Shown piece by piece: positions 1 through 64,000 of a stretch of 64,000 nt of DNA. The DNA is from an uncultured virus (IMG/VR IMGVR_UViG_3300028805_000071). Lineage: Duplodnaviria > Heunggongvirae > Uroviricota > Caudoviricetes. Within the stretch, counting starts at the first letter, position 1. Every line of letters begins with the position of its first letter. The translations under genes were made by a program, and so were the position numbers. The notes below the pieces were generated by a model. The model saw only the letters and a program-made list of their open reading frames with translations. It was not told the DNA's origin and made no database searches. The stretch is from IMG/VR virus record IMGVR_UViG_3300028805_000071; one strand, written 5' to 3'.

Positions 1-45
1 CATTTGCAACGTATTGTTCATAATAAAAAAAGGAGAATTTAACGT

Positions 46-585
46 ATGTCAGAAGTTAGACTCAAAATTTCGCCTCCTTGGATTACTTACATTCATAAGG
101 TTGAGGCTCTTTTTGACGGTGACCCACAGATTGCGTGTAACGTAGTTTGGGAAGCACCTAATCCGTCCATTATTCTCGCATGTAATAATGGCGATAAAGT
201 AGCCGCTCTTCTTCAGATTCTGCCAGAAGAAGTCACATTTGGTGGTGTCACTCTTAAGATTGGTGTAGATGGTAAACCCAGCAATCGCGCTTTCACTACA
301 AAGAAAGAACTGTTTGAAACGGCTTTCTATAAGAATCCTGCATTTGCTTATGCCGCCGCACCTGCTGATGATGGTTATGCCTGGTTCTCAATGGTATACG
401 TTGTCTTTAAGAATTGTGTAGTTCAGTTCTTTAATGATAACCTTAATGATTGCCATGGAGTAATTAGTACACTCTATCAGGATATTGCCGAAGAAATTCT
501 TACCGGTCCTGCTGTACAAGGTGTATTCTTCAACACAGATGTTGAACGCGGTCAGCTTGGAATGCCACTTGGAGAATGGCCCTAA
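46..585 (+). CDS. hypothetical phage protein (179 aa)
   Basis: ORF preceded by an AGGAG Shine-Dalgarno, TAA stop; no family recognised. Confidence 0.75.
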   Translation: MSEVRLKISPPWITYIHKVEALFDGDPQIACNVVWEAPNPSIILACNNGDKVAALLQILPEEVTFGGVTLKIGVDGKPSNRAFTTKKELFETAFYKNPAFAYAAAPADDGYAWFSMVYVVFKNCVVQFFNDNLNDCHGVISTLYQDIAEEILTGPAVQGVFFNTDVERGQLGMPLGEWP

Positions 586-667
586 TAAATAAGTAATATA
601 GTTAGTTGTGGAATTCAAGCGGTCCACCTTCCTTGGGCCCCCGTGACAGCCGGCGTACGCGAAATAT

Positions 668-696
668 TTGATTTTTATAAAAAAATTTGATATAAT
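668..696 (+). promoter_or_regulatory. sigmaA-like promoter for tRNA-Glu
   Basis: TTGATT-17 nt-TATAAT with extended -10 TG, just upstream of the tRNA. Confidence 0.7.
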
Positions 697-718
697 AATT
701 ATAGAAAGTTAAAGATAA

Positions 719-794
719 GGTTCGTTTGTGTAGAGGCTCAGCACGTCGGTTTCTCAGGCCGGAGACATAGGTTCAAATCCTGTACGAATCACCA
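719..794 (+). tRNA. tRNA-Glu (anticodon CTC)
   Basis: Cloverleaf: acceptor GGTTCGT/ACGAATC, anticodon arm TCGGT-TTCTCAG-GCCGG, T arm ATAGG-TTCAAAT-CCTGT, encoded 3' CCA. Confidence 0.9.
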
Positions 795-807
795 GTACTT
801 ATTCACC

Positions 808-1242
808 ATGGGCCATTGCGCCCTCTTTTTTTTTGCTATGTATAACATTAAGATATTAAACACAATAGAAACAAGTCCAATTAAATTATTTTATTCACAA
901 GTTGATGTTCAATATAACGATATAGGTGAGTGGATTTCTATAACCTCTGGCGCTGGTCAAAAATTAACATTAAGCCACGTGCCCGTTATTATTTTTGATG
1001 ATTCAACTTCAAAATCTATAGACGTATCAGCTTTTAAGGAAATATGGTCAGAAGAAGTTAATGACGCATATGTAGGCGGTAATAAAATTTTAACTATTTT
1101 TACCACTACTGGCGCCCCATTACATTTTTTTACTGGCACTACTATTACTATTGTTGAACAACATCAAGATTTCACCCATTTCAAAGTTGATGATAAAGAT
1201 ATATGGATATATAATTTAGGATTTATGGTCTTAACTAAATAA
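808..1242 (+). CDS. hypothetical protein (true start may be ATG 838)
   Basis: 144-aa ORF; the first codons overlap a hairpin/T-run after the tRNA. Confidence 0.55.
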   Translation: MGHCALFFFAMYNIKILNTIETSPIKLFYSQVDVQYNDIGEWISITSGAGQKLTLSHVPVIIFDDSTSKSIDVSAFKEIWSEEVNDAYVGGNKILTIFTTTGAPLHFFTGTTITIVEQHQDFTHFKVDDKDIWIYNLGFMVLTK

Positions 1243-1317
1243 TTTCTCACATCGAGAAATTATTTTTTTTTCATTAAAAAAAATAGTAAAATTGAGCAGA
1301 AGGAGAAACAGAAAAAG

Positions 1318-1623
1318 ATGAAATTAAAAACAGCAATTAAAATTATACCTACTAAATATTATGATAGTATTACAGAAATTATTCTAAAAGAAAGAGCTGA
1401 TGGAGTTTATTATACAATTAAATTAGATTCTCCAATGCCAGATGGATGGACAGATGGGGTTTTATCTGTAGCATATATCCCCGCTCAAGAAACATATTTA
1501 GTAGAACTTGAATATAGCACTAAAGAGTTACGATATAAGTGCGATTATTCTGAATCAAGAAAACTGATAGAGAGAGATTTTTCAGAAAAAATTAGTGAAT
1601 TACAACTATTAGGAGAAATTTAA
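1318..1623 (+). CDS. hypothetical protein (101 aa)
   Basis: ORF with AAGGAG SD, TAA stop. Confidence 0.7.
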   Translation: MKLKTAIKIIPTKYYDSITEIILKERADGVYYTIKLDSPMPDGWTDGVLSVAYIPAQETYLVELEYSTKELRYKCDYSESRKLIERDFSEKISELQLLGEI

Positions 1624-1631
1624 AAAAATAG

Positions 1632-1660
1632 TTGACAATTTATTCATAAAGTGTTATAAT
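1632..1660 (+). promoter_or_regulatory. consensus sigmaA promoter upstream of ORF1694 and the sigma gene
   Basis: TTGACA-17 nt-TATAAT with TG extension. Confidence 0.8.
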
Positions 1661-1693
1661 TATAATAGAATAATAATGAAAAGGAAAAAATAA

Positions 1694-2008
1694 ATGCGTG
1701 AATTAGATATGTATGTGATTGCAAAATCAGTGCCCGAAGAGTGTTCACCTTATTTAGTAAATATAAGGAATGACCACGGTCGGGTAGTTTTGACGTATAA
1801 TGATTATACAAGTATTTTTGATTTTACGTTAGGATGAATTGATGGCCATGTTGGTTTTAATCTTATACCAACAGAGAGAACAAATATAATTTCGTTTCAG
1901 GCTATTGGACATGTGGTATTAATGGCTGAATCAGTAGAAAAATGTTGTAAACTTATTGAGGAAATAACATTAGCCTCTATGGAAACGGATGGCGATTTAA
2001 AGTCATAA
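1694..2008 (+). CDS. hypothetical protein (104 aa) with one in-frame TGA (1835-1837) read as Trp
   Basis: AAGGA SD and ATG at 1694; reading through the TGA gives an ORF ending TAA 2008 that fills the gap before the sigma gene. Confidence 0.7.
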
Positions 2009-2027
2009 AGGAAGGAATAAAGAAAGA

Positions 2028-2852
2028 ATGAATAGTATTGCTGAATATTTAGATGAAATTAAACAGTTCCCATTACTTGATGCAAATCAAGAGATGGAGT
2101 TAAGCAAACGTATTTTACAAGGGGACGAAAAAGCAAAAGAAGAATTAATTATATCGAATTTAAGATTAGTAGTATTTTTAAGTAAACCGTATCATGATAA
2201 AGGAATTGAATTAATTGATTTAATTCAGCAAGGAAATTTAGGATTAATAGAAGCAGCTGGTAAGTATGATTATACACAGGGAGCGAGGTTTGCGACTTAT
2301 GCGGGACATTATATAAAAAAGTATTTTACACAGATATTAACTGACCAATCCCGTTTAATTAGACTTCCAGCGAATGTAGTGGCAGATTTACAAACAATTA
2401 AAACGGCAAGTGCGCAATTATCTCAATCTTCAGAAGTAGACCCGACCTTAGAGGATTTGGCCAAAGCTACCGGATTAGATGCCGAATATATATCTCGAAT
2501 TATGGCGGCAAATATCTCCCCTACTTCATTAAATCAAACTATAGATGAAGATGGTGATACTTCATTGGAAGATATTATCCCAGATGCAAATGCATGGACT
2601 GGAGAAGAAGGCGAAAAAAGTTTAGCGGTTCATGAGGGGTTAATGAGAATTTTAAACACTTTACCCAAGAGAGAAAAGAATATTTTAATTAAACGATTTG
2701 GGCTAGATGACGGAGTACAAAAAAGTTTAGAAGAAGTTGGGCAATTAGTCGGATTAACGAAAGAAAGAGTTAGACAATTAGAAATTGTGGCATTAACTAA
2801 ATTAAGACAGCCATCACGAAAACAAATGTTAAGAGAAGAATGTATTTTATAA
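2028..2852 (+). CDS. phage RNA polymerase sigma-70 family factor (RpoD-like regions 1.2-4)
   Basis: YLDEIKQFPLL, NLRLVV, DLIQQGNLGLIEAAGKYD, RFATYA, SLEEVG...TKERVRQLE motifs. Confidence 0.92.
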   Translation: MNSIAEYLDEIKQFPLLDANQEMELSKRILQGDEKAKEELIISNLRLVVFLSKPYHDKGIELIDLIQQGNLGLIEAAGKYDYTQGARFATYAGHYIKKYFTQILTDQSRLIRLPANVVADLQTIKTASAQLSQSSEVDPTLEDLAKATGLDAEYISRIMAANISPTSLNQTIDEDGDTSLEDIIPDANAWTGEEGEKSLAVHEGLMRILNTLPKREKNILIKRFGLDDGVQKSLEEVGQLVGLTKERVRQLEIVALTKLRQPSRKQMLREECIL

Positions 2853-2865
2853 GAAGTCAAATTAC

Positions 2866-2894
2866 TTGACTTCTTTTTTATTATATGCTATAAT
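2866..2894 (+). promoter_or_regulatory. sigmaA-like promoter for the RNA ligase gene
   Basis: TTGACT-17 nt-TATAAT with TG extension. Confidence 0.7.
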
Positions 2895-2921
2895 ATTTAT
2901 ATATTATAAAGGAGAAATATT

Positions 2922-4151
2922 ATGTTAGATTCTAAACAAGTAAGACAATTAGCATATATTATTAAAATTGATAATGTAACTCCAATTCCTAACTATGATA
3001 GGGTTGAGCTGGCGCATATCGGTGGCTGGACAGTTGTAGTTGGTAAAGGTGAGTTTAAACCTAATGATTTAGCAATTTATTTTGAAATTGACTCTAAATT
3101 ACCAGAGGTAGAACCTTTTACCAATATGGAATTTTTAGTTAGCAAACATTATAAAATCAAAACACAAAAAATGTGCAAAAGTTTATCTCAAGGTTTATTA
3201 ATGTCTGCTGAAAATTTTGGTTGGACTGCTGACGCAGAAGCGATTTATGATACTGATGGCGTGGCGCACCGTTTAGACGATGAATCTCGTTTCTTAACTA
3301 AACAGTTAGGAGTTACATATGCGGTGGCTGAAGATAACAAACGTAAAGGCAGAGGTGTTGATAAATATTATTCTATGGCACAACGCCACAAAGAATTATT
3401 TAAACATCAACCATTCTATTGGTTAATGAAACGTAAATGGGGTAAAAAATTACTCTTCGTGTTCTTTGGGCGTAAAAAAGATAAAAGAGGTTGGCCAGCT
3501 TGGGTTAAAAAAACCGATGAAGAGCGTGTGGAAAATATGCTTTGGGTATTAGAAGATAAAACACCTTGGATGGCAACTGAAAAAATTGATGGCACTTCTA
3601 CCACTTTTACTTTAAAAAGAAATCATAATCCATTTGCCCCTAAATATGAATATTTAGTCTGCTCTCGTAATATCGCATTTGATAAACCATCTAAAAAAGG
3701 TTTCTATGATACTAACGTATATACAGAAATGAGCGACAAATATCATATTGAGCAAGTGCTTACTAATATTTTAGACACCGAACCTAAATATGAGTATATC
3801 ACTATTCAAGGTGAAACTTATGGTAAAGGTATTCAAGATAATGATTATGGTTTAAATAACCATCAATTAGCAATTTTCAATGTAATTTTTGGATATAAAG
3901 ATGGTACTCATCATCGTTTAAATCCAAATGCAATGCATACCTTCTTATCTATCTATGGATTACCAGGAGTACCATTACTAGATACAAATTATACATTACC
4001 CGATACTATTGAGGAGTTACGTGATTATGTTAATAGCGAAACTTCTCGCATCAATGGAAAAATGAAAGAAGGAATTGTGTTCAGGTCTTTTGACGGAGTA
4101 AGGTCTTTTAAATGCGTTTCTCCAGAGTATTTAATGAAACATCATAGCTAA
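2922..4151 (+). CDS. RNA ligase, DRB0094/Rnl2-like family
   Basis: N-terminal IPNYDRVELA..GW.VVV..GEF...D.AIYFEIDS; nucleotidyltransferase motifs TEKIDGTS, QGE, EGIV, FK. Confidence 0.85.
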   Translation: MLDSKQVRQLAYIIKIDNVTPIPNYDRVELAHIGGWTVVVGKGEFKPNDLAIYFEIDSKLPEVEPFTNMEFLVSKHYKIKTQKMCKSLSQGLLMSAENFGWTADAEAIYDTDGVAHRLDDESRFLTKQLGVTYAVAEDNKRKGRGVDKYYSMAQRHKELFKHQPFYWLMKRKWGKKLLFVFFGRKKDKRGWPAWVKKTDEERVENMLWVLEDKTPWMATEKIDGTSTTFTLKRNHNPFAPKYEYLVCSRNIAFDKPSKKGFYDTNVYTEMSDKYHIEQVLTNILDTEPKYEYITIQGETYGKGIQDNDYGLNNHQLAIFNVIFGYKDGTHHRLNPNAMHTFLSIYGLPGVPLLDTNYTLPDTIEELRDYVNSETSRINGKMKEGIVFRSFDGVRSFKCVSPEYLMKHHS

Positions 4152-4157
4152 AAAAAT

Positions 4158-4185
4158 AAACCCCTCGGTTATACCGAGGGGTTTT
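4158..4185. terminator. bidirectional intrinsic terminator
   Basis: AAACCCCTCGGT-TAT-ACCGAGGGGTTT hairpin between convergent genes. Confidence 0.8.
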
Positions 4186-4189
4186 AGTT

Positions 4190-5965
4190 TTATCTAATTG
4201 GGCCAAAGACGTTACCTGATGCATCTAATTGAGCTTCGTTTTGATAGAGTGATTTAATGTCGTCGGCTGATAAAGGTGTTGCATATACCCGATAGTCAGA
4301 TATGTAACCAGCTAAATTTGTGCCTACAGTTACTATATCTGGAATACCTCTTGGGGTAGATGTTTTATTTGGCCCATAATTATTTTTTAATACACCATTA
4401 ATATAGACATTTCTTGTTCCATCACTATTTTTAAATACAAAAGTAACATGTGTCCAAACTCCAGCGCTAACCGCTTGACTTCCATATATATAATAATCAT
4501 TTGTGCCATCATTTAAATATAATAAAGGTGTACTATTAGAAGCATGAACAATATTATTAGATATATTAAAATTGTTCATAGCTTGACTGCCTTGTGATGT
4601 ATTATCTAATTTAACCCACATTGCGCAAGTCCATTCTTGGTCTGTTCCTCCGAACACTGGACGTGGATGGGTTATTAACGTAGTTTTTGACATATAAGTG
4701 GACATTGAATATTTAGGAGTATCGGTTGAAATAGTTAAATTACCATTTATTGTACCATTATTGCAATATCCACTTGCATCATATATAATTGTTGATGTTC
4801 TTGTATTTGTAGTGAATGGAGTCGAGTGGTCTTTTTTCTCAACTTGTATACTACTAACATAAAACTGCTCTTGTGGAGCTATATATCCAACTACATAACA
4901 ATTTAAACTACTATTAGATGGAGTATCATAGTTCCATTTTAATGTGTATTCAATTCTTTGCCATTCATTTGTAAAAGTATAATCTTTACCAGTAGATTGA
5001 GTGTTTGTGCCATTGGTATTGTATAAATGAATATGTGCCCTTTTACCAATTGTTGCACCTTTTCCTTTAACATATGCTGTAACTGTGAAAGTATCATCTT
5101 TGTTCATAATTGTGCCGGGATATATGCTAGTTGCAATTTCTACCGCACCATTACCTGCTGTTGTTGCAGAACTCGTTACTAAAGCCACTTCATTTCCAGC
5201 TATTGGTGGTTCTACTTCTGTTGTAATTGAAATAGTACCCTTACTTCCAAAACCATAGCTACCATAATTTGAAAAACTTTTATTTTCTAAATAATTATAG
5301 GTTGATTCAATATTGCCATCACTTAATGGATAATGAAGCACCAATCCCTTTGAAAGCTCTTTGACTTCTATCGGAGAAAGACAATGGTCGTAGATGCGGA
5401 AATCATTTAAACTCCCCTCTTCATTGCCGCCGCTGGCATATTCTCCTAAATTAAATTTACCTGTAATTGAACCTCCAGCATGAGCGATAGTAAATTTAAG
5501 TTCATTATTAATATAGCAATTGATTCCTTCAGTTTCAGATACAATAACTGCAACATGATACCAAATATCTCGTGCACTAGAAATAACTAAATTAGACCCA
5601 TAAGAACCACCGCTATTAGGAAAAATAGCATAACTGGTATTATTATGCATACTTAAAATATAATTACTATATCCATAACTTGTTTCTAACCTAAACAGAC
5701 CTCCACCACTATCAAAAAATGCGACTACATCATTTCAATTAACTGTAGAGGTAGAAGTCTCTGGTTTATATCAAAAACAAAATGAAAAATTCTTTTTTCC
5801 TGATAAGGTAGGACAATTAAAAGTTAAATAATTATGTAAATTTAAACTTTTATTTCCTATTTTACCACTATCTTTAAAAACCGCCGTCCCTGACAATTGT
5901 TCAATTGTAGCTAAACCTTGATTTCTTAAATCTTTTGTAAGAGGAAGCCAAACTTGTAAACTCAT
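4190..5965 (-). CDS. LamG/concanavalin A-like domain virion protein (591 aa; two in-frame TGA=Trp)
   Basis: ORFs 5771-6031 and 4190-5650 are in one frame joined through TGA (FSFCF*YK, VN*ND); AAGGAGG SD before ATG 5965; LamG motifs WYHVAV, LNDFRIYDHCLS, ISDYRVYATPLS. Confidence 0.85.
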
Positions 5966-6108
5966 ATATTCCCCTCCTTTTCTTTTATTTTTGTGTTTCA
6001 TTATAATATCAAAATTCCATTGAGCAAACACTTATAATTTGCCCCGTTGATTTTTTAATAAATTCAGAAGAATAAAATCTTCTAATTTAATTTAAGAGGT
6101 TAACAGCA

Positions 6109-6366
6109 ATGATAGATATAAATACAAAAAAAGAAGAACTAAATAAGGAATTATTAGAAATCGATAAGCAAATAGTCGATTTATTAAATCAAAGGGCCGA
6201 TATATGTTATGACATTAATCAATTAAAACAAGAGGCCGATGAGTCATTATATGACCCAGTAGAAGAGTTAGACCTTCAAGAAACATTAGAATCAATATCC
6301 GATTATAACGGTATGATAAATGCTATATATCCAAGCATTCAAAAATATGGAAGGTCTCTGATTTAA
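6109..6366 (+). CDS. chorismate mutase type II (AroQ)-like protein, possibly inactive
   Basis: EIDKQIVDLLNQR...K...YDP pattern; the usual DPxRE reads DPVEE. Confidence 0.55.
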   Translation: MIDINTKKEELNKELLEIDKQIVDLLNQRADICYDINQLKQEADESLYDPVEELDLQETLESISDYNGMINAIYPSIQKYGRSLI

Positions 6367-6378
6367 AGGAGGAATTAA

Positions 6379-7497
6379 ATGAATATTTCAAAATATAAAA
6401 TAGATAAACCAGTTTTTGGCATCGATGTTAGTACTTGGCAGGCTGGTTTAAATTGGGATACAGCGATAAAAGAAGGAGTTAAGTTTGCAATATTAAGAGC
6501 AGGATTTACCGGCGACAAAGATGGTGTTAGTAAAAAAGTAGATAATCAATTTGAAATATTCTATAAAGAAGCTACTAAAAGAAAACTGCCTGTTGGCGCT
6601 TATTGGTTCAGTAGAGCAACAAGCTATGAGGCTGGACAAGCAGAAGCAAAATATATGTATGAGAATTGTTTAAAAGGCAAGCAGTTTGAATATCCAATAG
6701 CTATTGATATAGAAGACCCGGTATACCAAGCTAAGGCTAGTAAGAAGAAGGTAACTGACGCTGCAAAAGGATTCTGTGATTACTTAATTTCTAAAAATTA
6801 TTATCCAGTGATTTATGCAAATTTAAATTGGTTTAGAAATAAAATGACTTTATCTGAACTTACTAAATATGGCAAGTGGGTAGCTGCCTGGATGGAGAAT
6901 AAACCATCTTCACCAGTTAACTACTTATGGCAATTTGGCGGTGAAACGAACGTAATTAGGTCAAACAAAATTGCGGGTAAAACGGTAGACCAAGATTATT
7001 GCTACGTTGATATGCCCAAGTTTATAAAAGACAACAAATATAATGGATTTGATAAAGAAGAAACGAAGCCAGAACCTAAAGAAGAAACTCCCAAATTAAA
7101 GTTTAAAGTTGGAGATAAGGTTATTATTAAAGGCGAATTATATGTAAGTTCAAATGCCAGCAAGTCTGCTGGAAAAGTAGTTAAAGAATTAACTACTAAA
7201 ATCACCCGTGCAATACCTGGCGCAAAGCACCCTTACAATACTACTGGTAGCCTTGGCTGGATGGACGAAGAAGATATTAGATATGCGAAACCAAAGCCAT
7301 CGGTAACAGATGATGCGCAAACCCTTAAACCGGGCGATAAAGTTAAGGTATTAAACGCAGTTACTTATGAAGGCAAAAAGTTTATTGCTTGGTATGCTCA
7401 ATATACCGTATTTGAAGTAAATAAAAATAGAGTGGTAATTGGTGTTGGTAAAACAGTTACCGCCGCAGTTCATAAGAAGAATCTGCGCAAGATATAG
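6379..7497 (+). CDS. endolysin: GH25 muramidase with C-terminal cell-wall-binding (SH3-like) domains
   Basis: GIDVSTWQ, FAILRAG, GAYWF, IAIDIED, LWQF, VDQD motifs. Confidence 0.9.
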   Translation: MNISKYKIDKPVFGIDVSTWQAGLNWDTAIKEGVKFAILRAGFTGDKDGVSKKVDNQFEIFYKEATKRKLPVGAYWFSRATSYEAGQAEAKYMYENCLKGKQFEYPIAIDIEDPVYQAKASKKKVTDAAKGFCDYLISKNYYPVIYANLNWFRNKMTLSELTKYGKWVAAWMENKPSSPVNYLWQFGGETNVIRSNKIAGKTVDQDYCYVDMPKFIKDNKYNGFDKEETKPEPKEETPKLKFKVGDKVIIKGELYVSSNASKSAGKVVKELTTKITRAIPGAKHPYNTTGSLGWMDEEDIRYAKPKPSVTDDAQTLKPGDKVKVLNAVTYEGKKFIAWYAQYTVFEVNKNRVVIGVGKTVTAAVHKKNLRKI

Positions 7498-7830
7498 TTT
7501 ATTAGCAAATAATTTATGTATTTGTAGAATGAAACAGCCATTTTTAGGCTTTAGTGTAAAAAAGTCGACAAACAATAATTAAATGATTCTAAATATCATA
7601 AATTATTTGCTTTTATAAAAATTTTTATATATATTATATTAGAAAGTGAATTATAGGTACTTTCTTTCCCCAATTAATTCCTATATTCCTGATGTGAATG
7701 TTTTCAATATTTTCAACACTATAAAAGAAAATATTGCTTTTAAAGATTCTATTCTTTCTTACTTTATAAGTTTATATATAGACCTTATTGGTCAATCCCC
7801 CTCTTTATCGAGGGGGATTTTTTTTATGGC

Positions 7831-7859
7831 TTGATTTTTTAAATAAAAAAGTATATAAT
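7831..7859 (+). promoter_or_regulatory. sigmaA-like promoter directly after a terminator hairpin (about 7795-7825)
   Basis: TTGATT-17 nt-TATAAT; preceded by the AATCCCCTC/GAGGGGGATT hairpin and a T-run. Confidence 0.65.
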
Positions 7860-7894
7860 AAATATATAATAGAAAAAATATAGGAAGTAAAAGT

Positions 7895-8083
7895 ATGAAA
7901 CATAACAAATGCCCGTTTAGGAAAGAAAAAAAGGTTTATGATTATAAGTACGCCGGCAATGGCAGTGCTATAGCAGATTATTATGAAGTATTTATGGATT
8001 GCATAGGAGCATCTTGCATGGCTTATGACGATGAACAACCAACTGGTAAATGTAAATTAATGATGGAGAAAACTAATGAGTAA
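7895..8083 (+). CDS. small Cys-rich hypothetical protein
   Basis: KCPF...DCIGASCMAY...CK pattern; overlaps the start of the next gene. Confidence 0.65.
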   Translation: MKHNKCPFRKEKKVYDYKYAGNGSAIADYYEVFMDCIGASCMAYDDEQPTGKCKLMMEKTNE

Positions 8084-8549
8084 TTTATATTTAATTTGCG
8101 GACAGCCAGCGTCCGGCAAATCAACAATTGCTAAATACTATGTCGATAAGCATCCCAAAACTAAATGGGTATCAAGAGATGCGATTAGATTTTCTTTATT
8201 AAAAGATGATGAGAGTTATTTTGATAAAGAAGATGAAACTTATCGCAAATTTGTAGGAGATATATGTGATAATTTATTAAATGGTTATCACGTTATTGCA
8301 GACCAGACTAATTTAACACCTAGCACAAGAAATAAATTATTAAAAGCCATTGCTCGAAAAGGTGGCACCTATGAGCATGTATATGCCATTTGGGTTAAAA
8401 CGCCATTAGAAACTTCATTAAAACGTAATGAAGGTAGAACAGGTAGAGAACACGTGCCGCCATATGCGATTACTGGTATGTTTAATAGAATGATACCGCC
8501 TTCAATAGAAGAAGGATTCGATGAAGTATTTGTAATTAATGAGGAATAG
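8076..8549 (+). CDS. polynucleotide kinase-like P-loop kinase (AAA_33)
   Basis: GQPASGKST, VSRDAIR, VIADQTNL, RNEGR motifs typical of PNK kinase domains. Confidence 0.85.
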   Translation: MSNLYLICGQPASGKSTIAKYYVDKHPKTKWVSRDAIRFSLLKDDESYFDKEDETYRKFVGDICDNLLNGYHVIADQTNLTPSTRNKLLKAIARKGGTYEHVYAIWVKTPLETSLKRNEGRTGREHVPPYAITGMFNRMIPPSIEEGFDEVFVINEE

Positions 8550-8550
8550 T

Positions 8551-9120
8551 ATGATTTTTGTAACAAGCGATTTACATTTTAATCACGATAGAGAATTTAT
8601 ATACAAGCCCCGTGGATTTGAATCAGTCCAAGAAATGAATGAGGGTATCATTGAGCGTTGGAATGCTGTCGTGCATGATGATGATATAGTATATCTTTTA
8701 GGAGATGTATGTCTTGGCGGTGGTACTCCAGAGATGTTGAATACAAATCGCAAACTCATTGAAAGATTAAATGGTAAAATTCATATTATCGCTGGTAACC
8801 ATGACACAGATAATCGAATTGTGATGTATAATACCTGCACAAACGTAATTGATGTTAAATGGGCAGATGTATTACATTATAAAAAATATCATTTTTATTT
8901 AAGTCATTATCCATCATTAACCGCTAATCTCCAAAAGGAGAGTTTGAAACAGTGTACATGCAATCTTTATGGGCATACACATCAAAACGAAAATTTCTTC
9001 AATGACATACCTTTTATGTATCATGTGGGGGTTGATTCTCAAAATTGCTATCCAGTATTATTAGATGTTATTATTGAAGAAATGGAGCAGAAAGTTATAG
9101 AGTGCCAAGAGCAGCTTTAA
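8551..9120 (+). CDS. calcineurin-like metallophosphoesterase
   Basis: TSDLHFNH, LLGD, GNHD, SHYP, GHTH, VGVD motifs. Confidence 0.88.
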   Translation: MIFVTSDLHFNHDREFIYKPRGFESVQEMNEGIIERWNAVVHDDDIVYLLGDVCLGGGTPEMLNTNRKLIERLNGKIHIIAGNHDTDNRIVMYNTCTNVIDVKWADVLHYKKYHFYLSHYPSLTANLQKESLKQCTCNLYGHTHQNENFFNDIPFMYHVGVDSQNCYPVLLDVIIEEMEQKVIECQEQL

Positions 9121-9131
9121 AGGAGTTTTAA

Positions 9132-9581
9132 ATGAGTAAAATAAATTATAAGTGGGATGAAATTAATGGAGTCGCAGTGTGTAGTATTTTATATAAAGAT
9201 ACAGAATATGTAGGAACTGCGCAGTGCCATCCGGACGACGCTGATTTTAAAAGTCAGTTAATTGGAAGTGAGTTAGCATATTTAAGAGCTTGCTTAAAAG
9301 TATTACAGGGGTTAAAAAGAGAAAAGTGGACTGAATTAAAAGCACTTAGAAGTTTAGAAGGGTCACTAGTTCCTAGTCCTCGTTTTAATCCAGACTCTTT
9401 TGAAGCAAAAATGCTGACGAAAAGGATTGAAATTACTACTGAGGATATTGATGTTATTAAAGAATGTATCGATGATTTAAGAGATAAGATTCATCGTAAC
9501 ATTGAAGAAGGCGAAAACTTTTATCAAAGCATTAGAAAAAATAGAAAGCAACGAGAAGAGGCTCTAAAAGAGGTAGAATAA
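9132..9581 (+). CDS. hypothetical protein (149 aa)
   Basis: AAGGAG SD; G.A.CHPDD.F...G.ELA..RA pattern seen in phage proteins, followed by coiled coil. Confidence 0.75.
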   Translation: MSKINYKWDEINGVAVCSILYKDTEYVGTAQCHPDDADFKSQLIGSELAYLRACLKVLQGLKREKWTELKALRSLEGSLVPSPRFNPDSFEAKMLTKRIEITTEDIDVIKECIDDLRDKIHRNIEEGENFYQSIRKNRKQREEALKEVE

Positions 9582-10438
9582 TGATTAAAAAATATTTTAT
9601 AGTTAGTGATGTGCATTCGTTCTATAAAATTATGGTTGATGCATTAGATAAAGCGGGATATGAAAAAGATAATCCTAACCATTATTTAATATTTAATGGC
9701 GATATATTTGATAGGGGCGACGGCACATTAGAACTATACGACCTAGTGCGCACGCACCGGCCGGAAAATATTATTTTAATCAGAGGGAATCACGAATATC
9801 TTTTAAGAGATTGTCTGGTTAGAGGCGATTGTTTCTCATATGACTGGTCTAATGGAACTGCAAAAACCATTTGTAGTATAGCACATAATAAACCTTATAT
9901 AAATAATCGGCAAATTTATGACATTGGTGTTGATACTTACGCCGCTTGCTTAACTTTAAGAGATATGGGTGTTATCGAGTGGTTAGAAAGTGATAAATGG
10001 GTTAATTATTATGAGATTGGCCCATATATTATCACCCATTCATTTATTCCACTAGATGTAGATGGTATGCATCGCATGTTTGATTGTTTCTATAAAGCAG
10101 CCAACTCATATGGGTTAAATCCAGCATACAACTGGTTTGAATATAAAGATGATTGGCGCACTGAAGCAACCCCTAAACATTGGGAGGCTTGCACATGGGG
10201 CAATCCTTATGTGATGTATAATGCTGGATGGTTTGACCACGAAAAAGAAAAAGGTAAATATCTTATTAGTGGCCATTGGGGAACTTCAAGCTATTGGAAT
10301 GACGAAAATAATTACAATGCATTTCAAGATGACCATTTTATTGGATTAGATGCCACCACCGCATTAAGTAAACAAATTAATGTGGCAATTATTACAGAAG
10401 ATACAGAAGCCAATACATACAATTTAGAATTGAAATAA
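9581..10438 (+). CDS. metallophosphoesterase (Ser/Thr phosphatase-like)
   Basis: SDVHS, GDIFDRG, RGNHE, THS, GHW, IGLD motifs. Confidence 0.88.
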   Translation: MIKKYFIVSDVHSFYKIMVDALDKAGYEKDNPNHYLIFNGDIFDRGDGTLELYDLVRTHRPENIILIRGNHEYLLRDCLVRGDCFSYDWSNGTAKTICSIAHNKPYINNRQIYDIGVDTYAACLTLRDMGVIEWLESDKWVNYYEIGPYIITHSFIPLDVDGMHRMFDCFYKAANSYGLNPAYNWFEYKDDWRTEATPKHWEACTWGNPYVMYNAGWFDHEKEKGKYLISGHWGTSSYWNDENNYNAFQDDHFIGLDATTALSKQINVAIITEDTEANTYNLELK

Positions 10439-10457
10439 GGCGTAGAACCCTTTATAT

Positions 10458-10486
10458 TTGATTTTATTTATAAAATATAGTATAAT
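10458..10486 (+). promoter_or_regulatory. sigmaA-like promoter for the RNase H-topoisomerase genes
   Basis: TTGATT-17 nt-TATAAT. Confidence 0.65.
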
Positions 10487-10530
10487 ATACTATAGAAAAG
10501 AATAAAATTAAATGTGAAGGGTATTTTTTT

Positions 10531-11022
10531 ATGTTAAAAGCATATACAGACGGTAGCGCAGTACATAATAGGTTAGCTGGAAATGTTGGCGGTTTTGGAT
10601 ATGTAATCGTCGATGAGCATGACCATATTATTGATGCGTTTTCTAGTCCACGAATAAAAAATACAACTAATAATGCACAAGAATTACTAGGCATATGGGC
10701 GGTACTTAAAAAGTATCCAAATGAAGAATTATCAATTTATAGTGATTCATATTATGCCCTTAATTCTATTTGCACTTGGATGTATACTTGGGCGAAGAAT
10801 GACTGGAAAAATACGGCTTGCCGAAGAATTGAAAACTATGATATTATAAAAACTATTTATGATTTTATGATTATTAAGAAACCAAAAGTAGAGTTTTATA
10901 AAGTCAAAGGACATAACGGCGATAAATATAATGAATTAGCAGATAAATTGGCAACGGGTGAAATTAAACCCGAAGCCATCTTATGGAAAGGGGATGCGTT
11001 GATTGGCGAAAGCGAAGAATAA
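10531..11022 (+). CDS. rnhA: ribonuclease HI
   Basis: YTDGS, TTNN.QEL, YSDS.Y, KVKGH.G.KYNELADKLA motifs. Confidence 0.92.
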   Translation: MLKAYTDGSAVHNRLAGNVGGFGYVIVDEHDHIIDAFSSPRIKNTTNNAQELLGIWAVLKKYPNEELSIYSDSYYALNSICTWMYTWAKNDWKNTACRRIENYDIIKTIYDFMIIKKPKVEFYKVKGHNGDKYNELADKLATGEIKPEAILWKGDALIGESEE

Positions 11023-12910
11023 AAATACATATAGTAAAGATTCAATTGAAACCTTAACGCCATTAGAATTTACGCGACATTCACCTGGAGTATATTGTGG
11101 TGATACAACCTATTCAACGCAGCTCTTGGTAGAAATTTTATCAAACGCAATAGACGAATTTCGTTTAGGGCACGGAGATAAAATTGAAATTGTGATTAAC
11201 AACGATGTTGTTAGTGTGCGTGATTATGGACAAGGTTTTTTAATTAATGAAGTACGCGATGATGGTAAGACTATATTAGAAGCTTCATTTAGTGTATTAA
11301 ATACCAGTGGTAAGTATAATGCCGATGGCGTTTATGAAGGAACTTCATTAGGCGCTTTTGGTATTGGTTCTAAAATTTCTAACTTCCTCTCACATTATTT
11401 AGATGTGCAGAGTTGGCGAGATGGAAAAACAGAAGCAATTCATTTTACCGAAGGTGTATTTGATAGTCGTAAAGTTGAAGATTCTAATGAGCCTACGGGC
11501 ACATATGTAGAATGGCAGCCGTCTGAAGAGTTTTTTGACCATACGCAAGTTGAAATTCCTAAAATCACTAATCTGTTTAAGACATTAGTATCTTTATGTC
11601 CGGGGTTAACTATCGATTTTACTCTTGATGGTGAGAATACCGTATATTTTTCGGCAAATGGATTAAGTGATTTAGTGGACGAAGCCGTTGGTAAAGATGA
11701 AATAATCAAACGTCGTTGTGAAATTAATATCGCAAAGGATAAAGAAAAACTTGATTTTATCTTAACTTATACTTCAAAGTATTCAAGTGATATTATCGCA
11801 TATGTAAACACTGGTTTAACTGACCGTGGACCCCATATCACAAGTATTAAATCAACTTTAACACGACAGTTTAATAAATTCTTTAGGGAAAAAGGTTGGT
11901 TAAAAGAAAAAGAAGAAAACCTATCTGGAGATGATATTCAGGAAGGTATGTATATTGTTTTTAACTTAACCGTGCCCAATGTAAAATATGACGCGCAGGT
12001 TAAAACTACTGTCGTTAATTTAAATATGGTTGATATTTTAGCAGATTTCTCAATAGATTTAGACCATTGGTTAGAATTAAATGAGAAAGATGTTAAGATA
12101 ATTGCCGATAAAGCATTGGCTGCAAGACGCGCAAGAGAAGCTGCTAAAAAGGCAAGGGACAATGCTCGTAATTTAGAAACTAAAGGTAAACCGAAATTCA
12201 TCAATTTACCGACTAAATTAGTTGATGCGTGGTCAAAAAGTCGTGCAGATTGCGAACTTATAATTTGTGAGGGCGATAGTGCGGCGAACGGATTAATTGA
12301 AGCACGTGATGGAAAAACTCAAGCAATCTTCCCTATTCGTGGTAAGATTATTTCGGCTCGTAAAGCCACCCCCGAAAAAGTGTACGGCAATCAAGAAGTG
12401 GCAAATATCGTTAAGGCTCTTGGATTGGATATAGATAAAGAGCATGGCGGATTAATTTATGACCAAAAGAAATTGCGGTATGGAAAGATTATATTTGCGG
12501 CGGATGCTGATGCCGATGGTCAGTCTATTATCAATCTTTTAATTACTTGCTTTTGGTGGTTATGCCCTGAGCTATTTACTTATGGACATATTGCAAAGGC
12601 GGTTCCGCCATTATTTAGAATTACCACTAAAAAGAATGAATATATTTATTTAAAAGATGGCAAGGCTTTAGATGAATATAAAGAGCAACATCCAAATGAT
12701 AAATATATCGTAAGTCGTATGAAAGGACTTGGTGAGTCAAGTCCAGAAGAGTTAAGTGAATATTTACTTGACCCTGCGACACGAAATGTAGAACTGTTAT
12801 ATGTTTCAGATTTCGAAAACACAGACGCATTTTTAGAGATTATTATGGGCAACGATGTTGAACCCCGAAGAGATTACTTATTAAAATATGGGGAAGGAGC
12901 GAATGTATAA
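11003..12910 (+). CDS. type IIA topoisomerase ATPase/TOPRIM subunit (GyrB/ParE-like)
   Basis: EILSNAIDE, VRDYGQG, GAFGIG, CEGDSA, PIRGK, DADADG, RMKGLGE motifs. Confidence 0.95.
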   Translation: MAKAKNKNTYSKDSIETLTPLEFTRHSPGVYCGDTTYSTQLLVEILSNAIDEFRLGHGDKIEIVINNDVVSVRDYGQGFLINEVRDDGKTILEASFSVLNTSGKYNADGVYEGTSLGAFGIGSKISNFLSHYLDVQSWRDGKTEAIHFTEGVFDSRKVEDSNEPTGTYVEWQPSEEFFDHTQVEIPKITNLFKTLVSLCPGLTIDFTLDGENTVYFSANGLSDLVDEAVGKDEIIKRRCEINIAKDKEKLDFILTYTSKYSSDIIAYVNTGLTDRGPHITSIKSTLTRQFNKFFREKGWLKEKEENLSGDDIQEGMYIVFNLTVPNVKYDAQVKTTVVNLNMVDILADFSIDLDHWLELNEKDVKIIADKALAARRAREAAKKARDNARNLETKGKPKFINLPTKLVDAWSKSRADCELIICEGDSAANGLIEARDGKTQAIFPIRGKIISARKATPEKVYGNQEVANIVKALGLDIDKEHGGLIYDQKKLRYGKIIFAADADADGQSIINLLITCFWWLCPELFTYGHIAKAVPPLFRITTKKNEYIYLKDGKALDEYKEQHPNDKYIVSRMKGLGESSPEELSEYLLDPATRNVELLYVSDFENTDAFLEIIMGNDVEPRRDYLLKYGEGANV

Positions 12911-15255
12911 TGCCAATAGATGTATGTAAAGAAGTTCATCAAAACTTTTTAGACTTCAGTTATGAAGCAAATAGTCAGCGAGCTTTCCCCAGTGCGCTCG
13001 ATGGTTTAAAACCTGGCCAGCGCGCTTGTCTTTGGGAAATGTATTCAAAAGGTTATACTTCCAATAAACCGCATGTAAAATCTGCAAAGATTTCTGGAGC
13101 GGTTATTGGAGAACTTTGGCCGCATGGCGATACCGCTATTTATGATACATTTGCTCGTATGTCACAACCATGGATTAATAATATTCCAGAGGTTGATTGG
13201 CACGGCGCAAATGGGTCACAGAAAGCTGGCCCAGAACCAGCAAGCGCACGATATACTGAAGCACGTTTATCAAAAGCGAGTGAAGATGGATTCTTTGGAA
13301 ATATTAACAAGAATGTTGTTAATATGATTCTAAATTTTTCTGAAGATGCCGAATGGCCAGAGGTATTTCCCGCAATTTTCCCAAGATTATTTGTTAATGG
13401 GTCTCAGGGAATTGGTATGACCATCGCACAAAATTGGTTATGCGGGAATTTAAATGAATTTTTTGAAAAAGTTAAAAGATATATAGTTCGTGGACGTATT
13501 ACATATGATAATATATACCCAGACTTTCCGTCCGGTGGAGTCATTATCAATAAGTCAGAACTTCATACCATTTATGAAACGGGTAGAGGCCGTTGTGTTT
13601 TAAGGGCAAAAACAGAAATTGATGGGAATAATATTCTAATTACAGAATTACCTTATCAAGTATATATTGAGCCGCTTTTAAAAGATATTAAGAAACTTAT
13701 TGAAGATGAAAAAATTACTGGCATTACTGATGTATTAAATAAAAGTGATAAAAATACTTTATTAATAGAAATTCAGTGTAGCGATACACCGAAAAAAATC
13801 TTAAATAAATTATTTAAACTCACTGATTTACAAAAAATCTATAATGCAAATCAGTATGCAATGATTACTAAAGTTCCCGAACTATTAAATCTTGACCAGT
13901 ATATTAATGCTTATATTAATCATAATGTTAGTTGTATCCATAAAGAATATCAGTATGATTATAATCAAGCAGGCCAGCGATTAGAAATTGTTGAAGGTTT
14001 ATTAATTGCATTAAATAATATTGATGCCGTTATTGCATTGATTAAAGGCGCCGCAAATACTGAAGACGCCAAAATGCAATTAATAAATGACTACTCTTTA
14101 ACAGAACGTCAGGCAAAAGCTATTCTTGATATGAAATTATCTAAATTAACTCATTTAGAGGCAGATAATTTAGAAGAGGAGGCAAATAATTTAAAAATTA
14201 AAATGGCAGAATGCGAAGCCATCATTGAAGATGAAGATACGCAGAAGTCTATTTTCATTGAAAGATTAGGCGACTTCGTTAAAAAATATGGGTTTGAACG
14301 CCGTACTGAAGTTATTGATTTAGTAGAAGAAGAAGAGGAAGAAGAATCCGCTATCGTGCCTGAACAGTGCATGGTTATTTTAACCGCCAGTGGATTAATA
14401 AAACGTATCCCTACTACTGCGTTTAAGGTACAAAATAAAAACGGTAAAGGTGTAAAAACTCAAGATGATATTACCGCAGAAACTATTAAAACAAATACCG
14501 CTGATACTTTAATGGTATTTACAAATGCTGGTAAAATGTACAGTTTAATAGTTGGAGATATTCCAGAAGGAAATAACACCTCTAAAGGCGTATCATTAAA
14601 AATGTTGTTGGATATTGGCGCAAATGAAGAAGTAGAAACTATTTATTCGATTCACCAACACACAACGGCTAAATATATTTTATTCGTTACCAAACAAGGT
14701 ATGTTAAAGAAGACCGAATTAAGTGAATATATTAGGTCTGGACGTAATAAAAAAGGTATGGTGGCGATTAAAATCAAACCAAATGATACAATAGTCAGCA
14801 CAATTTTAATTGACGAAGAAGAGGTATTAATTATTACCGCTAATGGACAAGTAGAACACATTGCCACAAACACAATTTCTCCAATAGGACGAGTTGGAAT
14901 GGGTATTATTGGTATCCGTTTAAATGAGGGCGATGAAGTTATTGGTTGTGAAGCAGTGCGCGACCCTGCTGATTTACTTGCGTTATTTACTGAAAACGGA
15001 TATGGTAAAAAGACAGCCGTATCAGAATATAATCTGCAAAATCGTGGTGGCCTTGGCGTTAAAGGTTATAACTTAAATAGCAAAACTGGAAAAATAGTAT
15101 CATCAGGTATGATAAATGATGACGATACAATTTTAATTGTAGGTGCAACAAGTTCGTTATGTATTGTTGGGTCAGATGTTCCGACCGGTGCACGAATTTC
15201 AAGGGGGTCAACCCTTATTAAAGGCACCTCAATTGTATCAACATCCAAAATTTAG
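12910..15255 (+). CDS. type IIA topoisomerase breakage-reunion subunit (GyrA/ParC-like)
   Basis: DGLKPGQR, KSAK, PHGD, ASARYTEARL catalytic Tyr, PDFPSGG, C-terminal beta-pinwheel repeats. Confidence 0.95.
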   Translation: MPIDVCKEVHQNFLDFSYEANSQRAFPSALDGLKPGQRACLWEMYSKGYTSNKPHVKSAKISGAVIGELWPHGDTAIYDTFARMSQPWINNIPEVDWHGANGSQKAGPEPASARYTEARLSKASEDGFFGNINKNVVNMILNFSEDAEWPEVFPAIFPRLFVNGSQGIGMTIAQNWLCGNLNEFFEKVKRYIVRGRITYDNIYPDFPSGGVIINKSELHTIYETGRGRCVLRAKTEIDGNNILITELPYQVYIEPLLKDIKKLIEDEKITGITDVLNKSDKNTLLIEIQCSDTPKKILNKLFKLTDLQKIYNANQYAMITKVPELLNLDQYINAYINHNVSCIHKEYQYDYNQAGQRLEIVEGLLIALNNIDAVIALIKGAANTEDAKMQLINDYSLTERQAKAILDMKLSKLTHLEADNLEEEANNLKIKMAECEAIIEDEDTQKSIFIERLGDFVKKYGFERRTEVIDLVEEEEEEESAIVPEQCMVILTASGLIKRIPTTAFKVQNKNGKGVKTQDDITAETIKTNTADTLMVFTNAGKMYSLIVGDIPEGNNTSKGVSLKMLLDIGANEEVETIYSIHQHTTAKYILFVTKQGMLKKTELSEYIRSGRNKKGMVAIKIKPNDTIVSTILIDEEEVLIITANGQVEHIATNTISPIGRVGMGIIGIRLNEGDEVIGCEAVRDPADLLALFTENGYGKKTAVSEYNLQNRGGLGVKGYNLNSKTGKIVSSGMINDDDTILIVGATSSLCIVGSDVPTGARISRGSTLIKGTSIVSTSKI

Positions 15256-15339
15256 AACGAGGACTTTTCCATTAAATCTTACAACTTAAATTTTTATTAT
15301 ATAGTGAAATAAACTACGGCAAGAAAGGATATACACAGT

Positions 15340-15939
15340 ATGGACATATCAACATTATTAGACGAATGCTTAAATGACAATAATATTATTGGGTATCAGT
15401 ATTTCAGAAATCTTGAAAACCGCACTATTATTTTTAATGATGAGTGCAGTACTGATATTGTTGAAACTGTTGGGATGCCGTTATTACAATTCAATGAAGA
15501 TGATAGCGATAAACCGGTTCACCTTTACATTAATTCAGAAGGTGGCGGAGTATTCCCAAGTTTATATATTTGCAATATTATTGATAATTATAAGAAGCCT
15601 TTATATATACATATATTAGGTTATGCACTGAGTATGGGATTTAATTTAGCAATTGCTGGGAAAAATAATCCCAATGTACATAAGGATTGTTATCCTTTTA
15701 CCATCTTTATGATGCACGCTGGGTCATTAACTATTAATGGTACAGCGGCACAAACAAAGAGTTTTATGAAATTCAACGATAAGTTAGAGAATGAAGTAAA
15801 ACAGTATACATTATCACATACCCTTATTGATGAAGAAACATATGATAAGTATAATGATGATGATTTTTGGCTCACCGCTCAAGACGCATTAGAATACGGA
15901 ATCGTGGATGAAATCCTTAAACCGGAGGGTGTGCTGTAA
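15340..15939 (+). CDS. clpP: ClpP-like serine protease
   Basis: LYINSEGG, ALSMG (Ser), MMH (His), DFWLTAQDALEYGIVDEI. Confidence 0.88.
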   Translation: MDISTLLDECLNDNNIIGYQYFRNLENRTIIFNDECSTDIVETVGMPLLQFNEDDSDKPVHLYINSEGGGVFPSLYICNIIDNYKKPLYIHILGYALSMGFNLAIAGKNNPNVHKDCYPFTIFMMHAGSLTINGTAAQTKSFMKFNDKLENEVKQYTLSHTLIDEETYDKYNDDDFWLTAQDALEYGIVDEILKPEGVL

Positions 15940-15972
15940 AAACTATATATAAATTTTAAGGAGGAAGGTTTA

Positions 15973-16287
15973 ATGGAGCAGGAACAGGTTTTAGGTGTGG
16001 AAGAAGTAACCTTTGATGACGCTGATGTTTCTCAAGATATTGAGAAGAAAATGCAAATCGAAGCCATCGCACGTTTAGTGGTTAATATCGTACTACTGGT
16101 TAACTGGATTTTAACTATTAGCGGTAAAAATCCAATTCCTTGTAGTGAAGATATGCTTTATGCTTGAATTTCAGGCATTGCTTCTTCAGCTTATCTGCTT
16201 TGGGGAGCATGGTGGAAAAACAACAATATGACAATGAATGCTTGCAAAGCCCAAACTTATAAGAACGAGTTAGATAGCACTAAATAA
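15973..16287 (+). CDS. SPP1-family holin (104 aa; in-frame TGA 16165-16167=Trp)
   Basis: IARLVV...LVN..L...GKNPIP then, past the TGA, ISGIASSAYLLWGAWWKNNNMT (WWKNN motif), TAA 16287. Confidence 0.85.
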
Positions 16288-16297
16288 ATTTACAATT

Positions 16298-16334
16298 AAG
16301 AGAAGGGTTTAATAAAACTCTTCTCTTTTTTTTT
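16298..16334 (+). terminator. intrinsic terminator
   Basis: AAGAGAAGGGTTT/AAACTCTTCTCTT hairpin plus T-run after the extended holin. Confidence 0.75.
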
Positions 16335-16359
16335 ATATAAAAATATTGTATAATTTATT

Positions 16360-16551
16360 ATGAAAAAAGAACGTATAGAGAAATTAGCACAAGCCATTGC
16401 TAATATAGAAAAACAAACCCAGGAAAATCTAATTACCCCCGACGAAGCCGAGGATAAAATTTTAGGTTTAATGGTAGAAGATGGCTTATTTGGACTTCAC
16501 CACATGGATGAAATTGACAACAGAGTTCGAGAAATCTTAAGGGAGAATTAA
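16360..16551 (+). CDS. hypothetical protein (63 aa)
   Basis: ORF after a TATAAT box, possibly leaderless. Confidence 0.6.
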   Translation: MKKERIEKLAQAIANIEKQTQENLITPDEAEDKILGLMVEDGLFGLHHMDEIDNRVREILREN

Positions 16552-16557
16552 AATTTT

Positions 16558-16803
16558 ATGACAGAGAACACAAAGAGAATAATCAAATATTTACAAGATA
16601 ACAAAGATAAAAAGCTAACAGCTGCTGATTTAGAATCTGCTTTAGGAATTAGTAAAAAATCTATCGATGGTGCATTTACAATGGCAATTAGTACCAAAAA
16701 TTTTGGATATAGAATGCCAATGCAGGTTCAAGGTCCAGATGGAAACTTTATCAATGTTAAATATTTAATTTTGAATGATGCGGGGTTAGCACTGGATGTC
16801 TAA
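16558..16803 (+). CDS. winged helix-turn-helix DNA-binding protein
   Basis: IIKYLQ...LTAADL..ALGISKKSIDG HTH pattern with a wing-like C-terminus. Confidence 0.65.
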   Translation: MTENTKRIIKYLQDNKDKKLTAADLESALGISKKSIDGAFTMAISTKNFGYRMPMQVQGPDGNFINVKYLILNDAGLALDV

Positions 16804-16813
16804 TGTACAGATT

Positions 16814-17782
16814 ATGTGAATCATAGTTGCGTCATTATGCAGTATTCTGATAACTTATTTAATCTTACGGCCACATTTAAAGCGAACTAAATCTTTAGAC
16901 GAGTCATTAGAAGAAAAAAATCAAATACTGCAACATAATAATGAACAACTATCTGCTCTTAACCAAGAGTTATGGAAACAGAATCAAGAATGGACAAGCC
17001 AACTAAGTCAATTAAAATTAGAAAAAGAATTATTAGATAGTAATTTTCAAGAGAGCGAAGCACAACAACAAAAAAATCAAAAACTTCAGCTTGAATTATT
17101 ACAAACAGAATATGAAAATAAATGCGTTGATTTAAAACGTAAATATGATGGGTATGTTAAAAGTTATCAAACAGAGTATTTAAAAATACTTGATGAAACA
17201 TCGGCATCCTTACATCAGTTTGTTGATAATTATAATCTTACTATCCAAGAGTATAAAGATAATTTAGCAAAAATGCGCTCAATGTCTAATGCGGCTGTTG
17301 AAGCGTATAAACGAGAAGCTGAAAAACAAAATCAACAAAAGTTTTATCAATTACATTTATCTGATACGGATATAGAAGAGATTAATCGAATCAAATCTAT
17401 TGCGCCGTATCTTCGTGACCCGCGCCCATTAAATAAAGTAATTTATTCAGTTTATTATCAGCGCCCTTTATCTGACCTAATTGGTAGGGTTTTAGGGCAA
17501 GAAAAACGAACTGGTATTTATAAAATTACAAATTTAATTAATGGAAAGTGTTATGTCGGACAAGCACGTGATGGAAGTGCGCGTTGGCAAACACATATTA
17601 AATGTGCGGTGGGGGCGGAAAAAGCACCAATGAATAAATTATATCCCGCTATGCAAAAACATGGCATAGAAAATTTTACTTTTGAATGGTTAGAAGATTG
17701 TCCACCAGAGATTCTTAATGAACAAGAACAGTATTGGCAAGATTTTTATCAAGCCAAAACTTATGGATATAGTATGAAATAA
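16814..17782 (+). CDS. GIY-YIG endonuclease with N-terminal hydrophobic anchor and coiled coil (322 aa; codon 2 is TGA)
   Basis: ATG-TGA-ATC at 16814 is in frame and open to the ORF at 17273; M(W)IIVASLCSILITYLIL hydrophobic segment; GIYKITN...CYVGQA...RW..H motif. Confidence 0.75.
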
Positions 17783-17797
17783 GAAAGGAAATACTTA

Positions 17798-18067
17798 ATG
17801 TTTAAGATTATTAATGCGAAAAGCACAGGCAAGACAAAACAATTAATTCGCGAAGCTGCTAAGACGGGCGGCACTATCGTATGCGCTCACCCTGAAAATA
17901 TTGGCTATAAATGTATAGCATACGATTTACCAAGAGTAAACGCAGTTCATTATACTGATGACCTTTCTGATATTGAAGGCAATATCTATATTGATGAACT
18001 GGAAGAATTCATGAAATATAATCTTGGTAAGCGTTTTGTTGGTTATACATTAAGTAATGAAGAATAA
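17798..18067 (+). CDS. small degenerate P-loop protein
   Basis: KSTGKT and IYIDE motifs, 89 aa. Confidence 0.65.
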   Translation: MFKIINAKSTGKTKQLIREAAKTGGTIVCAHPENIGYKCIAYDLPRVNAVHYTDDLSDIEGNIYIDELEEFMKYNLGKRFVGYTLSNEE

Positions 18068-18868
18068 ATGAAATTTGATAATATTATAGTTTATAATTTT
18101 GATGGCGCAATACATGGTATGCGCAACCCATTAGAATCTTGGGAAAAATCTGATACTGAAACGGGCATTTGCTCTATAGAAGATTTTGCCGCAATAGCTC
18201 GCGCCCATTTATCAAAATGGGGAAGAGATTATCCGACCGGCCAAGAACAAGTTTCGGCATTATTAGATATAATTTTATATAACGACGGCGAAAATGCCCT
18301 ATACACTTCTATTGGCCCAAAGGATATGAAGTTAATGCAGAATCTAATTCAAGGTGGCACTGAGCATCGCAAATTTATGCGTCAAATTTTTGTAACAGTT
18401 GATATTACGGCTCCGCTTTATTGGTGGAAAGAATTTGATACCTATAAAGTAGGAACTGTTGCTAACTCAACTTCTACAATGCATAAACTAGCAAGTGAGC
18501 CTATTACAATAGATTGTTTTGAAATAGGTGATTTCAATCGTGATTTAAAAGTGTATGACAGAGCGCCACAGAGCGAAGATTCTACAATTAATGATATTTG
18601 GCTTAATGCCATCAGTAATTGCGAAACATTGCGTCAAAGATATATTCAAACTGGAGATAAACGCTATTGGAAAGAATTAATACGTTTACTTCCAGAATCA
18701 TGGCTTCAGACCAGAACCGTTACAATGAATTATGAAAATATCCGTTCTATTGTAGAACAAAGGAAAAACCATAAATTGAATGAATGGTCTGGCCAGGACG
18801 ACCCCTTATTGCCAAACTTTATTAAATTTGCTATGCAACTACCCTATGCAAAAGATTTATTGTTTTAA
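18068..18868 (+). CDS. ThyX-like (flavin-dependent thymidylate synthase-related) protein
   Basis: H.KFMRQI.V..DITAPLYWWKEFDTYKVG, LLPESW, YENI.....QR..H pattern; canonical RHR motif not seen. Confidence 0.6.
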   Translation: MKFDNIIVYNFDGAIHGMRNPLESWEKSDTETGICSIEDFAAIARAHLSKWGRDYPTGQEQVSALLDIILYNDGENALYTSIGPKDMKLMQNLIQGGTEHRKFMRQIFVTVDITAPLYWWKEFDTYKVGTVANSTSTMHKLASEPITIDCFEIGDFNRDLKVYDRAPQSEDSTINDIWLNAISNCETLRQRYIQTGDKRYWKELIRLLPESWLQTRTVTMNYENIRSIVEQRKNHKLNEWSGQDDPLLPNFIKFAMQLPYAKDLLF

Positions 18869-18933
18869 GTAAGTGGATTTTTAAAAAATAAAAAAGTATA
18901 ATTTATTAAGATTTTAAAGGAGAAAAAGATTAG

Positions 18934-19923
18934 ATGAAAAAGACGAAGAATAATTTTCATTGCGAAGGATTAGTTTATCAGCATAGTTTACAGTTAAAGA
19001 CTTCTGGTCCGAATGCAAAAACACCAGGAGTAGAGTATATTCAGGGTAGTATTCAGGTAGCAACGGACGATGATTGCACAAACATCGTAGAGATTTATTA
19101 TCCGTATGTAACAGCTCTTACAAGTAAGAAAAAAGAGAATCCTGTATATCTTGTATTAGCGAATTTAATTAATGGTACTTTTGATACAGTAATGGGTGGA
19201 GGTGCCGAGAAGGCTGTAAAAGTAAGGGTTGACACCTCAATTGCACTTAATGATTTTTATAGTGATAGGTCTGGTACAGATGAACTTGTTTCTGTAAAAA
19301 GAAATGAGGGCGGATTTATTCATACAACTGGCCCTTGGTCAAGTGATGAAGATGGTCGTAACAAGTTTGAAGTTGATATGGTTATTACTGGAGTTAGACG
19401 TCAAGAAGCCGACCCCGATAGAAATCTGCCGGAAAAAGGAATTATTAAAGGTTGCATTTTTGATGATTTTAGAAAGAGAATGTTACCAGTTGAACTTTCA
19501 GTATTAAATCCTAATGCGATTGATTATTTTGAAGGTTTAGAGGCATCATCTAGTAATCCAGTATTCACAAGGGTACAGGGTAAAGAAATTTCTGAAACAA
19601 TTGTAAGGCAGATTGTAGAGGAAAGTGCATTTGGAGAACCTTCTGTAAGAGAAGTAAAGAATAGTCGTAAAGATTATGTTATTACTTGGGCACAGAGTGA
19701 CCCATATGATTGGGATGACGAATCTACAATTACCGCTGACGAATTAAAGCAGATGATTGCAGACCGTGAGGTATATTTAGCTGAACTTAAAGCAAATAGG
19801 GAACAGTGGAAGGCAAATAGAGGCGGAGGAACAAGTTTTGAAACTCCAACAGTAAATACAACTCCTACAATGCCTGAAACTCCTACTCAAGCACCAGCTA
19901 AAGCCAAAACATTTGATTTTTAA
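18934..19923 (+). CDS. putative single-stranded DNA-binding protein
   Basis: Beta-rich body, flexible Pro/Thr tail ending FDF, next to a Sak4-like ATPase in the replication module. Confidence 0.55.
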   Translation: MKKTKNNFHCEGLVYQHSLQLKTSGPNAKTPGVEYIQGSIQVATDDDCTNIVEIYYPYVTALTSKKKENPVYLVLANLINGTFDTVMGGGAEKAVKVRVDTSIALNDFYSDRSGTDELVSVKRNEGGFIHTTGPWSSDEDGRNKFEVDMVITGVRRQEADPDRNLPEKGIIKGCIFDDFRKRMLPVELSVLNPNAIDYFEGLEASSSNPVFTRVQGKEISETIVRQIVEESAFGEPSVREVKNSRKDYVITWAQSDPYDWDDESTITADELKQMIADREVYLAELKANREQWKANRGGGTSFETPTVNTTPTMPETPTQAPAKAKTFDF

Positions 19924-19943
19924 TTAAAAGGAGGTAATGTAGT

Positions 19944-20918
19944 ATGGGATTTGATTTATTACATCTAGAGCCGACTAAAGTTAGTCGTGACTTAAGTGGG
20001 TATATTACATATATTTATGGCGTGCCAAAAGTCGGTAAAACTACTTTTGGCTCACAGATGCCGAAATCACTGCTTATTGCATTTGAAAAAGGTTATAATG
20101 CTCTTGGCGGTATTAAAAAGGTTGATATTAATAGCTGGGGAGAATTTAAATCCCTTATGCGTGAATTAAAGAAACCTGAGGTTCAGGCAGAATTTAAATC
20201 ACTGGTTATTGATACAATTGATATTGCGGCTGCTTTATGCGATAAATATATTTGTAATCAGCTCGGCATTGAAAACCTTGGCGACGGTGGTTGGTCTGTC
20301 AATGGCTGGGCAAAATATAAAAAGGAATTTGAAGATGCGTTCCGTAGTTTAACAATGATGGGTTATGCCGTATTATTCATCTCTCACTCACAGGACAAGT
20401 CCTTTAAGAGAAAAGATGGGTCAGAGTATAACCAGGTTGTTCCAACAGCACAGAAATCTGTTAACGATATTGCGAAAGCAATGGCAGATATTTATGCATG
20501 CGCCGATATTATCGGCAACGAACGCAAATTGATTCTTCGTTCATTAGATGGCGAATATGACGTTGGTTGTCGTTTCAAGTACATCGAGCCGGTAATTAAT
20601 TTTAGTTATCAGGATTTGGTTGATGCATTAAATGCGGCAATTGACAAGGAGGCAGCTGAAACACAAGGTAAGTTTGTTACTGATGAACGTGTAACAATTA
20701 ATTCAGAACCGACTTATAATTATGATGAATTAATTGAAGAATTTAATAACTTAATCTCACCCCTTATGATGAAAAATGAGGCTTACTATCGTCCAAGAAT
20801 TGCAGCTATTGTTGAGAAATATCTCGGCAGAGGAAAGAAGATTGGAGATACAACCCCGACTCAGGCTGAGTTTATCTATTTAATCAATACAGAGATTAAA
20901 GAAGATTTAATGAAATAA
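19944..20918 (+). CDS. Sak4-like/AAA_24 ATPase (recombination or annealing)
   Basis: YIYGVPKVGKTT, AFEKG, LVIDTID, FISHS motifs. Confidence 0.8.
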   Translation: MGFDLLHLEPTKVSRDLSGYITYIYGVPKVGKTTFGSQMPKSLLIAFEKGYNALGGIKKVDINSWGEFKSLMRELKKPEVQAEFKSLVIDTIDIAAALCDKYICNQLGIENLGDGGWSVNGWAKYKKEFEDAFRSLTMMGYAVLFISHSQDKSFKRKDGSEYNQVVPTAQKSVNDIAKAMADIYACADIIGNERKLILRSLDGEYDVGCRFKYIEPVINFSYQDLVDALNAAIDKEAAETQGKFVTDERVTINSEPTYNYDELIEEFNNLISPLMMKNEAYYRPRIAAIVEKYLGRGKKIGDTTPTQAEFIYLINTEIKEDLMK

Positions 20919-20931
20919 GAAGTAAGATTCA

Positions 20932-20968
20932 AACCTCAGGGTTAAAGCACCCTGAGGTTGTTTTTTTT
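20932..20968 (+). terminator. intrinsic terminator
   Basis: AACCTCAGGGT/ACCCTGAGGTT hairpin plus T-run. Confidence 0.8.
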
Positions 20969-21003
20969 ATATTTTTTTCGTATAATTATATAGAGGTGAA
21001 AAT

Positions 21004-21540
21004 ATGGGTAAACAAGCACTTGTGAAATGCCCCTATTGTAAGGAACATTTTGACAGGGATACAACTGAATATGTCAAAATTGGCGCTCGATATGCACATA
21101 AAACTTGTTATAATAATGCGTTAGAACAAAAAACATTAGATGAAAAACAAAGAACATCTTTAATGCATTATATCGAAGAATTATTCGGTGTAAGTTATAA
21201 TGTTCCATTAGTATTAACACAAATTAAAAATTATCGAGAGAACTTGAATTACACATATCAACAAATAGAGCGTTGTTTAAGATATGCGTATGAAGTTAAA
21301 GGGTATGATATAGGCAGAGCAAAAGGGATAGGAATTGTCCCTTATGTTTTTAAAGACGCCTATAATTATTATTACCAATTATGGGTTAACTCGCAACAAC
21401 GACCGGGAGAAGTAATGTTAAAAGATTACACCCCAGAAGTTGTAAAAGTTACAATACCTGTGCCGGTCCCAAAACCATTTGTAAGTCAGAAGTTTAAGTT
21501 TTTAGATGAAGAAATAGAGGAGGAAAATCGTGGCATCTAA
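21004..21540 (+). CDS. Zn-finger replication protein upstream of the helicase (possible loader)
   Basis: CPYC...H..C zinc motif, GIGIVPY; overlaps the helicase start. Confidence 0.6.
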   Translation: MGKQALVKCPYCKEHFDRDTTEYVKIGARYAHKTCYNNALEQKTLDEKQRTSLMHYIEELFGVSYNVPLVLTQIKNYRENLNYTYQQIERCLRYAYEVKGYDIGRAKGIGIVPYVFKDAYNYYYQLWVNSQQRPGEVMLKDYTPEVVKVTIPVPVPKPFVSQKFKFLDEEIEEENRGI

Positions 21541-23059
21541 ATATAATGATACAGCAGCGGTGATGCAAGTTATTGGTTGCGTTTATAACGATTTATCTCT
21601 TTTAGATTTAACCGATAAATATCATATTAATGAAGATGATTTTGACAATGACTTTCATAAAATAGTTTTTGGGTCGATATATAGGTTACATGAATTAGGG
21701 GCAAATAAAGTTAACCTTGAAACCATCGCAGATTTTTTAAGCTCACGTCCAAAAAGCGAGGCGGTGTATAAGCAAGAAAAAGGTGAAGAATGGTTAACAC
21801 AAGTGTCAGCGGCAGCGAATCCATTAACATTTGATTATTATTATAATCGAATGAAAAAGTTTTCATTGCTTCGGGCCTATGATAAATTTGGTATTGATAT
21901 TAAATTTATTTATGACCCAGACAATATTTTTGACGCCAAGAAAAAACAAACCCAAGAGGAGAATTTAGATAATTCATCTTTAGAAGAACTGGCAAATAAA
22001 GTTGATTTAATGATTTCTAATATTAGAGCAACTTATGTTAATGATATGGGCGGTGAAGCTCTTCAGGCCGGTGATGATATTGATGATTTGATTGAACAAT
22101 TAAAACAATATCCAGAGGTTGGAGTTCCGATGTATGGTAGTTTAATAAATGCCGTTACACGTGGCGCTCGACTTGGAAAGTTTTATTTGCGTTCAGCTCC
22201 TACTGGTGTTGGTAAATCTCGTACAATGATTGCAGACTTTTGTAATATTGGTTGTGACGAAATTTATGATGATTTATTAGGATGGCGTACAAATGGTGTG
22301 GCGCAACCTTGTTTGTATATTTCTACAGAGCAAGATAAGAGCGAACTTCAAACCATGATGTTGGCTTTTTTAGCCAGTGTAAACGAAGACCATATTTTAA
22401 ATGGTAAATATACTGGTGATGAGGAACAGCGAGTGCGCCATGCCGCAGAAGTATTAAAACGGTCACCGATTTATATTGAAGTATTACCAGACTTCTCGTT
22501 AGAAGATATTACTGATACTATCAAGAAAAATATCCGTGACCATGATGTAGCTTATGTATTCTATGATTACATTCATTCAAGTTTAAAAATCTTAGAAGAA
22601 GTTGCAACCCGTACAAGGGGTATGAATCTGCGTGAAGATAATATTTTATTTATGTTATCAGTAAAGTTAAAAGATATTGCAACAAAATATAACGTATTTA
22701 TTTTATCGTCAACTCAGTTGAATGGGCAATATCAAGATTCAGAAACGCCAGACCAAAACCTGTTGCGAGGAGCAAAAGCTATAGCAGATAAAATAGACTG
22801 GGGCGCAATTATGTTGCCCGCAACCTCAACTGATATGGAGGGATTAAGCCGTATATTAAGTAACTCGTCTGAAAATTTAACTCCAAATATGAAAATGTCA
22901 ATTTATAAAAACCGCCGAGGCAAATATAAAGGCATTTATCTTTGGTGTAAAGCAGACCTAGGTACGTGTAGAGTTAATCCTATTTTTGCCACAACTTATA
23001 CCTATGAAATGGTGCAAATTGAAGATTTGCAAATTGAAATTGACAAAGGAGCGTTTTAA
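21530..23059 (+). CDS. replicative DNA helicase, DnaB-like
   Basis: SAPTGVGKS Walker A, ISTEQ, FYDYIH, STQLN, LRGAKAIADKID, YKNRRG. Confidence 0.9.
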   Translation: MASKYNDTAAVMQVIGCVYNDLSLLDLTDKYHINEDDFDNDFHKIVFGSIYRLHELGANKVNLETIADFLSSRPKSEAVYKQEKGEEWLTQVSAAANPLTFDYYYNRMKKFSLLRAYDKFGIDIKFIYDPDNIFDAKKKQTQEENLDNSSLEELANKVDLMISNIRATYVNDMGGEALQAGDDIDDLIEQLKQYPEVGVPMYGSLINAVTRGARLGKFYLRSAPTGVGKSRTMIADFCNIGCDEIYDDLLGWRTNGVAQPCLYISTEQDKSELQTMMLAFLASVNEDHILNGKYTGDEEQRVRHAAEVLKRSPIYIEVLPDFSLEDITDTIKKNIRDHDVAYVFYDYIHSSLKILEEVATRTRGMNLREDNILFMLSVKLKDIATKYNVFILSSTQLNGQYQDSETPDQNLLRGAKAIADKIDWGAIMLPATSTDMEGLSRILSNSSENLTPNMKMSIYKNRRGKYKGIYLWCKADLGTCRVNPIFATTYTYEMVQIEDLQIEIDKGAF

Positions 23060-23329
23060 ATGTATAAAGTAGTTATTGCTGAAAAATATGATGAGAATAG
23101 ATTCCTCATCGAAAAAGACAAGTTAGAAAAAATGCTCGAAGATGCTTATATGGATGGATATAAAGATGGTAGAGCATCACACTCATATTATCCATATTAT
23201 TACACAACTACTGGTAGTAATAGTAAAGATATAGATTTTACAAAATATACTATTACTTGTAATGATGAACCCGTGCCTTTTACATATACTAAAACCGCAG
23301 AATCGACAAACGCAACTATTAATAAATAA
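23060..23329 (+). CDS. hypothetical protein (89 aa)
   Basis: ORF abutting the helicase and primase genes. Confidence 0.65.
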   Translation: MYKVVIAEKYDENRFLIEKDKLEKMLEDAYMDGYKDGRASHSYYPYYYTTTGSNSKDIDFTKYTITCNDEPVPFTYTKTAESTNATINK

Positions 23330-24426
23330 TGGGATTAGATAAAAACGATATTAAGGAACAAGTTACAATTGAAGACGTATTTGAATTGTTAGATGAGTTC
23401 GGGGGAGACCCAAGATATACAAATTTTGGGATTCTCTCCCGCACAATTTGTCATAACCCAAAAGGTGAAGGTAGTTATAAACTTTATTATTATACCAACA
23501 GTCAAATGTTTCATTGTTTCACGGGATGTAATGATAGCTTTGATGTATTTGATTTAGTTATTAAAGTAGCTGATATTCAAATGCATAAACAATTTGACCT
23601 TAATGATGCCGTTAAATATGTCGCTTATAAATTTGGAATTACTTCTCAAATTGATAATGACACTACGACAAACGATGAAGATTGGAATATATTAGATAAC
23701 TATAATCGTATACAATCTTTAGAAAATAAAGATTTAACGGTATCATTAAAAGAGTATGATAATGAAATCTTGAATCGTTTTAATTACAACCTTAAACTCA
23801 CCCCTTGGTTAAATGACCATATCACGCAAGACGTAATTAATGACGCGCGCATCGGGTTCTACCCCGGAGGAGACCAAATTACTATACCACATTTTGATAT
23901 AGATAATAGGTTTATAGGTTTGCGTGGTAGGACATTGTGCAAAACTGAGGCAGAGTTGTATGGTAAATACCGTCCTTTACGTATCAACAATATATTGTAT
24001 ACCCACCCTCTTGGAATGAATTTATACAATATAAATCATAGTAAAAATAATATTGCATCTTTTAAAAAAGCGATTATTTTTGAGTCAGAAAAAAGTTGTT
24101 TACAATATCGTGGTTATTTTGGGCCTGATTTAGATATATCAACGGCCTGTTGTGGTAGCAGTATATCGGCATACCAAATGCAAATATTATTAAATCTTGG
24201 AGTAAATGAAGTTATTATAGGTTTTGACCGCCAGTTTCAACAGTTAGGTGATTCGGAACATTCGCATTTAGTTCAAAATTTGCGTAGAATTTATAATAAA
24301 TACAAAAATTTTACGACAATAAGTTTTATCTTTGATAAAAAGATGATTACAAATTATAAAGACAGTCCCACAGACAATGGGCAAGAAGTCTTTATGAAAT
24401 TATTTAATGAAAGAATTTTTTTATAA
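23329..24426 (+). CDS. DNA primase (Zn-binding and TOPRIM domains)
   Basis: CHN...HCFTGC zinc site, IPHFD...GLRGR, IIFESEKS, IGFD, KD. Confidence 0.88.
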   Translation: MGLDKNDIKEQVTIEDVFELLDEFGGDPRYTNFGILSRTICHNPKGEGSYKLYYYTNSQMFHCFTGCNDSFDVFDLVIKVADIQMHKQFDLNDAVKYVAYKFGITSQIDNDTTTNDEDWNILDNYNRIQSLENKDLTVSLKEYDNEILNRFNYNLKLTPWLNDHITQDVINDARIGFYPGGDQITIPHFDIDNRFIGLRGRTLCKTEAELYGKYRPLRINNILYTHPLGMNLYNINHSKNNIASFKKAIIFESEKSCLQYRGYFGPDLDISTACCGSSISAYQMQILLNLGVNEVIIGFDRQFQQLGDSEHSHLVQNLRRIYNKYKNFTTISFIFDKKMITNYKDSPTDNGQEVFMKLFNERIFL

Positions 24427-26150
24427 TGAAGTTTGAATTAATACAAAATACACAACATAATAATTCTGCGCTCATTCAGGTATTATTAAACCGAGGTTTT
24501 CAATTAAATGATATTCATCATTACTTACACACAAATGATGATGATGTTTTTGACCCAGCTTCTATCGAACATATGGAAGAGGGAGCGCAGTTATTATTAA
24601 AACATTGGAAAAACGGAGATAAAATCTTTGTGCAGGCAGATGCCGATTGTGACGGCTATACCAGTGCTTCGATTTTCATTAATTATATAAACAAGGTAGA
24701 TGAAGATTATGCTCAAAATAATATTATATACCGAGTACATAATAATAAACACCACGGAATTATTCCCAGCACTGTGCCAGATGATATTAGACTTGTAGTT
24801 ATTCCTGACGCAAGTTCAGAAGAATATATTCAGCATCAGGAACTCCATGACAGAGGCATCGATGTATTAATTATCGACCATCATAATGCTCAAAAGTATT
24901 CTGAATATGCTTGCGTTATAAATAATAAATTATGCGATTATGAAAACAAAGATTTATCTGGCGCCACAATGGTTTATAAATTCTGTTGCTGCTTAGATAA
25001 ATTATTAAATGTAGAATATGCTGATTCATTTTTAGATTTGGCTCTATTGGGAATGATAGCTGACGTTATGCCTATTACAAATTTTGAAACCCGTAGACTA
25101 TTAAATAAAATGACCATTAATAATAAGTTTTTAAACTACTTATTTGAAATGGATAATTATAGAAATAACGGAGTTTTAAATGCGCATACACTAGCTTGGA
25201 GTTTTGCCCCATTAATTAATTCTATCACTCGTTTTGGGTCTGAAGAAGAAAGATTATTAGTATTTGAAGCATTATTAGATTCTAAAGCCAGCGAACAGAT
25301 TCCCTCAAGTAAACGAGGTGCAAAAGGTAAATTAGAAAAAAGATATATTGAAGCTGCGCGCATATGTAAAAACGTAAAAGCAGCGCAAGATAGAGCCAAA
25401 AAAGCTTGGGCAGATGAACTTGAAAATATCATTGCACAAGAAGGTTTGTTGGACAACAAAATTATACTAATAAAAAACCAAAAGTCAAATGATGACACTA
25501 AAAATTTATCTGGGTTAGTAGCGACAGTACTAATGAGCAAATATGACCGTCCTGCATTAATCTTATCCCCTGTCAATGAAGAAGACGGCTTACATTGGGC
25601 GGGGTCAATGCGTAACTCAGGATACCCTATTGCAGATTTTCAAAAATTTGCATTAGATTCTGGGTTAATCGATTGGTGCCATGGACATGACAATGCGGCC
25701 GGTATTAGCATTCCAGATAAGAACTTAAATAAATTTGTTGAATATACCAACGAAAAATTAAAAGGTTATAATTTTGAAAAATGTTATTTGGTTGATAAGA
25801 TATATGATGTTACTCAAATCGACGAAGGTGATATAGCATCATTAGCCGATGCCGGGTCTTTATGGGGAACAGGTATAGAAGAACCGCTTATAGCTATTCA
25901 AAATATTCCATTAACCACAGATACTATGAGCTATTCGCCTAAAAAAACATTCCAAGTAACTTTAACTAATGAAATTAATGGTATGAAAACATTTTTTGGC
26001 GAAGATGAATGGATAAATGTTCAGCCAAAAGGCAAACGCAAATATATGGATATAGTTGGTTATTGTAAACGCAGTGTCGGATTTGGCGACGCATTGCGAA
26101 TTGATATAGTTGATTACAACATATACGAAAGTAAATATTGGGATTTTTAA
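24426..26150 (+). CDS. recJ: RecJ-like ssDNA exonuclease (DHH family)
   Basis: DADCDGYTS, IIDHH, LSGA, IADVM, GSMR, GHDNAAG motifs. Confidence 0.9.
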   Translation: MKFELIQNTQHNNSALIQVLLNRGFQLNDIHHYLHTNDDDVFDPASIEHMEEGAQLLLKHWKNGDKIFVQADADCDGYTSASIFINYINKVDEDYAQNNIIYRVHNNKHHGIIPSTVPDDIRLVVIPDASSEEYIQHQELHDRGIDVLIIDHHNAQKYSEYACVINNKLCDYENKDLSGATMVYKFCCCLDKLLNVEYADSFLDLALLGMIADVMPITNFETRRLLNKMTINNKFLNYLFEMDNYRNNGVLNAHTLAWSFAPLINSITRFGSEEERLLVFEALLDSKASEQIPSSKRGAKGKLEKRYIEAARICKNVKAAQDRAKKAWADELENIIAQEGLLDNKIILIKNQKSNDDTKNLSGLVATVLMSKYDRPALILSPVNEEDGLHWAGSMRNSGYPIADFQKFALDSGLIDWCHGHDNAAGISIPDKNLNKFVEYTNEKLKGYNFEKCYLVDKIYDVTQIDEGDIASLADAGSLWGTGIEEPLIAIQNIPLTTDTMSYSPKKTFQVTLTNEINGMKTFFGEDEWINVQPKGKRKYMDIVGYCKRSVGFGDALRIDIVDYNIYESKYWDF

Positions 26151-26172
26151 AAAAAATATAATATAATTAATT

Positions 26173-27345
26173 ATGATTTTAACAAACTCACAAGAAGAAG
26201 CAATTAAAATTTGTAAAACAAAATATCAGCACAAAGACCCTTATACTATTATTGTTGGCTATGCGGGAAGTGGAAAAAGTACACTTATTCCAATAGTAGT
26301 TGATGCTCTTGGGTTAAACCCACAGACCGAAGTCGCTTATATCGCGTTTACTGGTAAAGCGGCTTTAGTTATGGCGAACAAAGGTTGCTATAATGCACAG
26401 ACCGCCCATCGATTATTATATAGGTCGGTACCGCAAGCTAATGGAAGTTTTAAACACATTCCTAAAAAATATATCGGCTCATATAAACTTATTATCGTTG
26501 ATGAGGTTTCTATGTTGCCGAAAGATATTTGGGAATTATTATTATCACACCACATTCCAGTTATTGCTTTTGGCGACCCAGGCCAATTGCCGCCAGTAAA
26601 AGCACAGGACAACGGCATGTTAGACCACCCCGATTGTTTCTTGTCTGAAATTGTTCGTCAAGCTCAGGATAATGAAATTATTAGGTTATCAATGGATGTG
26701 CGTCAGAACAAGCCATTAGAATTATATAAAGGTGAACAAATTCAAATTATCGACCCCGAAGAAGTAATACCAGGAATGTTTACTTGGGCAGACCAGATTA
26801 TTTGTGCAAAAAATGCAACTCGTCGGCAGATTAATCAAGACGTAAGGAAATTACTCTATGACGTTGAAGATTTAGAGCCATTAGAAGGCGATAAAATAAT
26901 TTGCTTAAATAATTATTGGGAAGATATTAACCATATTGGGGACGCTTTAGTGAACGGAATGACGGGAACAATCAGTTTCATTCGTAAATTTGAAACACGT
27001 AAGCTGCATCCCGCGATGAAATTGGATATACTCCCCGAAGGATTTGATATTGATTGTCCTCTTGGTGACCCCTATTACAATGATGTTTTGGTTGATTATA
27101 ATTTATTAACCACTGGCGTGCCAACAATTAATGAAACTAATTGGAGGAAATTTAGAGGAGAAGCAAGACCTCGTGAATTTGATTATGGGTATGCCATTAC
27201 GGCCCATAAAAGTCAAGGTAGCGAATATAATAAGGTATTAGTCTTTGAAGAAAATTTCCCTTATGTCGAAGAAGAACATATGCGATGGCTATATACCGCT
27301 ATCACGCGAGCAAAATCAAAACTTGTAGTAGTAAGACAAAAATAA
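26173..27345 (+). CDS. SF1B helicase (RecD/Dda-like)
   Basis: GYAGSGKST, AFTGKAA, VDEVSM, GDPGQLPPV, YAITAHKSQGSE, LYTAITRA. Confidence 0.92.
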   Translation: MILTNSQEEAIKICKTKYQHKDPYTIIVGYAGSGKSTLIPIVVDALGLNPQTEVAYIAFTGKAALVMANKGCYNAQTAHRLLYRSVPQANGSFKHIPKKYIGSYKLIIVDEVSMLPKDIWELLLSHHIPVIAFGDPGQLPPVKAQDNGMLDHPDCFLSEIVRQAQDNEIIRLSMDVRQNKPLELYKGEQIQIIDPEEVIPGMFTWADQIICAKNATRRQINQDVRKLLYDVEDLEPLEGDKIICLNNYWEDINHIGDALVNGMTGTISFIRKFETRKLHPAMKLDILPEGFDIDCPLGDPYYNDVLVDYNLLTTGVPTINETNWRKFRGEARPREFDYGYAITAHKSQGSEYNKVLVFEENFPYVEEEHMRWLYTAITRAKSKLVVVRQK

Positions 27346-27379
27346 CAGAGGTAAAATGATACTCTCTGTTGTTTTTTTT
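27344..27379 (+). terminator. intrinsic terminator
   Basis: AACAGAG...CTCTGTT hairpin plus T-run. Confidence 0.65.
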
Positions 27380-27442
27380 ATATAATTATGATATAATAAT
27401 AATAAGGAATAAAATAAAAAAATGGGGGTGATGCCGTTGACA

Positions 27443-30400
27443 ATGAGTAGTTATTATAGCATACATAATCATACTCATTATTCTTAAATCTAATTTACGT
27501 TTAATTGATAGTATTAATAAACCTATCGATTTAATTAATCATGCGGTAAAATTAGGGTTAAGCGGCTTAGTTATTACTGACCATGAAAGTTTAAGTGCGG
27601 CCATGGAGGTTAATCAATATGCGAAAAAATTGAGAGAAACAAATCCAGACTTCACTATTGGGTTAGGTAATGAAATTTATTTAACAGATACAAGAGAATC
27701 AGGGCAACAGTATTATCATTTCATTTTAATTGCAAAAGATGAGATAGGTTTTAGAGCGTTAAAAGAATTAAGTTCAAAGGCTTGGTATAATATGTATTCA
27801 GACCGAGGATTGGAACGAGTTCCAACTTTAAAGTCTGAATTAAAAGAAGTGTTGTCAAAGTATCCCGGCCATGTAATTGGAACAACGGCATGTATTGGTG
27901 GTGAATTATCGAGTAATGCATTATTAATGTCGAAAGCGCAGATGGCTGGAGATAATAATGCGGCGGCGGTGTATTATAATAATATTCTTCGATTTTTAGA
28001 TTTCACAAAAGAAGTTTTTGGAGAAGATTTTTATTTAGAGGTAGCGCCAGCAGATAATGAAGACCAGTTAATTGTTAATAAAAAGATTTTAAGAATTGCA
28101 CAGGCTTATGGATTAAAGATGGTTTTTGCAACAGATAGCCATTATTTAAACAAAGAAGATAGGTCGATTCATAAAGCATTTTTAAATTCTAAAGATGGCG
28201 AGCGAGAAGTTGATTCATTCTATGAATTTTCATATATGATGAAGCCCGAAGAGGTTTATGACTTTTTAAAACTGGTTTATGACGATGAAACCATTAATCA
28301 AATGGTGAATAATCTTGAAGAAATTCGTCAGAAGATTGAGTTTTATAGTTTGGAACATCATCAAAGTATTCCAGAGGTCGATGTTAAAAAGTATCCAAAG
28401 GGTAATCGATGGGATGGGCTTCAGGGTGAGTTTAACAGAGGTCGTTGGACAGTATTAAATAGTTTATTTAATAGTGATAATGTTCAAGAAAGATATTGGA
28501 TTAATCAATGTATTGAAGCATTAATTAACAAAGGTATCGGTTTAAAAGATGAATATATTGACCGATTAGAAGAAGAGGCCAGAGTTAAAAGAATCATAGG
28601 CGAAAAACTTCAAACTTGTATGTTCGCATATCCGAATACATTGCAACATTATATTGATTTATTTTGGGAGTGTGGAAGTACAGTTGGAGCGGGCCGTGGT
28701 TCAGCTTGTTCAGGTTTAAATCATTATTTATTAGGAATTACACAACTTGACCCAATTAAATGGAATCTTCCGTGGTGGCGTTATTTAAATGATGAACGTG
28801 TTGAATTGGGAGATATTGATTTGGATTTGGCGCCAAGTAAACTACCAGCAATCTTTGAAGCGATTCGTAAAGAACGTGGAGAATTAGGAATTGTTCAGGT
28901 TGCAACTTTTGGAACGGAAACATCAAAGGCGGCCATATTAACAGCATGCCGAGGATATAGAAGTAAAGATTGCCCCAATGGAATTGATATTGATGAGGCG
29001 CAATATTTATCTTCATTAGTTCCGGTTGAACGTGGTTTCAGTTGGTCAATTAAAGATATGATTCAAGGCAATCCTGAAAAGGGCCGTACCCCAATATCAG
29101 CATTTATTTATGAGTTGAATAACTATCCAGGGTTATTAGATATTATTCAAGGAATTGAAGGATTAATAACTCGTCGTGGAAGTCATGCGTCTGGTGTTAT
29201 ATTATATGGTGAAGATATATTTGACCATTCGGCAATTATGAGGACTCCAAGTGGCGCATTAGTAACTCAGTGGGATTTACATAAAGAAGAGGCCGCTGGT
29301 AATGTTAAATATGATTTCTTGTTAACTTCGGTTCAAGATATTATTATTCAAACAATTAAATTATTACAAGATAATGGTTTAATTGAAAAAGATTTAACAT
29401 TAAGGCAGATTTATGATAAATATTTGCACCCCGAAGTTTTACCAATCGAAGACCCAAGAATTTGGAATGCGTTGGCAAATGGTAATGTTATTGACTGTTT
29501 CCAGTTTGATTCGGCTGTTGGAACACAAGGAGCAAAAAAAGTTAAACCGAAAACTCCAACAGAAATGGCGGACACAAATGGATTAATTCGATTAATGACC
29601 GCAGAAAAAGGTGAAGAATCTCCATTAGATAAATATGTTAGGTTTAAAAACAATATTAATCTGTGGTATCAAGAAATGGATAAGGCTGGATTAACAAAGG
29701 CTGAACAGAAAGTGCTGGAAAGATATTTCTTGGAATCATATGGGGTACCACCTTCACAGGAACAATTAATGCGAATGTTAATGGATAAAGATATTTGTGG
29801 TTTTACATTAGCAGAAGCGAATGCAGCGAGGAAAATTGTTGGTAAAAAACAAATGGATAAGATTCCAGCATTGCATGATAAAGTATTAACGCAAGCCAAG
29901 AGTATGAATCTTGGGCATTATGTATGGAAATGCGGTGTTGGCCCACAAATGGGATATTCATTTAGTACAATACATGCATTAGCGTATAGTTTTGTAGGAA
30001 TACAAACATTATATTTGGCGACGAATTTTAATCCAATATATTGGGATACGGCTTGTTTAATCGTAGATAGCGGTTCATTAGAAGATGCGTCTGGTTCAAC
30101 TGATTATAAGAAATTAGCAACGGCAATTGGAAAAATGAGAAAAGCTGGTATCGAAATTAGTTTAATTGATATTAATCGTTCTCAATTTGGTTTTATCCCA
30201 GATGTTGAACATAATCGTATATTGTTTGGCATGAAAGCGTTGTTAAATGTTGGCGATGAATTAGTTGAAGAAATTATTGCAAATCGTCCATATGCGACAG
30301 TTGAAGAATTTATTGATAAAATTAAGCCAACAAAATCAGCAATGATTTCATTAATAAAGAGTGGCGCATTTGATGAATTACAAGACCGTAAAGAATGTAT

Positions 30401-31301
30401 GACTCAATATTTATGGGATGTATGTGATAAAAAGAAAAAATTAACTCTTCAAAATTTAAAGGCATTAATGGATTATGATTTAGTACCGAAGAGTTTAAAA
30501 AATGAAAAGAGTATTTATGAATTTAATAGATATTTAAAAGCAATTTGCAAATATTCAAAGGATAAATATAAAATAGATGATAGAGCGTTTAACTTTTTAA
30601 TTAAGTTAGGTTTAGATAGTTCAGTTGATGTAGTTGATAGTGAAATGTATTTATCTGTAAAAACTTGGGATAAATATTATGAAGGTACAAAAACTGTATT
30701 TAGAGATTGGATTAATGCAAATAAAGACAAATTATTAAATTTATTAAATATTAGGATATTTAATGAAACATGGGACCGGTATGCATCAGGCACAATTTCA
30801 ACTTGGGAAATGGAAGTATTATGTTTTTACTATCATGACCACGAATTGGCTGGAACAAATACAGATAAATATGGAATTGTTGATTTCTTTAAATTACCAG
30901 AGCATCCAGTAGTTGAAAGAACATATACAACAAAGAATGGGCATGCGGGAAACATATTTAAATTAAATAAAATTTGTGGAACTTGTATAGCAAAAGACAA
31001 AGTTCGTAGTACAGTTTCATTATTAACTACAACTGGTGTTGTAGAAGTTAAATTTAGAAAAGAATATTTCAGTTTATTTGATAAACAAATATCTGTTATT
31101 AATGACGATGGAACAAAATCCGTTGTTGAAAAATCTTGGTTTAATCGTGGGTCAATTATTATGGTACAAGGTTTCCGTTCAAACGATAACTTTATAGCGA
31201 AAAAATACGGAACAAGTGCTGGTCATCAGTTATATAAAGTATCTGCGATTAATAGAGATGGTACGTTAAATTTTCAAAGTGAAAGATACCAGGAGGTGTA
31301 A
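27443..31301 (+). CDS. dnaE: DNA polymerase III alpha subunit (family C); the 5' end is interrupted by a 7-nt, +1 frame discontinuity at 27482-27491
   Basis: PHP motif SIHNHTHYS (27443-27484) in one frame; NLRLIDS...TDHE and the rest (GAGRGSA, DIDLD, HASGV, GYSFSTIHALAY) in the +1 frame. Confidence 0.92.
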
Positions 31302-31304
31302 TAT

Positions 31305-31541
31305 ATGTGGAAGATGTGGGGAGTGCTTAGCCTGCCCGGCGCAGGAATAATTGCTGAACCAAAAATTTATGGAATTTATACATCGCTGAATCAGGCGATT
31401 AAGGCGATTCGCGGCAATGATAATAGTTTTGAATATACCTATAAAGAAGAGGGAGACCGTTTAATTATGGTTGGTACTGCTAAAACAGACCCATCAATAC
31501 AAATAGAATATATTATAAAGGAATATAAAATAGATGTATAA
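31305..31541 (+). CDS. hypothetical protein (78 aa)
   Basis: GGAGGTG SD, operonic position. Confidence 0.7.
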   Translation: MWKMWGVLSLPGAGIIAEPKIYGIYTSLNQAIKAIRGNDNSFEYTYKEEGDRLIMVGTAKTDPSIQIEYIIKEYKIDV

Positions 31542-32094
31542 AATAGTAGCAATCCTTGGCCCATCTGGGTCGGGTAAAGATACTTTATTAAATAGAATTA
31601 TCGAACTGCAGCCAGAGTGGAACAAAATTATTTTTTCAACCACTCGGCCTCGCAGAGATAATGAAACAGATGAAGCTTATCATTTTTTAACTCTGCAAGA
31701 TTTTTATCATTTAGTAGAAGATAAAAAATTATTAACTGCTAATTTTTTTAACGATTGGTTTTATGGTATTTCTAAAAATGATTTATCAGAAGATAAAATT
31801 AATGTTGGAGTATTTAGTCCAGGTGGATATAACCAATTATTAAAAATTGATAACGTACAGGTTATAGGATATTTATTAAATGTGCAAGGTGATAATCAAA
31901 GACTGGCGCGTCAGCTCTTGCGTGAAACAAACCCTGATATTGAAGAAATATTTAGACGTTATCATACTGATAAAGCAGATTTTGCACAATTAGATACAAA
32001 TGAATTAATTATTTTAGATAATACACTAATTACAGACATTGATAAAAATGCCCAAAAAATAATAGGGCAAATTAAGATAGACCATTTTAATTAA
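31534..32094 (+). CDS. gmk: guanylate kinase-like protein
   Basis: GPSGSGKDT, STTRPRR..E...YHF, WFYG. Confidence 0.85.
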   Translation: MYKIVAILGPSGSGKDTLLNRIIELQPEWNKIIFSTTRPRRDNETDEAYHFLTLQDFYHLVEDKKLLTANFFNDWFYGISKNDLSEDKINVGVFSPGGYNQLLKIDNVQVIGYLLNVQGDNQRLARQLLRETNPDIEEIFRRYHTDKADFAQLDTNELIILDNTLITDIDKNAQKIIGQIKIDHFN

Positions 32095-32153
32095 AAATCA
32101 ATAATGTATGAAACCTTAGAAATGCTTTATATACTTAAGGAGGAGAAAACATT

Positions 32154-34379
32154 ATGAAACAAGTAATTAAGAGAGATGGTCGGCACACAGATTTTAATAG
32201 AGAGAAAATTGAACACGCCGTATTAAAGTGCTTTGAAGCCGTTGATGGTGAAATTAGTGATTTTGCAAAACAAAAAGCACATAATATAGCCGACCATATT
32301 GAAGGATTAGACCAAGAAGTTTTAGAGGTAGAAGAAATTCAAGACCTTGTAGAACATGGTTTAATGAGTAGTAAACGTAAAGATGTAGCTAGAGCTTATA
32401 TCACATATAGAGATGAGCGCACCCGCGCAAGAAACCGCAACGCTCAATTAATGAAAGTAGTAAAAGAAAAGCTCGATGCATCGAACGTTGTTAATCAAAA
32501 TGCGAACGTCGATGAAAAAAGTTTCGGTGGTCGTAGGGGTGAAGCCTCAAATGAAATTATGAAACAATATGCGATTGATAATTTATTATCTGATTTATCT
32601 CGCAATAATCATATAAACAATCGTATTTATATTCATGATTTAGATTCTTATGCTATTGGTATGCATAATTGTTTAACAGTTCCTTTTGATGATTTATTAG
32701 CAAAAGGATTTAATACAAGACAAACTGATGTGCGCCCAGCTAATTCAGTAAATACTGCATTCCAATTAGTAGCCGTATTATTCCAGTTACAATCTTTACA
32801 ACAGTTTGGTGGAGTAAGTGCAAGTCATTTAGATTGGACGATGGTTCCTTATGTAAGAAAATCATTCGCTAAACATTATATTGATGGATGGTGTTTTATC
32901 AATGATAAACCCATCGATGAAATTGATTATGAAATAGAGCATATGTTACATAACTGCACTGAATACGGAATTACCGACCCAGAGTGGAAGGCATATGATG
33001 GCAGAGTTTATAAATATGCATTAGCAATGACTGAAAAAGAAACTCAGCAAGCGGTTGAAGGCATGTATCACAACTTAAATACACTGCAAAGCCGGTCAGG
33101 AAATCAATTACCATTTACTTCAATTAATTATGGTACTTGCACATTACCAGAAGGGCGCATGGTTATTAAGGCACTTTTGGAAGGCTCAATTAAAGGTGTC
33201 GGCAAACTTCATAAAACTCCAATTTTCCCTTGCGGAATTTTCCAATATATGAAAGGAGTTAATGACAAACCCGGCACACCGAATTATGACTTATTCCAAC
33301 TGGCTCTTGAATCAACCGCAAAGCGTTTATATCCAAACTATGCAAATGTAGATTGGAGTGGTAATGCTGGATATGATAGAAATGACCCTCGTACATATTT
33401 CAGTACAATGGGATGCCGCACGGCGAATGGCTTTGATATTAACGGCTTTGGCCAGCTTAAAGATGGTCGTGGAAATATTTGTCCAGTAACAATTATACTT
33501 CCAACTCTTGCAATGGAGGCGAAGGAATCAGTTGAAGAAGGCGGAGATATTGTTGACGAATTCTTCAAGATTTTGGATAAGGCAATCTTTGATGCAAAGG
33601 ATATGCTTTTAGAAAGATTTGATTATATTTGTTCACAAGATGCCTCAAGTGCAAAGTTTATGTATGAGAATGGCACAATGGCTGGTTATATCCCAGAGCA
33701 AGGTATTAGAAGTGCTTTAAAGCATGGAACAATTGTAATTGGTCAGTTAGGATTAGCAGAAGCTCTTCAAATTCTTATTGGTTGCGACCATACAACCGAC
33801 CAAGGTATGGAAGTAGCAAAACACATCGAACAATTATTTAAAACAAGATGTGCAGAATTTAAAAATAAATATTGTCTTAATTTTGGAGTATATTATACCC
33901 CCGCTGAAAATCTTTGCTATACCGCTATGAAAAAATTCCAAAAGCAATATGGCAAGATTCCAAATGTAAGCGACAGAGAATATTTTACAAATTCAATGCA
34001 TGTTCCTGTATGGAAAGAAATTTCACCTTTCGATAAGATAGATATTGAAAGTCAGTTAACTGGATATTCTAGCGCTGGATGTATTACATATGTTGAATTA
34101 GAGGGCGCTATCTTAAAGAATATTCCTGCACTTGAACAAATTGTAACTTATGCTATGGATAAAGACATTCCATATTTTGCAGTAAATGTTCCAGCTGATA
34201 CATGTCTTGATTGCGGTTGGACAGGTGAGATAGGAAATGCTTGCCCAGAGTGTGGGTCAACACATATTCAAAGATTAAGAAGAGTAACCGGTTATTTAAC
34301 TGGTGATTATAAAACTGCATTTAATTATGGAAAACAAAAAGAAGTCGAAGATAGATTTAAACATAGTAAAAAACTTTAA
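32154..34379 (+). CDS. nrdD: anaerobic (class III) ribonucleoside-triphosphate reductase
   Basis: ATP cone VIKRDG, IYIHDLD, HNC, TMGCRT, TPAENLC, CxxC-CxxC, RRVTGYL glycyl-radical motif. Confidence 0.97.
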   Translation: MKQVIKRDGRHTDFNREKIEHAVLKCFEAVDGEISDFAKQKAHNIADHIEGLDQEVLEVEEIQDLVEHGLMSSKRKDVARAYITYRDERTRARNRNAQLMKVVKEKLDASNVVNQNANVDEKSFGGRRGEASNEIMKQYAIDNLLSDLSRNNHINNRIYIHDLDSYAIGMHNCLTVPFDDLLAKGFNTRQTDVRPANSVNTAFQLVAVLFQLQSLQQFGGVSASHLDWTMVPYVRKSFAKHYIDGWCFINDKPIDEIDYEIEHMLHNCTEYGITDPEWKAYDGRVYKYALAMTEKETQQAVEGMYHNLNTLQSRSGNQLPFTSINYGTCTLPEGRMVIKALLEGSIKGVGKLHKTPIFPCGIFQYMKGVNDKPGTPNYDLFQLALESTAKRLYPNYANVDWSGNAGYDRNDPRTYFSTMGCRTANGFDINGFGQLKDGRGNICPVTIILPTLAMEAKESVEEGGDIVDEFFKILDKAIFDAKDMLLERFDYICSQDASSAKFMYENGTMAGYIPEQGIRSALKHGTIVIGQLGLAEALQILIGCDHTTDQGMEVAKHIEQLFKTRCAEFKNKYCLNFGVYYTPAENLCYTAMKKFQKQYGKIPNVSDREYFTNSMHVPVWKEISPFDKIDIESQLTGYSSAGCITYVELEGAILKNIPALEQIVTYAMDKDIPYFAVNVPADTCLDCGWTGEIGNACPECGSTHIQRLRRVTGYLTGDYKTAFNYGKQKEVEDRFKHSKKL

Positions 34380-34926
34380 ACAAAGCGTTATTGCTGGGGT
34401 ACTGATTGGTTTTGGGGTTATCATTAACCTCTTAACCACCCCGCCCATTTTAGGTGCCACTTTATTTAGTTTTGGACTTTTAGCAATTATCCAATTACAA
34501 ATTCCGTTATATACTGGTAAGATTGGTTTTGCTATTAATAAAATATCTCAACCTTATATTTTGATTTTTATTGGTAATTGTTTAGGTATTTTATTAGTTG
34601 TTACTATGTATGCATGCGCTAATATTGAATTTTCAAATATATTAATTCAAATCGCAACAGTTAAATTTTCTAAATCTTTATTATCAATGTTATTATATGG
34701 GTGTTTATGCGGGTTTTTAATTCATATAGCCGTTAAATGTAAAATACCCATTATCACAGTTGGGGCAATTATAATTTTTATATTGATAGGAAGTGAACAC
34801 TGTATTGCAGATGCGCCATATTTATATGTAATACACTCCTGGGATGCACTATTAAAATGGTTATTAGTTGTTTTTGGTAATTCTATTGGAGCGATGTTTG
34901 CGGAAGGTATGTTAACAGATGAATAG
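34327..34926 (+). CDS. formate/nitrite transporter (FNT) family channel
   Basis: AGVLIGFG, LFSFGL, LYTG, GN..G, G.LCG.L, FILIGSEHCIAD, GNSIG; about six hydrophobic segments; start uncertain (34303 or 34327). Confidence 0.85.
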   Translation: MENKKKSKIDLNIVKNFKQSVIAGVLIGFGVIINLLTTPPILGATLFSFGLLAIIQLQIPLYTGKIGFAINKISQPYILIFIGNCLGILLVVTMYACANIEFSNILIQIATVKFSKSLLSMLLYGCLCGFLIHIAVKCKIPIITVGAIIIFILIGSEHCIADAPYLYVIHSWDALLKWLLVVFGNSIGAMFAEGMLTDE

Positions 34927-35422
34927 ATATAATACAATAATTTCAAACGATGTTACGAATGGAGAGGGAGTGTGTGTTTCTTTCTTTGTTCAAGGCTGTC
35001 CACACCATTGTGATGGCTGTTTTAATCCTGAAACGTGGGATTTCAATGCTGGTCATGAGTACACCCAAGAAACCAAATGGGAAATAATTAAATTAATTGG
35101 GGCTAATGGTGTTCAAAGAAACTTTTCTATTTTGGGCGGTGAACCATTAGCATCAGAAAATTTAGATATGGTTAAAGATATAGTAAGTGCAGTTCGAATA
35201 GCTTATCCCCATATTAATATATACTTATGGACTGGATATACGATGAATGAATTAAGACAGTTTGAAAATGAAAAGATTAATTCTATCTTATCCAAAATTA
35301 ATTTCTTAATTGACGGCGCTTTTGATAAAAATTTTAAAGACCTTAATTTAAAATTGCGCGGTAGCTCAAATCAATGCGTGTGGGAACGCACTGAAGAAGG
35401 TTGGAGAGTAAATCGCGAATAG
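34919..35422 (+). CDS. nrdG: anaerobic RNR activating radical-SAM enzyme
   Basis: NGEG..VS.FVQGCPHHCDGCFN, LGGEP, WTGY, IDG.F, RGSSNQ. Confidence 0.95.
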   Translation: MNRYNTIISNDVTNGEGVCVSFFVQGCPHHCDGCFNPETWDFNAGHEYTQETKWEIIKLIGANGVQRNFSILGGEPLASENLDMVKDIVSAVRIAYPHINIYLWTGYTMNELRQFENEKINSILSKINFLIDGAFDKNFKDLNLKLRGSSNQCVWERTEEGWRVNRE

Positions 35423-35499
35423 TGCCGTAGAATCGATTCTAAAGCATTTATTTTTTAAAAGTAATATAAATGTACGTTTTTAATAAAAAAACCTCTCAG

Positions 35500-35551
35500 A
35501 ACCCCATATATAAGGATAAAAATCCTAAATATATATGGGGTTTTCTTTTTT
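35500..35551 (+). terminator. intrinsic terminator
   Basis: AACCCCATATATA...TATATATGGGGTT hairpin plus T-run. Confidence 0.7.
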
Positions 35552-35623
35552 ATTTTCATCGTTTTTGCCTTTCAAAAATTATATTTATATAATATAATAT
35601 ACGACAGAAAGGAATTAAAATTA

Positions 35624-36115
35624 ATGGTAAGAGTAAAAGATATTAATATTCTAAATAGCCTACAAATTCACGAAGATAAAGAATTCGCACTGGTTGAAGA
35701 TGAGCAAAAAGTATACCAGTATATGGATGGCGAATGGCAAGAATATAAGTCTGACCAAAATTTAGGTGTTACATTATATGAGATTAATCAAATGGCGGTA
35801 CAACAGTTAGAAGCTCTTGATGATGAACAAATTACAACTGCCAAAACATATATTAGAGATTTAACATATAAATTTGATTCACAATATTTTATGCTATTAT
35901 GCCGAGATTTAAACTATTACACCATTTTTATTTTAGATAAAGATAGTGAACCTAAATTTGAGGACGAAGTTGTTGAGTGCCTTAAAGTATTAGGAGAAAT
36001 TAAATCGATAGAAATTTATGATGAACTTATAGAATGTTGGATTACTGACGCAGAAAATACTGCGCATGTGGCTTACTTATTTGACTATTCACAGGGGGTG
36101 ATTAAATGCCAGTAA
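35624..36115 (+). CDS. hypothetical protein (163 aa)
   Basis: AAAGGA SD; YFMLLC...NYYTIF and YLFDY patterns. Confidence 0.75.
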   Translation: MVRVKDINILNSLQIHEDKEFALVEDEQKVYQYMDGEWQEYKSDQNLGVTLYEINQMAVQQLEALDDEQITTAKTYIRDLTYKFDSQYFMLLCRDLNYYTIFILDKDSEPKFEDEVVECLKVLGEIKSIEIYDELIECWITDAENTAHVAYLFDYSQGVIKCQ

Positions 36116-36375
36116 TTTATAGCGAAATACAATTATTTGATGGAGACCAATCCGTATATAAAGTAGATGATAATGGAAGAATTCACCTGCTCGCAAAAGC
36201 ACCATTAGAGTCATTAGGGCATGTTATTACCGATGAATGTTATGCAAAAAATATTTATCGAGTAAAATTATTCAGTACTTTTGGAGATATGTGCCAAAAG
36301 GTGAAAGCTCAAATTGGAGAAATCGAGAATACAAAATTTAGTGGAAATAAAATTACGGTTGAGGTAAACGAATAA
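36106..36375 (+). CDS. hypothetical protein (89 aa)
   Basis: GGGGGTG SD, overlaps the upstream gene. Confidence 0.7.
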   Translation: MPVIYSEIQLFDGDQSVYKVDDNGRIHLLAKAPLESLGHVITDECYAKNIYRVKLFSTFGDMCQKVKAQIGEIENTKFSGNKITVEVNE

Positions 36376-36618
36376 ATGAAATATTTATTAAAAACTACAG
36401 AATATTATAGTGTAGATACAGTAGACGAAGTAGAAGCACTTCACGAAGAATTAACAAATGATAAATGGGCAGACTTGATTTCTTTCAGTTACAAAACTAA
36501 ATATCGTGGCCCAAAGGATGATAGAGAAGAATATCAGTTAGTAACAGCCACGAAGATGTTTACTGATGAAAAAATGCCTGACCGTAGAGTAAAAATTACT
36601 TATGAGGTAGATGCATAA
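36376..36618 (+). CDS. hypothetical protein (80 aa)
   Basis: GAGG SD, abuts both neighbours. Confidence 0.7.
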   Translation: MKYLLKTTEYYSVDTVDEVEALHEELTNDKWADLISFSYKTKYRGPKDDREEYQLVTATKMFTDEKMPDRRVKITYEVDA

Positions 36619-37163
36619 TGAAAGATTGTTGGTTTGAAAAAGTAAGTAGATTTAAAGATGATGAAGGCTTTAATCTTCCAGTCCGAAAAACATATTCAAG
36701 CGCTGGTTATGATATGGAGGTGGCCGAAGACATTGTTATCTATCCTTACGCAAGTTTAACGGATAAATTAGGCGACCCTGATTTAATGCCAGTAGCAATG
36801 ACATTATCAGATGTGAACGCATTCACAAAAAGATTTGGCGCACGCCCCACTTTAGTTTCTAGCGGAGTTAAATGTCATTTAGCTCCTGGTACTTATCTCG
36901 AATTAAGTGTGCGCAGTTCCACTCCATTAAAATATTGGTTGATTTTAGCCAACGGAGTAGGAATTATTGATAAAGATTATTATAATAATCCCGACAATGA
37001 AGGAGAAATTTTCTTCCAGTTAATTAATTTAAGTCCATACCCCATTCAATTAAAAAAGGGCGATATTATCGGCCAGGGTATTATAAAATCGTACCTGACT
37101 ACAGATGATGACCATCCAGTAGAGGGCGACAGAGTTGGTGGCTTTGGTTCCACCTCAAAATAA
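36618..37163 (+). CDS. dut: trimeric dUTPase
   Basis: SAGYD, RSS, GIIDKDY, IGQG, RVGGFGST motifs. Confidence 0.93.
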   Translation: MKDCWFEKVSRFKDDEGFNLPVRKTYSSAGYDMEVAEDIVIYPYASLTDKLGDPDLMPVAMTLSDVNAFTKRFGARPTLVSSGVKCHLAPGTYLELSVRSSTPLKYWLILANGVGIIDKDYYNNPDNEGEIFFQLINLSPYPIQLKKGDIIGQGIIKSYLTTDDDHPVEGDRVGGFGSTSK

Positions 37164-37166
37164 GTA

Positions 37167-37203
37167 AAAGGGCAACCTAGTATAATTAGGTTGCCCTTTT
37201 TTT
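37167..37203 (+). terminator. intrinsic terminator
   Basis: AAAGGGCAACCTA/TAGGTTGCCCTTT hairpin plus T-run. Confidence 0.8.
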
Positions 37204-37231
37204 CATATGCATAGGAGAGGAGGGACTAAAA

Positions 37232-37711
37232 ATGAAATTATTAGCACTAGACCAAGCGTCGAAAATTACTGGTTACGCAATCTTTGAAGATGACAAATTA
37301 GTAAAGCACGGCAAGATTGATTTACGCGATGAAGAAGTTGGACCTCGGCTCGTACAATTAAGAGAAGCGATTAAGTTTTTAATTCATGAAAACCAAATAG
37401 ATTATGTTGCTTTTGAAGATATACAAATGCAATCTTCAGTAGGCAATAATGTTAAAACTTTTAAAGTACTGGCAAATGTTTTTGGAGTAATTTTAGAATT
37501 ATGCGAAGAGTTACACGCAAAATATGAAATTGTTTCATCTAATACTTGAAAGTCAACTTTAAAAATTAAAGGAAGAGGAAGAGCAGAACAAAAGAGAAAT
37601 GCCCAAAATTTTGTTGCTGAAACTTATGGCGTCCATTGTACGCAAGATGAGGCCGACGCCATTTGCATTGGTAGCCATATTATAAAAAGTTTAGGACATT
37701 ATTGAGGGTAA
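37232..37711 (+). CDS. RuvC-like Holliday junction resolvase (159 aa; two in-frame TGA=Trp)
   Basis: LALDQAS..TGYA, AFED; past TGA 37547 continues (W)KSTLKIKGRGRAEQK...QDEADAICIG to TAA 37711. Confidence 0.88.
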
Positions 37712-37732
37712 CGTAAGGAAGGAGTAGGAGTA

Positions 37733-38479
37733 ATGAGGGGATTAACAAAAGCAGCAAATTTATTCATTAAAGAGGCCCAAATAAAAAATGTCGCTATACA
37801 AAATAATTTTTTAATGCTGGCAATTAATGGAATGCTTGCTGGTTTTTTTATTGGTTTAACTGGATTTATGTTCCAGGAAACTTTATTATTTACTGGTAGT
37901 ATAATGATAGCAGCAGCGGTATTACCGTTAGGATTTATTTTATGTGATACATTTAAATCTGATTTATTTTCAACACATTTTTTATATTCATTAGCATCAT
38001 ATAAAAAAGATTTAACGTGGAAACAATTTGCGCTATCGGCATTATGTGTTACTTTATTTAATATTTTTGGAATAATTATTTTTATTTTAATGATGTGGGG
38101 AGCTGGCCAAATTCCAAATATTAGCACTATAGCACTTGGTGAAATTACTATGAAAACAGATGCTAATTTTTTTCAAACTTTTATTAAAGGTATTATTGGA
38201 TGCGTAGCTTCTTGTATGGGAGTATTCACTGCTAAACGCACAGACTCTGCATTTGAAAAAGTAATGTCCATTTGGATTTCAATGTTCACACTCGGCGTTT
38301 GCGGATTTGAACATGCAACTTTAGATTTATATCATTTCTTGGTATGTCAAGATACGGCTATTATGAGGGCATATTTCCCTAACCTTGTGTTAACTTACTT
38401 TGGCAATTTAATTGGTGGGTTAATCTTTGCGGGAATTGTAACCGGCATGTATAGCTTAAAAAACAACGAAAAGAATTAG
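37733..38479 (+). CDS. second FNT-family channel
   Basis: GMLAGFFIG, LPLGFIL, DLFS, KGIIG, GFEHA, GNLIGG motifs. Confidence 0.82.
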   Translation: MRGLTKAANLFIKEAQIKNVAIQNNFLMLAINGMLAGFFIGLTGFMFQETLLFTGSIMIAAAVLPLGFILCDTFKSDLFSTHFLYSLASYKKDLTWKQFALSALCVTLFNIFGIIIFILMMWGAGQIPNISTIALGEITMKTDANFFQTFIKGIIGCVASCMGVFTAKRTDSAFEKVMSIWISMFTLGVCGFEHATLDLYHFLVCQDTAIMRAYFPNLVLTYFGNLIGGLIFAGIVTGMYSLKNNEKN

Positions 38480-38497
38480 GAAAGGTTGGGAAAAAAT

Positions 38498-38926
38498 ATG
38501 GAGGGTTTAAACGCCTATTGGTTAGAAATCCTTTTTGGACTAGTTAGTGCAGCCGTTATGTGAGTCATTCATAGATTATCCAAAGAGGTAAATCGTTATA
38601 AAGAATTATTAGAAAATAAAGAAAATGCAGATTTCATCGCTATTGTAGATGATAAGATGAAACCAGTATTAGAGAAAATAGATAAATTAAACGACCAAAT
38701 GATGGGTTGTAAAGCGAAATTTGACCATAATATGGAACAAAATATTAGATATTATGGGACAATTTTACAAAATGATTGTGAAAATTATATTAGCCGCGGT
38801 TATGTAACTCATAAAGAATTCAATGAACTTGCCGAATTACTTCATATTTATGAAGAACTTGGCGGGGATGGTAAAATTCATGACCTTTATCAAAAGGTTA
38901 TGATGTTACCAGCGGAAGAAGATTAA
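38498..38926 (+). CDS. membrane-anchored holin-like protein (142 aa; TGA 38561-38563=Trp)
   Basis: ATG 38498 is in frame with ORF 38657; N-terminal hydrophobic YWLEILFGLVSAAVM(W)VI; C-terminal YEELGGDG pattern seen in lysis-cassette proteins. Confidence 0.7.
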
Positions 38927-38960
38927 AAAAAAGGGAGAGCTTAATGCTCTCCCTTTTTTT
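38926..38960. terminator. bidirectional terminator at the convergence of the + and - gene blocks
   Basis: A7-GGGAGAGC-TTAAT-GCTCTCCC-T7. Confidence 0.85.
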
Positions 38961-38966
38961 ATTGTC

Positions 38967-39061
38967 TGGCACGCCCCGTAGGATTCGAACCCACACCCAC
39001 CGCTTTGGACACGGTTACCCTGGTTTTGAAGACCAGTGTGCTACCATTACACTAGGGACGC
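38967..39061 (-). tRNA. UGA-decoding tRNA (anticodon TCA), Trp-type body, with a 25-nt extra arm
   Basis: GCGTCCC-TA-GTGT AATGGTA GCAC-A-CTGGT CTTCAAA ACCAG-[GGTAACCGTGTCCAAAGCGGTGGGT]-GTGGG TTCGAAT CCTAC-GGGGCGT-G-CCA; 7/5 acceptor/T stems, G73. Confidence 0.92.
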
Positions 39062-39261
39062 AAGTCATACTCGCCAGTTTGTCGAATTATATATTGCCCA
39101 TTCATTTCAATTGTGTCATAGTAATATCTTTTATTTAATTCATCTACACTAACACAAACTTCTACGGGCTCTTTAAAACTAACACCAAATAAAAAACTTT
39201 CATATTCTTTAAATTGGCGCACATCTTTAACTGTTATATAAATTTTTACATTATCTGACAT
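39052..39261 (-). CDS. hypothetical protein (69 aa), probably co-transcribed with the UCA tRNA
   Basis: AAAGGA SD; its last 10 nt overlap the tRNA 5' end. Confidence 0.6.
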   Translation of the reverse strand: MSDNVKIYITVKDVRQFKEYESFLFGVSFKEPVEVCVSVDELNKRYYYDTIEMNGQYIIRQTGEYDLRP

Positions 39262-39325
39262 AGTTATTTCCTTTTGGGGGAGAGAAGAAATTCTCTCCCC
39301 CTTTTTTTATTTTCTGTAACACTAT

Positions 39326-39354
39326 ATTATATGGTTTTTTTCTGCTAAAGTCAA
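39326..39354 (-). promoter_or_regulatory. sigmaA-like promoter for ORF39261 and the UCA tRNA
   Basis: TTGACT-17 nt-TATAAT on the minus strand. Confidence 0.75.
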
Positions 39355-39360
39355 GTTTGC

Positions 39361-41172
39361 TTAAGCAATATTGTGCATATTATTTAAATAAATTGTATTA
39401 TTATAAAGTTTAGTCATATCAGCTGCTGATAAAGCAGTTGCATATACACGCACGTCAGCAATGGAGCCAATAAATTGACGACTAGTTGATGTAGGATTTT
39501 CTCAATTGGGATGGACTTCCAAACCTATACAGCCAATTGTTTTGGATATATTTGCAAGTGCGCCTGTGCAAGCCACACTTGTATCTAATGAACCGTTTAT
39601 ATATAATTTTACATTACTAGCATCTCAAGTAATAGCTATATGACTTCATTGATTTAATGGTATAGTGCCTGTACTATTGTGGTATCCAGCAGGCGATTTA
39701 CCATATGAATAAGCACTTAAATGCCCCGTACTATCAATAGTTAAATATTGACCACGATAAATTAAAATACAATCTCTATCAGTATTTCTTGCTTTTGGAT
39801 AAACCCATGCCGCTAATGTTAAATTAGTAGCACCTTCATAATCAGGCGGATTTAATATAGCGCAACTTTGCCCTGAAGTAAAATCTGCACAAACTGGATA
39901 AATATGCGTATCACCTGTTCATTGTAAATTATCAGATTTAATACCATGAATATCAAAGCCACTAATATCTTCAATTGCATTAGAATTTAATCCCATTAAC
40001 TTTCCAAGAGTATCAGTTGAATTTGGAATTCAACCAGTTGCTGTAGAACCTTTTTCTAATTTACAGTGTCGTAATTTATAAGTAAATGACGACCCAGCCT
40101 CTCCGGATACAGTAAAACAATAATCAATATACTGAGTATCCGCATCAGGTTTAAATGTTAAAGTAAATTTTTGCCATTTGTTTACTGCCGTAAAATTTTG
40201 AGGATTGGTTCCGCCTCTTCATATCCAAGGACTTGTTGCATTTCCATTATTATAAGATAATCCAATGCATAACGGTTTAGAGGTTTGTGTACTTTGTGCT
40301 TCACATGAAATCGTATAATATGAATTAGAGTCGAGTGCAATATCGCTTGCTTTTCTACAAAAAGCAATACCTATATTGCTGGCGCTATCCACAGTAATAG
40401 TATCTATGCCATTTGCAATATTATGGTTTGATGCAGCTCCATTATAAAATCCACATGGTCGATTTTCCCAACCGCCAGCATTATTACCAAACAACGTACC
40501 TATTTCTTCTTTATCAAATGCCGTTGCTTGAAATAAATTTTCTGAAGGAAAACCTTGCCGAGTTAATGGATAGTGTACCGCTAATCCAGTGGCGAGTGTT
40601 GCTACATCGTTTGCTGATAGACATTCATTGTAAATGCGCACATCATTGAATTTTACATTGCAATAATTTGCTTGATTGAATCTACTCCCCAATGTAAATG
40701 TTAACGCACCATAATTTGCCCCTTTTGCTGCGGTAGATGTTCCAATCAATGCACCGTTTATATAAACTTTGCCCTCAGATGGTGAATGTGTAACACAAAC
40801 ATGATATCATGTATTAGCTGCTCATGTATAATTAAAATATACATATGAGGATTTACTACATCCAATTTGAATTTGAGTATTTGTAATATACATTGGCTGA
40901 TATCCAACGTCGCCATTTGAAGAAATACGTCCATCAAAAACATGTTTTCCTCCCGGTAATGTTGGGAAATAAATCCATGCAGCAAAAGTGATGTTATCAG
41001 TTCCTTCATACGTGCCCGTTAAATAATCATTAGAGCCATCAAAACTATAACAACCGCCCATAGGACAGCCAACGCTATTATCATAAGTAGCCCCATTATT
41101 TGTAATAGTCACATCACTTAATCCTTTTTGTCTTAAATCCTTATTTAAAGGAAGTCAAACTTGTAAACTCAT
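39361..41172 (-). CDS. LamG-domain virion protein (603 aa; at least 9 TGA=Trp), paralogue of 4190-5965
   Basis: AAGGAGG SD; MSLQV*LPL start; fragments 40822-41112 and 40219-40749 share one frame; NT*YHVCVT, NQ*SHIAIT*D, IADVRVYATALS motifs. Confidence 0.88.
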
Positions 41173-41197
41173 ATAATTTTTTCCTCCTTTCAAGAAT

Positions 41198-43555
41198 TTA
41201 ATTTAATAAAAATTGTAAACCTATAGCATTATTAATTTTTACGACATTTATACGAATATTTTGACCGGTTGAAGTTGTGCATATAGCAGATACGGGTAAA
41301 TTTAAATCAACCCCATAATCACTCCATAAAGCATATGGGAAATAACGCTCATGGTCACTTTCTGGAATTGAAATTGTTCCACAATTGCCTACATTTAAGG
41401 TAATAGTACCACCATACGCTTCAGTCATTGCGTCCAATTCATCATAATCAATATATACTCATCCATAATCATCTGTTTTATTACGAATTCAAGCATTCGC
41501 CGCATCGCTATTATTTCCTATATCATATGACCCCAAAAGCATAGATATGGATGTATTCGTTGCAATTGGCTTACCAACAATAGCGCCGCCACCAGTTCCA
41601 AAGACAATCTTTCAAACACCGTTTACTAATACCCAAGCGGAAATAACTTCTTTTCATTCCCCACCATGTTTAGCGTATAAAGTATTGCCAGTGTTTCAAA
41701 TATTATTTTTTTGTCCTCATGTAATAATTTTATTGCGCCATTGAGCAGTTAACGTTATATTAGTTGGTATAACATTAGCAGCTTTAATCACATCTCCCGG
41801 TTGAATAATTGCATTATTATCGCTACGTTTCCAACCTAAAAAATCTTTGCCAAATACCTCTGGCGCATTCGCGGCAACCGTTTGAGTGGTGTATCGCATT
41901 GTTACTGCATCTGGAACGGTACCGAAGCCTCCGTTATTGTAAGTTAAAGTAGCAGTATCTTCTTTTCAATTGGCGTATAAAGTAATTGTTTTATCCGCAG
42001 TAATTTCCGTGCCGCCATTAAGTCGTTTTGTAGTAACTGGATTAGTTTCACCGGCCGCAGTATTTTGCTGATTAAATAAATTACCAGTTCCACTTGTATT
42101 TAACGCATAAGCTGTTTCAGTATCAATATGGTATCCTGTTTTCTTTAATCCAAAAGTACTAACATTTCATAAATTATAATATGTACTTTCTACAGACGGA
42201 GAGGATGTAACATCGGCTCATGTGCTGCCATTATCTGTTGATAATTCAACTAAACTGTCACTACCAAGCCGTCACAACCCATCTACACTGGAATAGCCAT
42301 TAGCAATTGTACCCCCATTAGCATGATATTTAATAGTTACATGACAAGGAGTTCATTGAGCAATCATATTATATGTATTGCCATTAGTTGATGTTCAACT
42401 ACCTGACATATTATATTTATCAGGATAATGACGAATTTCGCCATCTGATGCGCCAGTTCATTGCCATTCATTAAATTTATAACCAGTTTTAGTAAAACCA
42501 ACAGCTGGAAATGCTAATGCTGTTCCATAAGTATGCGTTTGATTGGCCATTGAACCACTAGTAGCGCCGTTCCCGTCAAAATGTATAGTTCAAGTATTTA
42601 AAGCTCAATGAGCATATCAAGTAGCTCCAGACGTCAGAGTAAATTGACGCACTGAGTTACCGGACGCATTATATCATTGGGTGCCACCAGATGTAGCATC
42701 ATAGTATCCTAAGAAATGGTGTCCAGTATATGTTGGTTTGGTAATTGATGGATAACTACCGGCCGCAGTGCCTGTTCTAATTTGAACACTAGTAGTACCA
42801 CCGCTGCCACCATTTGCATTTAAAGTAATTGTTTGTAGCTTGCCTTGGAAACTAGCCGTTGCTGTGCCTGATGTCGTTTGAGACATAGTAACACTTGCGC
42901 TAGTATTACCTCCACTTCACCCTCCGGAATAAGTCCATTTAACGAATTCATAACCTGCTTTAGGAGTGGCTGTAATGGTAAATGATGCGCCAGAAGTATA
43001 AGTTCCGCCTCCAGTAACAGTACCCATAGTAGTATCTGCTGATACAACAGTAGCAGTAATAGTGCTAGTATAAGATGGCGCAGCAATTGATACTGTATAT
43101 GTATCTTGCAAGCCATTATCACGCATTTGAAATTTAAATGTTTTTGAACCACTTGTCCAATTAGAAATAGTCCAGCTACCTATTGTTCCAGTTTTTTGAG
43201 TAGGCTTAGTTTTTACGTCAATATTTGAATCATCACCATGTGCAGAAAAATAGGTAGCTGTATTACTAGTACACTTCCATTTAGTACCACTGCTATTAAT
43301 AACTTTAGATGGATGAGTACTATCTGACCAAGTACCTTCTCATGCGTAAATAGTTACTTGATATTGAGTATAAGACGCACTTGAATTAGCATAACTACCA
43401 AAACCTAAATAATAATAAGCTGTAACAGAAACATTTTTTGATGTTTCTGAACTTCTGGTACAAACAAATTTAATAACACCACCAATATGTGGGCCATCAT
43501 CAAATGCAGCATCCTTAGGGCCGGAGTTTTTAATATAGCCTGTTTTTGTTGACAT
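41198..43555 (-). CDS. adhesin or tail-associated protein with Listeria-Bacteroides (InlB B-type) repeats (785 aa; about 19 TGA=Trp)
   Basis: Five ORF-track fragments in one frame, joined only by TGA; repeat motifs TLNANGG, KTGYKF, YAH*, TLYAN*, LTAQW. Confidence 0.85.
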
Positions 43556-43571
43556 AGACTACCGCACCCCC

Positions 43572-44147
43572 TTATTTCCACTGTCCATTAATATATATAT
43601 CAGCACTAACAGTTCCTGTGTTGCCATTTCTTACAAAACTCAATCCGACTTGTGTCGTAGTACGCGTACGCATACCGGCAGTCCAACCGACGTTGCTCCC
43701 TACTGCTGCGGCGGTAGCCATAGCATAATAATTAGCATTTGCCATCGTAAAAGGAAGAGCAATATCAACTGGTGTCGAATAATACATTGCATACCCATTT
43801 GTTGGAGTACCATAATTATTTCAAGTTAAACTACTACTAGAAAAATGGCCTCAGCACTCTGCAACACCGCTTGCCCATTTTCTATAGGTTCAAATTCCGC
43901 TCGCGCCTTGGTCAACTATCCAGTCAGCCTGGCCTCCACTCGCATCTCCATATTTTAATCAAATACTATTTTCAGGATATGCCTCTGGGGTTGAAGCGTC
44001 TTGATTAGACACTATTATTTTTCCTCTATCTTCGGGAGTAAAATACAACTCATCAGAATTAATTTGCCCATTCTGTAGAGCTATATTGTATTGTTCTTGG
44101 GTGAGATAGTTTATTTTGAATTCAGTTAAATTTTGTGTGCTTGCCAT
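43572..44147 (-). CDS. tail fibre-associated protein with gp53-like C-terminal domain (191 aa; 4 TGA=Trp)
   Basis: I*TYRKWASGVAEC*G motif; fragments 43959-44147 and 43572-43787 in frame. Confidence 0.82.
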
Positions 44148-44184
44148 ATATTCCTCCCCCCCCTCCTACATTTCAAAGGAGGTC

Positions 44185-45642
44185 TTAAAAGACTTTGCGC
44201 CAAGTCCCATCGACATTGACTCAAATATCTTGTATTTTCTTTCAAGTTTTATTTATATTTGCTCAATAGCTATATAATTTTAATCATTCAGAATCTGTGT
44301 TTGCAGCTATTGGTAATTCATATTTGTTTGTTGGCGGCGCTGCTTGTCAAACAGCATAAAGATTAATTGTACCACCATTAGATGAAGTTAAATTTAAAAC
44401 TGACTGGCCATTCGTATAATCACGTGTTCCAGCATCCGCTTTGGCTTGAGTAGTTGCTCATCCATAAAAAATATAGCCAGGCTTGGTAAAACCATTCGTT
44501 GTTAATTTTTTACTAGTTCCATAATAATGGGTCGATGAATTAGTACTTCCTATTGCACCAGTCGCATTATATTTAATTGTATAAGAATTTGGTTGTCAAT
44601 TAACATAAATACTAACTGTTTTATCTGCGGTTAATGTTGTACCGCCATTTAAATTTGTAGTATTAGCGACATTTGTGCTACTGGCCGTCGACTCTTGATT
44701 AATATCAACCCCAGTGCCATCCGCTTTAGTATTATATGCTTTAGTACCAGTTATATGATACCCAGTTTTAGTCGCATTATATGTTGCAACGTTTCATAAA
44801 TTAATATAAGAATCAGCGGTTGTCATTGATGAAACCAGTGTAGAATATGGCCCATCAGCTGTAGTTGTTGAAACTGTTACTAAATTGTTTGAGTATTTAA
44901 ATCAACGACTATTTGTTCCATCTTGATGTGGTGCATCAGCTATTGTGCCGCCATTTAAATTATGCTGTATTTTTAATACTGGATAACGTACAATACTTAT
45001 ATTTACGCTTGGGGAATTATGTGGTGCCGTAGCAGTTACTGTAAAAGTATTTGTGCCATAAGCCAAATCTACCGTGCAAGATGTCGCCGTACCTGAATAA
45101 ACTTGCGTTGAACCTTTTTTAACAGTATACCCAGTAATTGCATTACTAGTGCCATTAGTTCCTTTCCATTTAAGTGTTCCAGTTGCAGAGTTTTGCGGTG
45201 ATGTAGTGCCATTGTTTGCAACAGAAGCGTTGCTTCATAAATTAATTGTAGTTAATACCGCAGTGCCACTTGCTGTTACTACGCCAGTTGAAGTACCATT
45301 AGTATCAAACCTTGCTGAAATTGTAATAGATTTTGACCCATTGCTAGTATGAGTTATACTTTTTGATTTTGATATAAGGGTTACAGTTGAACCTGACCAA
45401 TAATTTAAAGTTGCGTTATAACTAGTTCCATCTATTGTTAAAGTTACCCATGTTGGGTCTCCATCGGAATGTGACCCAAATGAATTTTCTAAATATACAG
45501 TTGCATATACAGTTGATGTGTTAGTTGTACTATTTATGCTATTTGCATCTTCATATCAATCAATACGCAAACGATTGTAACTATAACCATAGCTAGTATT
45601 TCCTACATAATTACCATATATACTCCCACTTTTATTAGCCAT
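44185..45642 (-). CDS. minor structural protein: DUF859-like N-terminus and B-type repeats (485 aa; about 11 TGA=Trp); absent from the ORF track
   Basis: AAGGAGG SD, ATG 45642; open except for TGA to TAA 44185; GYIFYG*A, NLYAV*, C-terminal T*KKIQDI*VNVDGTWRKVF. Confidence 0.82.
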
Positions 45643-45653
45643 ACATTACCTCC

Positions 45654-46415
45654 TTATGCCGTTCTATGCCATCTATTAACAACTATATAAGGTTGCATGA
45701 CAGAAATTGATTTAGCAGTGCCGGTAAAAGTATGCTTATGACTTTCTGCTGTACCAGTAAAACCATGATTATGAGCTCCTCCACCGCCTTTAGCATTGGT
45801 ATTTTGCACAGATGTTTCAGACGTCGTACCATACCAGCCTCTTTGAATTGCTGAAGAGGCGCCAACACCACCATTATATGCATTAAATCCATGGTAATGT
45901 GAAGGAATTTCATTAATCGTAAGTGTATGATTACCAACAGTTCCTTTAGGAGTAACAGATGTATTCTCTACAGTACCGCTAGGCGTATAACTAACACTGG
46001 TCGCACCGCCAGTAGCTCCAGTACTATATCCAGTACCTGCTGATACATGTACTCGCCCAGCTGTTTCTAGCTCTCAAGTACCACCTCAACTAGTCTCAGG
46101 ATTAAAATTTGCATCACTGGTTTCATAATAACTACCGACTGGGTAAAACATATCAAGTAATGTCATTTCACTACCGTACTTCATCCATACTGTTCCATTT
46201 GGATAATCAGTTGCGTTTGTAGCGTCTTCACTTGACAAAACGATATTTTTTAAATTGGCTGTTGCATAGCCGGTTGTTGCGGGGGCCGCTGTCTGGGCCC
46301 CCTTTCCACTATCAGTTAAAATATAAACTTCATCATCATTTACAGTCGCACCGTCATATTGCGCCTGTGTTAAAAAATTGATTTTTAAAGTTGACAAATC
46401 GTGTGTTTCAGACAT
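45654..46415 (-). CDS. baseplate or tail collar-type protein (253 aa; 2 TGA=Trp)
   Basis: YPVGSYY....NP..S*GGT*E, HTLTINEIPSHYH, VNRWHRTA C-terminus. Confidence 0.85.
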
Positions 46416-46454
46416 AATTTTATCTTACCTTTCCAATTAGATTAGCAATAAAAA

Positions 46455-47219
46455 TTATTTAACCTGTTGCATTGCCTTTAATGTTTTCGTGCCTACTATT
46501 CCGTCAACAGTTACCTTTAATTTCTTTTGCATACGTTCTACTCTAGCCTTGGTAATTGGCCCAAAATCTCCATCGACCTTAAGAGCCTTTAAATTTTTAT
46601 CGCCTTTAAAATACCAATTTAAGTATTTTTGAAGTTTCTTAACTTCTTCACCTTTAGACCCCTGCTTTAAAGGGGTATATTTTTGTTGATTAACTACCCT
46701 GAATATTGTTAATCTTGATTTATTGTTCATATCAAAACGAGCATTATGAGCGCTTGTGGTTGAGAAAGCCCAATTGCCAGCAGAAGCTTCTTTAATTTTA
46801 TTACCTTCGCCAACTATAAAAATATGGCCTCTTCTTTTAACACCCTTTTTTGTATAATGTCCAATATCTCCAGGCTGCGCATTTGCTGGAGATACTTTTC
46901 TATATGCCTCAGGGTGGGCATTCATATATTTTAATTGTTTCCATAACCCAAGGGGCATATTTTTATCATACACCGACCTAATGGTTACTCCAGCGCCTAC
47001 ATCACAAGAAAATCCTCTACGACTAGCATCTGACCAATATTTGAATCCTTTTGCAACTTTATTTTGAGCCGCCTTTCATTGAGCTGTTGGATGTCCATTA
47101 GGATAAGCAGCTTCTTTAGGTCTACCAGCATATGCAAGTCTATTGGCCTCGTTAGCTAATCTTTTTTGATAATTAATAGTGGTATATACGCTGGGATATG
47201 CTCCTGTGTACTTACTCAT
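46455..47219 (-). CDS. endolysin: putative Cys/His (NlpC/P60 or CHAP-like) hydrolase with a peptidoglycan-binding domain (254 aa; TGA 47076-47078=Trp)
   Basis: ATG 47219 overlaps the holin stop; FSCD (Cys), QPGDI, GHI (His); C-terminal LKQGSKG.EVK.LQ..L, VDGDFGPIT, VDGIVG. Confidence 0.82.
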
Positions 47220-47523
47220 CTTCTTCATTCCCTTCTACAAACTCAGGGTCATCATATGCTTCTCTTAAATTTTTAATTCCGCTAAATACACCAGCGGCCA
47301 TAAGTCCTTCGCCAAGTCCGGCCAGTATAGCGAGAACAGGATGCATTCCTTGATATATCCAGAATACTCCCATACCAAGCATTGCACCAAAAATAAGGTC
47401 TACATAAAAGATATATTTTGATGCAAACAATTCTTGCTTTTTAATAAGCTCTGCAAGTGCCATAATTAATGCCACCTGTCCAGCTGGAGAAATTAAATAA
47501 GTTATAAGTGTATTAATATCCAT
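47212..47523 (-). CDS. holin
   Basis: 103 aa, three hydrophobic segments, GL.A.GVFSG.KN motif, directly upstream of the lysin. Confidence 0.8.
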   Translation of the reverse strand: MDINTLITYLISPAGQVALIMALAELIKKQELFASKYIFYVDLIFGAMLGMGVFWIYQGMHPVLAILAGLGEGLMAAGVFSGIKNLREAYDDPEFVEGNEEDE

Positions 47524-47626
47524 ATTTGCTCCTTTCTATTTGATTCTGTATAATCAAATGATTCTACGCAATATTCTACTTAAAATTGTTATGAAAGTCT
47601 AATTATGCAGCTGTTCTTGTTTTATA

Positions 47627-48376
47627 TTAATGATTTGCCGCAAGTTCATAGGCACGTGAATATTCATATCCATAGGCTGTTTTATCACATTCATAAAGGT
47701 GCCAAGTCATTGTTATAGTTGTATTTGCTGGATTTATTGCAGTAAATGCGGCTTCTGGAACATAACTAGTATTAATTACCATCGCAACATTGCCTAATAT
47801 TAAATCAATATAATTAGAATTTGTAGACCAACTAATAGAGCCCGTTCCAGAATGATATATACCGCATCCACTATTAGTAATTCCATATGTATTATCAGCT
47901 TTTTGATATAATAATGCATGCGGAGTTTGAATATATGAAGAACCTTTTCTAAAAGTTGCTGAAGTGTTTAATATTCCTGTAGTAGAATTTATACTATCAA
48001 TGTACTTGCCTTCATGATAATCCCTAACTTGGCAATGTCTAATTGGATGAATTGTCCCGCTTACACTATTACTTCCATAATTATATTCTGTAATACATTC
48101 TGCAAACCCCATATAATCATGTTGATTAAAATCAATTTTTGTCCCGTCATATGCTTCTCCAATACGAAAACAAGTAATTGTACTTCCTCCGCTGGTACTA
48201 TAAGTTGTTGCTGGTAAAGTTAAATTTTGAGAAGTAGTACTTGGCGTTAAACTACTATAATTAGTCTGCCCTAAATTAATAGAATAAGTTTTTGTTAAAA
48301 GCAAACGTCCATTAAGACCATATCCCCCATTAGTTCCCGCTAAACTTACCTTATCTGTGCCTAAATATATTGCCAT
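47627..48376 (-). CDS. hypothetical structural protein (249 aa)
   Basis: MAIYLGTDKV start, Ser/Thr/Gly-rich, in the tail gene cluster. Confidence 0.7.
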   Translation of the reverse strand: MAIYLGTDKVSLAGTNGGYGLNGRLLLTKTYSINLGQTNYSSLTPSTTSQNLTLPATTYSTSGGSTITCFRIGEAYDGTKIDFNQHDYMGFAECITEYNYGSNSVSGTIHPIRHCQVRDYHEGKYIDSINSTTGILNTSATFRKGSSYIQTPHALLYQKADNTYGITNSGCGIYHSGTGSISWSTNSNYIDLILGNVAMVINTSYVPEAAFTAINPANTTITMTWHLYECDKTAYGYEYSRAYELAANH

Positions 48377-48379
48377 AGT

Positions 48380-51300
48380 TTACCACCTCACTATTTGTAC
48401 TAATGTTCTTGTTCCCCATTCAGTTGTTGTGCCATTTGAAATTAATGTTTTTCCATTGTCATTAGTTGTACTTGTAATTTGTGATGGCGCAATCGCAATT
48501 GATTGGAATGTTGCGCTAATTTTACCATTTGTTTCGGTTAATGTAGCCAAAGTTTTTCCTGCCCCAAAACCAGAAATATTAGAAACATCAAGCGCTGCAA
48601 TAGAATCATATACTAATTTAGGTGTTGCAGCTAAACTTTGTTCTGAACTACTGGAAGTTGAAGATAATTTAGTAACGCCATATACACTAGTTGATGCTTT
48701 AGTAATTGCCTGTGCTGTTCCACTACGACCTAAAACTGTAACATTAATTTTTGGAGCATTACTTGCATCCCCAGCTGTAATTGAAATGCCGGGAGAAATA
48801 TTAACCCATTTTGGTGCTTTAGTCGCACCATCTCCAACAAGTGCTTGAGTATCTGCGGTACCGCCAGCAGTAGGAGCATATATAGATACACTACTAGTCT
48901 GGTCAGCGCCATTAATATCTGCGGTATAATTAGTATAATTAGCTTCAGTTAAAATATATTTCCATTCGCCCCAATCCGAAGTATTACTACTATTAGTTGC
49001 CCCTCTAACCATTGGAGAAGGGTCATTTTTATCGTGCCTTAAATAAAATTGAGCTGCCCATCCACTATTATCCCAATGATAAGTAGTTATATATCCATCA
49101 CCAGCTGGTGGCTTATGAGTAGTCATTGAACTACTTGCTAAACAAAAATGTACTTTAGATAAATAACTAGGCGTTAAATAATCTGCACTGGCCGGTCTAC
49201 CTAAATTAGTAATATAGTTAGTTGTTGTAGCAACACTCCAAGATTTTTTACTTCCTGCGCTAGTACCAGTAGTATCTCCAGTCAATGCAACTGTAGCATT
49301 TGAACTAAATTCAGTAGCCGTCGTTGCATTTCCATCTAAAGCACCAACTATATGTCCATTTTCTAAAAATTTAATTTGTGCAGTTGTAGCATTATTATTA
49401 GCATAATTAGTATCAGTTATATAACTAAAAATTAAATCATCTGTATAACTAGCATTGTCATAAGTACCGACATCCCAAGAACCATTAGTAGTCTTAGCTG
49501 ACCACAATGGAGTATATCCATTAATTGAGGTTGTTTTAATTAATACATTATCTCTACCTTTATTCCAACTAGTAGATACTCCAGCACGAGAAATTGCACC
49601 AGTCATTGTACCACCAGCGAGTGGCAATTTGGTATTATCCCTCGCACTACCATTCGCTAAAGCTTTACCCTGTGCCGCACTCAATGAATCTGTTGTACTA
49701 TCACTAGTTAAATTATTCTGAATACCACGCCAAGTATTAGTATCTGTAGCTGCAAATGTTACATTTCCGCTTGCATCAGATGTAATACTCATATTATTAC
49801 CAGGTACTAATTTTATTCTACTAGTAGCAGAACCACCATCAACATTAATTAAATAAGTATTACCAGATGTAGTTGTTGCATTAACACTACCATTAGAAGC
49901 TCCAGCATATAAATAAGATGTATTATGAGTATTAGTATCAGTACTTTTTACAGTAATGGTTTTACCATCAGCACTAGATGTTACTGTAGTAGCTCCATCA
50001 CCCATTATTCTAACACTATCTCGAAGAGCAGATTCTTCAATTAAATTTAGATATGGATTAGAAGTAGCTGTTGTTACTTGAGAAGTACTAGTAGCTGAGT
50101 TTGCAGTTCTTAAATGAGCTGTATAATGTGTATCTGTATCTGTATTGGTATCTGTCCAAGGAACATTAACATACATTTGTCCATTAGATAATTGAACTGG
50201 ATAATTTTTACCATTAGCAGCATACCCTATTTTAACTAATCCTAATGTACTAGAAGTGGCTGTTGAATAAGTAGTATCTTGAGCTGGAATTCCCAACCCA
50301 GTAATATCTGCTTTAGCTACTGCAGTAGCTGATGTTACATGACCCAAATTATTAATAGTAATCTTATACAATCCATTATTATAAGAAGTGTGAGTTGGAT
50401 GAGTATAAACAGTATCCGTAAACTTAGGATTACTACCAACCTCAACCCCGTTAATAGTATTTGCACTTATATTATTTGTAAAACTTGCATTTCCAGTAAC
50501 CAATAATTGGCCAGCTGTTAAGTCGTCGGCAGATACAGAATCACCAAAATTAACTGGGCCAGTAAAGTTAGCTCCACTTAATTGGGCATAACCACTTAAG
50601 TCTATAACTGTGCCTAATTCTTCCCAAGCACTGCCATTCCAAACATATTCACTACCATCTGCAGTAATATGCCATACATCACCAGTTGTATTACTAGAAG
50701 AAGGCAAATCTCCTACTGTGGCTTTGGTGCCCTTATAATGAAATACACTTGCAATTAAATTATTTACTTCGTTTTTAGTATAAGGAGTAAAACCAAGAGC
50801 CGTTGTTACTTGACTTGAAGTTAATGCACCTCGTAAATTTGTAGCAGTAAGTGTCCCACTAGATGGATTAAACGTTAATTTTCCGCTTTTATACGAAGAA
50901 TTTGTTGCTGTAGTATCATTCGCATCATGTGATAATAAAACTCTCAGTGTAGAGTTTGCTGTTGAATTTTCTTGTTTTACTAAAGTGTCAGTATTGGTGT
51001 TTGTCGTATAACTTGGTGCAGCCCAAGTACCATCTTCACGTAAGAACTTAGTGTTTTGAGTTTGTGTGCTTACAGTCGCTCCTTTTGGTGCGACACCAGC
51101 GCTCGAACTAGATACTTGTGGAATATTTGCGGCTATTTGTGCTCCAGCATTACTGCCCGCATAAGTTAATGTCATTTTTACGGGATTAGTGGCATTAGAT
51201 GTGCTATCATCCGCAAATGCCGCAGACCCTACATATGTATCAGTATTATTATCTGCAGGAATGGCTCACGTGCCATCGGCACGCCAAAATTTTGTGTTAT

Positions 51301-51727
51301 ATCCGTCTTTAGGTGGGGTAGCATTAATATATCCTCCACTACCATTAGCAGCAGAGGTAGCTCCAGTCATTGCGGTTCATGTATCAGTATTATTCCAATC
51401 ATTCATAATCCAGGCATCGCCAGTATAAGTGAATGAAACAACTGCACCAGCAGGCCATGAAGTTGCTGCAGTGGTACCAGGCACTGTAGTGCCATATCTA
51501 TATATAGATTTTGCTTGACCTTCTGTTCCTACTATTAATTTTGGGCTTGCCGCGGTATTACTATTAGTAAATTTTACATGTAATGTAACGCCAGTAATTA
51601 AAGTATCGAAATCAGATAATGTAACCGTTTTATTAGCAGTATTCGCAGCTGTATCACAAGTTCCATATAAAGCAGAGCCAATTGGATATGTAGTATTACC
51701 TATCTTTGTTTTTGCTATATAAGTCAT
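48380..51727 (-). CDS. long tail fibre protein (1115 aa; 2 TGA=Trp)
   Basis: ORFs 51377-51727 and 48380-51175 in frame; KFWRADGT*AIP versus internal KFLREDGTWAAP; LPLAGGTMTG, ATSSTLGLVKIG, AATPKLV fibre motifs. Confidence 0.85.
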
Positions 51728-51746
51728 ATCTTTATCCCTCCTTTAA

Positions 51747-52718
51747 TTAACCATTCGCCTGCAGCGCAGTAAGCACCGTCTGTGATTTTTTAGTAACAAC
51801 TGTTGGAGTATTTGTTGTCCAAGATTTAACCGCTTCAAAACTCTGCGATTCTGTTTCTGGTAATGTTCCAGCATCCCACGCGCTAATATATGTAGCAGTT
51901 AATGCAGTTCCTAGCGTAGGAGCAGTGCCATTAGTAATGGTCAGCACTCCAGCAGACACAGACGCATTTGTTGCAGTACCAGCACTGGTTACATTTGGAA
52001 TTGTAACATTACTCTTGGTCATTGAAGGAGTAGTTCATGTGCTACCATACTTAATACCGCCAACATTTACAGTTTCAGTTGTTAATGTAGCAGCAACACC
52101 GCTTGTAATTGAGTTTATAATATCTATAGACTTACTAGTTGCCCCATATTTAGTATCACTTGCGCTAATAATAATTGTATTATCATTATCTGTTGGGGTA
52201 AAACTTATATTACCGCCTGATTTAAAAACTAAAGTATCTTCAATATCATTTGCTGCTACATCAGTATAAGCATTATTACTTGTATAAACTCTAACTTTAC
52301 TAAAACCATCTATTCCACTTAAATCATCTAAAGTCTTTTTGTCTGCCGCAGTCATTAAACCGAGCGCAGATTGTGTTGCAGTCGGTATATTTACATAATT
52401 ATTTTGGCCAGTTGCGCCATCAGAGCCCGTCAGTTTAATATCAATTCCTGTATATCCGCTTCGAGTGCTTGATTTAGATAAATCATATTTTGAGTCTACC
52501 GCAGACAGAACACCGGTATCAGCAATGCTTAAATTACTGCCAACTTTAATACCGCCTAAACTCGATGCGCTCGCTATTGGTAATACGTATGTATTATCAC
52601 CAGGAATTAAATAAAGCTCATTATCATTAATCAGCCCTTTATTTACCATCGCATCATAAACTGCTTGGCTTGCGACATGATTAATGGTTAATTTTGTTAA
52701 ATTTATTTCACTAGGCAC
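51747..52718 (-). CDS. tail fibre-like protein (323 aa; TGA 52035-52037=Trp)
   Basis: Two fragments in frame; LPIASASSLGGIKVG and ATQSALGLMTAADK repeats. Confidence 0.8.
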
Positions 52719-52735
52719 GTCTATCTCTCTCCTTT

Positions 52736-55123
52736 CTAATTACCTTTAACGTAATTAGCAGACGTGCTAAATACGCTAGATAAATCTGATTGCTCTACTC
52801 AAGAGCCGTTTATTTTTTTATAAACTTTAGAATACATTCTTCATGTATTATTTTCTTTTACATATAATTGTATCGTAGCATCTCCGGCCACTACATTAAT
52901 TGTATGATTTGCAGAGATATTATTTAATTTATATTTATAACTTACAACAGGATTATTATTTTTATCAACACCAGTTTCACGCTCTAATTGGGGTGTAACA
53001 TTATTTCCATTATCAGTAATTGTAATAGTTGAACTAACACTATTTGGAACAATATTTAATACATAACCATCTCCGTCTAATTTAACTTGTTGTCCATCAG
53101 GGAATAAGCGCATTCCTGAGGTACCAGATGAAGTAATGTACCAAAAATCTACATCACCAAATACAAAGATTAAGCTATGCTTTTGAGTAACATTTGTTAA
53201 TGTATATGTATAATCTCCTCCAATAGAAGTGGCCTCTACACTTAATACTTTTCATTGTAAACTATCATATCCATCTTCTGAAGCGTCATCTTTACCATAT
53301 TTAATATCAATAAAGTGCTCTCCCATCGGAACTTCATAAGTTACAGTTTGCGCAGAACTTGAGTTAGTGCATCTTGCGATTTGATAATGTGAAGTTGAAT
53401 CTGAAGGGGATGAACCGCCACTAGAAGCCGTAAGTCCATCTGTTGCAACTTCAGTGTCTAACTTACCAAACATACCATAATCATAATTTGCTTCGGCATA
53501 ATTTATATATTGAATTGTAACCAAACATTCTGATTCAAAATTCATATTTAATCTTGCCACAGAAGCAGATTTGTTCACGCCATCATTTGTCGATACATAA
53601 TAACCAGTTGAGTTATTTAAATAAAACCCATAATTGGCGCCACTAACTTGTGTATCAATTGTATAAGTATTATTTGGTGTGCCGCCTTGCAACTGACTTG
53701 TAATATCTACACCATTATCAAGCGCAAGAGTTAGTTGCGGGTCGCTAGGCGTAATAGTAATTGTCTGATTAGCGCCCTCAACAACACGTACGGTTCCATT
53801 TGCTGGATTAGTAATCGCATTAATACTTGAGATTGTGATTGGCCAATATGTTTCTGTTGGGTCTTCTTCTGGTGGAATAAATACACCGGCTTCGTCAACT
53901 AAAATAACGTGGTCTGCCGATAAATTCGACATTGTATATGTATAATAATAATCATTACCGGCACTCGGCATTGTGTATGTTACATTTCATGTAATACCAC
54001 AAAGCAATCCGCCATAATATCCTACAGTAAATCTTAAAGTTGCATTTTGTAATTCAGAACGAGTTCAAGTACCGGGTGTTGGTACAGTAAACAGATAATT
54101 AGATGTACTCGTTAATTCATAATCATCGCCCTTTTGAGTAGAGCCTGAATATAAACTAACCATTGCTTTATAGCTACTACTAACACTTGAACTTTCTCTA
54201 TGGCCATACCCCTTTACTTCAATATTAGTGATTGTAGCATTATTTGGAATATCGCTAAAATCAAAACTGTATGTAACATAACCATTAGAACCACTAGAAG
54301 CGTACATATTGTTAGTTGAGCTGTATGGGTTTTCAGCGCTACGCCCGACTGCATATGCAGCGTAACTTGTTCCACTTTGAATGCCGCTTGTTGTTTGCGA
54401 CTCAGCGGTTTTAGATAAAGCCCCACCAGTTTCAACTTGGTGCTGTTCTAATAAATTATTTACCTCAATACCATTATCAGTTACAACAACATCATCAATA
54501 TTTGCTGCATCAATACGCACAATCGCTTCTTCACCACTCATTACTTCTTGTGAAGCTGGGGTTACTGTTGCTGAAGCAACCGAACTTGACGCCGTGATAG
54601 TATAAGCTGTGCCATTAATACTATAATTAATAGTTAAATCTGCTCCGTAAAAATATAAATAAGCTGCACGATTTGCATTTGAATTACTGCGTTCACCAGT
54701 AAGTCGAACTTGAATATCGCTTAATTCAGCTAATGTCCATGAACCAGTATTGCTAATAGAACGTGAAGTGGCAGATGTAGATGAAGCTGAAGTTGCAGCG
54801 CCCTTTGCAGTAGAACCACAATATAATTGAATAGTAGATGTAGGTAAGTAAGAAGTAGAACTTACTCTTGATTTAACACTACACGCAACTGAATTAATTG
54901 TAGCTCCTGCAGGTATACTAGATACATTGAAAGTATATGAAATATAAGACTCTGCCCAAGAACCAGTTCTACAAGTTATATATGCATAATTTGTACTTGA
55001 AGCAGAATCATATCCATTTGAAATAGGATATGAACTACTTACGCCAGAATAAGAAGAATTAGCACTATCATAATCAACAGGATGAAGAGTGACGCTATCT
55101 GTCACATTTATAACTCTTGCCAT
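52736..55123 (-). CDS. structural or adhesin protein with internal duplicated domains (795 aa; about 5 TGA=Trp)
   Basis: Three fragments in frame; PGT*TRSEL versus internal GSWTLAEL; C-terminal LYVKENNT*RMYSKVYKKINGS*V. Confidence 0.83.
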
Positions 55124-55135
55124 ATTTTCTCCTCC

Positions 55136-57616
55136 TTATTGCTGTAAATAAATATCTCCATTATTACCTAATGAAGATGACGGAGCCGTAGCTCCAGTAT
55201 AATATTTATTAATTACAAGTGTGCCGGTAATTAATTCTCCGTCGACGTAAGCAGTAACACCATCAAGAATTTCTGTCGCGCCAGCCGTAGCATCACTTGT
55301 AAATGTACCATTTACTCCAAAAATATTTACACCTGATTTAATATTGCCAGCTACTAAATCAGCATCTCCAGCAATCGTCTGCGTTCCAGTTAAATAGGTG
55401 CCAGAAGCGATTGTTTGATTTGAAGTTCCTGGAGTAATTGTAGCAGCTGCTTTAGTAGTTACATTAGCGGTTAAAGTAACACTACTATTACCAGCAGTAC
55501 CAGCACTAATATAGCCAGCTGTTGTTACATTTGGTGTTACACTAACAGTCTTTGTAAGAGTTAATGTATTGGTTCCAGTAGAAACAGTAGCTGTTGTACC
55601 ACTAATTGAACTTGGTGCTGTAACACTGCCATTTGGAGTTGCGCTAATTTGATAATACGCAGTAGAAGAGTTATATCCAACTGGGATATTGATATATTGC
55701 ACAGCTGTGCTTCTGCCAATTGTTGCTTTTCTTGTGCCACCAGATACAGCCGTTGAGCTTGCGCTTGTCGGTAATGTCATTGATGCAACTGACTTGCTAG
55801 CAGCTGAGCTATAATATCCGGCCGGAGCGGTCACTGTACCGCCATTAACTGTTAAATCATCGCTATCTCTTTGTGAGATTCCGCTACCAACATAAGTTGA
55901 AGAAATTGCTCCAACTTTAACTACTCCAGTTGTATAAACGCCAGAAGCAACTGCGGTTTGTTCGCTTTCTGTTGGAGTAACTGTTTTAGCCGCTTGAGTT
56001 GTTAATTGTTTTGTATTTGAATAACTATTATCAGTTGTAAATCCTCTTGTCCAACTACCAGAAGCAGTAATTACACCAGCGCTACTAACACTAATAGTTG
56101 GGTCTGGGATATTAACAGTTGTATGACTTACAGTACCAGTTCCATTATGATAACCAGCTGGAATAGTAACACTTGTTGTAGTTTGGTCTAATGTTCTACT
56201 CCAAGCAGCATTATTAGTCATTGTACCAGTTAATAACTGACCTTCATTATTATATGCCTGATAGCCAGCTAAAATTTGGCCTACTGCGGCAGCAGTATCT
56301 GGAGCTGGTAAAACTGTACTTAAATCTTTAGTTAATGTTGTTTGATTATAATATCCAGCGGGAATTGTGATACTAGCTCTTACACCATAATCCCCAGTTT
56401 CTTCTTCAAAAGAAGCCACATTTAAAGCGGTATTAGTAATACTACTAGCTGAAAGGCTGGCAGTAACTGTACCACCACTAGTATATCCAGCTGGAATTGT
56501 ATATGTGCCGCCTTGTGCAGTAATAGTTCCGCCAGTAGCGCCATTATTAGCCATACTACCAGTAATTTTTGAACCATTTACATAAGCGGTTTTATTCTTT
56601 AAAATATTTGCTGCGACCGCATCGGCATCACTAGTTGTAATATAAGCGGCCGGAATAGCATTAACAGTTACAGTTCCTAAACCGGTATATCCACTATCCG
56701 CAGAAACACTTTGCTGACTTTTAGTAGGAGTAACTGTTTTATTTTGATTGTTGATTGTACCTCCAGTAGGAACATTTACAGTAACTGAAGAAAACCATTT
56801 TCCAGAACTTGGGGAATGGGTTCCATTAGATGTAATTGTAGTTGTTTCTGAAGGAACAGCTGCTACTGAAATTGCTCCTAATGTATACACGTTTTTAGCT
56901 ACAGCTGTTTGGGCTGAAGCGCTTGGTGTAATTGTTGTTGCGGCCTTTGTGGTTAATTGCAGTGTATCTGATTTAGTACCAGCAGCAACGTAACCCTCGG
57001 TTTGTGTTGCGCTTGCAGTAATTAAACCAGTGTTATCAATTGAAACTGAAGGTGTTGCTTGGGTTGCTGTTGCAACAGATTTTGTGACTTTAGACGCATA
57101 ATATCCAACAGGCACTATAACACTTGCCCCAGAGGCGGTTACATCGGTAGCAGTACGTTGTGTAATGCTACTACCTATATAAGTACTTGAAATCGGCTCT
57201 ACAACAACTTGACTTAAGCCATCATATCCAGAGTCAGGGGTTGCGTATTGCCTGGTCTCTGTTGGAGTTACCGTTTTTGATTGGGTTGTAAAATTACCTC
57301 CACCAGCATGGGTTCCAGTAACACCGAAGATTGTTACTCCGTCTTTAATATTCGCTGCAATTAAATTACTATCGCCTAGTATGGTTTGCGCACCAGCGAT
57401 ATATTTACCAGCTGAGATTACTTGGTTAGTTGTGCCAGGAGTATAAGTCGTGGCCGCTAAATCTGGCATTGTACCAGTTATTTGGCCATATCGTCCATAA
57501 GCAATTAAACCGGCACGTAAATCACTTGCATTTTGTAAAGTGGCGCCGGCTGTACTTCCAGAGGCTGTTCCAACAACTACACCATCAATTTTTTCACGAT
57601 TAAAATAAATTGGCAT
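55136..57616 (-). CDS. repetitive Thr/Ser/Gly-rich tail fibre protein (826 aa)
   Basis: Repeats KTVTPT, TIPAGY, NIK.GV.IFGV.GT, AYVNG..ITG. Confidence 0.85.
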   Translation of the reverse strand: MPIYFNREKIDGVVVGTASGSTAGATLQNASDLRAGLIAYGRYGQITGTMPDLAATTYTPGTTNQVISAGKYIAGAQTILGDSNLIAANIKDGVTIFGVTGTHAGGGNFTTQSKTVTPTETRQYATPDSGYDGLSQVVVEPISSTYIGSSITQRTATDVTASGASVIVPVGYYASKVTKSVATATQATPSVSIDNTGLITASATQTEGYVAAGTKSDTLQLTTKAATTITPSASAQTAVAKNVYTLGAISVAAVPSETTTITSNGTHSPSSGKWFSSVTVNVPTGGTINNQNKTVTPTKSQQSVSADSGYTGLGTVTVNAIPAAYITTSDADAVAANILKNKTAYVNGSKITGSMANNGATGGTITAQGGTYTIPAGYTSGGTVTASLSASSITNTALNVASFEEETGDYGVRASITIPAGYYNQTTLTKDLSTVLPAPDTAAAVGQILAGYQAYNNEGQLLTGTMTNNAAWSRTLDQTTTSVTIPAGYHNGTGTVSHTTVNIPDPTISVSSAGVITASGSWTRGFTTDNSYSNTKQLTTQAAKTVTPTESEQTAVASGVYTTGVVKVGAISSTYVGSGISQRDSDDLTVNGGTVTAPAGYYSSAASKSVASMTLPTSASSTAVSGGTRKATIGRSTAVQYINIPVGYNSSTAYYQISATPNGSVTAPSSISGTTATVSTGTNTLTLTKTVSVTPNVTTAGYISAGTAGNSSVTLTANVTTKAAATITPGTSNQTIASGTYLTGTQTIAGDADLVAGNIKSGVNIFGVNGTFTSDATAGATEILDGVTAYVDGELITGTLVINKYYTGATAPSSSLGNNGDIYLQQ

Positions 57617-57629
57617 AGGCTACCTCCTT

Positions 57630-58061
57630 TTAGTTAGCTACGTCCGCAGCTGTTCATGTTTTAACTTGAACCAATGGCGGAATTTGAATGGTTGTATTTC
57701 TTCCACCCGGTCTAGTCATTGTTAAAGTACTTGTAGCATAATTAAATGATAAATCTGCTATATACGTGTCTATAATTGGTCGAGGCAAGCCCGTGTCTGG
57801 GTCGTATGTAGGTGCGGTATCATATGTTGCTGTATTTGCTAAAACTGCAGTATCAGCAACTGATGGACGCAATTCGAGCCTATAAACTGTTTTCCCATTT
57901 ACCTGACCTTGCTTAAATATTGGTATATTAAGAGGCGCTTTATCTAAAGCTACATCTATGTAAAATCTTCCATTGTCAGGGGTGAAATAAGCAAAACCAT
58001 CATTAAGCGCTACAGAGCTTAATCTGCTTGAATCACCACGTAATATTTTAAAAAGTGCCAT
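57630..58061 (-). CDS. hypothetical tail-associated protein (143 aa; TGA near the C-terminus)
   Basis: AAGGAG SD; MALFKILRG...DG.AYFT.D.GRFYID; LVQVKT* parallels LVQIVRW of the 48380 gene; TAA 57630. Confidence 0.72.
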
Positions 58062-58082
58062 ACGTTTCTTTTCTCCTTTCCT

Positions 58083-58123
58083 AAAAAAAAATACCCCTTG
58101 GGGTTCCTATCTCCCAAGGGGTA
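58083..58123 (-). terminator. intrinsic terminator in the leader of the tail fibre cluster
   Basis: TACCCCTTGGG/CCCAAGGGGTA hairpin followed by T9 on the minus strand. Confidence 0.75.
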
Positions 58124-58247
58124 CAGTAAGTCGCAATAATATAACTATTTCTTAATTTTCCTATTGCGTATCTTACTGTCCAATGGAAAATATTATCTCT
58201 ATTTATATTTGATTTTATTTGCTATTAACTTATTCTAAAATGACCAT

Positions 58248-58283
58248 AAAAAAAACGGGCTTCTAAAAAGAAGCCCGTTTTTT
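58248..58283. terminator. bidirectional terminator
   Basis: A-run, CGGGCTTC/GAAGCCCG hairpin, T-run. Confidence 0.8.
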
Positions 58284-58285
58284 AA

Positions 58286-58957
58286 TTAGTCAAATAAATC
58301 GGTCCAATAAATATTAAATCCGTCTGAATTTTCAAGTCTATTTAATCTTTCTAAAATAAATTCAAGACTTGTTATATCTTTTTTAGACAGCTCTTCTTCA
58401 AAAGCCGCTTCTGCAATTGTATATCCTTTATCACCTAAGCCAGACAGAATTCTGCTTGTTGAAGGAATTGTATTGATAATATACTCAAATTCATATTTAG
58501 GTTCTTCTGTATTAATTACTCCATCACCATCTTGGATGGTTTCTGTTGTTTTCTTAAGTTTATAAAACCTAATTGCATATTTAATAGTACCAGCAGAAGC
58601 AGTAGCCGGTCCTTGAATAACCCAAGGAATTAACATCTTACCCTCAGCAGCTAATGTCTGAGTGTCATAAATTGGAGCTGCATAAATATAAGATTTACCT
58701 TTAGCGTTGATGTATTGAATAATACAAGTAGAGTCCGCTAAATCGACTGTATCGAAATAGCGGTCTACTTTAAAGAATACTGTCTCAGCAGTATGGTCTG
58801 TTTCAACACTTAAGAAAGTCGGTGTTTCAATTGTACGGGTATTTAAATCAATCGCGTAAATTGGTTCACTCTCAGGAATACTTAATCTTTCTTTACGAAG
58901 ATTAATATTTTGAATTTCTTGAATATGGGATAAATATTCATAAGCGGATGTAATCAT
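58286..58957 (-). CDS. BppU-like baseplate protein
   Basis: IDLNTRTI..P...V..DH.AET..F.VDRYFD..DL, W.I...AT...G.I.YAIRF. Confidence 0.65.
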   Translation of the reverse strand: MITSAYEYLSHIQEIQNINLRKERLSIPESEPIYAIDLNTRTIETPTFLSVETDHTAETVFFKVDRYFDTVDLADSTCIIQYINAKGKSYIYAAPIYDTQTLAAEGKMLIPWVIQGPATASAGTIKYAIRFYKLKKTTETIQDGDGVINTEEPKYEFEYIINTIPSTSRILSGLGDKGYTIAEAAFEEELSKKDITSLEFILERLNRLENSDGFNIYWTDLFD

Positions 58958-58979
58958 AATAAATTACCTCCTTCCCGTA

Positions 58980-60860
58980 TTAGTCAGTAAATACAACTAC
59001 GTTTGTAAGTGTTTTGCTAACAGTATTATTAAATGTATTAATTATTCTTGCATAATATGCGCCAGATGCTGTAGGAGCATAAGCCTCAGTGGTTGCACTT
59101 TCAATTAATAAGTCAGTAGCTTCTCCCTCAATATCTTCAGGGTTAACTTGTTCACCAACTCTCTTGAACCACTCATATGCAACACCATCAGATTGCTCAG
59201 GAGTAAATCTAGTATAATTAATTCTTAATTCATTGCGATTAACTACACTAGGATTGCTAGTTCCATTATATGCAGTACCATCGGCATTAACAGCAATCAG
59301 TTGAAGGTCGCTTGCGGCTGATTTAGCAGGTTCAGTAATACGAATAATAAATGCAGGTTCTGTTGCGGCAGTATCTCCATTTAAAGTATTTAATACTGTA
59401 AATCTATAATATCCTTCAGGAATATTTGTTGTAGTAGTTGTAACTGTTGGCTCGCCATCTTCTTCTTCACTAGGAGTTGTTGTAGTTGTTGTTATACTTG
59501 TCTTGAAAATTAAAGCATTATGTTCCTCATCAAATATTACTTGGTCATCTGCAAGTCTAAATTCTTCGTATGATAAAGTTTTTGGGTCATCAACGAAAGC
59601 AGCGTTTTCACTTTTTTCTACTAATAAACTAGGAGTTCCTACTTTAATAGCATCTTTAATAGTTTGGCGACCAGTTAAAATAAATTCAATCTGCTCATCT
59701 TGTCCACTAGCCATAATTGCATATTCAGCAGGGAATCTTTCAATAACGAGTGGAATTGGCATAGGAATTTCACAAACTGTACTCTTAGTACTTGCAACTG
59801 AAGTATGATACCAGAAAGGTTCCTTCTCATCTGACACTGTTCTTGTTTCATTGTCATAAGTATAAATAGTGTTATCTACAATTTCTTTCATACCATAAAC
59901 TACAACATAGTACTGGCCAGAAGAAGTTACAGCTAATGATGGAGTATAAACGCCATCCCCTTCAGTTACTTCACTAAATTCAGTTTCATCCTTACCTTTT
60001 TTATACCAAATGTATGCCATAGCATCATAAGTTTCACCCTCTGGGGCAGCTGCATTTACAGTTAAACGTGTAGTTTCACCACTTTCAATATTGGCAAGAT
60101 AATCATTAAGGTCTCCAGAGATAGGCTCTCCGCCTTCTTCTTCTGCTGGAGTATCTACAAATACAGGGCAGAACGCAATCTGACCGCCCATAAGTCTATT
60201 ACTAATTTTATCAGCAACAGATTCAAGTAAGAAATCTTCTGCGCCTAAATCAAACTCGAGAGTCGGTTTAACTGTAACATTGGCAACCTGAGTAGCAAAG
60301 CTATAAGCAATACCATCTGCATTGTATTGAATAATACGAATTGCAAACTTAATTTGTCCAGCCTTAGCTGTTAAATGGTCAGATGTTAATGCCCAACCAA
60401 AATATATGTAATCTGCATCGGTGTCTTTATCAATAGCATATGCCCAAGAAGCACCCTTTTCTCCATCGGGAGCCTCCCACTCAATTAAAATATGTAAATT
60501 ACCATCTTTTAATTGGTCTCCTACAACACCAGCAGCTTTGCCAAAATCTTTAATATCGAAATAACGATTGATTCTAAACCAAAGAGTTTCAGCTAATTCA
60601 TCGCTAACAACACCCACACCATTACTTGCGAAGGAACGGGGTACTGCAATAGTTCTTGCATTAGCATCAATCTCAAAAATCTCTTCGTCTTCATGTCCAT
60701 CTTCATATAAAGGTAAACGAACAAATCTAGGGCTTATCTCTTTGAGCTCGCTTAAGCGATTTAAATATTGGTCAATCGTAAAATCTGCTGGCGCTACTCC
60801 TAATTCAGTAGCAGCTGCCGTAAAGAGTTTGGCTTCTTGACTCTTTATATATGTAATCAC
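58980..60860 (-). CDS. BppU-like baseplate protein with Ig-like C-terminal domains
   Basis: GTG 60860 with AGGAGG SD; N-terminal domain paralogous to the 58286 gene; Y.WYK...G.YY Ig-like patterns. Confidence 0.68.
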   Translation of the reverse strand: MITYIKSQEAKLFTAAATELGVAPADFTIDQYLNRLSELKEISPRFVRLPLYEDGHEDEEIFEIDANARTIAVPRSFASNGVGVVSDELAETLWFRINRYFDIKDFGKAAGVVGDQLKDGNLHILIEWEAPDGEKGASWAYAIDKDTDADYIYFGWALTSDHLTAKAGQIKFAIRIIQYNADGIAYSFATQVANVTVKPTLEFDLGAEDFLLESVADKISNRLMGGQIAFCPVFVDTPAEEEGGEPISGDLNDYLANIESGETTRLTVNAAAPEGETYDAMAYIWYKKGKDETEFSEVTEGDGVYTPSLAVTSSGQYYVVVYGMKEIVDNTIYTYDNETRTVSDEKEPFWYHTSVASTKSTVCEIPMPIPLVIERFPAEYAIMASGQDEQIEFILTGRQTIKDAIKVGTPSLLVEKSENAAFVDDPKTLSYEEFRLADDQVIFDEEHNALIFKTSITTTTTTPSEEEDGEPTVTTTTTNIPEGYYRFTVLNTLNGDTAATEPAFIIRITEPAKSAASDLQLIAVNADGTAYNGTSNPSVVNRNELRINYTRFTPEQSDGVAYEWFKRVGEQVNPEDIEGEATDLLIESATTEAYAPTASGAYYARIINTFNNTVSKTLTNVVVFTD

Positions 60861-60944
60861 TATATTTTCCTCCTTTTTAAAGTCAATGGGGGAGGGAGAT
60901 TCCCTCCCCTTCATTATAATTAATTTTTATTTAGTGGAAAATGG

Positions 60945-61163
60945 CTAGATTTGACCATTATCCTTTACTTCTTTCCATTTACCAAGGTTAGTAGGATTAA
61001 TAACAATATTTTTATAAAAATGTTTATTATCCATGGTTAAAAGTTTACCATCCTCAGCCATTATTTCATAGTGTTTTTTATAAGGAACACCATCTAAACG
61101 GACGTAACTAGAAAGAACTTCGCCATTATTGTTTTCATATTGATAAACAATTCTTTTTTTCAT
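60945..61163 (-). CDS. hypothetical protein (72 aa)
   Basis: AAGGAGG SD; AEDGKLLT...W.EV pattern common next to tail genes. Confidence 0.72.
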   Translation of the reverse strand: MKKRIVYQYENNNGEVLSSYVRLDGVPYKKHYEIMAEDGKLLTMDNKHFYKNIVINPTNLGKWKEVKDNGQI

Positions 61164-61180
61164 TAGTTATTCCTCCTTTA

Positions 61181-64000
61181 TTACCTGTTTGGTGTTGTAT
61201 ATTCTCCAGCTCTATAACTGCCAGCTAAGAATTGATTAATTACTTCTGTAGTTACATCAGCTGGTAAATAAAGCACATAAGTTAATTGGTCAGCTTTACC
61301 ACCACTATTTTGTGCGCTAATAGGAGTCGTATACGATACATTATTTAAATCAAACAAATCTCCAGCACTTCCAAAAGTGATAGTTTCAAGAGTTGCATTA
61401 TTTAAATAAGTAAATGCGTTTTGGCCAATCTCTTTTAAAGTACTTCCTGGTAAATAAATATTCACATGGTCTCCAGCTAATGCAACACGGAAAGCCTGTG
61501 AGCCAATTCTACGTAATTTCGTATGTGAGAAATCAGTAGATGTTAATGCTCCACATTCCATAAACGCATTTGCATTAATAACTTCTAAGGTTTCTGGCCA
61601 TTCAAAATATTGTAATTTTGTACAACCAGTAAATCCACCTTGACCAATTGTAGTTATTTGATTACCGGGCATAACGAATACGTGAGTTAAACCATTTTGA
61701 CCGCTAAAACCAGATACGGATGTTACAGTAACGCCATTTACTGTATTTGGTAAAGTAATTTTACCTTTTAATCCTTCATATCCAGGAGCGGGCATTAACT
61801 CTCCATTATAAATTGTGAAATACTTTTCATCGGTTGGTTCATCATGTACATCAATTGCAGTAAATATTGGATAAAAACGTCTATCTCTTGAAGCACGTCC
61901 AATAGCTGCATTAGTCCATTCTACTGGCACAGTACTTTCAGGATTTAATCCCCAACCTATAAATTTCCATAAGCCATTAGGACCTAAAGCAGTATCATCA
62001 CGATATGGCATTTTCTTGGTAGGATTATCAACTATATATTCACCTGCTGGAACTAATACTTTATCTATATTAGCGGCGTCGGTGCTATAATTACCATTTT
62101 CATCAACATAGAGATAATAACTCATTACGTATTTATGAATACCAAATACTGCATAGAATGTATAATCATTTACGCCTTCAGTTAATTCAAATGAATTCCA
62201 ATTATTATATTGTTGACTTGGTAATAATGCAGCAGAATTGGCATTATTAGTTGTAACTAATAAGCGACCTTGACTAGCTTCATACCAATTATTAGGTAAT
62301 GCCGCTACAGCACTTGGACTTAATGGCTGTGTACTCCAACCATAGAAATCGTATGAACTTCTTGTATCATATCTATCTAATTCAGCAGATGATAAAATAC
62401 CAGAAGAAGCATCGGTAGGGTCAGGGAATCTTGTTTCACCAGCGCCCAATGTCTTTCTTGCTAATAAATCATATGTGCCGTCATCATTAAGTACGACATA
62501 TTTAGCAGCAGGATGTTGTGTAACATTTGCAAAGAATAATTTTAAGTTTGGATAAGCTGAAGCAAGAGTGGTTTGTATTTCAACCTCATCCATTGGAGAT
62601 TCATTGTTGATAAATATGATACCACTAATAATTGGAATTTCATAATTAGTTTCTGCTGTACTAATGAAATTGGTAGCGTTCTTTAAATTAAGAAGTAACT
62701 GCGCGTCAGTAATTAAATTTTGCTTTGCAGTTAATAAATCTCTATCTAATCGATAAAGTTCGCCATTCTTAATACAAAGATTCCAATTATCATAAGTTGT
62801 ATGAGTGTATTCCTTAAATCCATAGTGGCCATCATCAAGCCAATATTCATGATTTGCAGCTGCGTCAGCATCGTACTCAGTTCCAACATCAATTTGTTTA
62901 TATGGACTCCAATCAACTTCAGTAATTGTTACTTTAGATGAAGGAGAACCACTACGAGCTTGATAATAATTATTTAATAATACATAACTATCATAACCTA
63001 AGCAATCCCCAATCAATGATAATTGTTCAATCTTGCTAGTATAAGTACCACCTTGTGACGGCTCTGTTAAGCCTGGAATATAAAGTCCAGGGGTTACATC
63101 AACTGGAGGTGTTGCACCGTCCTGTCTAGGCACATATTGAGTAACAATATTATTTAATTTAGTTGCTTCAACTAAATTAAGTGTTTTAATTGTTTCGGGC
63201 AGGTATAATGTTTGTAAAGCTACTCCATCTGCAAATGTTATATTAGTAATATTAGAACCAATTGCTCTAAAATCTTCTAATTTCTCACAACTTGCAAAAT
63301 TATAGGTGGGCGCAGTATCATTAAACTTAATATAAGACATATTAACTTTCTTTAATAATGGCATACCACCGTTATCTGTAGCAGAATTACTTGCGTGAAT
63401 ACCATACATATTGATATTATCATTTGCATAATGGTCACTATTTTCATCAAGACCATCATATCCTAATAATAAATCAGTCATTTTAGTTGCGCTACCTTCA
63501 ATATTAAATTCAGTCCAATAGAGTTTACTCATATCTCCTAAACTCTTCATTTGGTCTAAACCATATACATAGTAGAGTTGTTCATGGTAACCGCCACTAG
63601 TACGAACACCATTCTCAAGGTCTGGTGTTTCAAATTTAACCGGCCCTTCAATATTGGTATATTTTAATGATGGGAAGTTAGCTGTATCAGTACCAACAGT
63701 TACATAAGAATTTCTTACTGGCTCCATCGTAATCCAATATTCACCATCAAACATATGGGTTTTCTTTGTTTTAGTAGAATCTGTCCAATAAGGAACATTA
63801 GTAATTAATGCTGGTTCTGTATTTTTATTTTCTCCCTCAATCCATTTATCAGAGGTGTTAGATGGACTATTAGCAGCAATACGTCCTCTAATAATATTAG
63901 TACCACCACGTTCATAGTTACCTTGATTCAGCCAAGAATCAATATAATTAAAACGATTAGTTAAGAACTGCTGTCTAGATAAGCTTCTATCACCTTGTAA
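61181..64000 (-). CDS. C-terminal part (at least 939 aa) of a very large virion or surface protein with BspA-type leucine-rich repeats; 5' end lies outside the window
   Basis: Frame open from the window edge to TAA 61181; TTIGQGGFTGCTKL, INANAFMECGAL, IGSQAF, IGQNAF repeats; FYGW...FYAVF repeats. Confidence 0.82.
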   Translation of the reverse strand, partial: LQGDRSLSRQQFLTNRFNYIDSWLNQGNYERGGTNIIRGRIAANSPSNTSDKWIEGENKNTEPALITNVPYWTDSTKTKKTHMFDGEYWITMEPVRNSYVTVGTDTANFPSLKYTNIEGPVKFETPDLENGVRTSGGYHEQLYYVYGLDQMKSLGDMSKLYWTEFNIEGSATKMTDLLLGYDGLDENSDHYANDNINMYGIHASNSATDNGGMPLLKKVNMSYIKFNDTAPTYNFASCEKLEDFRAIGSNITNITFADGVALQTLYLPETIKTLNLVEATKLNNIVTQYVPRQDGATPPVDVTPGLYIPGLTEPSQGGTYTSKIEQLSLIGDCLGYDSYVLLNNYYQARSGSPSSKVTITEVDWSPYKQIDVGTEYDADAAANHEYWLDDGHYGFKEYTHTTYDNWNLCIKNGELYRLDRDLLTAKQNLITDAQLLLNLKNATNFISTAETNYEIPIISGIIFINNESPMDEVEIQTTLASAYPNLKLFFANVTQHPAAKYVVLNDDGTYDLLARKTLGAGETRFPDPTDASSGILSSAELDRYDTRSSYDFYGWSTQPLSPSAVAALPNNWYEASQGRLLVTTNNANSAALLPSQQYNNWNSFELTEGVNDYTFYAVFGIHKYVMSYYLYVDENGNYSTDAANIDKVLVPAGEYIVDNPTKKMPYRDDTALGPNGLWKFIGWGLNPESTVPVEWTNAAIGRASRDRRFYPIFTAIDVHDEPTDEKYFTIYNGELMPAPGYEGLKGKITLPNTVNGVTVTSVSGFSGQNGLTHVFVMPGNQITTIGQGGFTGCTKLQYFEWPETLEVINANAFMECGALTSTDFSHTKLRRIGSQAFRVALAGDHVNIYLPGSTLKEIGQNAFTYLNNATLETITFGSAGDLFDLNNVSYTTPISAQNSGGKADQLTYVLYLPADVTTEVINQFLAGSYRAGEYTTPNR

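Follow-up and report, generated by a model that had tools for sequence, protein, structure and literature searches.

Tryptophan read from TGA in some genes only, and a hairpin-bearing tRNA(UCA), in 64 kb of a large phage

The window, meaning the whole stretch of 64,000 nucleotides that was analysed, comes from a large phage, probably of the SPbeta/'Agate' kind, and covers 64 kb of it; no terminase lies in the window. The question raised by this locus is which genes use TGA for tryptophan and what keeps the others free of it. An earlier note had described TGA-Trp as segregated by function, absent from replication genes and dominant in distal tail genes.

Tryptophan codons in early and late genes

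The early-block class comprised 18 Pfam-supported genes at 2028–37163, each with 0 TGA in frame and each ending at TAA or TAG:

2028–2852, +, sigma70
2922–4151, +, RNA ligase
8076–8549, +, kinase
8539–9120, +, phosphoesterase
9581–10438, +, phosphoesterase
10531–11022, +, RNase H
11003–12910, +, GyrB-like topoisomerase
12910–15255, +, GyrA-like topoisomerase
19944–20918, +, AAA_24
21530–23059, +, DnaB
23329–24426, +, gene given no name
24426–26150, +, RecJ
26173–27345, +, SF1 helicase
27603–31301, +, DnaE
31534–32094, +, guanylate kinase
32154–34379, +, NrdD
34919–35422, +, NrdG
36618–37163, +, dUTPase

Together, these replication, nucleotide and transcription genes contained 98 TGG and 0 TGA, as the earlier note had claimed, and the standard code suffices to read the early genes in full. 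Further genes at 1694–38926 were as follows:

1694–2008, +, small ORF directly after a perfect sigma-70-type promoter; one TGA
4190–5965, −, LamG fibre paralogue within the early block; 7 TGG, 2 TGA
6379–7497, +, GH25 lysin; 9 TGG, 0 TGA
15973–16287, +, SPP1-type holin; TGA at codon 65, within the Pfam match (residues 26–96)
16796–17782, +, protein with transmembrane segment, coiled coil and GIY-YIG; TGA at codon 8
37232–37711, +, RuvC-like resolvase; TGA at codons 106 and 158
38486–38926, +, small gene with in-frame TGA

In the gene at 16796–17782, the next in-frame ATG, GTG or TTG after the codon-8 TGA was found only at 17273. Codon 106 of RuvC was also TGA in the orthologue of the relative G001, and codon 158 aligned with a G001 TGG. 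The late strand carried the tail genes, the lysis cassette (46455–47523) and a TGA-free module:

39361–41193, −, tail-fibre-like protein, two Laminin_G_3 and CBM_4_9; 5 TGG, 9 TGA
41198–43555, −, Listeria-Bacteroides (Flg_new) repeat protein; 10 TGG, 19 TGA
43572–44147, −, tail-fibre C-terminal domain protein (phrog_2712); 4 TGG, 4 TGA
44185–45642, −, tail protein, phrog_372 N-terminus, repeats resembling those of 41198–43555; 4 TGG, 11 TGA
45654–46415, −, Gp10_C-type tail protein; 3 TGG, 2 TGA
46455–47228, −, endolysin (PG_binding_1) of the lysis cassette; 4 TGG, 1 TGA (codon 51)
47212–47523, −, holin of the lysis cassette; 1 TGG, 0 TGA
47627–48376, −, tail/fibre gene; 2 TGG, 0 TGA
48380–51727, −, long fibre; 21 TGG, 2 TGA
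51747–52718, −, tail/fibre gene; 2 TGG, 1 TGA
52736–55123, −, tail/fibre gene; 4 TGG, 5 TGA
55136–57616, −, 826-aa fibre-like protein; 3 TGG, 0 TGA
57630–58061, −, 143-aa small ORF; 0 TGG, 1 TGA (codon 136 of 143)
58286–58957, −, 223-aa protein; 2 TGG, 0 TGA
58980–60914, −, 644-aa tandem Ig-like protein; 7 TGG, 0 TGA
60945–61163, −, 72-aa protein; 1 TGG, 0 TGA
from 61181, −, LRR_5 protein continuing beyond the window end; at least 1202 codons, 19 TGG, 0 TGA

The five consecutive distal tail genes at 39361–46415 (T1) had 26 TGG and 45 TGA and differed strongly from the 18-gene set (Fisher p = 7e-23). TGA use in T1 also differed (p = 8e-8) from that in T3 (55136–63754), whose genes at 55136–57616, 58286–58957, 58980–60914, 60945–61163 and 61181–63754 had 25 TGG and 0 TGA together. 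The earlier estimate of about 4–19 TGA per gene at 39361–45642 agreed with the counts of 9, 19, 4 and 11 (beside 5, 10, 4 and 4 TGG), and its statement that the genes at 55136–57616 and 58286–64000 use only TGG was borne out, the LRR gene remaining 19/0 past the window end. Uniform TGA/TGG usage was rejected, with 0/20,000 permutations as extreme (p ≤ 5e-5; 61 genes; 63 TGA among 306 Trp codons). TGA was present in 16 of the 61 genes; the 45 TGA-free genes all terminated at TAA (37) or TAG (8), and TGA ended none. Segregation by function was correct for the replication genes but not throughout, since TGA was present in two early-block genes, RuvC and a holin, and absent from the GH25 lysin, from one other holin, from one fibre gene and from the LRR gene. 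The note had also missed TGA at 1694–2008, 15973–16287, 16796–17782, 37232–37711 and 38486–38926 on the + strand and at 4190–5965 and 45654–55123 on the − strand, and its 'baseplate' label for 58286–60914 found support in no search.

TGA encodes Trp in this phage, in some genes only: at five of the nine TGA codons in 39361–41193, the gene for the LamG fibre, W was conserved in 79–100% of 57 homologues. W was not conserved at the other four. Of the 452 non-gap cells in all nine columns, 291 held W, compared with a background of 2.6%. TGA and TGG interchange within paralogue and repeat motifs. The N-terminus MSLQVWLPL common to both LamG paralogues has TGG in 4190–5965 and TGA in 39361–41193, the repeat-final W of 41198–43555 is TGA in YAHw, IAQw and YANw and TGG in TAQW, and the motif DGTW of the long fibre occurs once with each codon. 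Opposite the 12 aligned TGA codons of G001, the window had W (7), Y (3), L (1) and a gap (1). Code 4 gave a greedy ORF coverage of 0.951, compared with 0.861 for code 11, and the tail and receptor-binding genes are unreadable without TGA as Trp.

Composition, ancestry, drift and dosage

Base composition or codon usage as the cause of the split was rejected, and local composition alone, which the earlier note had allowed for, fails as an explanation. For replication genes and T1, respectively, the A-ending share of five two-fold A/G codon pairs was 0.80 and 0.85, and out-of-frame TGA occurred at 23.5 and 13.9 per kb; the RSCU correlation between the two sets was 0.97. GC was 0.366 in T1 vs 0.342 in replication genes and GC3 was 0.196 vs 0.246, with T1 inside the range of other late genes for both.

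In three relatives, the eight core replication orthologues had TGG/TGA counts of 52/0 (G001), 43/0 (G002) and 53/0 (G003), 148/0 in sum, giving 0 TGA in 246 Trp codons over four genomes; the remaining genes had 411/214, 281/157 and 210/165, respectively. Family-specific levels recurred in G002 despite 26–52% identity: the LamG homologue was 2/14, the long fibre 11/2 and the tape measure 16/12. Its head module was near TGA-free (portal 2/0, a 343-aa protein of phrog_4088 with no annotated function 5/0, a 464-aa protein 4/0), and further TGA-rich genes encoded a 1299-aa protein (11/13) and tail proteins (7/8, 6/6 and 3/9).

The earlier note had offered recent acquisition of TGA-rich modules, here taken to come from a more fully recoded phage, so that the pattern would reflect ancestry and not function. 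The block 39361–58061 was indeed missing in G001 between the orthologues of ORF 39052–39261 and 58286–58957, none of the five T1 genes had a G001 orthologue, and exchange of tail-fibre modules is common. However, T1 codon usage was indistinguishable from the rest, TGA also occurred in scattered backbone genes, with RuvC sharing a TGA codon with G001, and the family-specific levels repeated in G002. We consider this origin distinctly unlikely.

TGA might also have no regulatory role, AT-biased TGG-to-TGA change having spread where tolerated, first in fast-evolving receptor-binding genes. The T1 TGA share of 0.63 nears the 0.85 A-ending share at other A/G pairs, the four non-conserved W columns of the LamG gene are as newly arisen Trp codons would be, and orthologues vary freely, the GH25 lysin being 9/0 in the window, 2/7 in G001 and 8/0 in G003. 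This account is unlikely, as the TGA-free module, at 28–56% identity to G001 (orthologues with 42 TGG and 2 TGA), had TGG in both at 12 of 13 shared W columns, where at such divergence drift alone should have yielded TGA. The 644-aa protein also occurs on contigs as long as 152 kb. Of its 72 database homologues, 70 were uninterrupted ORFs spanning at least 94% of the 644-aa protein, and the absence of TGA from replication genes over four genomes likewise argues against drift.

A further proposal is that TGA attenuates dosage, RF2 draining ribosomes so that low-copy tail-tip proteins have many TGA and high-copy virion proteins none. The G002 head module and its TGA-rich tape measure, 1299-aa, tail and LamG genes fit this. 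However, a gene with 19 TGA would yield 13% of its product even at 90% read-through per codon, and the long fibre and LRR genes contain little or no TGA although low copy is expected of these proteins too; we regard it as unlikely.

In the reading that we favour, TGA density in late genes is a gene-family property maintained across relatives: fibre genes of the LamG type or with repeats, and the tape measure, have much TGA, and head genes, the long fibre and the LRR/644-aa module have next to none. Such family-specific density suggests that selection acts against TGA in a subset of late genes, through high dosage or earlier need, in addition to AT-biased drift toward TGA where tolerated.

The tRNA(UCA) and its extra hairpin

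The tRNA locus contained the following features:

38926–38960, −, terminator-like hairpin and T run directly after tRNA(UCA), where + and − blocks converge
38967–39061, −, tRNA(UCA), 95 nt (Rfam tRNA, 55.7 bits)
39326–39354, −, sigma-70-type promoter-like site TTGACT-17-TATAAT (11/12, consensus match only)

The promoter-like site lies upstream of ORF 39052–39261 and tRNA(UCA); across the window, just two other intergenic sites in the correct orientation match at 11/12 or better. The tRNA gene is its own promoter-to-terminator unit at the junction of two gene blocks; this near-consensus promoter is of the host (sigma-70) type, so transcription is not necessarily late and could be early.

The less ordinary part of this locus is the tRNA(UCA) with its anticodon-loop copy. 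The body is tRNA-Trp-like (G73, CCA end, anticodon loop CUUCAAA), with phage tRNA-Trp as its closest match (87–91% identity across 34–38 nt). Its variable region holds an extra 5-bp hairpin whose 7-nt loop, GUCCAAA, reproduces the anticodon loop of tRNA-Trp (CCA). This hairpin ("long variable arm") shows covariation and was common to 20/20 family members in an unbiased search; we found no published description of the design in the literature. ARAGORN labelled the gene 'SeC', and a long extra arm between anticodon and T arms is shared with tRNA-Sec and class II tRNAs (Ser, Leu, Tyr). However, a 7-bp acceptor stem with a 4-bp D stem, as found here, is not the Sec form. Unlike class II tRNAs, the body is Trp-like, the TGA columns hold W and not S, L or Y, and the extra-arm loop sequence is conserved, which to our knowledge is no feature of class II extra arms. 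The E. coli thrS operator and yeast HisRS mRNA carry anticodon-arm mimics that recruit synthetases. The hairpin likewise copies an anticodon loop, probably for the matching synthetase, but those mimics sit in mRNA and regulate translation, whereas this one lies inside a tRNA reading another codon. Among IMG/VR tRNA(CUA), a Gln-anticodon loop (U-CUG-A or U-UUG-A) was found in 20 of 28 distinct long variable regions, where shuffles expect 1.27; tRNA(CUA) of the crAss-like/Lak kind shows a parallel design.

No TrpRS or release factor was encoded in the window or five relatives (RF-1 or TrpRS/TyrRS family matches: 0 in the window and in 5/5 relatives). This differs from Jade phages, whose code-change operon in the available text combines TrpRS, RF1 and tRNA-UCA (bioRxiv 10.1101/2021.08.26.457843; PMC12636597), although these too switch TGA to Trp and are said to infect Firmicutes. 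Jade tRNA(UCA) nos. 11 and 13, of ordinary length, were inactive in E. coli extract without Jade TrpRS (RFU_TGA 6,236 and 6,052), whereas tRNAs with the extra arm, the type carried by the window and its relatives, were active on their own in that published screen (PMC12636597). Charging of the tRNA(UCA) most likely falls to the TrpRS of the host, and the extra hairpin probably supplies the Trp anticodon identity missing from the UCA anticodon. The earlier claim that receptor-binding parts need the phage tRNA stands in that these genes are unreadable without TGA as Trp and tRNA(UCA) adjoins them; but none of the 12 tRNA matches in G001, where TGA is widespread, was a tRNA(UCA), so this tRNA is not the sole route to TGA reading in the lineage.

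Host code and late-gene recoding

The pattern is the published "Agate-type" late-gene recoding, known from gut phages, as set out for TGA-recoded phages with standard-code hosts in the available text of the Borges et al. preprint (bioRxiv 10.1101/2021.08.26.457843). That text describes TGA-recoded phages of ~127 kb with standard-code replication genes and recoded structural and lysis genes, preferentially a tail protein beside the lysis cassette, an intron endonuclease and a transmembrane protein. The window shares with them large low-GC DNA, TGA as Trp, modules spread over the genome, a suppressor tRNA(UCA), loss of TGA as stop and these three most recoded kinds of gene, and the G002 tRNA differs by eye at ~5/96 positions from the Agate representative's tRNAUCA-10 (PMC12636597, supplement 2). 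In contrast to Agate as described there, TGA use was strongest in the five genes downstream of the lysis cassette; the conserved TGA-free late module and the tRNA architecture are without discussion in that text. TAG-to-Gln crAss-like and Lak phages likewise show late-gene-biased stop recoding with phage suppressor tRNAs, though with another codon, another amino acid and Bacteroidota hosts.

If the host itself read TGA as Trp (code 4, no RF2), the TGA-free replication genes would be incidental. Host assignment returned no host. In genomic sequences, the LamG fibre family had its best full-length matches, at only 24–31% identity, in MAGs titled Izemoplasmatales, Erysipelothrix and 'Scybalousia', which are lineages near Mollicutes, and G001 has no tRNA(UCA). 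We hold such a host highly improbable: TGA was 0/98 in the replication genes here and 0/148 in three relatives despite the 0.80 A-ending preference, the phage brings its own tRNA(UCA), and the fibre homologues in those MAGs were nearly all TGG (TGG/TGA 24/0, 15/0 and 11/1, for example). Moreover, TGA occurred in 16/61 genes only, and the preprint text gives ~90% of genes with recoding in phages of recoded hosts and 26–71% with standard-code hosts (bioRxiv 10.1101/2021.08.26.457843).

Several observations count against gating by the tRNA. TGA is absent from some lysis and tail genes (GH25 lysin, one holin, one fibre, LRR), and the ORF directly behind the perfect sigma-70-type promoter has TGA. 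The 19-TGA gene requires near-complete suppression, and a tRNA alone competing with RF2 may fall short.

Taken whole, the explanation that we consider likely is selective TGA as Trp in a standard-code host, with tRNA-gated late genes and charging by the host TrpRS; the standard-code host and the temporal switch are what we infer. In such a host, genes needed before the phage alters the cell would have to avoid TGA. The TGA-bearing genes (distal tail, receptor-binding, one endolysin, one holin and RuvC) would be finished only after suppressor tRNA accumulates, so that build-up of tRNA(UCA) would gate them post-transcriptionally, as in the model in the available text of Borges et al. The host's TrpRS would charge this tRNA, and the CCA-loop hairpin would give it the anticodon identity.

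Gene layout and the distribution of TGA among gene classes

The window, with a G+C content of 34.5%, consists of two converging blocks of ORFs. The blocks and four early genes were located as follows.

46-38926, +, early block of ORFs
39052-64000, -, late block of ORFs, converging on the + block
6109-6366, chorismate mutase, early gene
15340-15939, ClpP protease, early gene
34303-34926, formate/nitrite-transporter family, early gene
37733-38479, formate/nitrite-transporter family, early gene

Pfam matches on the + block comprised sigma-70, RNA ligase, a GyrB/GyrA-type topoisomerase, ClpP, DnaB, RecJ, an SF1 helicase, DnaE, NrdD/NrdG, dUTPase and RuvC, and the - block held tail, fibre and lysis genes (PHROGs, Pfam). 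No terminase was found within the 64-kb window. DnaE shared 39-41% identity with its counterparts in Enterococcus and SPbeta-like Bacillus phages, and the sole megablast match of 24 kb of the window to cultured phages was nrdD of two Thomasclavelia phages (73%). The 485-aa tail protein had no relatives in IMG/VR. An identical copy of the 644-aa protein of the late strand was found on contigs of up to 152 kb. Neither this protein nor the 826-aa fibre-like protein had a PDB sequence match, and in the Atlas both fell in unnamed viral clusters only, with a 0.77 lead to BppU_N. The AlphaFold model of the 644-aa protein (pLDDT 73.7) retrieved only generic tandem Ig/FN3 chains with Foldseek, at TM 0.1-0.3. 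The region 58286-60914, described as baseplate in the earlier note, gave no family match and no PDB sequence match, which speaks neither for nor against that label. A 40-base probe retrieved L235, a 75-kb metagenome contig that matched the window at 100% identity along 10,040 bases and extended 789 bases past the window end. As read on this contig, the LRR_5 gene (61181-64000, -; L235 1-3609) does not start at 63754 and its frame stays open to the contig end, giving at least 1202 codons with 19 TGG and 0 TGA; its orthologue in a related phage, G001, has 2295 aa.

ORFs were called with TGA as sense, and starts were moved where TGA preceded the evident start, which gave a set of 61 genes.

Trp codons by gene class in the window
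18 family-supported replication, nucleotide and transcription genes: 98 TGG, 0 TGA
22 other + strand genes: 40 TGG, 5 TGA
T1, five tail genes, 39361-46415: 26 TGG, 45 TGA
T2, four genes, 47627-55123: 29 TGG, 8 TGA
T3, six genes, 55136-63754: 25 TGG, 1 TGA
Four lysis genes: 18 TGG, 2 TGA
Fibre paralogue, 4190-5965, -: 7 TGG, 2 TGA

The segregation of TGA by gene class was confirmed and is statistically strong. The late strand had 80 TGG and 54 TGA against 98 and 0 in the replication genes, and the heterogeneity across all genes was matched by 0 of 20,000 permutations. The replication genes differed from T1 with p=7e-23 (Fisher), T1 from T3 with p=8e-8, T1 from T2 with p=4e-5, and T2 from T3 with p=0.07. 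The earlier note had reported TGA as absent from replication genes and dominant in distal tail genes. Both statements held, over 18 genes and in the tested per-gene table respectively, and its per-gene TGA counts in tail genes (about 4-19) were exact on recount, at 9, 19, 4 and 11. The split by function is less sharp than the note claimed, with TGA present in some early-block genes and missing from some late ones. On the + strand, the SPP1-type holin had TGA at codon 65 (within the Pfam match), RuvC had it at codons 106 and 158 and a membrane/GIY-YIG protein at codon 8; a 146-aa membrane protein and a 104-aa ORF held it too, as did the - strand fibre paralogue lying in the early block. TGA was missing from the LRR/644-aa module and the 826-aa fibre-like protein, and also from the GH25 lysin (9 TGG, 0 TGA) and the holin adjoining the endolysin (1 and 0). 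In all, 16 of the 61 genes held TGA, and the other 45 stopped with TAA (37) or TAG (8) and never with TGA. A perfect TTGACA-17-TATAAT site at 1632-1660 (+) lies 34 bases 5' of ORF 1694-2008 and thereby also 5' of the sigma-factor gene; it is a consensus match only. ORF 1694-2008 has an in-frame TGA at codon 48; either it stops there, or a TGA-bearing gene rides an early transcript.

Local base composition, the alternative named in the earlier note, does not explain the split. At five A/G-ending codon pairs the replication genes had an A-ending share of 0.80 and the three tail classes one of 0.83-0.85, out-of-frame TGA occurred at 23.5 per kb in replication genes versus 13.9 in T1, and relative synonymous codon usage of T1 and replication genes correlated at 0.97; composition as the cause was thus ruled out. 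The T1 region was rich in Trp, with 3.06 W per 100 codons versus 0.94-1.49 in other tail genes, and its TGG density taken alone (1.1 per 100) was ordinary. Homologues of the LamG family elsewhere are likewise W-rich, with 14-18 W per ~570-700 aa.

Related phages and the published model of late-gene recoding

Three related phage records in IMG/VR were compared with the window. G001 (175 kb, rated complete) had the early block in the same order at 30-77% protein identity and also shared the TGA-free late module. G002 (136 kb) and G003 (127 kb), reached through their tRNA, had the early block in common at 30-68% identity.

Trp codons in related phages
G001: eight core replication orthologues, 52 TGG, 0 TGA; all other genes, 411 TGG, 214 TGA
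G002: eight core replication orthologues, 43 TGG, 0 TGA; all other genes, 281 TGG, 157 TGA
G003: eight core replication orthologues, 53 TGG, 0 TGA; all other genes, 210 TGG, 165 TGA

Among genes of at least 100 aa, 41-44% held TGA in the relatives; NrdD and NrdG do hold TGA there, and codon 106 of RuvC is TGA in G001 as well. The TGG and TGA counts in G002 were 2 and 14 in the LamG homologue, 11 and 2 in the long-fibre orthologue, 16 and 12 in the tape measure, 2 and 0 in the portal, and 5 and 0 in a head-module protein of 343 aa (phrog_4088) that has no annotated function. For the window's TGA-free module, the orthologues in G001 had 42 TGG and 2 TGA, and the large G001 genes upstream of them had 52 TGG and 37 TGA. 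At 12 of the 13 W columns common to the module orthologues, both phages used TGG. No RF-1 or TrpRS/TyrRS family members were found in five of five relatives, and the controls did give matches.

The Borges preprint (bioRxiv 10.1101/2021.08.26.457843) describes crAss-like and Agate phages that keep replication genes in standard code, with recoding falling on structural and lysis genes; 26-71% of genes are recoded versus about 90% in phages of recoded hosts, and the loss of TGA stops precedes recoding. In the Agate phages (~127 kb), TGA is favoured by three families: a membrane protein, a tail protein adjoining the lysis cassette, and an intron endonuclease that lies within an early gene. The window resembles the TGA=Trp phages of that study in having TGA at Trp positions, a higher coding density with TGA as sense, its own tRNA(UCA), and replication genes set apart from a mixed late strand with exceptions on both sides. 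Two leads make the window a candidate for the Agate clade, which is defined by the terminase tree of that study and has genomes of about 127-154 kb: the identical 644-aa protein is carried by a 152-kb contig, and the tRNAs are similar. Since the preprint already describes the pattern, both the observation and its main reading re-find a known kind. Recoding of late genes is the published reading, and as far as sequence goes it is supported, with a standard-code host and a code switch during infection as its putative parts. A 186-aa ORF splits NrdD in G001 (135953-138985) and in G003 (35689-38762). In G003 the ORF shows similarity to the GIY-YIG protein of the window, and in G001 it has 0 TGG and 3 TGA. 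The arrangement resembles the TGA-rich intron endonuclease reported within an early gene of Agate phages.

The present analysis adds that the pattern recurs in the relatives and that one late module is conserved as TGA-free. Because TGA density is conserved per gene family, and the module is TGA-free over deep divergence, timing or drift alone is insufficient; the module argues against both in pure form. For recent acquisition of the TGA-rich genes the support is only positional, block 39361-58061 being missing at the syntenic site of G001; composition gave none. The segregation in the window is one more well-documented case for the published model of late-gene recoding, repeated in three relatives, and it refines the model in two respects: within late genes, TGA density is a conserved trait of gene families, and one late-strand module is TGA-free across deep divergence.

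Reading of TGA as Trp and the host code

Treating TGA as sense raised ORF coverage from 0.861 to 0.951 (TAG as sense, only 0.888) and the median ORF from 160 to 192 aa. When the LamG fibre (39361-41193, -) was aligned with 57 database homologues, five of its nine TGA sites were occupied by W in 54/55, 56/57, 41/52, 51/57 and 57/57 sequences; the remaining four are variable columns. Over all nine sites W filled 291 of 452 cells against a background of 2.6%. In the window, the two LamG paralogues spell their N-terminal motif once with TGA and once with TGG, and the same holds for the last residue of the Listeria-Bacteroides repeats and for one fibre motif. Fibre homologues located in prophage-like regions of bacterial genomes used TGG only (24, 15, 15, 16 and 20 TGG, each with 0 TGA). 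Two more bacterial-genome homologues, with 11 and 16 TGG, had one TGA each at 2-23 codons ahead of TAA, which reads as their stop. A reading of TGA as Ser, Leu or Tyr, as from a class II-derived suppressor, was rejected because W dominates the homologue columns. The tRNA-Sec has an 8-bp acceptor stem and a long D stem and serves rare SECIS-directed UGA. Selenocysteine was excluded by the 7-bp acceptor stem and 4-bp D stem of the window's tRNA and by 63 TGA at Trp positions.

None of three routes led to a host. No relative of the formate/nitrite transporter was found among genome contigs, and the longer of the two genes had no close relative among 185,579 species genomes. With the LamG alignment, matches reached only 24-31% identity and came from mixed phyla, and the window NrdD was only 26-35% identical to that of five genomes matched by LamG. 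A phage of a TGA-recoded host would be expected to carry TGA in nearly all genes, early ones included; the window does not fit this, with TGA in 16/61 genes and at 0/98 Trp codons of its replication genes. The restriction of TGA to 16 of 61 genes, together with a tRNA of the phage's own, hints indirectly at a standard-code host.

An extra hairpin in the variable region of tRNA(UCA)

ARAGORN labelled 38967-39061 (-) as 'tRNA-SeC', and by Rfam it is a tRNA (55.7 bits) whose variable region holds an insertion of 22 nt. Its fold is a cloverleaf plus an additional 5-bp hairpin between the anticodon arm and the T arm, and the hairpin loop is GUCCAAA. Over its 5' half it shares 87-91% identity with Bacillus phage tRNA-Trp genes. 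The gene is flanked by a TTGACT-17-TATAAT site and a terminator-like hairpin, both consensus matches only. IMG/VR was searched with a pattern in which the anticodon arm and T loop were fixed and the variable region was free. This gave 19 contigs, and all 19, like the window, have UCCAAA in the extra-hairpin loop; a short variable loop with the same flanks occurred in only 5 IMG/VR contigs, so that long-armed stood to short as 19 to 5. A wider pattern that required the motif gave 49 contigs with 38 distinct sequences. On a MAFFT alignment of these sequences, in which a few rows out of register were scored as unpaired, the extra helix showed compensatory changes at 5 of 5 pairs with 89.6% of cells paired, and the covariation score of the whole structure was reached by 0 of 500 shuffles. 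In phages that also have tRNA-Trp(CCA), the top of the extra arm has the same 13 letters as the anticodon arm of that tRNA. Long-armed tRNA(CUA) was found at 45 IMG/VR loci (L190-L234) with 28 distinct variable regions; 20 of the 28 contain U-CUG-A or U-UUG-A, with Gln anticodons, versus 1.27 expected from shuffles, and 0 of 28 contain UCCAAA.

In PMC12636597, 31 phage tRNA(UCA) were screened in E. coli extract, and 9 of them are flagged there as low-confidence predictions. In the printed sequences as read here, 12 of the 31 have the UCCAAA hairpin and one has the variant CUCCACA. All 13 of these gave RFU_TGA of 26,699-58,947, whereas only two of the other 18 exceeded 12,000 (Fisher p=5e-7), the two groups differing in the tRNA body too. 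Two tRNAs from phages with their own TrpRS lack the hairpin and gave background, about 6,100-6,200 RFU. Mass spectrometry in the same study showed Trp for 13 of 13 tRNA(UCA) analysed, a set that may differ from the hairpin-bearing 13. The searched text of that study makes no mention of the extra arm, and no description of the design was found in the open-access literature searched. One tRNA of its supplement file 2, tRNACUA-44, combines a CUA anticodon with the Trp-type UCCAAA hairpin and was a strong TAG suppressor (RFU_TAG 56,217).

G001 reads TGA as Trp widely, yet no tRNA(UCA) was among its 12 tRNA matches. Its sole tRNA-Trp (L010 1501-1575) carries a CCA anticodon, with the first anticodon-stem pair flagged as non-standard by Infernal. 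Short-stem tRNA-Trp is said to read UGA in some protists, and the G001 tRNA-Trp recalls it. Phage tmRNA genes lie inside the tRNA arrays of G001 (L005/L009; Rfam 81.6 bits; ARAGORN) and likewise in those of several relatives (L109-L112, L119 and L120; ARAGORN).

We see about an even chance that the long variable arm of tRNA(UCA) functions as a second anticodon arm, with its CCA loop presenting Trp identity to the host TrpRS and the UCA reading UGA. The spare arm could be a handle for TrpRS, or the two anticodon arms could be exchanged in an alternative fold, and meanwhile, on the ribosome, UGA would be read by the UCA arm. Which amino acid is inserted would thereby be uncoupled from the codon read, and a phage could give a stop codon a new meaning in any host with the standard code and need no synthetase of its own. 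The TAG-to-Gln suppressors may use the same trick with CUG or UUG loops. Probably the spare Trp arm enables charging of a UGA-reading tRNA by the host's own TrpRS, and such a design would explain how a late-gene code switch in the window can work with a tRNA alone. The spare Trp anticodon arm is the most interesting element found here and matters more than the segregation. If the spare CCA hairpin does win acceptance by TrpRS, it would be a natural answer to the main problem of stop-codon reassignment, and to that of engineered suppressor tRNAs as well.

Follow-up and report, generated by a model that had tools for sequence, protein, structure and literature searches.

The window (the whole 64,000-nucleotide stretch of DNA analyzed here, from an uncultured rumen phage of the Caudoviricetes) contains a gene for a tRNA with the anticodon UCA. 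The gene lies on the minus strand next to a block of late genes. The stretch was found in sheep and goat gut metagenomes (public runs). The features of the locus are as follows:

38967..39061, minus strand: the whole tRNA(UCA) gene (ARAGORN; Rfam RF00005; five-arm minimum-free-energy fold)
39020..39036, minus strand: decoding anticodon arm, CUGGU-CUUCAAA-ACCAG (read from the sequence), with the anticodon UCA at 39029-39027
39016..39019, minus strand: 5' linker GGUA, from the anticodon stem to the extra hairpin (read from the sequence); 3-7 nt in relatives
38999..39015, minus strand: putative pseudo-anticodon hairpin in the variable arm, ACCGU-GUCCAAA-GCGGU (read from the sequence), with CCA at 39008-39006
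38995..38998, minus strand: 3' linker GGGU, from the extra hairpin to the T stem (read from the sequence)
38926..38960, minus strand: intrinsic-terminator-like hairpin just 3' of the tRNA (terminator scan: 15 pairs, then a T run)
39326..39354, minus strand: match to a sigma-70-like promoter, TTGACT-17-TATAAT (11/12 matches), 265 nt upstream of the tRNA
39361..58061, minus strand: block of 13 late (tail/virion) ORFs that depend on the tRNA (ORFs called under codes 11 and 4; Pfam matches)

The promoter match may be due to chance; five promoter-like sites were found in the tRNA region and 5.5 were expected from shuffled sequences. The mirror image of the terminator-like hairpin ends a plus-strand gene (38486-38926). 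One 153-nt contig from an RNA library spans 39000-39152, covering the 5' leader and the tRNA through the extra hairpin, but RNA-library contigs do not prove transcription. The window also encodes an RNA ligase and a kinase/phosphatase, a set of the type used in tRNA repair.

The tRNA gene is 95 nt long, comprising 92 nt and an encoded 3' CCA (38967-38969), with the discriminator G73 at 38970. ARAGORN, proposed as a check in a first-pass annotation of this DNA, reported a 95-nt tRNA at 38967..39061 on the minus strand with the anticodon tca, and labelled it tRNA-SeC. The Rfam tRNA model (RF00005) matched 39061..38970 end to end (55.7 bits, gathering threshold 29; E 2.9e-11), and its alignment placed a 22-nt insertion in the variable region. 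The minimum-free-energy fold was exactly a five-arm cloverleaf (-32.2 kcal/mol). It contains a 7-bp acceptor stem (GCGUCCC/GGGGCGU) with G1.U72 as the first pair, a D arm with a 4-bp stem and a 7-nt loop (AAUGGUA; also in the Rfam alignment), and the T arm GUGGG-UUCGAAU-CCUAC, so that the acceptor/T branch is 7/5. The variable region is 25 nt and holds the extra hairpin. The UCA arm, G73 and the extra hairpin, all claimed by the first-pass annotation, are thus present, as is the tandem layout of two units that it described: A + 17 nt + GGU, then A + 17 nt + GGGU.

We found that the late genes next to the tRNA use TGA as a tryptophan codon. The 13 late ORFs contain 55 in-frame TGA and 63 TGG codons; that is, approximately half of the tryptophans are encoded by UGA. 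Between 40 and 50 kb, the fraction of the DNA covered by ORFs of at least 150 aa rose from 0.36 under code 11 to 0.95 when TGA was read as sense. In an alignment of the protein encoded at 39361-41193 with 61 homologues, W was present in 49 to 61 of the 61 rows at 5 of 9 TGA sites, and no signal for Ser, Gly or Cys was seen at the TGA sites of this protein. In alignments to relatives, TGA codons of the window stood opposite TGG or TGA in 9/17 cases, and its TGG codons did so in 15/28. In internal repeats, TGA sits where the paralogous repeats carry W. We conclude that the tRNA is the phage's own opal suppressor and serves its TGA-to-Trp late genes. This bears out the earlier description of a UGA-decoding tRNA with a Trp-type body.

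The extra hairpin is conserved in related tRNAs. We fetched 19 distinct relatives without use of the variable region. In the extra stem, four of the five pairs showed changes on both sides, with 97.9% of cells paired; the decoding anticodon helix covaried similarly, with both-side changes in 4/5 pairs. The extra loop was far more constant. Five of its seven positions (U, C, C, A and the last A) were invariant, and the sixth was A in 18/19. G73 was invariant (19/19), the last two columns of the 3' linker were an invariant G and T, corresponding to the G-U of a normal variable loop, and all 23 long-arm members had the 7/5 acceptor/T branch. The loop (G/C)UCCAAA, together with the proximal G-C and U-A/G pairs, is that of the anticodon arm of ordinary tRNA-Trp(CCA). 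The first-pass annotation had left open a chance resemblance, as the loop has an atypical G at position 32. That doubt now carries little weight, since G is one of two common states (C or G) at this position.

Three scans gave a similar picture. A scan by D arm and UCA loop, blind to the variable region, found 31 loci, of which 3 were not tRNAs and 6 had a short variable loop. The remaining 22 were long-arm relatives, and every one had the loop N-U-C-C-A-(A/U)-A. When the D arm alone was used, among the matches listed (113) the hairpin was present in 3/3 UCA tRNAs and 0/10 tRNA-Trp with the CCA anticodon; among the same matches, all ten phage tRNA-Trp(CCA) with this D arm had a 5-nt variable loop. 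The third scan, by UCA loop and T loop, was independent of the scaffold. UCCAA was present in the hairpin loop of 28/28 credible long-arm UCA tRNAs with G73, and the CCA hairpin occurred on at least 11 D-arm types, or tRNA bodies. Some of these relatives (L195, L209, L277) have class-II-like bodies carrying the CCA loop, with a class II D arm and joints of 1-2 nt at either side of the long arm, and in L195 and others the hairpin has 1-nt linkers and a 7-bp stem. Exceptions exist: L013 and L015, at least, are UCA tRNAs that have a long arm and a Trp-like body but no CCA hairpin. In Riemerella, one locus has two tRNAs that apparently differ in identity and share a CUCCA loop. A blastn search of GenBank phage isolates with the tRNA gave no full-length relative; the sole match was in Bacillus phage Eldridge, over 36% of the query, under 'hypothetical protein'. 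Judged from these comparisons of sequence, the extra hairpin is a real, covarying and conserved copy of the Trp(CCA) anticodon hairpin, far beyond chance. The proposal of a second Trp anticodon-like stem-loop is supported in both its parts, the covarying stem and the CCA kept in the loops of homologues.

What kind of tRNA is this? The anticodon UCA, G73 and the long arm, together with the ARAGORN label, could indicate a selenocysteine tRNA, or a suppressor that accepts Ser, its long arm and G73 being recognized by SerRS. We consider this extremely improbable. In both the Rfam alignment and the predicted fold the branch is 7/5, not the 8/5 of tRNA-Sec, and the D arm has a 4-bp stem and a 7-nt loop rather than the required 6-bp stem and 4-nt loop. 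No selA, selB or selD family was found among the 49 ORFs scanned in the window. The 55 TGA codons of the 13 late genes are at Trp positions. Nine tRNAs that resemble selC and share this anticodon arm all lack a CCA-type extra loop. The first-pass annotation also considered charging with Ser or Sec, and close homologues of the tRNA insert Trp in a published cell-free assay (below). In practice, a standard finder, ARAGORN, mislabels these tRNAs as tRNA-SeC.

The tRNA also differs from ordinary tRNA-Trp. It has G73, but CCA is found in the extra hairpin only and not at positions 34-36, and the variable loop is 25 nt instead of 4-5 nt. A1-U72, a minor element of bacterial tRNA-Trp, is the first pair in 17/19 members of the family, and the window tRNA has G1.U72. 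Its D arm is of type I and its hairpin is joined by 4 nt at each end, which does not fit class II (Ser, Leu or Tyr), where the D arm is of class II and the joints are 1-2 nt. What it does have is a variable-arm tip that copies the cognate anticodon stem-loop.

Related tRNAs have been assayed for suppression. From the sequences in the supplementary table of Seki et al. 2025 (PMC12636597), we sorted the tRNAs by hairpin. In an E. coli extract, all 13 CCA-hairpin tRNAs gave an RFU_TGA of 26,699 to 58,947, compared to 5,403 without tRNA and 69,124 for wild-type GFP. Values above 25,000 RFU were given by only 2 of 18 other tRNAsUCA (U = 224, p = 2e-5, uncorrected for relatedness). This contrast is confounded, since the tRNAs are related to one another and the comparison group includes some that are low-confidence or depend on a TrpRS. 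Suppression in E. coli extract can do without the hairpin: two short-loop tRNAsUCA in the table were active (28,797 and 50,795). Insertion of Trp was reported for 13/13 tRNAsUCA analyzed by mass spectrometry. The available text and supplement of that report contain no remark on the hairpin or the variable arm, and describe no hairpin mutant.

We infer that the extra arm is a pseudo-anticodon that keeps recognition by the host TrpRS even though the decoding anticodon is UCA. We hold this to be probable, if not strongly so. Of the functions suggested in the first-pass annotation, help in charging by a standard-code host TrpRS is the one best supported, by the conserved loop and by the insertion of Trp by homologues; it is a deduction from these. 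Identity elements of TrpRS are G73, the anticodon and pair 1-72 (Giege and Eriani 2023, PMC9976931). The change of C34 to U, needed for reading UGA, would damage the signal formed by G73 and the CCA anticodon. The phage brings no TrpRS of its own, and its tRNA would therefore keep the undamaged CCA anticodon loop on an additional arm. The host TrpRS, a homodimer with two anticodon-binding domains, would approach the tRNA from the variable-loop side, by homology with TyrRS. TyrRS binds its tRNA from that side and, in bacteria, is touched by the long arm of tRNA-Tyr (Tsunoda 2007). That the extra loop could reach TrpRS is proposed by this analogy. TrpRS would dock on the extra CCA loop and load Trp, and the ribosome would use the UCA arm, so that the amino acid loaded would be uncoupled from the codon read.

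The distribution of TrpRS genes was examined in phage records. No gene of the TrpRS/TyrRS family was found in the window, nor in any of five phage records with the long arm, three of them at least 95% complete. TrpRS was also absent from five records (all fragments) whose UCA tRNA lacks the hairpin, and from a further five, of which four are without the hairpin and one of those four is complete. An either/or pattern, in which a phage has its own TrpRS or the CCA hairpin, was thus not seen, with a TrpRS-family gene in 0/15 phage records. The only contrast comes from the Seki et al. table (PMC12636597), where two phage tRNAs are paired with a phage TrpRS and both have short variable loops.

The tRNA might instead work as a switch with two heads. 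Here the five-way junction would stack either hairpin under the D stem, with CCA facing TrpRS and UCA used on the ribosome; in a variant, refolding would turn UGA decoding on. The Trp-type bodies are truly tandem (N + 17-nt arm + 3-4 nt, twice), and with the invariant G-U of the normal variable loop at the end of the 3' linker, each of the two arms has on one side the neighbours of a true anticodon arm. Even so, we regard the switch, its variant included, as quite unlikely. L195 and others, which have class-II-like bodies, leave the hairpin no place but that of a variable arm, given its 1-nt linkers and 7-bp stem, and the single predicted fold of the window tRNA is the ordinary cloverleaf. To our knowledge there is no precedent for such a tRNA. 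Refolding to switch on UGA decoding, as the first-pass annotation had it, is hard to reconcile with the one-nucleotide linkers of these relatives. Its other route, removal of the extra arm, fares no better: no joint deleting the hairpin was present in contigs from the public runs, and full-length transcripts work in the published assay.

Alternatively, the CCA hairpin could bind some other reader of tRNA-Trp anticodon loops, such as an anticodon-loop modification enzyme, a host anticodon nuclease (for which it would be a decoy), a T-box leader of the host's trp genes or a phage protein. The conservation extends beyond CCA to the whole loop signature, with its U33-like U and A37/A38-like As, as such a reader might require, and the window encodes the repair-type ligase and kinase/phosphatase set noted above. 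No such factor was identified, however, and the triplet displayed matches the amino acid meaning, both for CCA with TGA=Trp and for CUG or UUG on CUA suppressors, which points to the charging step. Furthermore, the tRNAs are active in plain E. coli extract without phage proteins. Taken together, these candidate readers form an unlikely explanation, and the nuclease decoy raised in the first-pass annotation is not supported.

Finally, the arm might be structural or historical, with the CCA not read in a sequence-specific way: a relic of an anticodon-arm duplication, or a means of tuning the hinge in competition with release factor 2. The arm may have originated by tandem duplication of the anticodon arm or by convergence on the arm of tRNA-Trp, and the tandem layout suggests duplication. 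The variable region adjoins a hinge that affects UGA reading in tRNA-Trp mutants, according to the accessible part of one report (PMC13092985). But a relic or spacer would not hold five loop bases invariant amid turnover of the stem, nor would it recur on at least 11 unrelated bodies. We consider this explanation very unlikely.

The charging role proposed for the CCA arm may be one case of a general rule, in which mobile elements that give a codon a foreign meaning in a standard-code host use tRNAs with two anticodon-like loops, one for decoding and one in the variable arm displaying the sense anticodon of the amino acid to load (CCA for UGA=Trp; CUG or UUG for UAG=Gln). In six of seven CUA suppressors, a mini-hairpin presents one of the Gln anticodons, CUG or UUG. 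Against the parallel with Gln, GlnRS is monomeric and has no anticodon-binding domain to spare. We put the rule forward tentatively, at somewhat less than an even chance; UCC for UGA=Gly, and perhaps readers of sense codons, are possible further cases. Phages that read stop codons in standard-code hosts are already well documented. If the rule is true, tRNA identity would be physically uncoupled from decoding, yielding a portable module for reassigning codons that is relevant to builders of orthogonal or recoded translation systems. It would account for the charging of the suppressors of recoded phages by host synthetases, and would be the natural counterpart of a design published so far only as engineering. 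Tests of the idea need no new reagents, as both the cell-free assay and close homologues have been published.

Several known systems resemble the window tRNA in part. The nearest relative in the table of Seki et al. (PMC12636597) is tRNAUCA-5, with about a dozen differences in 95 nt, counted by eye; the hairpin tRNAs in that table are of the same family and are active UGA suppressors in E. coli extract. The Agate phages (~127 kb; Borges et al., 10.1101/2021.08.26.457843) are TGA-to-Trp (code 4) recoded phages of gut and rumen, and are like the window phage in having replication genes in the standard code, virion genes rich in TGA=Trp, and one tRNA(UCA). The tRNA of the Agate representative, as given in the Seki table, has the CCA hairpin too. 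The accessible portion of Borges et al. does not mention the variable arm. It states as an open question how host synthetases charge the suppressors, cites earlier work in which E. coli charges UGA suppressors with Trp, and reports that suppressor tRNAs were detected in only 35% of code-4 phages, with unusual structures suspected.

Long base-paired variable arms like that of the window tRNA are found in class II tRNAs (Ser, Leu and bacterial Tyr), tRNA-Sec and allo-tRNAs (Mukai 2016, PMC5389517, in the part available), but in these it is the size or orientation of the arm that counts, without an anticodon-like loop. Bacterial tRNA-Tyr is similar in that its long variable arm touches a class Ic synthetase. 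In the literature searched, which comprised freely accessible papers, we found no natural tRNA with an anticodon-like variable arm, and only an engineered one (Mukai 2020, Int J Mol Sci 21:7793, PMC7590224). There, as described in the accessible text, the variable arm of a suppressor tRNA is tipped with a mimic of an anticodon arm, which recruits the anticodon-binding domain of a synthetase and raises aminoacylation. That design is synthetic, is built on an allo-tRNA, uses His (GUG), and required a HisRS with an extra, appended anticodon-binding domain. In contrast, the window tRNA is natural, concerns Trp, and would have to function with the host enzyme unmodified. Copies of an anticodon arm that are read by the cognate synthetase under its identity rules are also known from the E. 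coli thrS operator and other mRNA mimics (PMC9976931, in the part available). These are regulatory mRNA elements and are not aminoacylated, whereas the mimic described here sits in a working tRNA.

We found that the 95-nt tRNA(UCA) of the window, which reads the stop codon UGA, carries in its variable region a second hairpin that displays CCA and resembles the anticodon arm of tRNA-Trp(CCA). ARAGORN detected two tRNA genes in total in the window.

tRNA genes of the window, parts of the tRNA(UCA) (minus strand, read from the strand sequence) and the hairpin that follows it
38967..39061, minus strand: tRNA(UCA), 95 nt, anticodon tca, labelled tRNA-SeC by ARAGORN
Acceptor stem: GCGUCCC/GGGGCGU, 7 bp, G1.U72
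D stem: 4 bp, loop AAUGGUA
Anticodon arm: CUGGU-CUUCAAA-ACCAG
5' linker, between anticodon arm and second hairpin: GGUA
Second hairpin: ACCGU-GUCCAAA-GCGGU
3' linker, between second hairpin and T arm: GGGU
T arm: GUGGG-UUCGAAU-CCUAC
3' end: G73 and encoded CCA
38960..38926, minus strand: terminator-like hairpin directly after the gene (sequence scan)
719-794, plus strand: tRNA-Glu(CUC), ordinary size

The general tRNA model of Rfam matched 39061..38970 over its whole length (55.7 bits, gathering threshold 29; E 2.9e-11), placing 22 inserted nucleotides in the variable region. Minimum-free-energy and centroid predictions both gave exactly this five-arm cloverleaf. The first-pass annotation, made from the sequence alone, had described a double-anticodon (UCA plus CCA) tRNA, and every detail of its structural description was correct by strand sequence, ARAGORN, Rfam and predicted fold. 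Upstream of the gene, at a distance of 265 nt, is a sigma-70-like match (TTGACT-17-TATAAT); the regional frequency of such matches is not above that in shuffles. The 300-nt gap between the late genes and the tRNA also holds a strong G+C-rich hairpin with a T run behind it (39276-39301, plus strand), into which no plus-strand gene reads.

The tRNA-Sec label is wrong, and this tRNA belongs to a known kind, the phage opal suppressor tRNAs. Both tRNA-Sec and a serine acceptor are ruled out by the 7/5 acceptor/T branch and the 4-bp D arm with its 7-nt loop (Rfam alignment and fold), together with the UGAs at Trp positions. There are 55 UGAs at such positions, which are not Sec sites, and no Sec machinery was found among the 49 window ORFs scanned. 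Relatives of this tRNA were likewise labelled SeC by ARAGORN, indicating that the mislabelling is systematic.

TGA is tryptophan in the late genes of the window. Plus-strand genes (1..38926) are open under the standard code; minus-strand genes from 39361 are interrupted under code 11 and intact with TGA readthrough. The 13 ORFs from 39361 to 58061 contain 55 in-frame TGA and 63 TGG codons, and the 41 plus-strand ORFs contain 8 TGA versus ~149 TGG (summed over ORFs). Reading TGA as sense raised the cover of 40-50 kb from 0.36 to 0.95 (stop-to-stop frames of at least 150 aa). Plus-strand gene ends are unchanged in the code-11 list, so none of these genes ends at TGA except the RuvC gene, whose domain is restored by TGA readthrough.

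Alignments gave the same meaning. Of 143 homologues found for the protein encoded by 39361-41193, 61 were aligned with it. The protein has nine TGA sites; at five of them W was present in 59, 60, 49, 55 and 61 of 61 rows. Three other sites are variable columns with W among the common residues, and one is an insertion without an aligned residue. Overall, the share of W was 64.6% in TGA columns and 91.8% in TGG columns, and nothing in the TGA columns of this alignment pointed to Ser, Gly or Cys. In comparisons with three related phage records, window TGA codons (n=17) were matched by TGG (6), TGA (3) or other codons (8), and window TGG codons (n=28) by TGG (10), TGA (5) or other codons (13). In repeat proteins of the window, TGA occurs at positions held by W in sister repeats.

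The window is a portion of a large phage with about 33-37% G+C. By domain search, the plus-strand block (1..38926) encodes a sigma factor, RNA ligase, gyrase A and B, RNase H, a ClpP-like protease, DnaB, the Pol III alpha subunit, NrdD/NrdG, dUTPase and RuvC. The minus-strand genes, from 39361 upward, encode laminin-G, Listeria-Bacteroides-repeat, fibre-repeat and BspA-type LRR proteins and a baseplate Gp10-like protein. One laminin-G/CBM tail-type gene (4190-6031, minus strand) lies within the early block; this paralogue of 39361-41193 (N-terminus MSLQVWLPL in both) has 2 in-frame TGA. Among the plus-strand genes, an RNA ligase with a PHA02142 OB fold (2922-4151), an AAA_33/Zeta-toxin-like P-loop kinase (8076-8549) and two metallophosphoesterases (8539-9120 and 9581-10438) make up a set of the type used for repair of nuclease-cut tRNAs. 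Two formate/nitrite-transporter-family genes close to nrdD/nrdG, which encode the anaerobic ribonucleotide reductase (34303-34926 and 37733-38479, plus strand), are unusual phage cargo. An ORF at 16796-17782 (plus strand) combines a C-terminal GIY-YIG nuclease domain with a long coiled-coil-like N-terminal part and has a single in-frame TGA close to its start.

We found that the second loop is conserved, using search patterns that were all independent of the extra hairpin. The exact window anticodon arm gave 30 viral loci, 13 of them not tRNAs. Nine were apparent true selC, none with a U-CCA-A arm loop (0/9), and two were UCA tRNAs of ordinary size. Three had a window-type body, with hairpins AACGGU-CUCCAAA-GCCGUU, GCGGU-GUCCAUA-GCCGC and ACGGU-GUCCAAA-GCCGU, and one had a differing, class-II-like body with the arm GAGAGGU-GUCCAAA-GCUUUUC. 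The remaining two are phage UCA tRNAs with Trp-like bodies and long variable regions that have no CCA hairpin: L013 (126-223; 28 nt) and L015 (122-262; ~60 nt, structured). A TrpRS gene was not found in the complete 263-kb phage that carries L015. The D arm alone gave at least 113 matches; among those listed, the hairpin was present in 3/3 UCA tRNAs, and ordinary tRNA-Trp (anticodon loop CUCCAAA) had a 5-nt variable loop in 10/10.

Combining the D arm with the UCA loop gave 31 loci (3 not tRNAs, 6 with a short variable loop, 22 with a long one). The loop N-U-C-C-A-(A/U)-A was present in all 22 long ones; in three loci (two distinct sequences) a C.A mismatch closes it. With the window, this set comprises 23 genes and 19 distinct sequences, all 7/5 with G73; A1-U72 occurs in 17/19 sequences and encoded CCA in 19/23 genes. 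In the 19-sequence alignment the named structure was 99.6% paired. The extra helix changed on both sides at 4/5 pairs with 97.9% of cells paired, values reached by 0/500 shuffles, and sliding the partners gave pairing of only 40-52%. Five loop positions (U, C, C, A and the final A) never vary; position six is A in 18/19, and position one is either C or G. The loop-adjacent pairs, an invariant G-C and then U-A or U-G, equal pairs 30-40 and 31-39 in the decoding arm and in most phage tRNA-Trp(CCA) recovered by the D-arm scan.

A pattern independent of the scaffold (UCA loop and T loop 30-45 nt apart) gave 102 loci; in 35 distinct ones the anticodon stem has four or more pairs. UCCAA lay in the hairpin loop of 28/28 credible G73 long-arm UCA tRNAs: 18 with a 7-nt (C/G)UCCAAA, seven C.A-closed or 9-nt, two UUCCAAC and one with an unclear hairpin. 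They span at least 11 D-arm types, and class-II-like bodies with 1-nt linkers are among them. The other loci were one U73 tRNA, a probable tRNA-Asn, a tRNA-Sec-like gene that lacks the loop and three doubtful matches. The D-arm/UCA pattern, run on one genome per prokaryote species, gave 16 loci, six of them tRNAs and all six with a hairpin containing CCA. They came from bins of Coriobacteriia, Treponema and Lachnospiraceae, on contigs that are short or of phage size, and from a Riemerella chromosome and a Flavobacterium bin; the Lachnospiraceae loop, GCCCACA, retains CCA and has lost the flanking U and A. The first-pass annotation had proposed looking for covariation of the extra stem and conservation of its CCA loop in homologues, and both were found. 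The hairpin counts come from mutually related sequences and are not independent events; the turnover of stem and body around an unchanging loop is what argues for conservation.

Other suppressors have comparable arms. The same D arm with loop CUCUAAA (anticodon CUA), a pattern blind to the variable region, gave 7 viral loci. In 6/7 (L185-L189, L191) the variable region has a 3-bp mini-hairpin whose 7-nt loop centres on a glutamine anticodon, CUG or UUG (GCC-CUCUGAA-GGC, UCC-CUUUGAA-GGA, GCC-UUCUGAG-GGC, GCC-UGCUGAG-GGC). Sequences like these are strong UAG suppressors in the table of Seki et al. 2025 (PMC12636597). The U73 tRNA(UCA) lies at 6383-6476 (minus strand) of G011, the phage record behind locus L236 (loci L310-L313). 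Recoding extends over the whole of this complete 75,344-bp phage (cover 0.257 vs 0.765), with TGA at positions held by Gly in sister repeats. The extra hairpin, CCCUAU-AUCCA-AUAGGG, has the glycine anticodon UCC at its centre if read as a 7-nt loop; the predicted fold favours the 5-nt loop AUCCA. The Riemerella anatipestifer chromosome (L314) has adjoining long-arm tRNAs, one UCA with U73 and one UCG with a Trp-like body and G73 (2277-2368 and 2378-2468). Within a standard-code bacterium, the two together parallel the Absconditabacteria code (UGA=Gly, CGA/CGG=Trp). Both have the extra-hairpin loop CUCCA, so the loop alone does not distinguish Gly from Trp there.

Published activities show strong UGA suppression by tRNAs with a CCA hairpin. 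Seki et al. assayed 31 phage tRNAsUCA by expression in E. coli extract with no synthetase added, and we classed these from the table sequences. The 13 with a CCA hairpin gave RFU_TGA of 26,699-58,947 (median 68% of wild-type GFP after background). For the other 18 the median was 1%, but two of these reached 28,797 and 50,795; the contrast is confounded by relatedness of the tRNAs. The tRNA closest to the window's, tRNAUCA-5, gave 55,739, and that of the published Agate representative 53,735. According to the paper, all 13 tRNAsUCA examined by mass spectrometry, a set that may differ from the 13 with hairpins, inserted Trp. AP1 and HF2, which depend on phage TrpRS, have short variable loops. 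The available text and supplement of that paper make no relevant mention of a variable arm or hairpin.

The tRNA with its fold, the reading of TGA as Trp and the conservation of the second loop are established, as is the absence of a TrpRS-family gene: a domain search of the window ORFs found none, nor did five related long-arm phage records (0/5; three at least 95% complete). On balance, the extra arm probably acts as a pseudo-anticodon for host TrpRS. Bacterial TrpRS recognizes G73, the anticodon and the first acceptor pair (PMC9976931); TrpRS is a homodimer bridged by tRNAs (PMC12636597). Its sister enzyme TyrRS approaches tRNA on the variable-loop side, where the long arm of bacterial tRNA-Tyr contacts it (Tsunoda 2007). 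The extra arm would restore the anticodon signal lost with the C34-to-U change, its loop docking on one of the dimer's two anticodon-binding domains, and Trp loading would become independent of the decoding triplet. The first-pass annotation had also suggested refolding; the occurrence of the identical loop on class-II-like bodies, where stems have 7 bp and linkers 1 nt, disfavours this and points to action as a variable arm rather than a place swap with the anticodon arm.

Its suggestion of help with charging by host TrpRS is the best-supported reading. The conserved CCA loop and the lack of a phage TrpRS favour it; against it, two short-loop tRNAs are active in E. coli extract and so do not need the hairpin (PMC12636597), E. 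coli TrpRS reportedly accepts UGA suppressors (Borges et al., preprint 10.1101/2021.08.26.457843), and L013 and L015 have no hairpin. Hairpin-less UCA-tRNA records also had no TrpRS in one set (0/5, all fragments) and in a second (0/4, one complete; five records were searched, four of them of this type). A function of the extra arm as a synthetase handle is plausible and has indirect support.

TGA-to-Trp phages are known from Borges et al., who detected TGA suppressors in only 35%, suspected non-canonical tRNA structures, found phage TrpRS in only two 'Jade' genomes and left charging by host synthetases as an open question. The window shares the architecture of their TGA-recoded 'Agate'-type phages: standard-code replication genes, recoded virion genes and one UCA tRNA. 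Our results confirm and generalize the observation on the window's tRNA; full-text literature searches turned up no natural tRNA described with such an anticodon-like variable arm. The allo-tRNAs in the available text of Mukai 2016 (PMC5389517) include none for Trp. Mukai 2020 (PMC7590224) equipped the V-arm of synthetic suppressors with an engineered 'pseudo-anticodon arm', enhancing charging via a HisRS with an additional anticodon-binding domain, and the accessible text names no natural case. That arm is synthetic, whereas the one in the window's tRNA is natural.

Follow-up and report, generated by a model that had tools for sequence, protein, structure and literature searches.

In a 64,000-nt stretch of phage DNA (the whole of which is called the window below), UGA is very probably read as tryptophan in tail-fibre, lysis and some other genes and decoded by the phage's own tRNA with anticodon UCA, the early genes being compatible with the standard code; we put the probability of this reading at about 0.93. 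The window would belong to a large phage of virulent type from the ruminant gut, with a presumed low-GC Firmicutes-type host that, judging from TGA-free early genes, would itself use the standard code. Several genes give full-length proteins only if UGA is read as tryptophan: those for tail fibres and receptor binding, one endolysin gene, the gene of an SPP1-type holin, RuvC and probably a GIY-YIG endonuclease. The putative decoder, tRNA(UCA), forms a separate small unit with a promoter-like site ahead of it and a two-way terminator-like hairpin behind; it would be charged with tryptophan, most likely by the host tryptophanyl-tRNA synthetase (TrpRS), and would compete at UGA against host RF2. 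Since no phage gene ends in TGA, such suppression cannot pass the phage's own stops. Neither a TrpRS nor a release-factor gene was seen within the 64-kb window. Full-length tail fibres, holin and resolvase would be possible only after tRNA(UCA) has accumulated, which may give the tRNA a role in timing; a host-type promoter in front of it, if real, suggests early rather than late synthesis and so weakens a simple timing switch.

The tail and lysis genes lie on the minus strand between 39361 and 58061 (in-frame TGA codons are given for each gene):

39361..41172 (open frame 39361-41193), minus strand: LamG-type tail fibre / receptor-binding protein, 9 TGA (Pfam Laminin_G_3, 1.6e-46)
41198..43555, minus strand: tail protein with Listeria-Bacteroides / InlB B-repeats, 19 TGA vs 10 TGG (Pfam Flg_new, Flg_new_2)
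43572..44147, minus strand: tail fibre protein, 4 TGA (phrog_2712)
44185..45642, minus strand: tail protein, 11 TGA vs 4 TGG (phrog_372)
45654..46415, minus strand: baseplate Gp10_C-type tail protein, 2 TGA (Pfam PF21939)
46455..47228, minus strand: endolysin-like protein with PG_binding_1 domain, 1 TGA
47212..47523, minus strand: holin-like protein, no TGA (phrog_1299, 1.4e-14)
48380..51727, minus strand: long tail fibre of 1115 aa, 2 TGA vs 21 TGG (Pfam Phage_fiber_rpt)
51747..52718, minus strand: tail-associated protein, 1 TGA
52736..55123, minus strand: virion protein of 795 aa, 5 TGA
55136..57616, minus strand: structural protein of 826 aa, no TGA
57630..58061, minus strand: 143-aa protein, 1 TGA (codon 136)

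In-frame TGA was found in 10 of the 13 minus-strand genes of this block, 55 codons in total, together with not a single in-frame TAA or TAG; the genes at 47212-47523, 47627-48376 and 55136-57616 have none. In a tally of 12 block genes (the 13 minus 55136-57616; 5,309 codons), 55 TGA stand beside 60 TGG, so that TGG makes up 60 of 115 tryptophan codons and TGA about half of the tryptophans in the tail-fibre and lysis genes. Off-frame, the same 12 genes hold 237 TGA, 499 TAA and 255 TAG; because all three triplets are abundant out of frame and TGA alone occurs in frame, the frames are open specifically for TGA. The preliminary description of this DNA had proposed that fragments called under the standard code fuse into full-length genes once TGA is read as sense, and the comparison of tables bears this out: open reading frames of at least 100 aa cover 0.539 of 39361-55123 under table 11 and 0.984 with TGA as sense, vs 0.595 with TAG and 0.745 with TAA as sense. 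It had also described genes with Shine-Dalgarno sites that end in TAA or TAG and never in TGA. Shine-Dalgarno-like motifs do precede 14 of 17 minus-strand genes (the LamG gene starts at the ATG at 41172, preceded by an AAGGAGG motif), and the 50 genes tallied all have TAA (43) or TAG (7) as their stop. TGA is thus unused as a terminator in the tallied genes, codon 158 of RuvC being ambiguous; the sole gap open reading frame with a TGA end (7646-7834) shares its frame with the next one, which reaches 8083.

The same description had confined the recoding to 39361-58061, where it holds; the recoding is not limited to that region, as read-through of TGA is likewise required at other places in the window, by the holin, by the RuvC resolvase and by a LamG paralogue:

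4190..5965, minus strand: LamG paralogue of 39361-41172, 2 in-frame TGA
15973..16287, plus strand: SPP1-type holin, TGA at codon 65 (Pfam PF04688, 56.5 bits)
37232..37711, plus strand: RuvC-type Holliday-junction resolvase, TGA at codons 106 and 158 (Pfam RuvC over residues 4-146)
38486..38926, plus strand: 146-aa protein, 1 TGA at codon 26 (phrog_4257)

Codon 65 of the holin faces tryptophan in six of six full-length homologues, and three further database homologues are gene calls that end exactly at this TGA; standard-code gene callers thus split recoded genes, which leads to systematic mis-annotation of tail-fibre and lysis genes in such phages. Of 150 RuvC representatives, 144 have tryptophan at codon 106. 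Codon 158, the second-last, falls within an unconserved tail and could act as a stop. The GIY-YIG endonuclease, whose frame has TGA at codon 8, is probably also among the genes that require read-through. A second endolysin (6379-7497) is free of TGA.

This uneven distribution may have arisen without any regulation, TGA still meaning tryptophan: once a suppressor tRNA is present, TGG would drift to TGA under AT pressure, and the mosaic origin of the fibre modules would account for the unevenness. TGA is indeed densest among the receptor-binding modules at 39361-45642, the genes most open to exchange (43 of the 55 block TGA), it is placed at less conserved sites, a relative in sequencing run X5 has module replacements in exactly the tail-module region, the tRNA is preceded by a host-type promoter match, and both the phrog_1299 holin-like gene and the second endolysin lack TGA. 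Against drift alone stand the lone TGA codons at the conserved W65 of the holin, at W106 of RuvC and at codon 8 of the endonuclease, which belong to classes preferentially recoded according to the preprint text of Borges et al. (bioRxiv 10.1101/2021.08.26.457843), namely intron endonuclease, tail protein and lysis transmembrane protein, and the recurrence of the holin TGA in relatives, where the three shortened gene calls end. We give such an unregulated origin a sizeable minority chance; it would leave the decoding of UGA as tryptophan by the phage tRNA in place.

A phage that simply follows the code of a Mollicutes-like Bacilli host reading UGA as tryptophan, with no switch of code, is very improbable. 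The genome is GC-poor (0.30-0.40), and one LamG homologue (P0095) is labelled as coming from a 'Bacilli bacterium' MAG, as would be expected of such a host. Genomes of code-4 hosts are, however, expected to use TGA throughout, and here TGA is wholly absent from 31 plus-strand genes, though the 33 plus-strand genes tallied (10,575 codons) hold 142 TGG; their only three TGA all lie in the last two genes, adjoining the tRNA. On the plus strand, the replication and nucleotide-metabolism genes as far as about 37 kb are readable by the standard code. The phage moreover encodes its own tRNA(UCA), and close relatives use the standard code: among related phage loci fetched with the 826-aa protein at 55136..57616 (L001-L006), L002, L004 and L005 look standard and L001 and L003 look TGA-recoded. 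In genomes matched to code-25 hosts, about 90% of the genes contain in-frame TGA, as stated in the preprint text of Borges et al. (bioRxiv 10.1101/2021.08.26.457843).

That the TGA sites are tryptophan positions is seen most directly in alignments with homologues. Queries were translated with TGA as glycine (table 25) and the TGA sites entered the alignments as X; because of the glycine, the search was unable to favour tryptophan. For the gene at 39361-41193 (109 homologues), 495 of the 796 non-gap cells in the nine TGA columns hold tryptophan, as do 413 of 485 cells in the five TGG columns. For the gene at 41198-43555, of whose 230 homologues the best 120 were used, tryptophan stands in 195 of 792 cells at 17 covered TGA sites (background 2.7%), followed by tyrosine (183 of 792), and in 219 of 233 cells at TGG sites. 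The TGA sites are therefore less conserved than the TGG sites (25% vs 94% tryptophan in this gene), and with this lower conservation, and tyrosine nearly as frequent as tryptophan, the residue is unproven at single sites. Summed over the 21 of 26 TGA columns with at least 10 residues, log-odds amount to +54.9 bits for tryptophan and are negative for every other residue (Y, -9.1; G, -49.9; S, -52.9; C, -65.5), so that the alignments favour no residue other than tryptophan.

Orthologues of the virion protein gene at 52736-55123 point the same way. They were located by tblastn against L001-L006 with filters off, which returned many low-complexity alignments, and the top alignment per locus was used. 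The standard-code orthologue in L004 (452 of 815 positions identical) has TGG at five of five TGA sites; L002 has it at two of two and L003 at one of two, and the more distant L005 and L001 at none of two each. The paralogue tally within the window is weak, 11 of 26 covered TGA sites facing tryptophan or TGA in at least one alignment. The paralogue pairs on which tryptophan had been proposed for the tail cluster are nevertheless real: each of the two 24-mers quoted occurs once (5942-5965 with TGG, 41149-41172 with TGA, both on the minus strand; chance expectation 0), and TVWMKYG / SI[TGA]LKYG, EDGTWAAP / ADGT[TGA]AIP and GSWTLAEL / GT[TGA]TRSEL were all found in the sequence. The gene at 5965, put forward as the TGG counterpart, does carry the TGG 24-mer but itself contains two in-frame TGA. 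With the homologue columns and the L004 orthologue, the assignment of TGA to tryptophan in 39361-58061 stands.

The decoder and its surroundings are as follows:

39326..39354, minus strand: sigma-70-like promoter match heading the tRNA unit (TTGACT, 17-nt spacer, TATAAT; 11 of 12 positions)
38967..39061, minus strand: tRNA with anticodon UCA, 95 nt (ARAGORN; Rfam tRNA, 55.7 bits)
38926..38960, either strand: two-way terminator-like hairpin of 15 pairs, separating the tRNA from the convergent plus-strand genes

The tRNA(UCA) that the phage encodes is intact and its body is of the Trp type; it has G73, a D stem of 4 bp, an encoded CCA end and an acceptor/T arrangement of 7/5. Its minimum-energy fold is a five-arm cloverleaf, in which the variable region forms an additional hairpin of 5 bp with a 7-nt loop (GUCCAAA) and 4-nt linkers; the anticodon arm shows UCA and not CCA, the CCA triplet being found instead in the loop of the additional hairpin. 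Compared with a phage tRNA with CCA anticodon (L124), the acceptor strands agree at 6/7 and 6/7 positions and the T arm at 16/17, and both have G73, which is given as an identity determinant for TrpRS in the text of PMC9976931. An 18-mer of the D arm is common to tRNAs with TTG (23), CCA (17), GTG (8) and other anticodons; the D arm is thus not Trp-specific, and identity was taken from the acceptor and T arms and G73. The unit is located just beyond the last recoded gene of the block, where the gene arms converge. Promoter matches of at least 11/12 are not enriched across the window (8 observed vs a mean of 4.5 in shuffles); terminator-like sites number 4, vs 0.7 expected. A small open reading frame upstream of the tRNA (39052-39261, 10-nt overlap) has no homologue in any of the fetched loci and was left uncalled. 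The preliminary description had overlooked both the tRNA at 38967-39061 and the recoded genes beyond the tail cluster.

The tRNA also bears on the scarcely credible reading of TGA as another residue: serine, as a long-armed tRNA might suggest; selenocysteine, after the ARAGORN output 'tRNA-SeC'; glycine, as in table 25; or cysteine. Like Ser and Sec tRNAs, it has a long variable region and G73. What defines a tRNA-Sec is a selC-like body with a long D stem and an acceptor/T arrangement of the 8/5 type, and the ARAGORN label was rejected as the 7/5 arrangement and 4-bp D stem differ from the selC-type tRNAs of the same search. The body instead resembles tRNAs with CCA anticodon, the log-odds for serine, glycine and cysteine are strongly negative as given above, and C2-G71 is present, which the text of PMC9976931 lists as an anti-SerRS negative element for E. 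coli tRNA-Leu.

Pseudogenes or assembly errors, for which nothing speaks beyond the in-frame stops under table 11, can be practically dismissed, since the counts of 55 in-frame TGA and no TAA or TAG exclude this reading, conservation extends beyond the TGA sites and contigs from other runs have identical sequence. Four sequencing runs were used, as assembled contigs that give sequence only, without RNA ends, strand or level, and in which empty bins are uninformative. Contigs from a sheep-gut RNA library span TGA stretches (for example 39280-40136 and 41585-42186) with no differences and so show no sign of UGA editing, DNA carry-over being possible.

The recoding is of the kind that Borges et al. 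(bioRxiv 10.1101/2021.08.26.457843) describe for gut phages with TGA-to-Trp 'code 4', and adds one more clean case to a known phenomenon; the preliminary description had pointed to stop-recoded phages with suppressor tRNAs as a precedent. In the preprint text of Borges et al. it is the structural and lysis genes that are recoded, with the replication genes in standard code, and Agate phages likewise have relatives that differ in code. The present phage shares with the Agate clade (about 127 kb, Firmicutes-infecting) TGA read as tryptophan, a suppressor tRNA(UCA), the animal gut, close relatives with standard code, replication genes in standard code, and recoded structural and lysis genes in several modules over the genome; contigs related to it reach 135.8 kb. 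This likeness is one of features and not of terminase phylogeny, no terminase having been identified within the window, and a megablast search of the phage collection with the block as query gave no match. Mycoplasma and Spiroplasma (NCBI table 4) likewise read UGA as tryptophan by a tRNA-Trp with anticodon UCA; their code is cell-wide, whereas here only some phage genes are concerned, the tRNA is phage-borne and TGG still accounts for 60 of 115 codons. Tryptophan was inserted by 13 of 13 phage tRNA(UCA) in E. coli cell-free reactions, according to the text of Seki et al. (bioRxiv 10.1101/2025.10.30.685624); these too are phage-encoded UGA suppressors with G73, and the orthogonal pair of that work includes a phage TrpRS, a gene absent from what was seen in the present 64-kb window.

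The part that may be new is the conserved CCA hairpin on the decoder tRNA. Searching phage contigs by pattern turned up 26 tRNA-like genes that share this design, on tRNA bodies that differ widely; the loop motif TCCAWAG was fixed in the pattern, so that only stems and bodies count as free evidence. In 19 of the 26 sequences the hairpin stem is 95.7% paired, and four of the five pairs vary on both sides. In a sample picked by the D arm only, the hairpin occurs in 6 of 7 tRNA(UCA) and in none of 16 distinct tRNA(CCA). Judged by these comparisons, the hairpin is conserved and covarying in other phage tRNA(UCA) genes; its loop copies the CCA anticodon loop of tRNA-Trp. No description of a CCA hairpin on phage tRNA(UCA) was found in a literature search. 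The term 'variable arm' does not occur in the preprint text of Borges et al.; in the text of Seki et al. 'V-arm' is absent and 'variable' occurs twice, neither time on tRNA, and its supplementary figures and sequences may show tRNAs with the hairpin.

TrpRS recognises chiefly the anticodon and G73, and the spare arm shows CCA; charging with tryptophan might thus proceed via the spare arm. The hairpin would then be a second 'anticodon arm' that offers U-CCA-A to the host TrpRS, while the true UCA arm reads the stop codon, a tentative proposal to which we give a little less than even odds. Counting against it, it is said that E. coli TrpRS need not discriminate C34 from U34 (PMC12135181), and the phage tRNA(UCA) of L026, L035 and L128 are without the hairpin. 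If the proposal is true, which amino acid is inserted would no longer be tied to the codon that is read, a natural split of tRNA identity from decoding, and of interest for studies of genetic-code evolution and for the engineering of suppressor tRNAs. Class II tRNAs (Ser, Leu, bacterial Tyr, Sec) likewise have an extra helix between anticodon arm and T arm; unlike these, the present tRNA combines a 7-nt anticodon-type loop (U-CCA-A), a 5-bp stem and 4-nt linkers with a class I-type D arm and a tRNA-Trp-like body.

TGA is a sense codon in the tail gene cluster at 39361-58061 (minus strand), and this observation of the preliminary description is confirmed. The fragmentation of these genes under the standard code was reproduced: ORFs ≥100 aa long account for 0.984 of 39361-55123 with TGA sense versus 0.539 with table 11 (TAG sense, 0.595; TAA sense, 0.745). 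In-frame TGA is found in 10 of the 13 genes of 39361-58061 (55 in total), in-frame TAA or TAG in none; off-frame stops in the tallied genes of this block are TAA (499), TAG (255), and TGA (237). As claimed, genes ending in TGA are absent: all 50 tallied window genes stop at TAA (43) or TAG (7), and the sole gap ORF with a TGA end runs on in frame into the next ORF. The reported ribosome-binding sites are likewise present: of 17 minus-strand genes, 14 have a Shine-Dalgarno-like motif ahead of them, and AAGGAGG precedes the ATG start of the LamG gene at 41172. Every quoted paralogue 24-mer and peptide pair occurs in the sequence.

The paralogues from which tryptophan had been deduced give real, though thin, support within the window. 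To keep bias toward W out of the homologue search, TGA was translated there as Gly (table 25), and the alignments carried X at TGA sites. For the LamG gene (109 homologues), W occupies 495 of 796 non-gap cells over the nine TGA columns and is the commonest residue in seven (one is led by G, one nearly all gaps); at five TGG columns it occupies 413 of 485 cells. For the B-repeat gene (41198-43555, minus strand), the best 120 of 230 homologues cover 17 of 19 TGA sites, with W in 195 of 792 cells and Y in 183 (W background 2.7%), and W in 219 of 233 cells at TGG sites. Log-odds summed over the 21 of 26 TGA columns with at least 10 residues each are +54.9 bits for W and negative for all others (Y, -9.1; G, -49.9). 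Gene 52736-55123 is 55% identical to its orthologue in related phage locus L004, which is equally open under the standard code and has TGG at 5/5 TGA sites; TGG matches number 2/2 in L002, 1/2 in L003, and 0/2 each in L005 and L001, which are more distant. On these alignments, interpretation of TGA as Trp is supported.

Recoding was described for the tail cluster, where it stands; its range is wider and includes the following.

15973-16287 (+), SPP1-type holin; TGA at codon 65, within the Pfam match
37232-37711 (+), RuvC resolvase; TGA at codons 106 and 158
4190-5965 (-), LamG paralogue; two in-frame TGA
38486-38926 and 1694-2008, genes, and 7646-8083, frame; one TGA each
16796-17782 (+), long frame of a GIY-YIG endonuclease; TGA at codon 8

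Holin codon 65 is W in 6/6 full-length homologues, one of them 97% identical. The gene calls of three shorter database homologues (P0236, P0238, P0239) end exactly before the TGA position; the recoded codon is hence shared by relatives, whose proteins have been annotated as truncated. RuvC codon 106 is W in 144 of 150 library representatives, with a conserved acidic motif downstream; codon 158, in the unconserved tail, could equally be a stop. The GIY-YIG homing-endonuclease domain comprises residues 240-323 of a frame beginning with a transmembrane/coiled-coil part; table 11 leaves just 17273-17782 open, and the start of the frame is tentative. Among plus-strand genes, 31 lack TGA, and the 33 tallied together hold 142 TGG.

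The probable decoder lies next to the cluster, in a small unit of its own.

39354-39326 (-), promoter-like site TTGACT, 17-nt spacer, TATAAT, upstream of the tRNA
38967-39061 (-), tRNA of 95 nt, anticodon UCA (ARAGORN and Rfam)
38960-38926, two-way terminator-like hairpin, downstream of the tRNA

The tRNA(UCA) lies 300 bases beyond the point where the last recoded gene stops; the promoter match, taken alone, is weak evidence. Its ARAGORN label 'SeC' reflects the anticodon only, and tRNA-Sec identity was rejected: the 7/5 acceptor/T arrangement and 4-bp D stem differ from the true selC-type genes that the same pattern search recovered. Acceptor arm, T arm, and G73 nearly match those of a phage tRNA with anticodon CCA (L124). 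A 69-aa ORF (39052-39261, minus strand) between promoter-like site and tRNA has its TAG stop within bases 1-10 of the tRNA; no homologue was found in any fetched locus.

The 25-nt variable region of the tRNA(UCA) forms a 5-bp stem with a 7-nt loop, G-U-CCA-A-A, of the same shape and sequence as a tRNA-Trp anticodon loop. A pattern search of viral contigs gave 27 loci, 26 being tRNA-like genes with UCA anticodon, such a hairpin, and varied bodies; since the loop motif was prescribed by the pattern, stems and bodies alone count as free evidence. In 19 distinct sequences the stem is 95.7% paired, with 4/5 pairs changing on both sides, and thus covaries over phage contigs with differing tRNA bodies; their whole-structure measures were reached by 0/500 shuffles. 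Among seven tRNA(UCA) sharing a D-arm 18-mer and not selected by loop, six have the CCA-loop hairpin and one a short variable loop; in all 16 distinct tRNA(CCA) that share this D arm, the variable loop is 5 nt long. An anticodon-arm search found the hairpin in 4/8 non-selC tRNA(UCA), the window's own excluded. The loop (G/C)UCCA(A/U)A was observed in the window tRNA and at phage tRNA loci L037-L063, L067, L077, L099, L113, L148, and L151. No published description of the hairpin in phage tRNA(UCA) was found in the literature searched. We infer that the hairpin may be a handle for TrpRS, consistent with identity rules (anticodon plus G73, in the available text of PMC9976931). Two points count against this: according to a paper on the structure of E. 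coli TrpRS with tRNA (PMC12135181), the enzyme has no need to distinguish C34 from U34, and some phage tRNA(UCA) lack the arm. Seven tRNA-like genes (L064, L078, L115, L129, L172, L178, L179) share the D arm and have a CTTCGA loop followed by long unrelated sequence; these could be interrupted (intron-bearing) tRNA(UCA).

TGA-to-Trp recoding in phages is already known. Beyond the preliminary description, this analysis contributes the decoder tRNA with its transcription unit, recoding of the holin and resolvase, and independent evidence that the CCA hairpin is conserved. On the plus strand of this 64-kb stretch of phage DNA, from 1 to ~38.9 kb, lie replication genes (large DNA polymerase, primase, DnaB-like helicase, topoisomerase II subunits, RecJ-like exonuclease) and nucleotide genes (anaerobic ribonucleotide reductase, dUTPase). 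A sigma factor and an RNA ligase/kinase/phosphoesterase set are encoded there too. On the minus strand, 39361 onward to the window end, genes for tail and fibres are joined by one endolysin-like and one holin-like gene. Most likely, early genes would be readable by host ribosomes unchanged, and fibre, holin, endolysin, and resolvase messages would halt at UGA until Trp-charged phage tRNA(UCA) competes with RF2; suppression would cost the phage nothing because TGA has been purged from its own stops. This model was put forward by Borges et al. (bioRxiv 10.1101/2021.08.26.457843). In the text available, their Agate phages likewise spread recoding over several modules, keep replication genes in standard code, and preferentially recode genes for endonuclease, tail, and lysis-membrane proteins. 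In the accessible part of Seki et al. (bioRxiv 10.1101/2025.10.30.685624), 13/13 phage tRNA(UCA) assayed in E. coli extract inserted Trp, an experimental precedent for charging by TrpRS. The recoding may time expression; at roughly one chance in three, it would instead be mostly drift plus module exchange. TGA is densest in exchangeable receptor-binding genes and lies at less conserved sites, and the tRNA(UCA) promoter match is host-type. In a ~95%-identical relative from another study's metagenome run (X5), segments are replaced or skipped in the tail-fibre genes (window 40587-46413), which suggests that modules are exchanged where TGA is most abundant.

Near-identical DNA is present in sheep-gut metagenome runs, one of them a possible source of the window, with partial matches in other ruminant-gut runs; named phages in the collection searched gave no DNA-level match to the tail block. 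RNA ligase, polynucleotide kinase, and two phosphoesterases (2922-4151, 8076-8549, 8539-9120, 9581-10438, plus strand) look like a tRNA-repair set, which would fit a host attacking tRNAs by anticodon nucleases and, if so, may bear on the oddness of the phage tRNA. The early region also has a second tRNA gene, encoding tRNA-Glu (CUC), at 719-794 (plus strand). Two plus-strand genes, 34303-34926 (1.9e-16) and 37733-38479 (3.7e-29), have matches to the formate/nitrite transporter family (PF01226); such membrane-channel cargo is odd next to genes for anaerobic ribonucleotide reductase. The gene at 61181-63754 (minus strand), at the outer end of the structural arm, has no TGA; its 857-aa product contains BspA-type leucine-rich repeats (PF13306, 5.4e-17).
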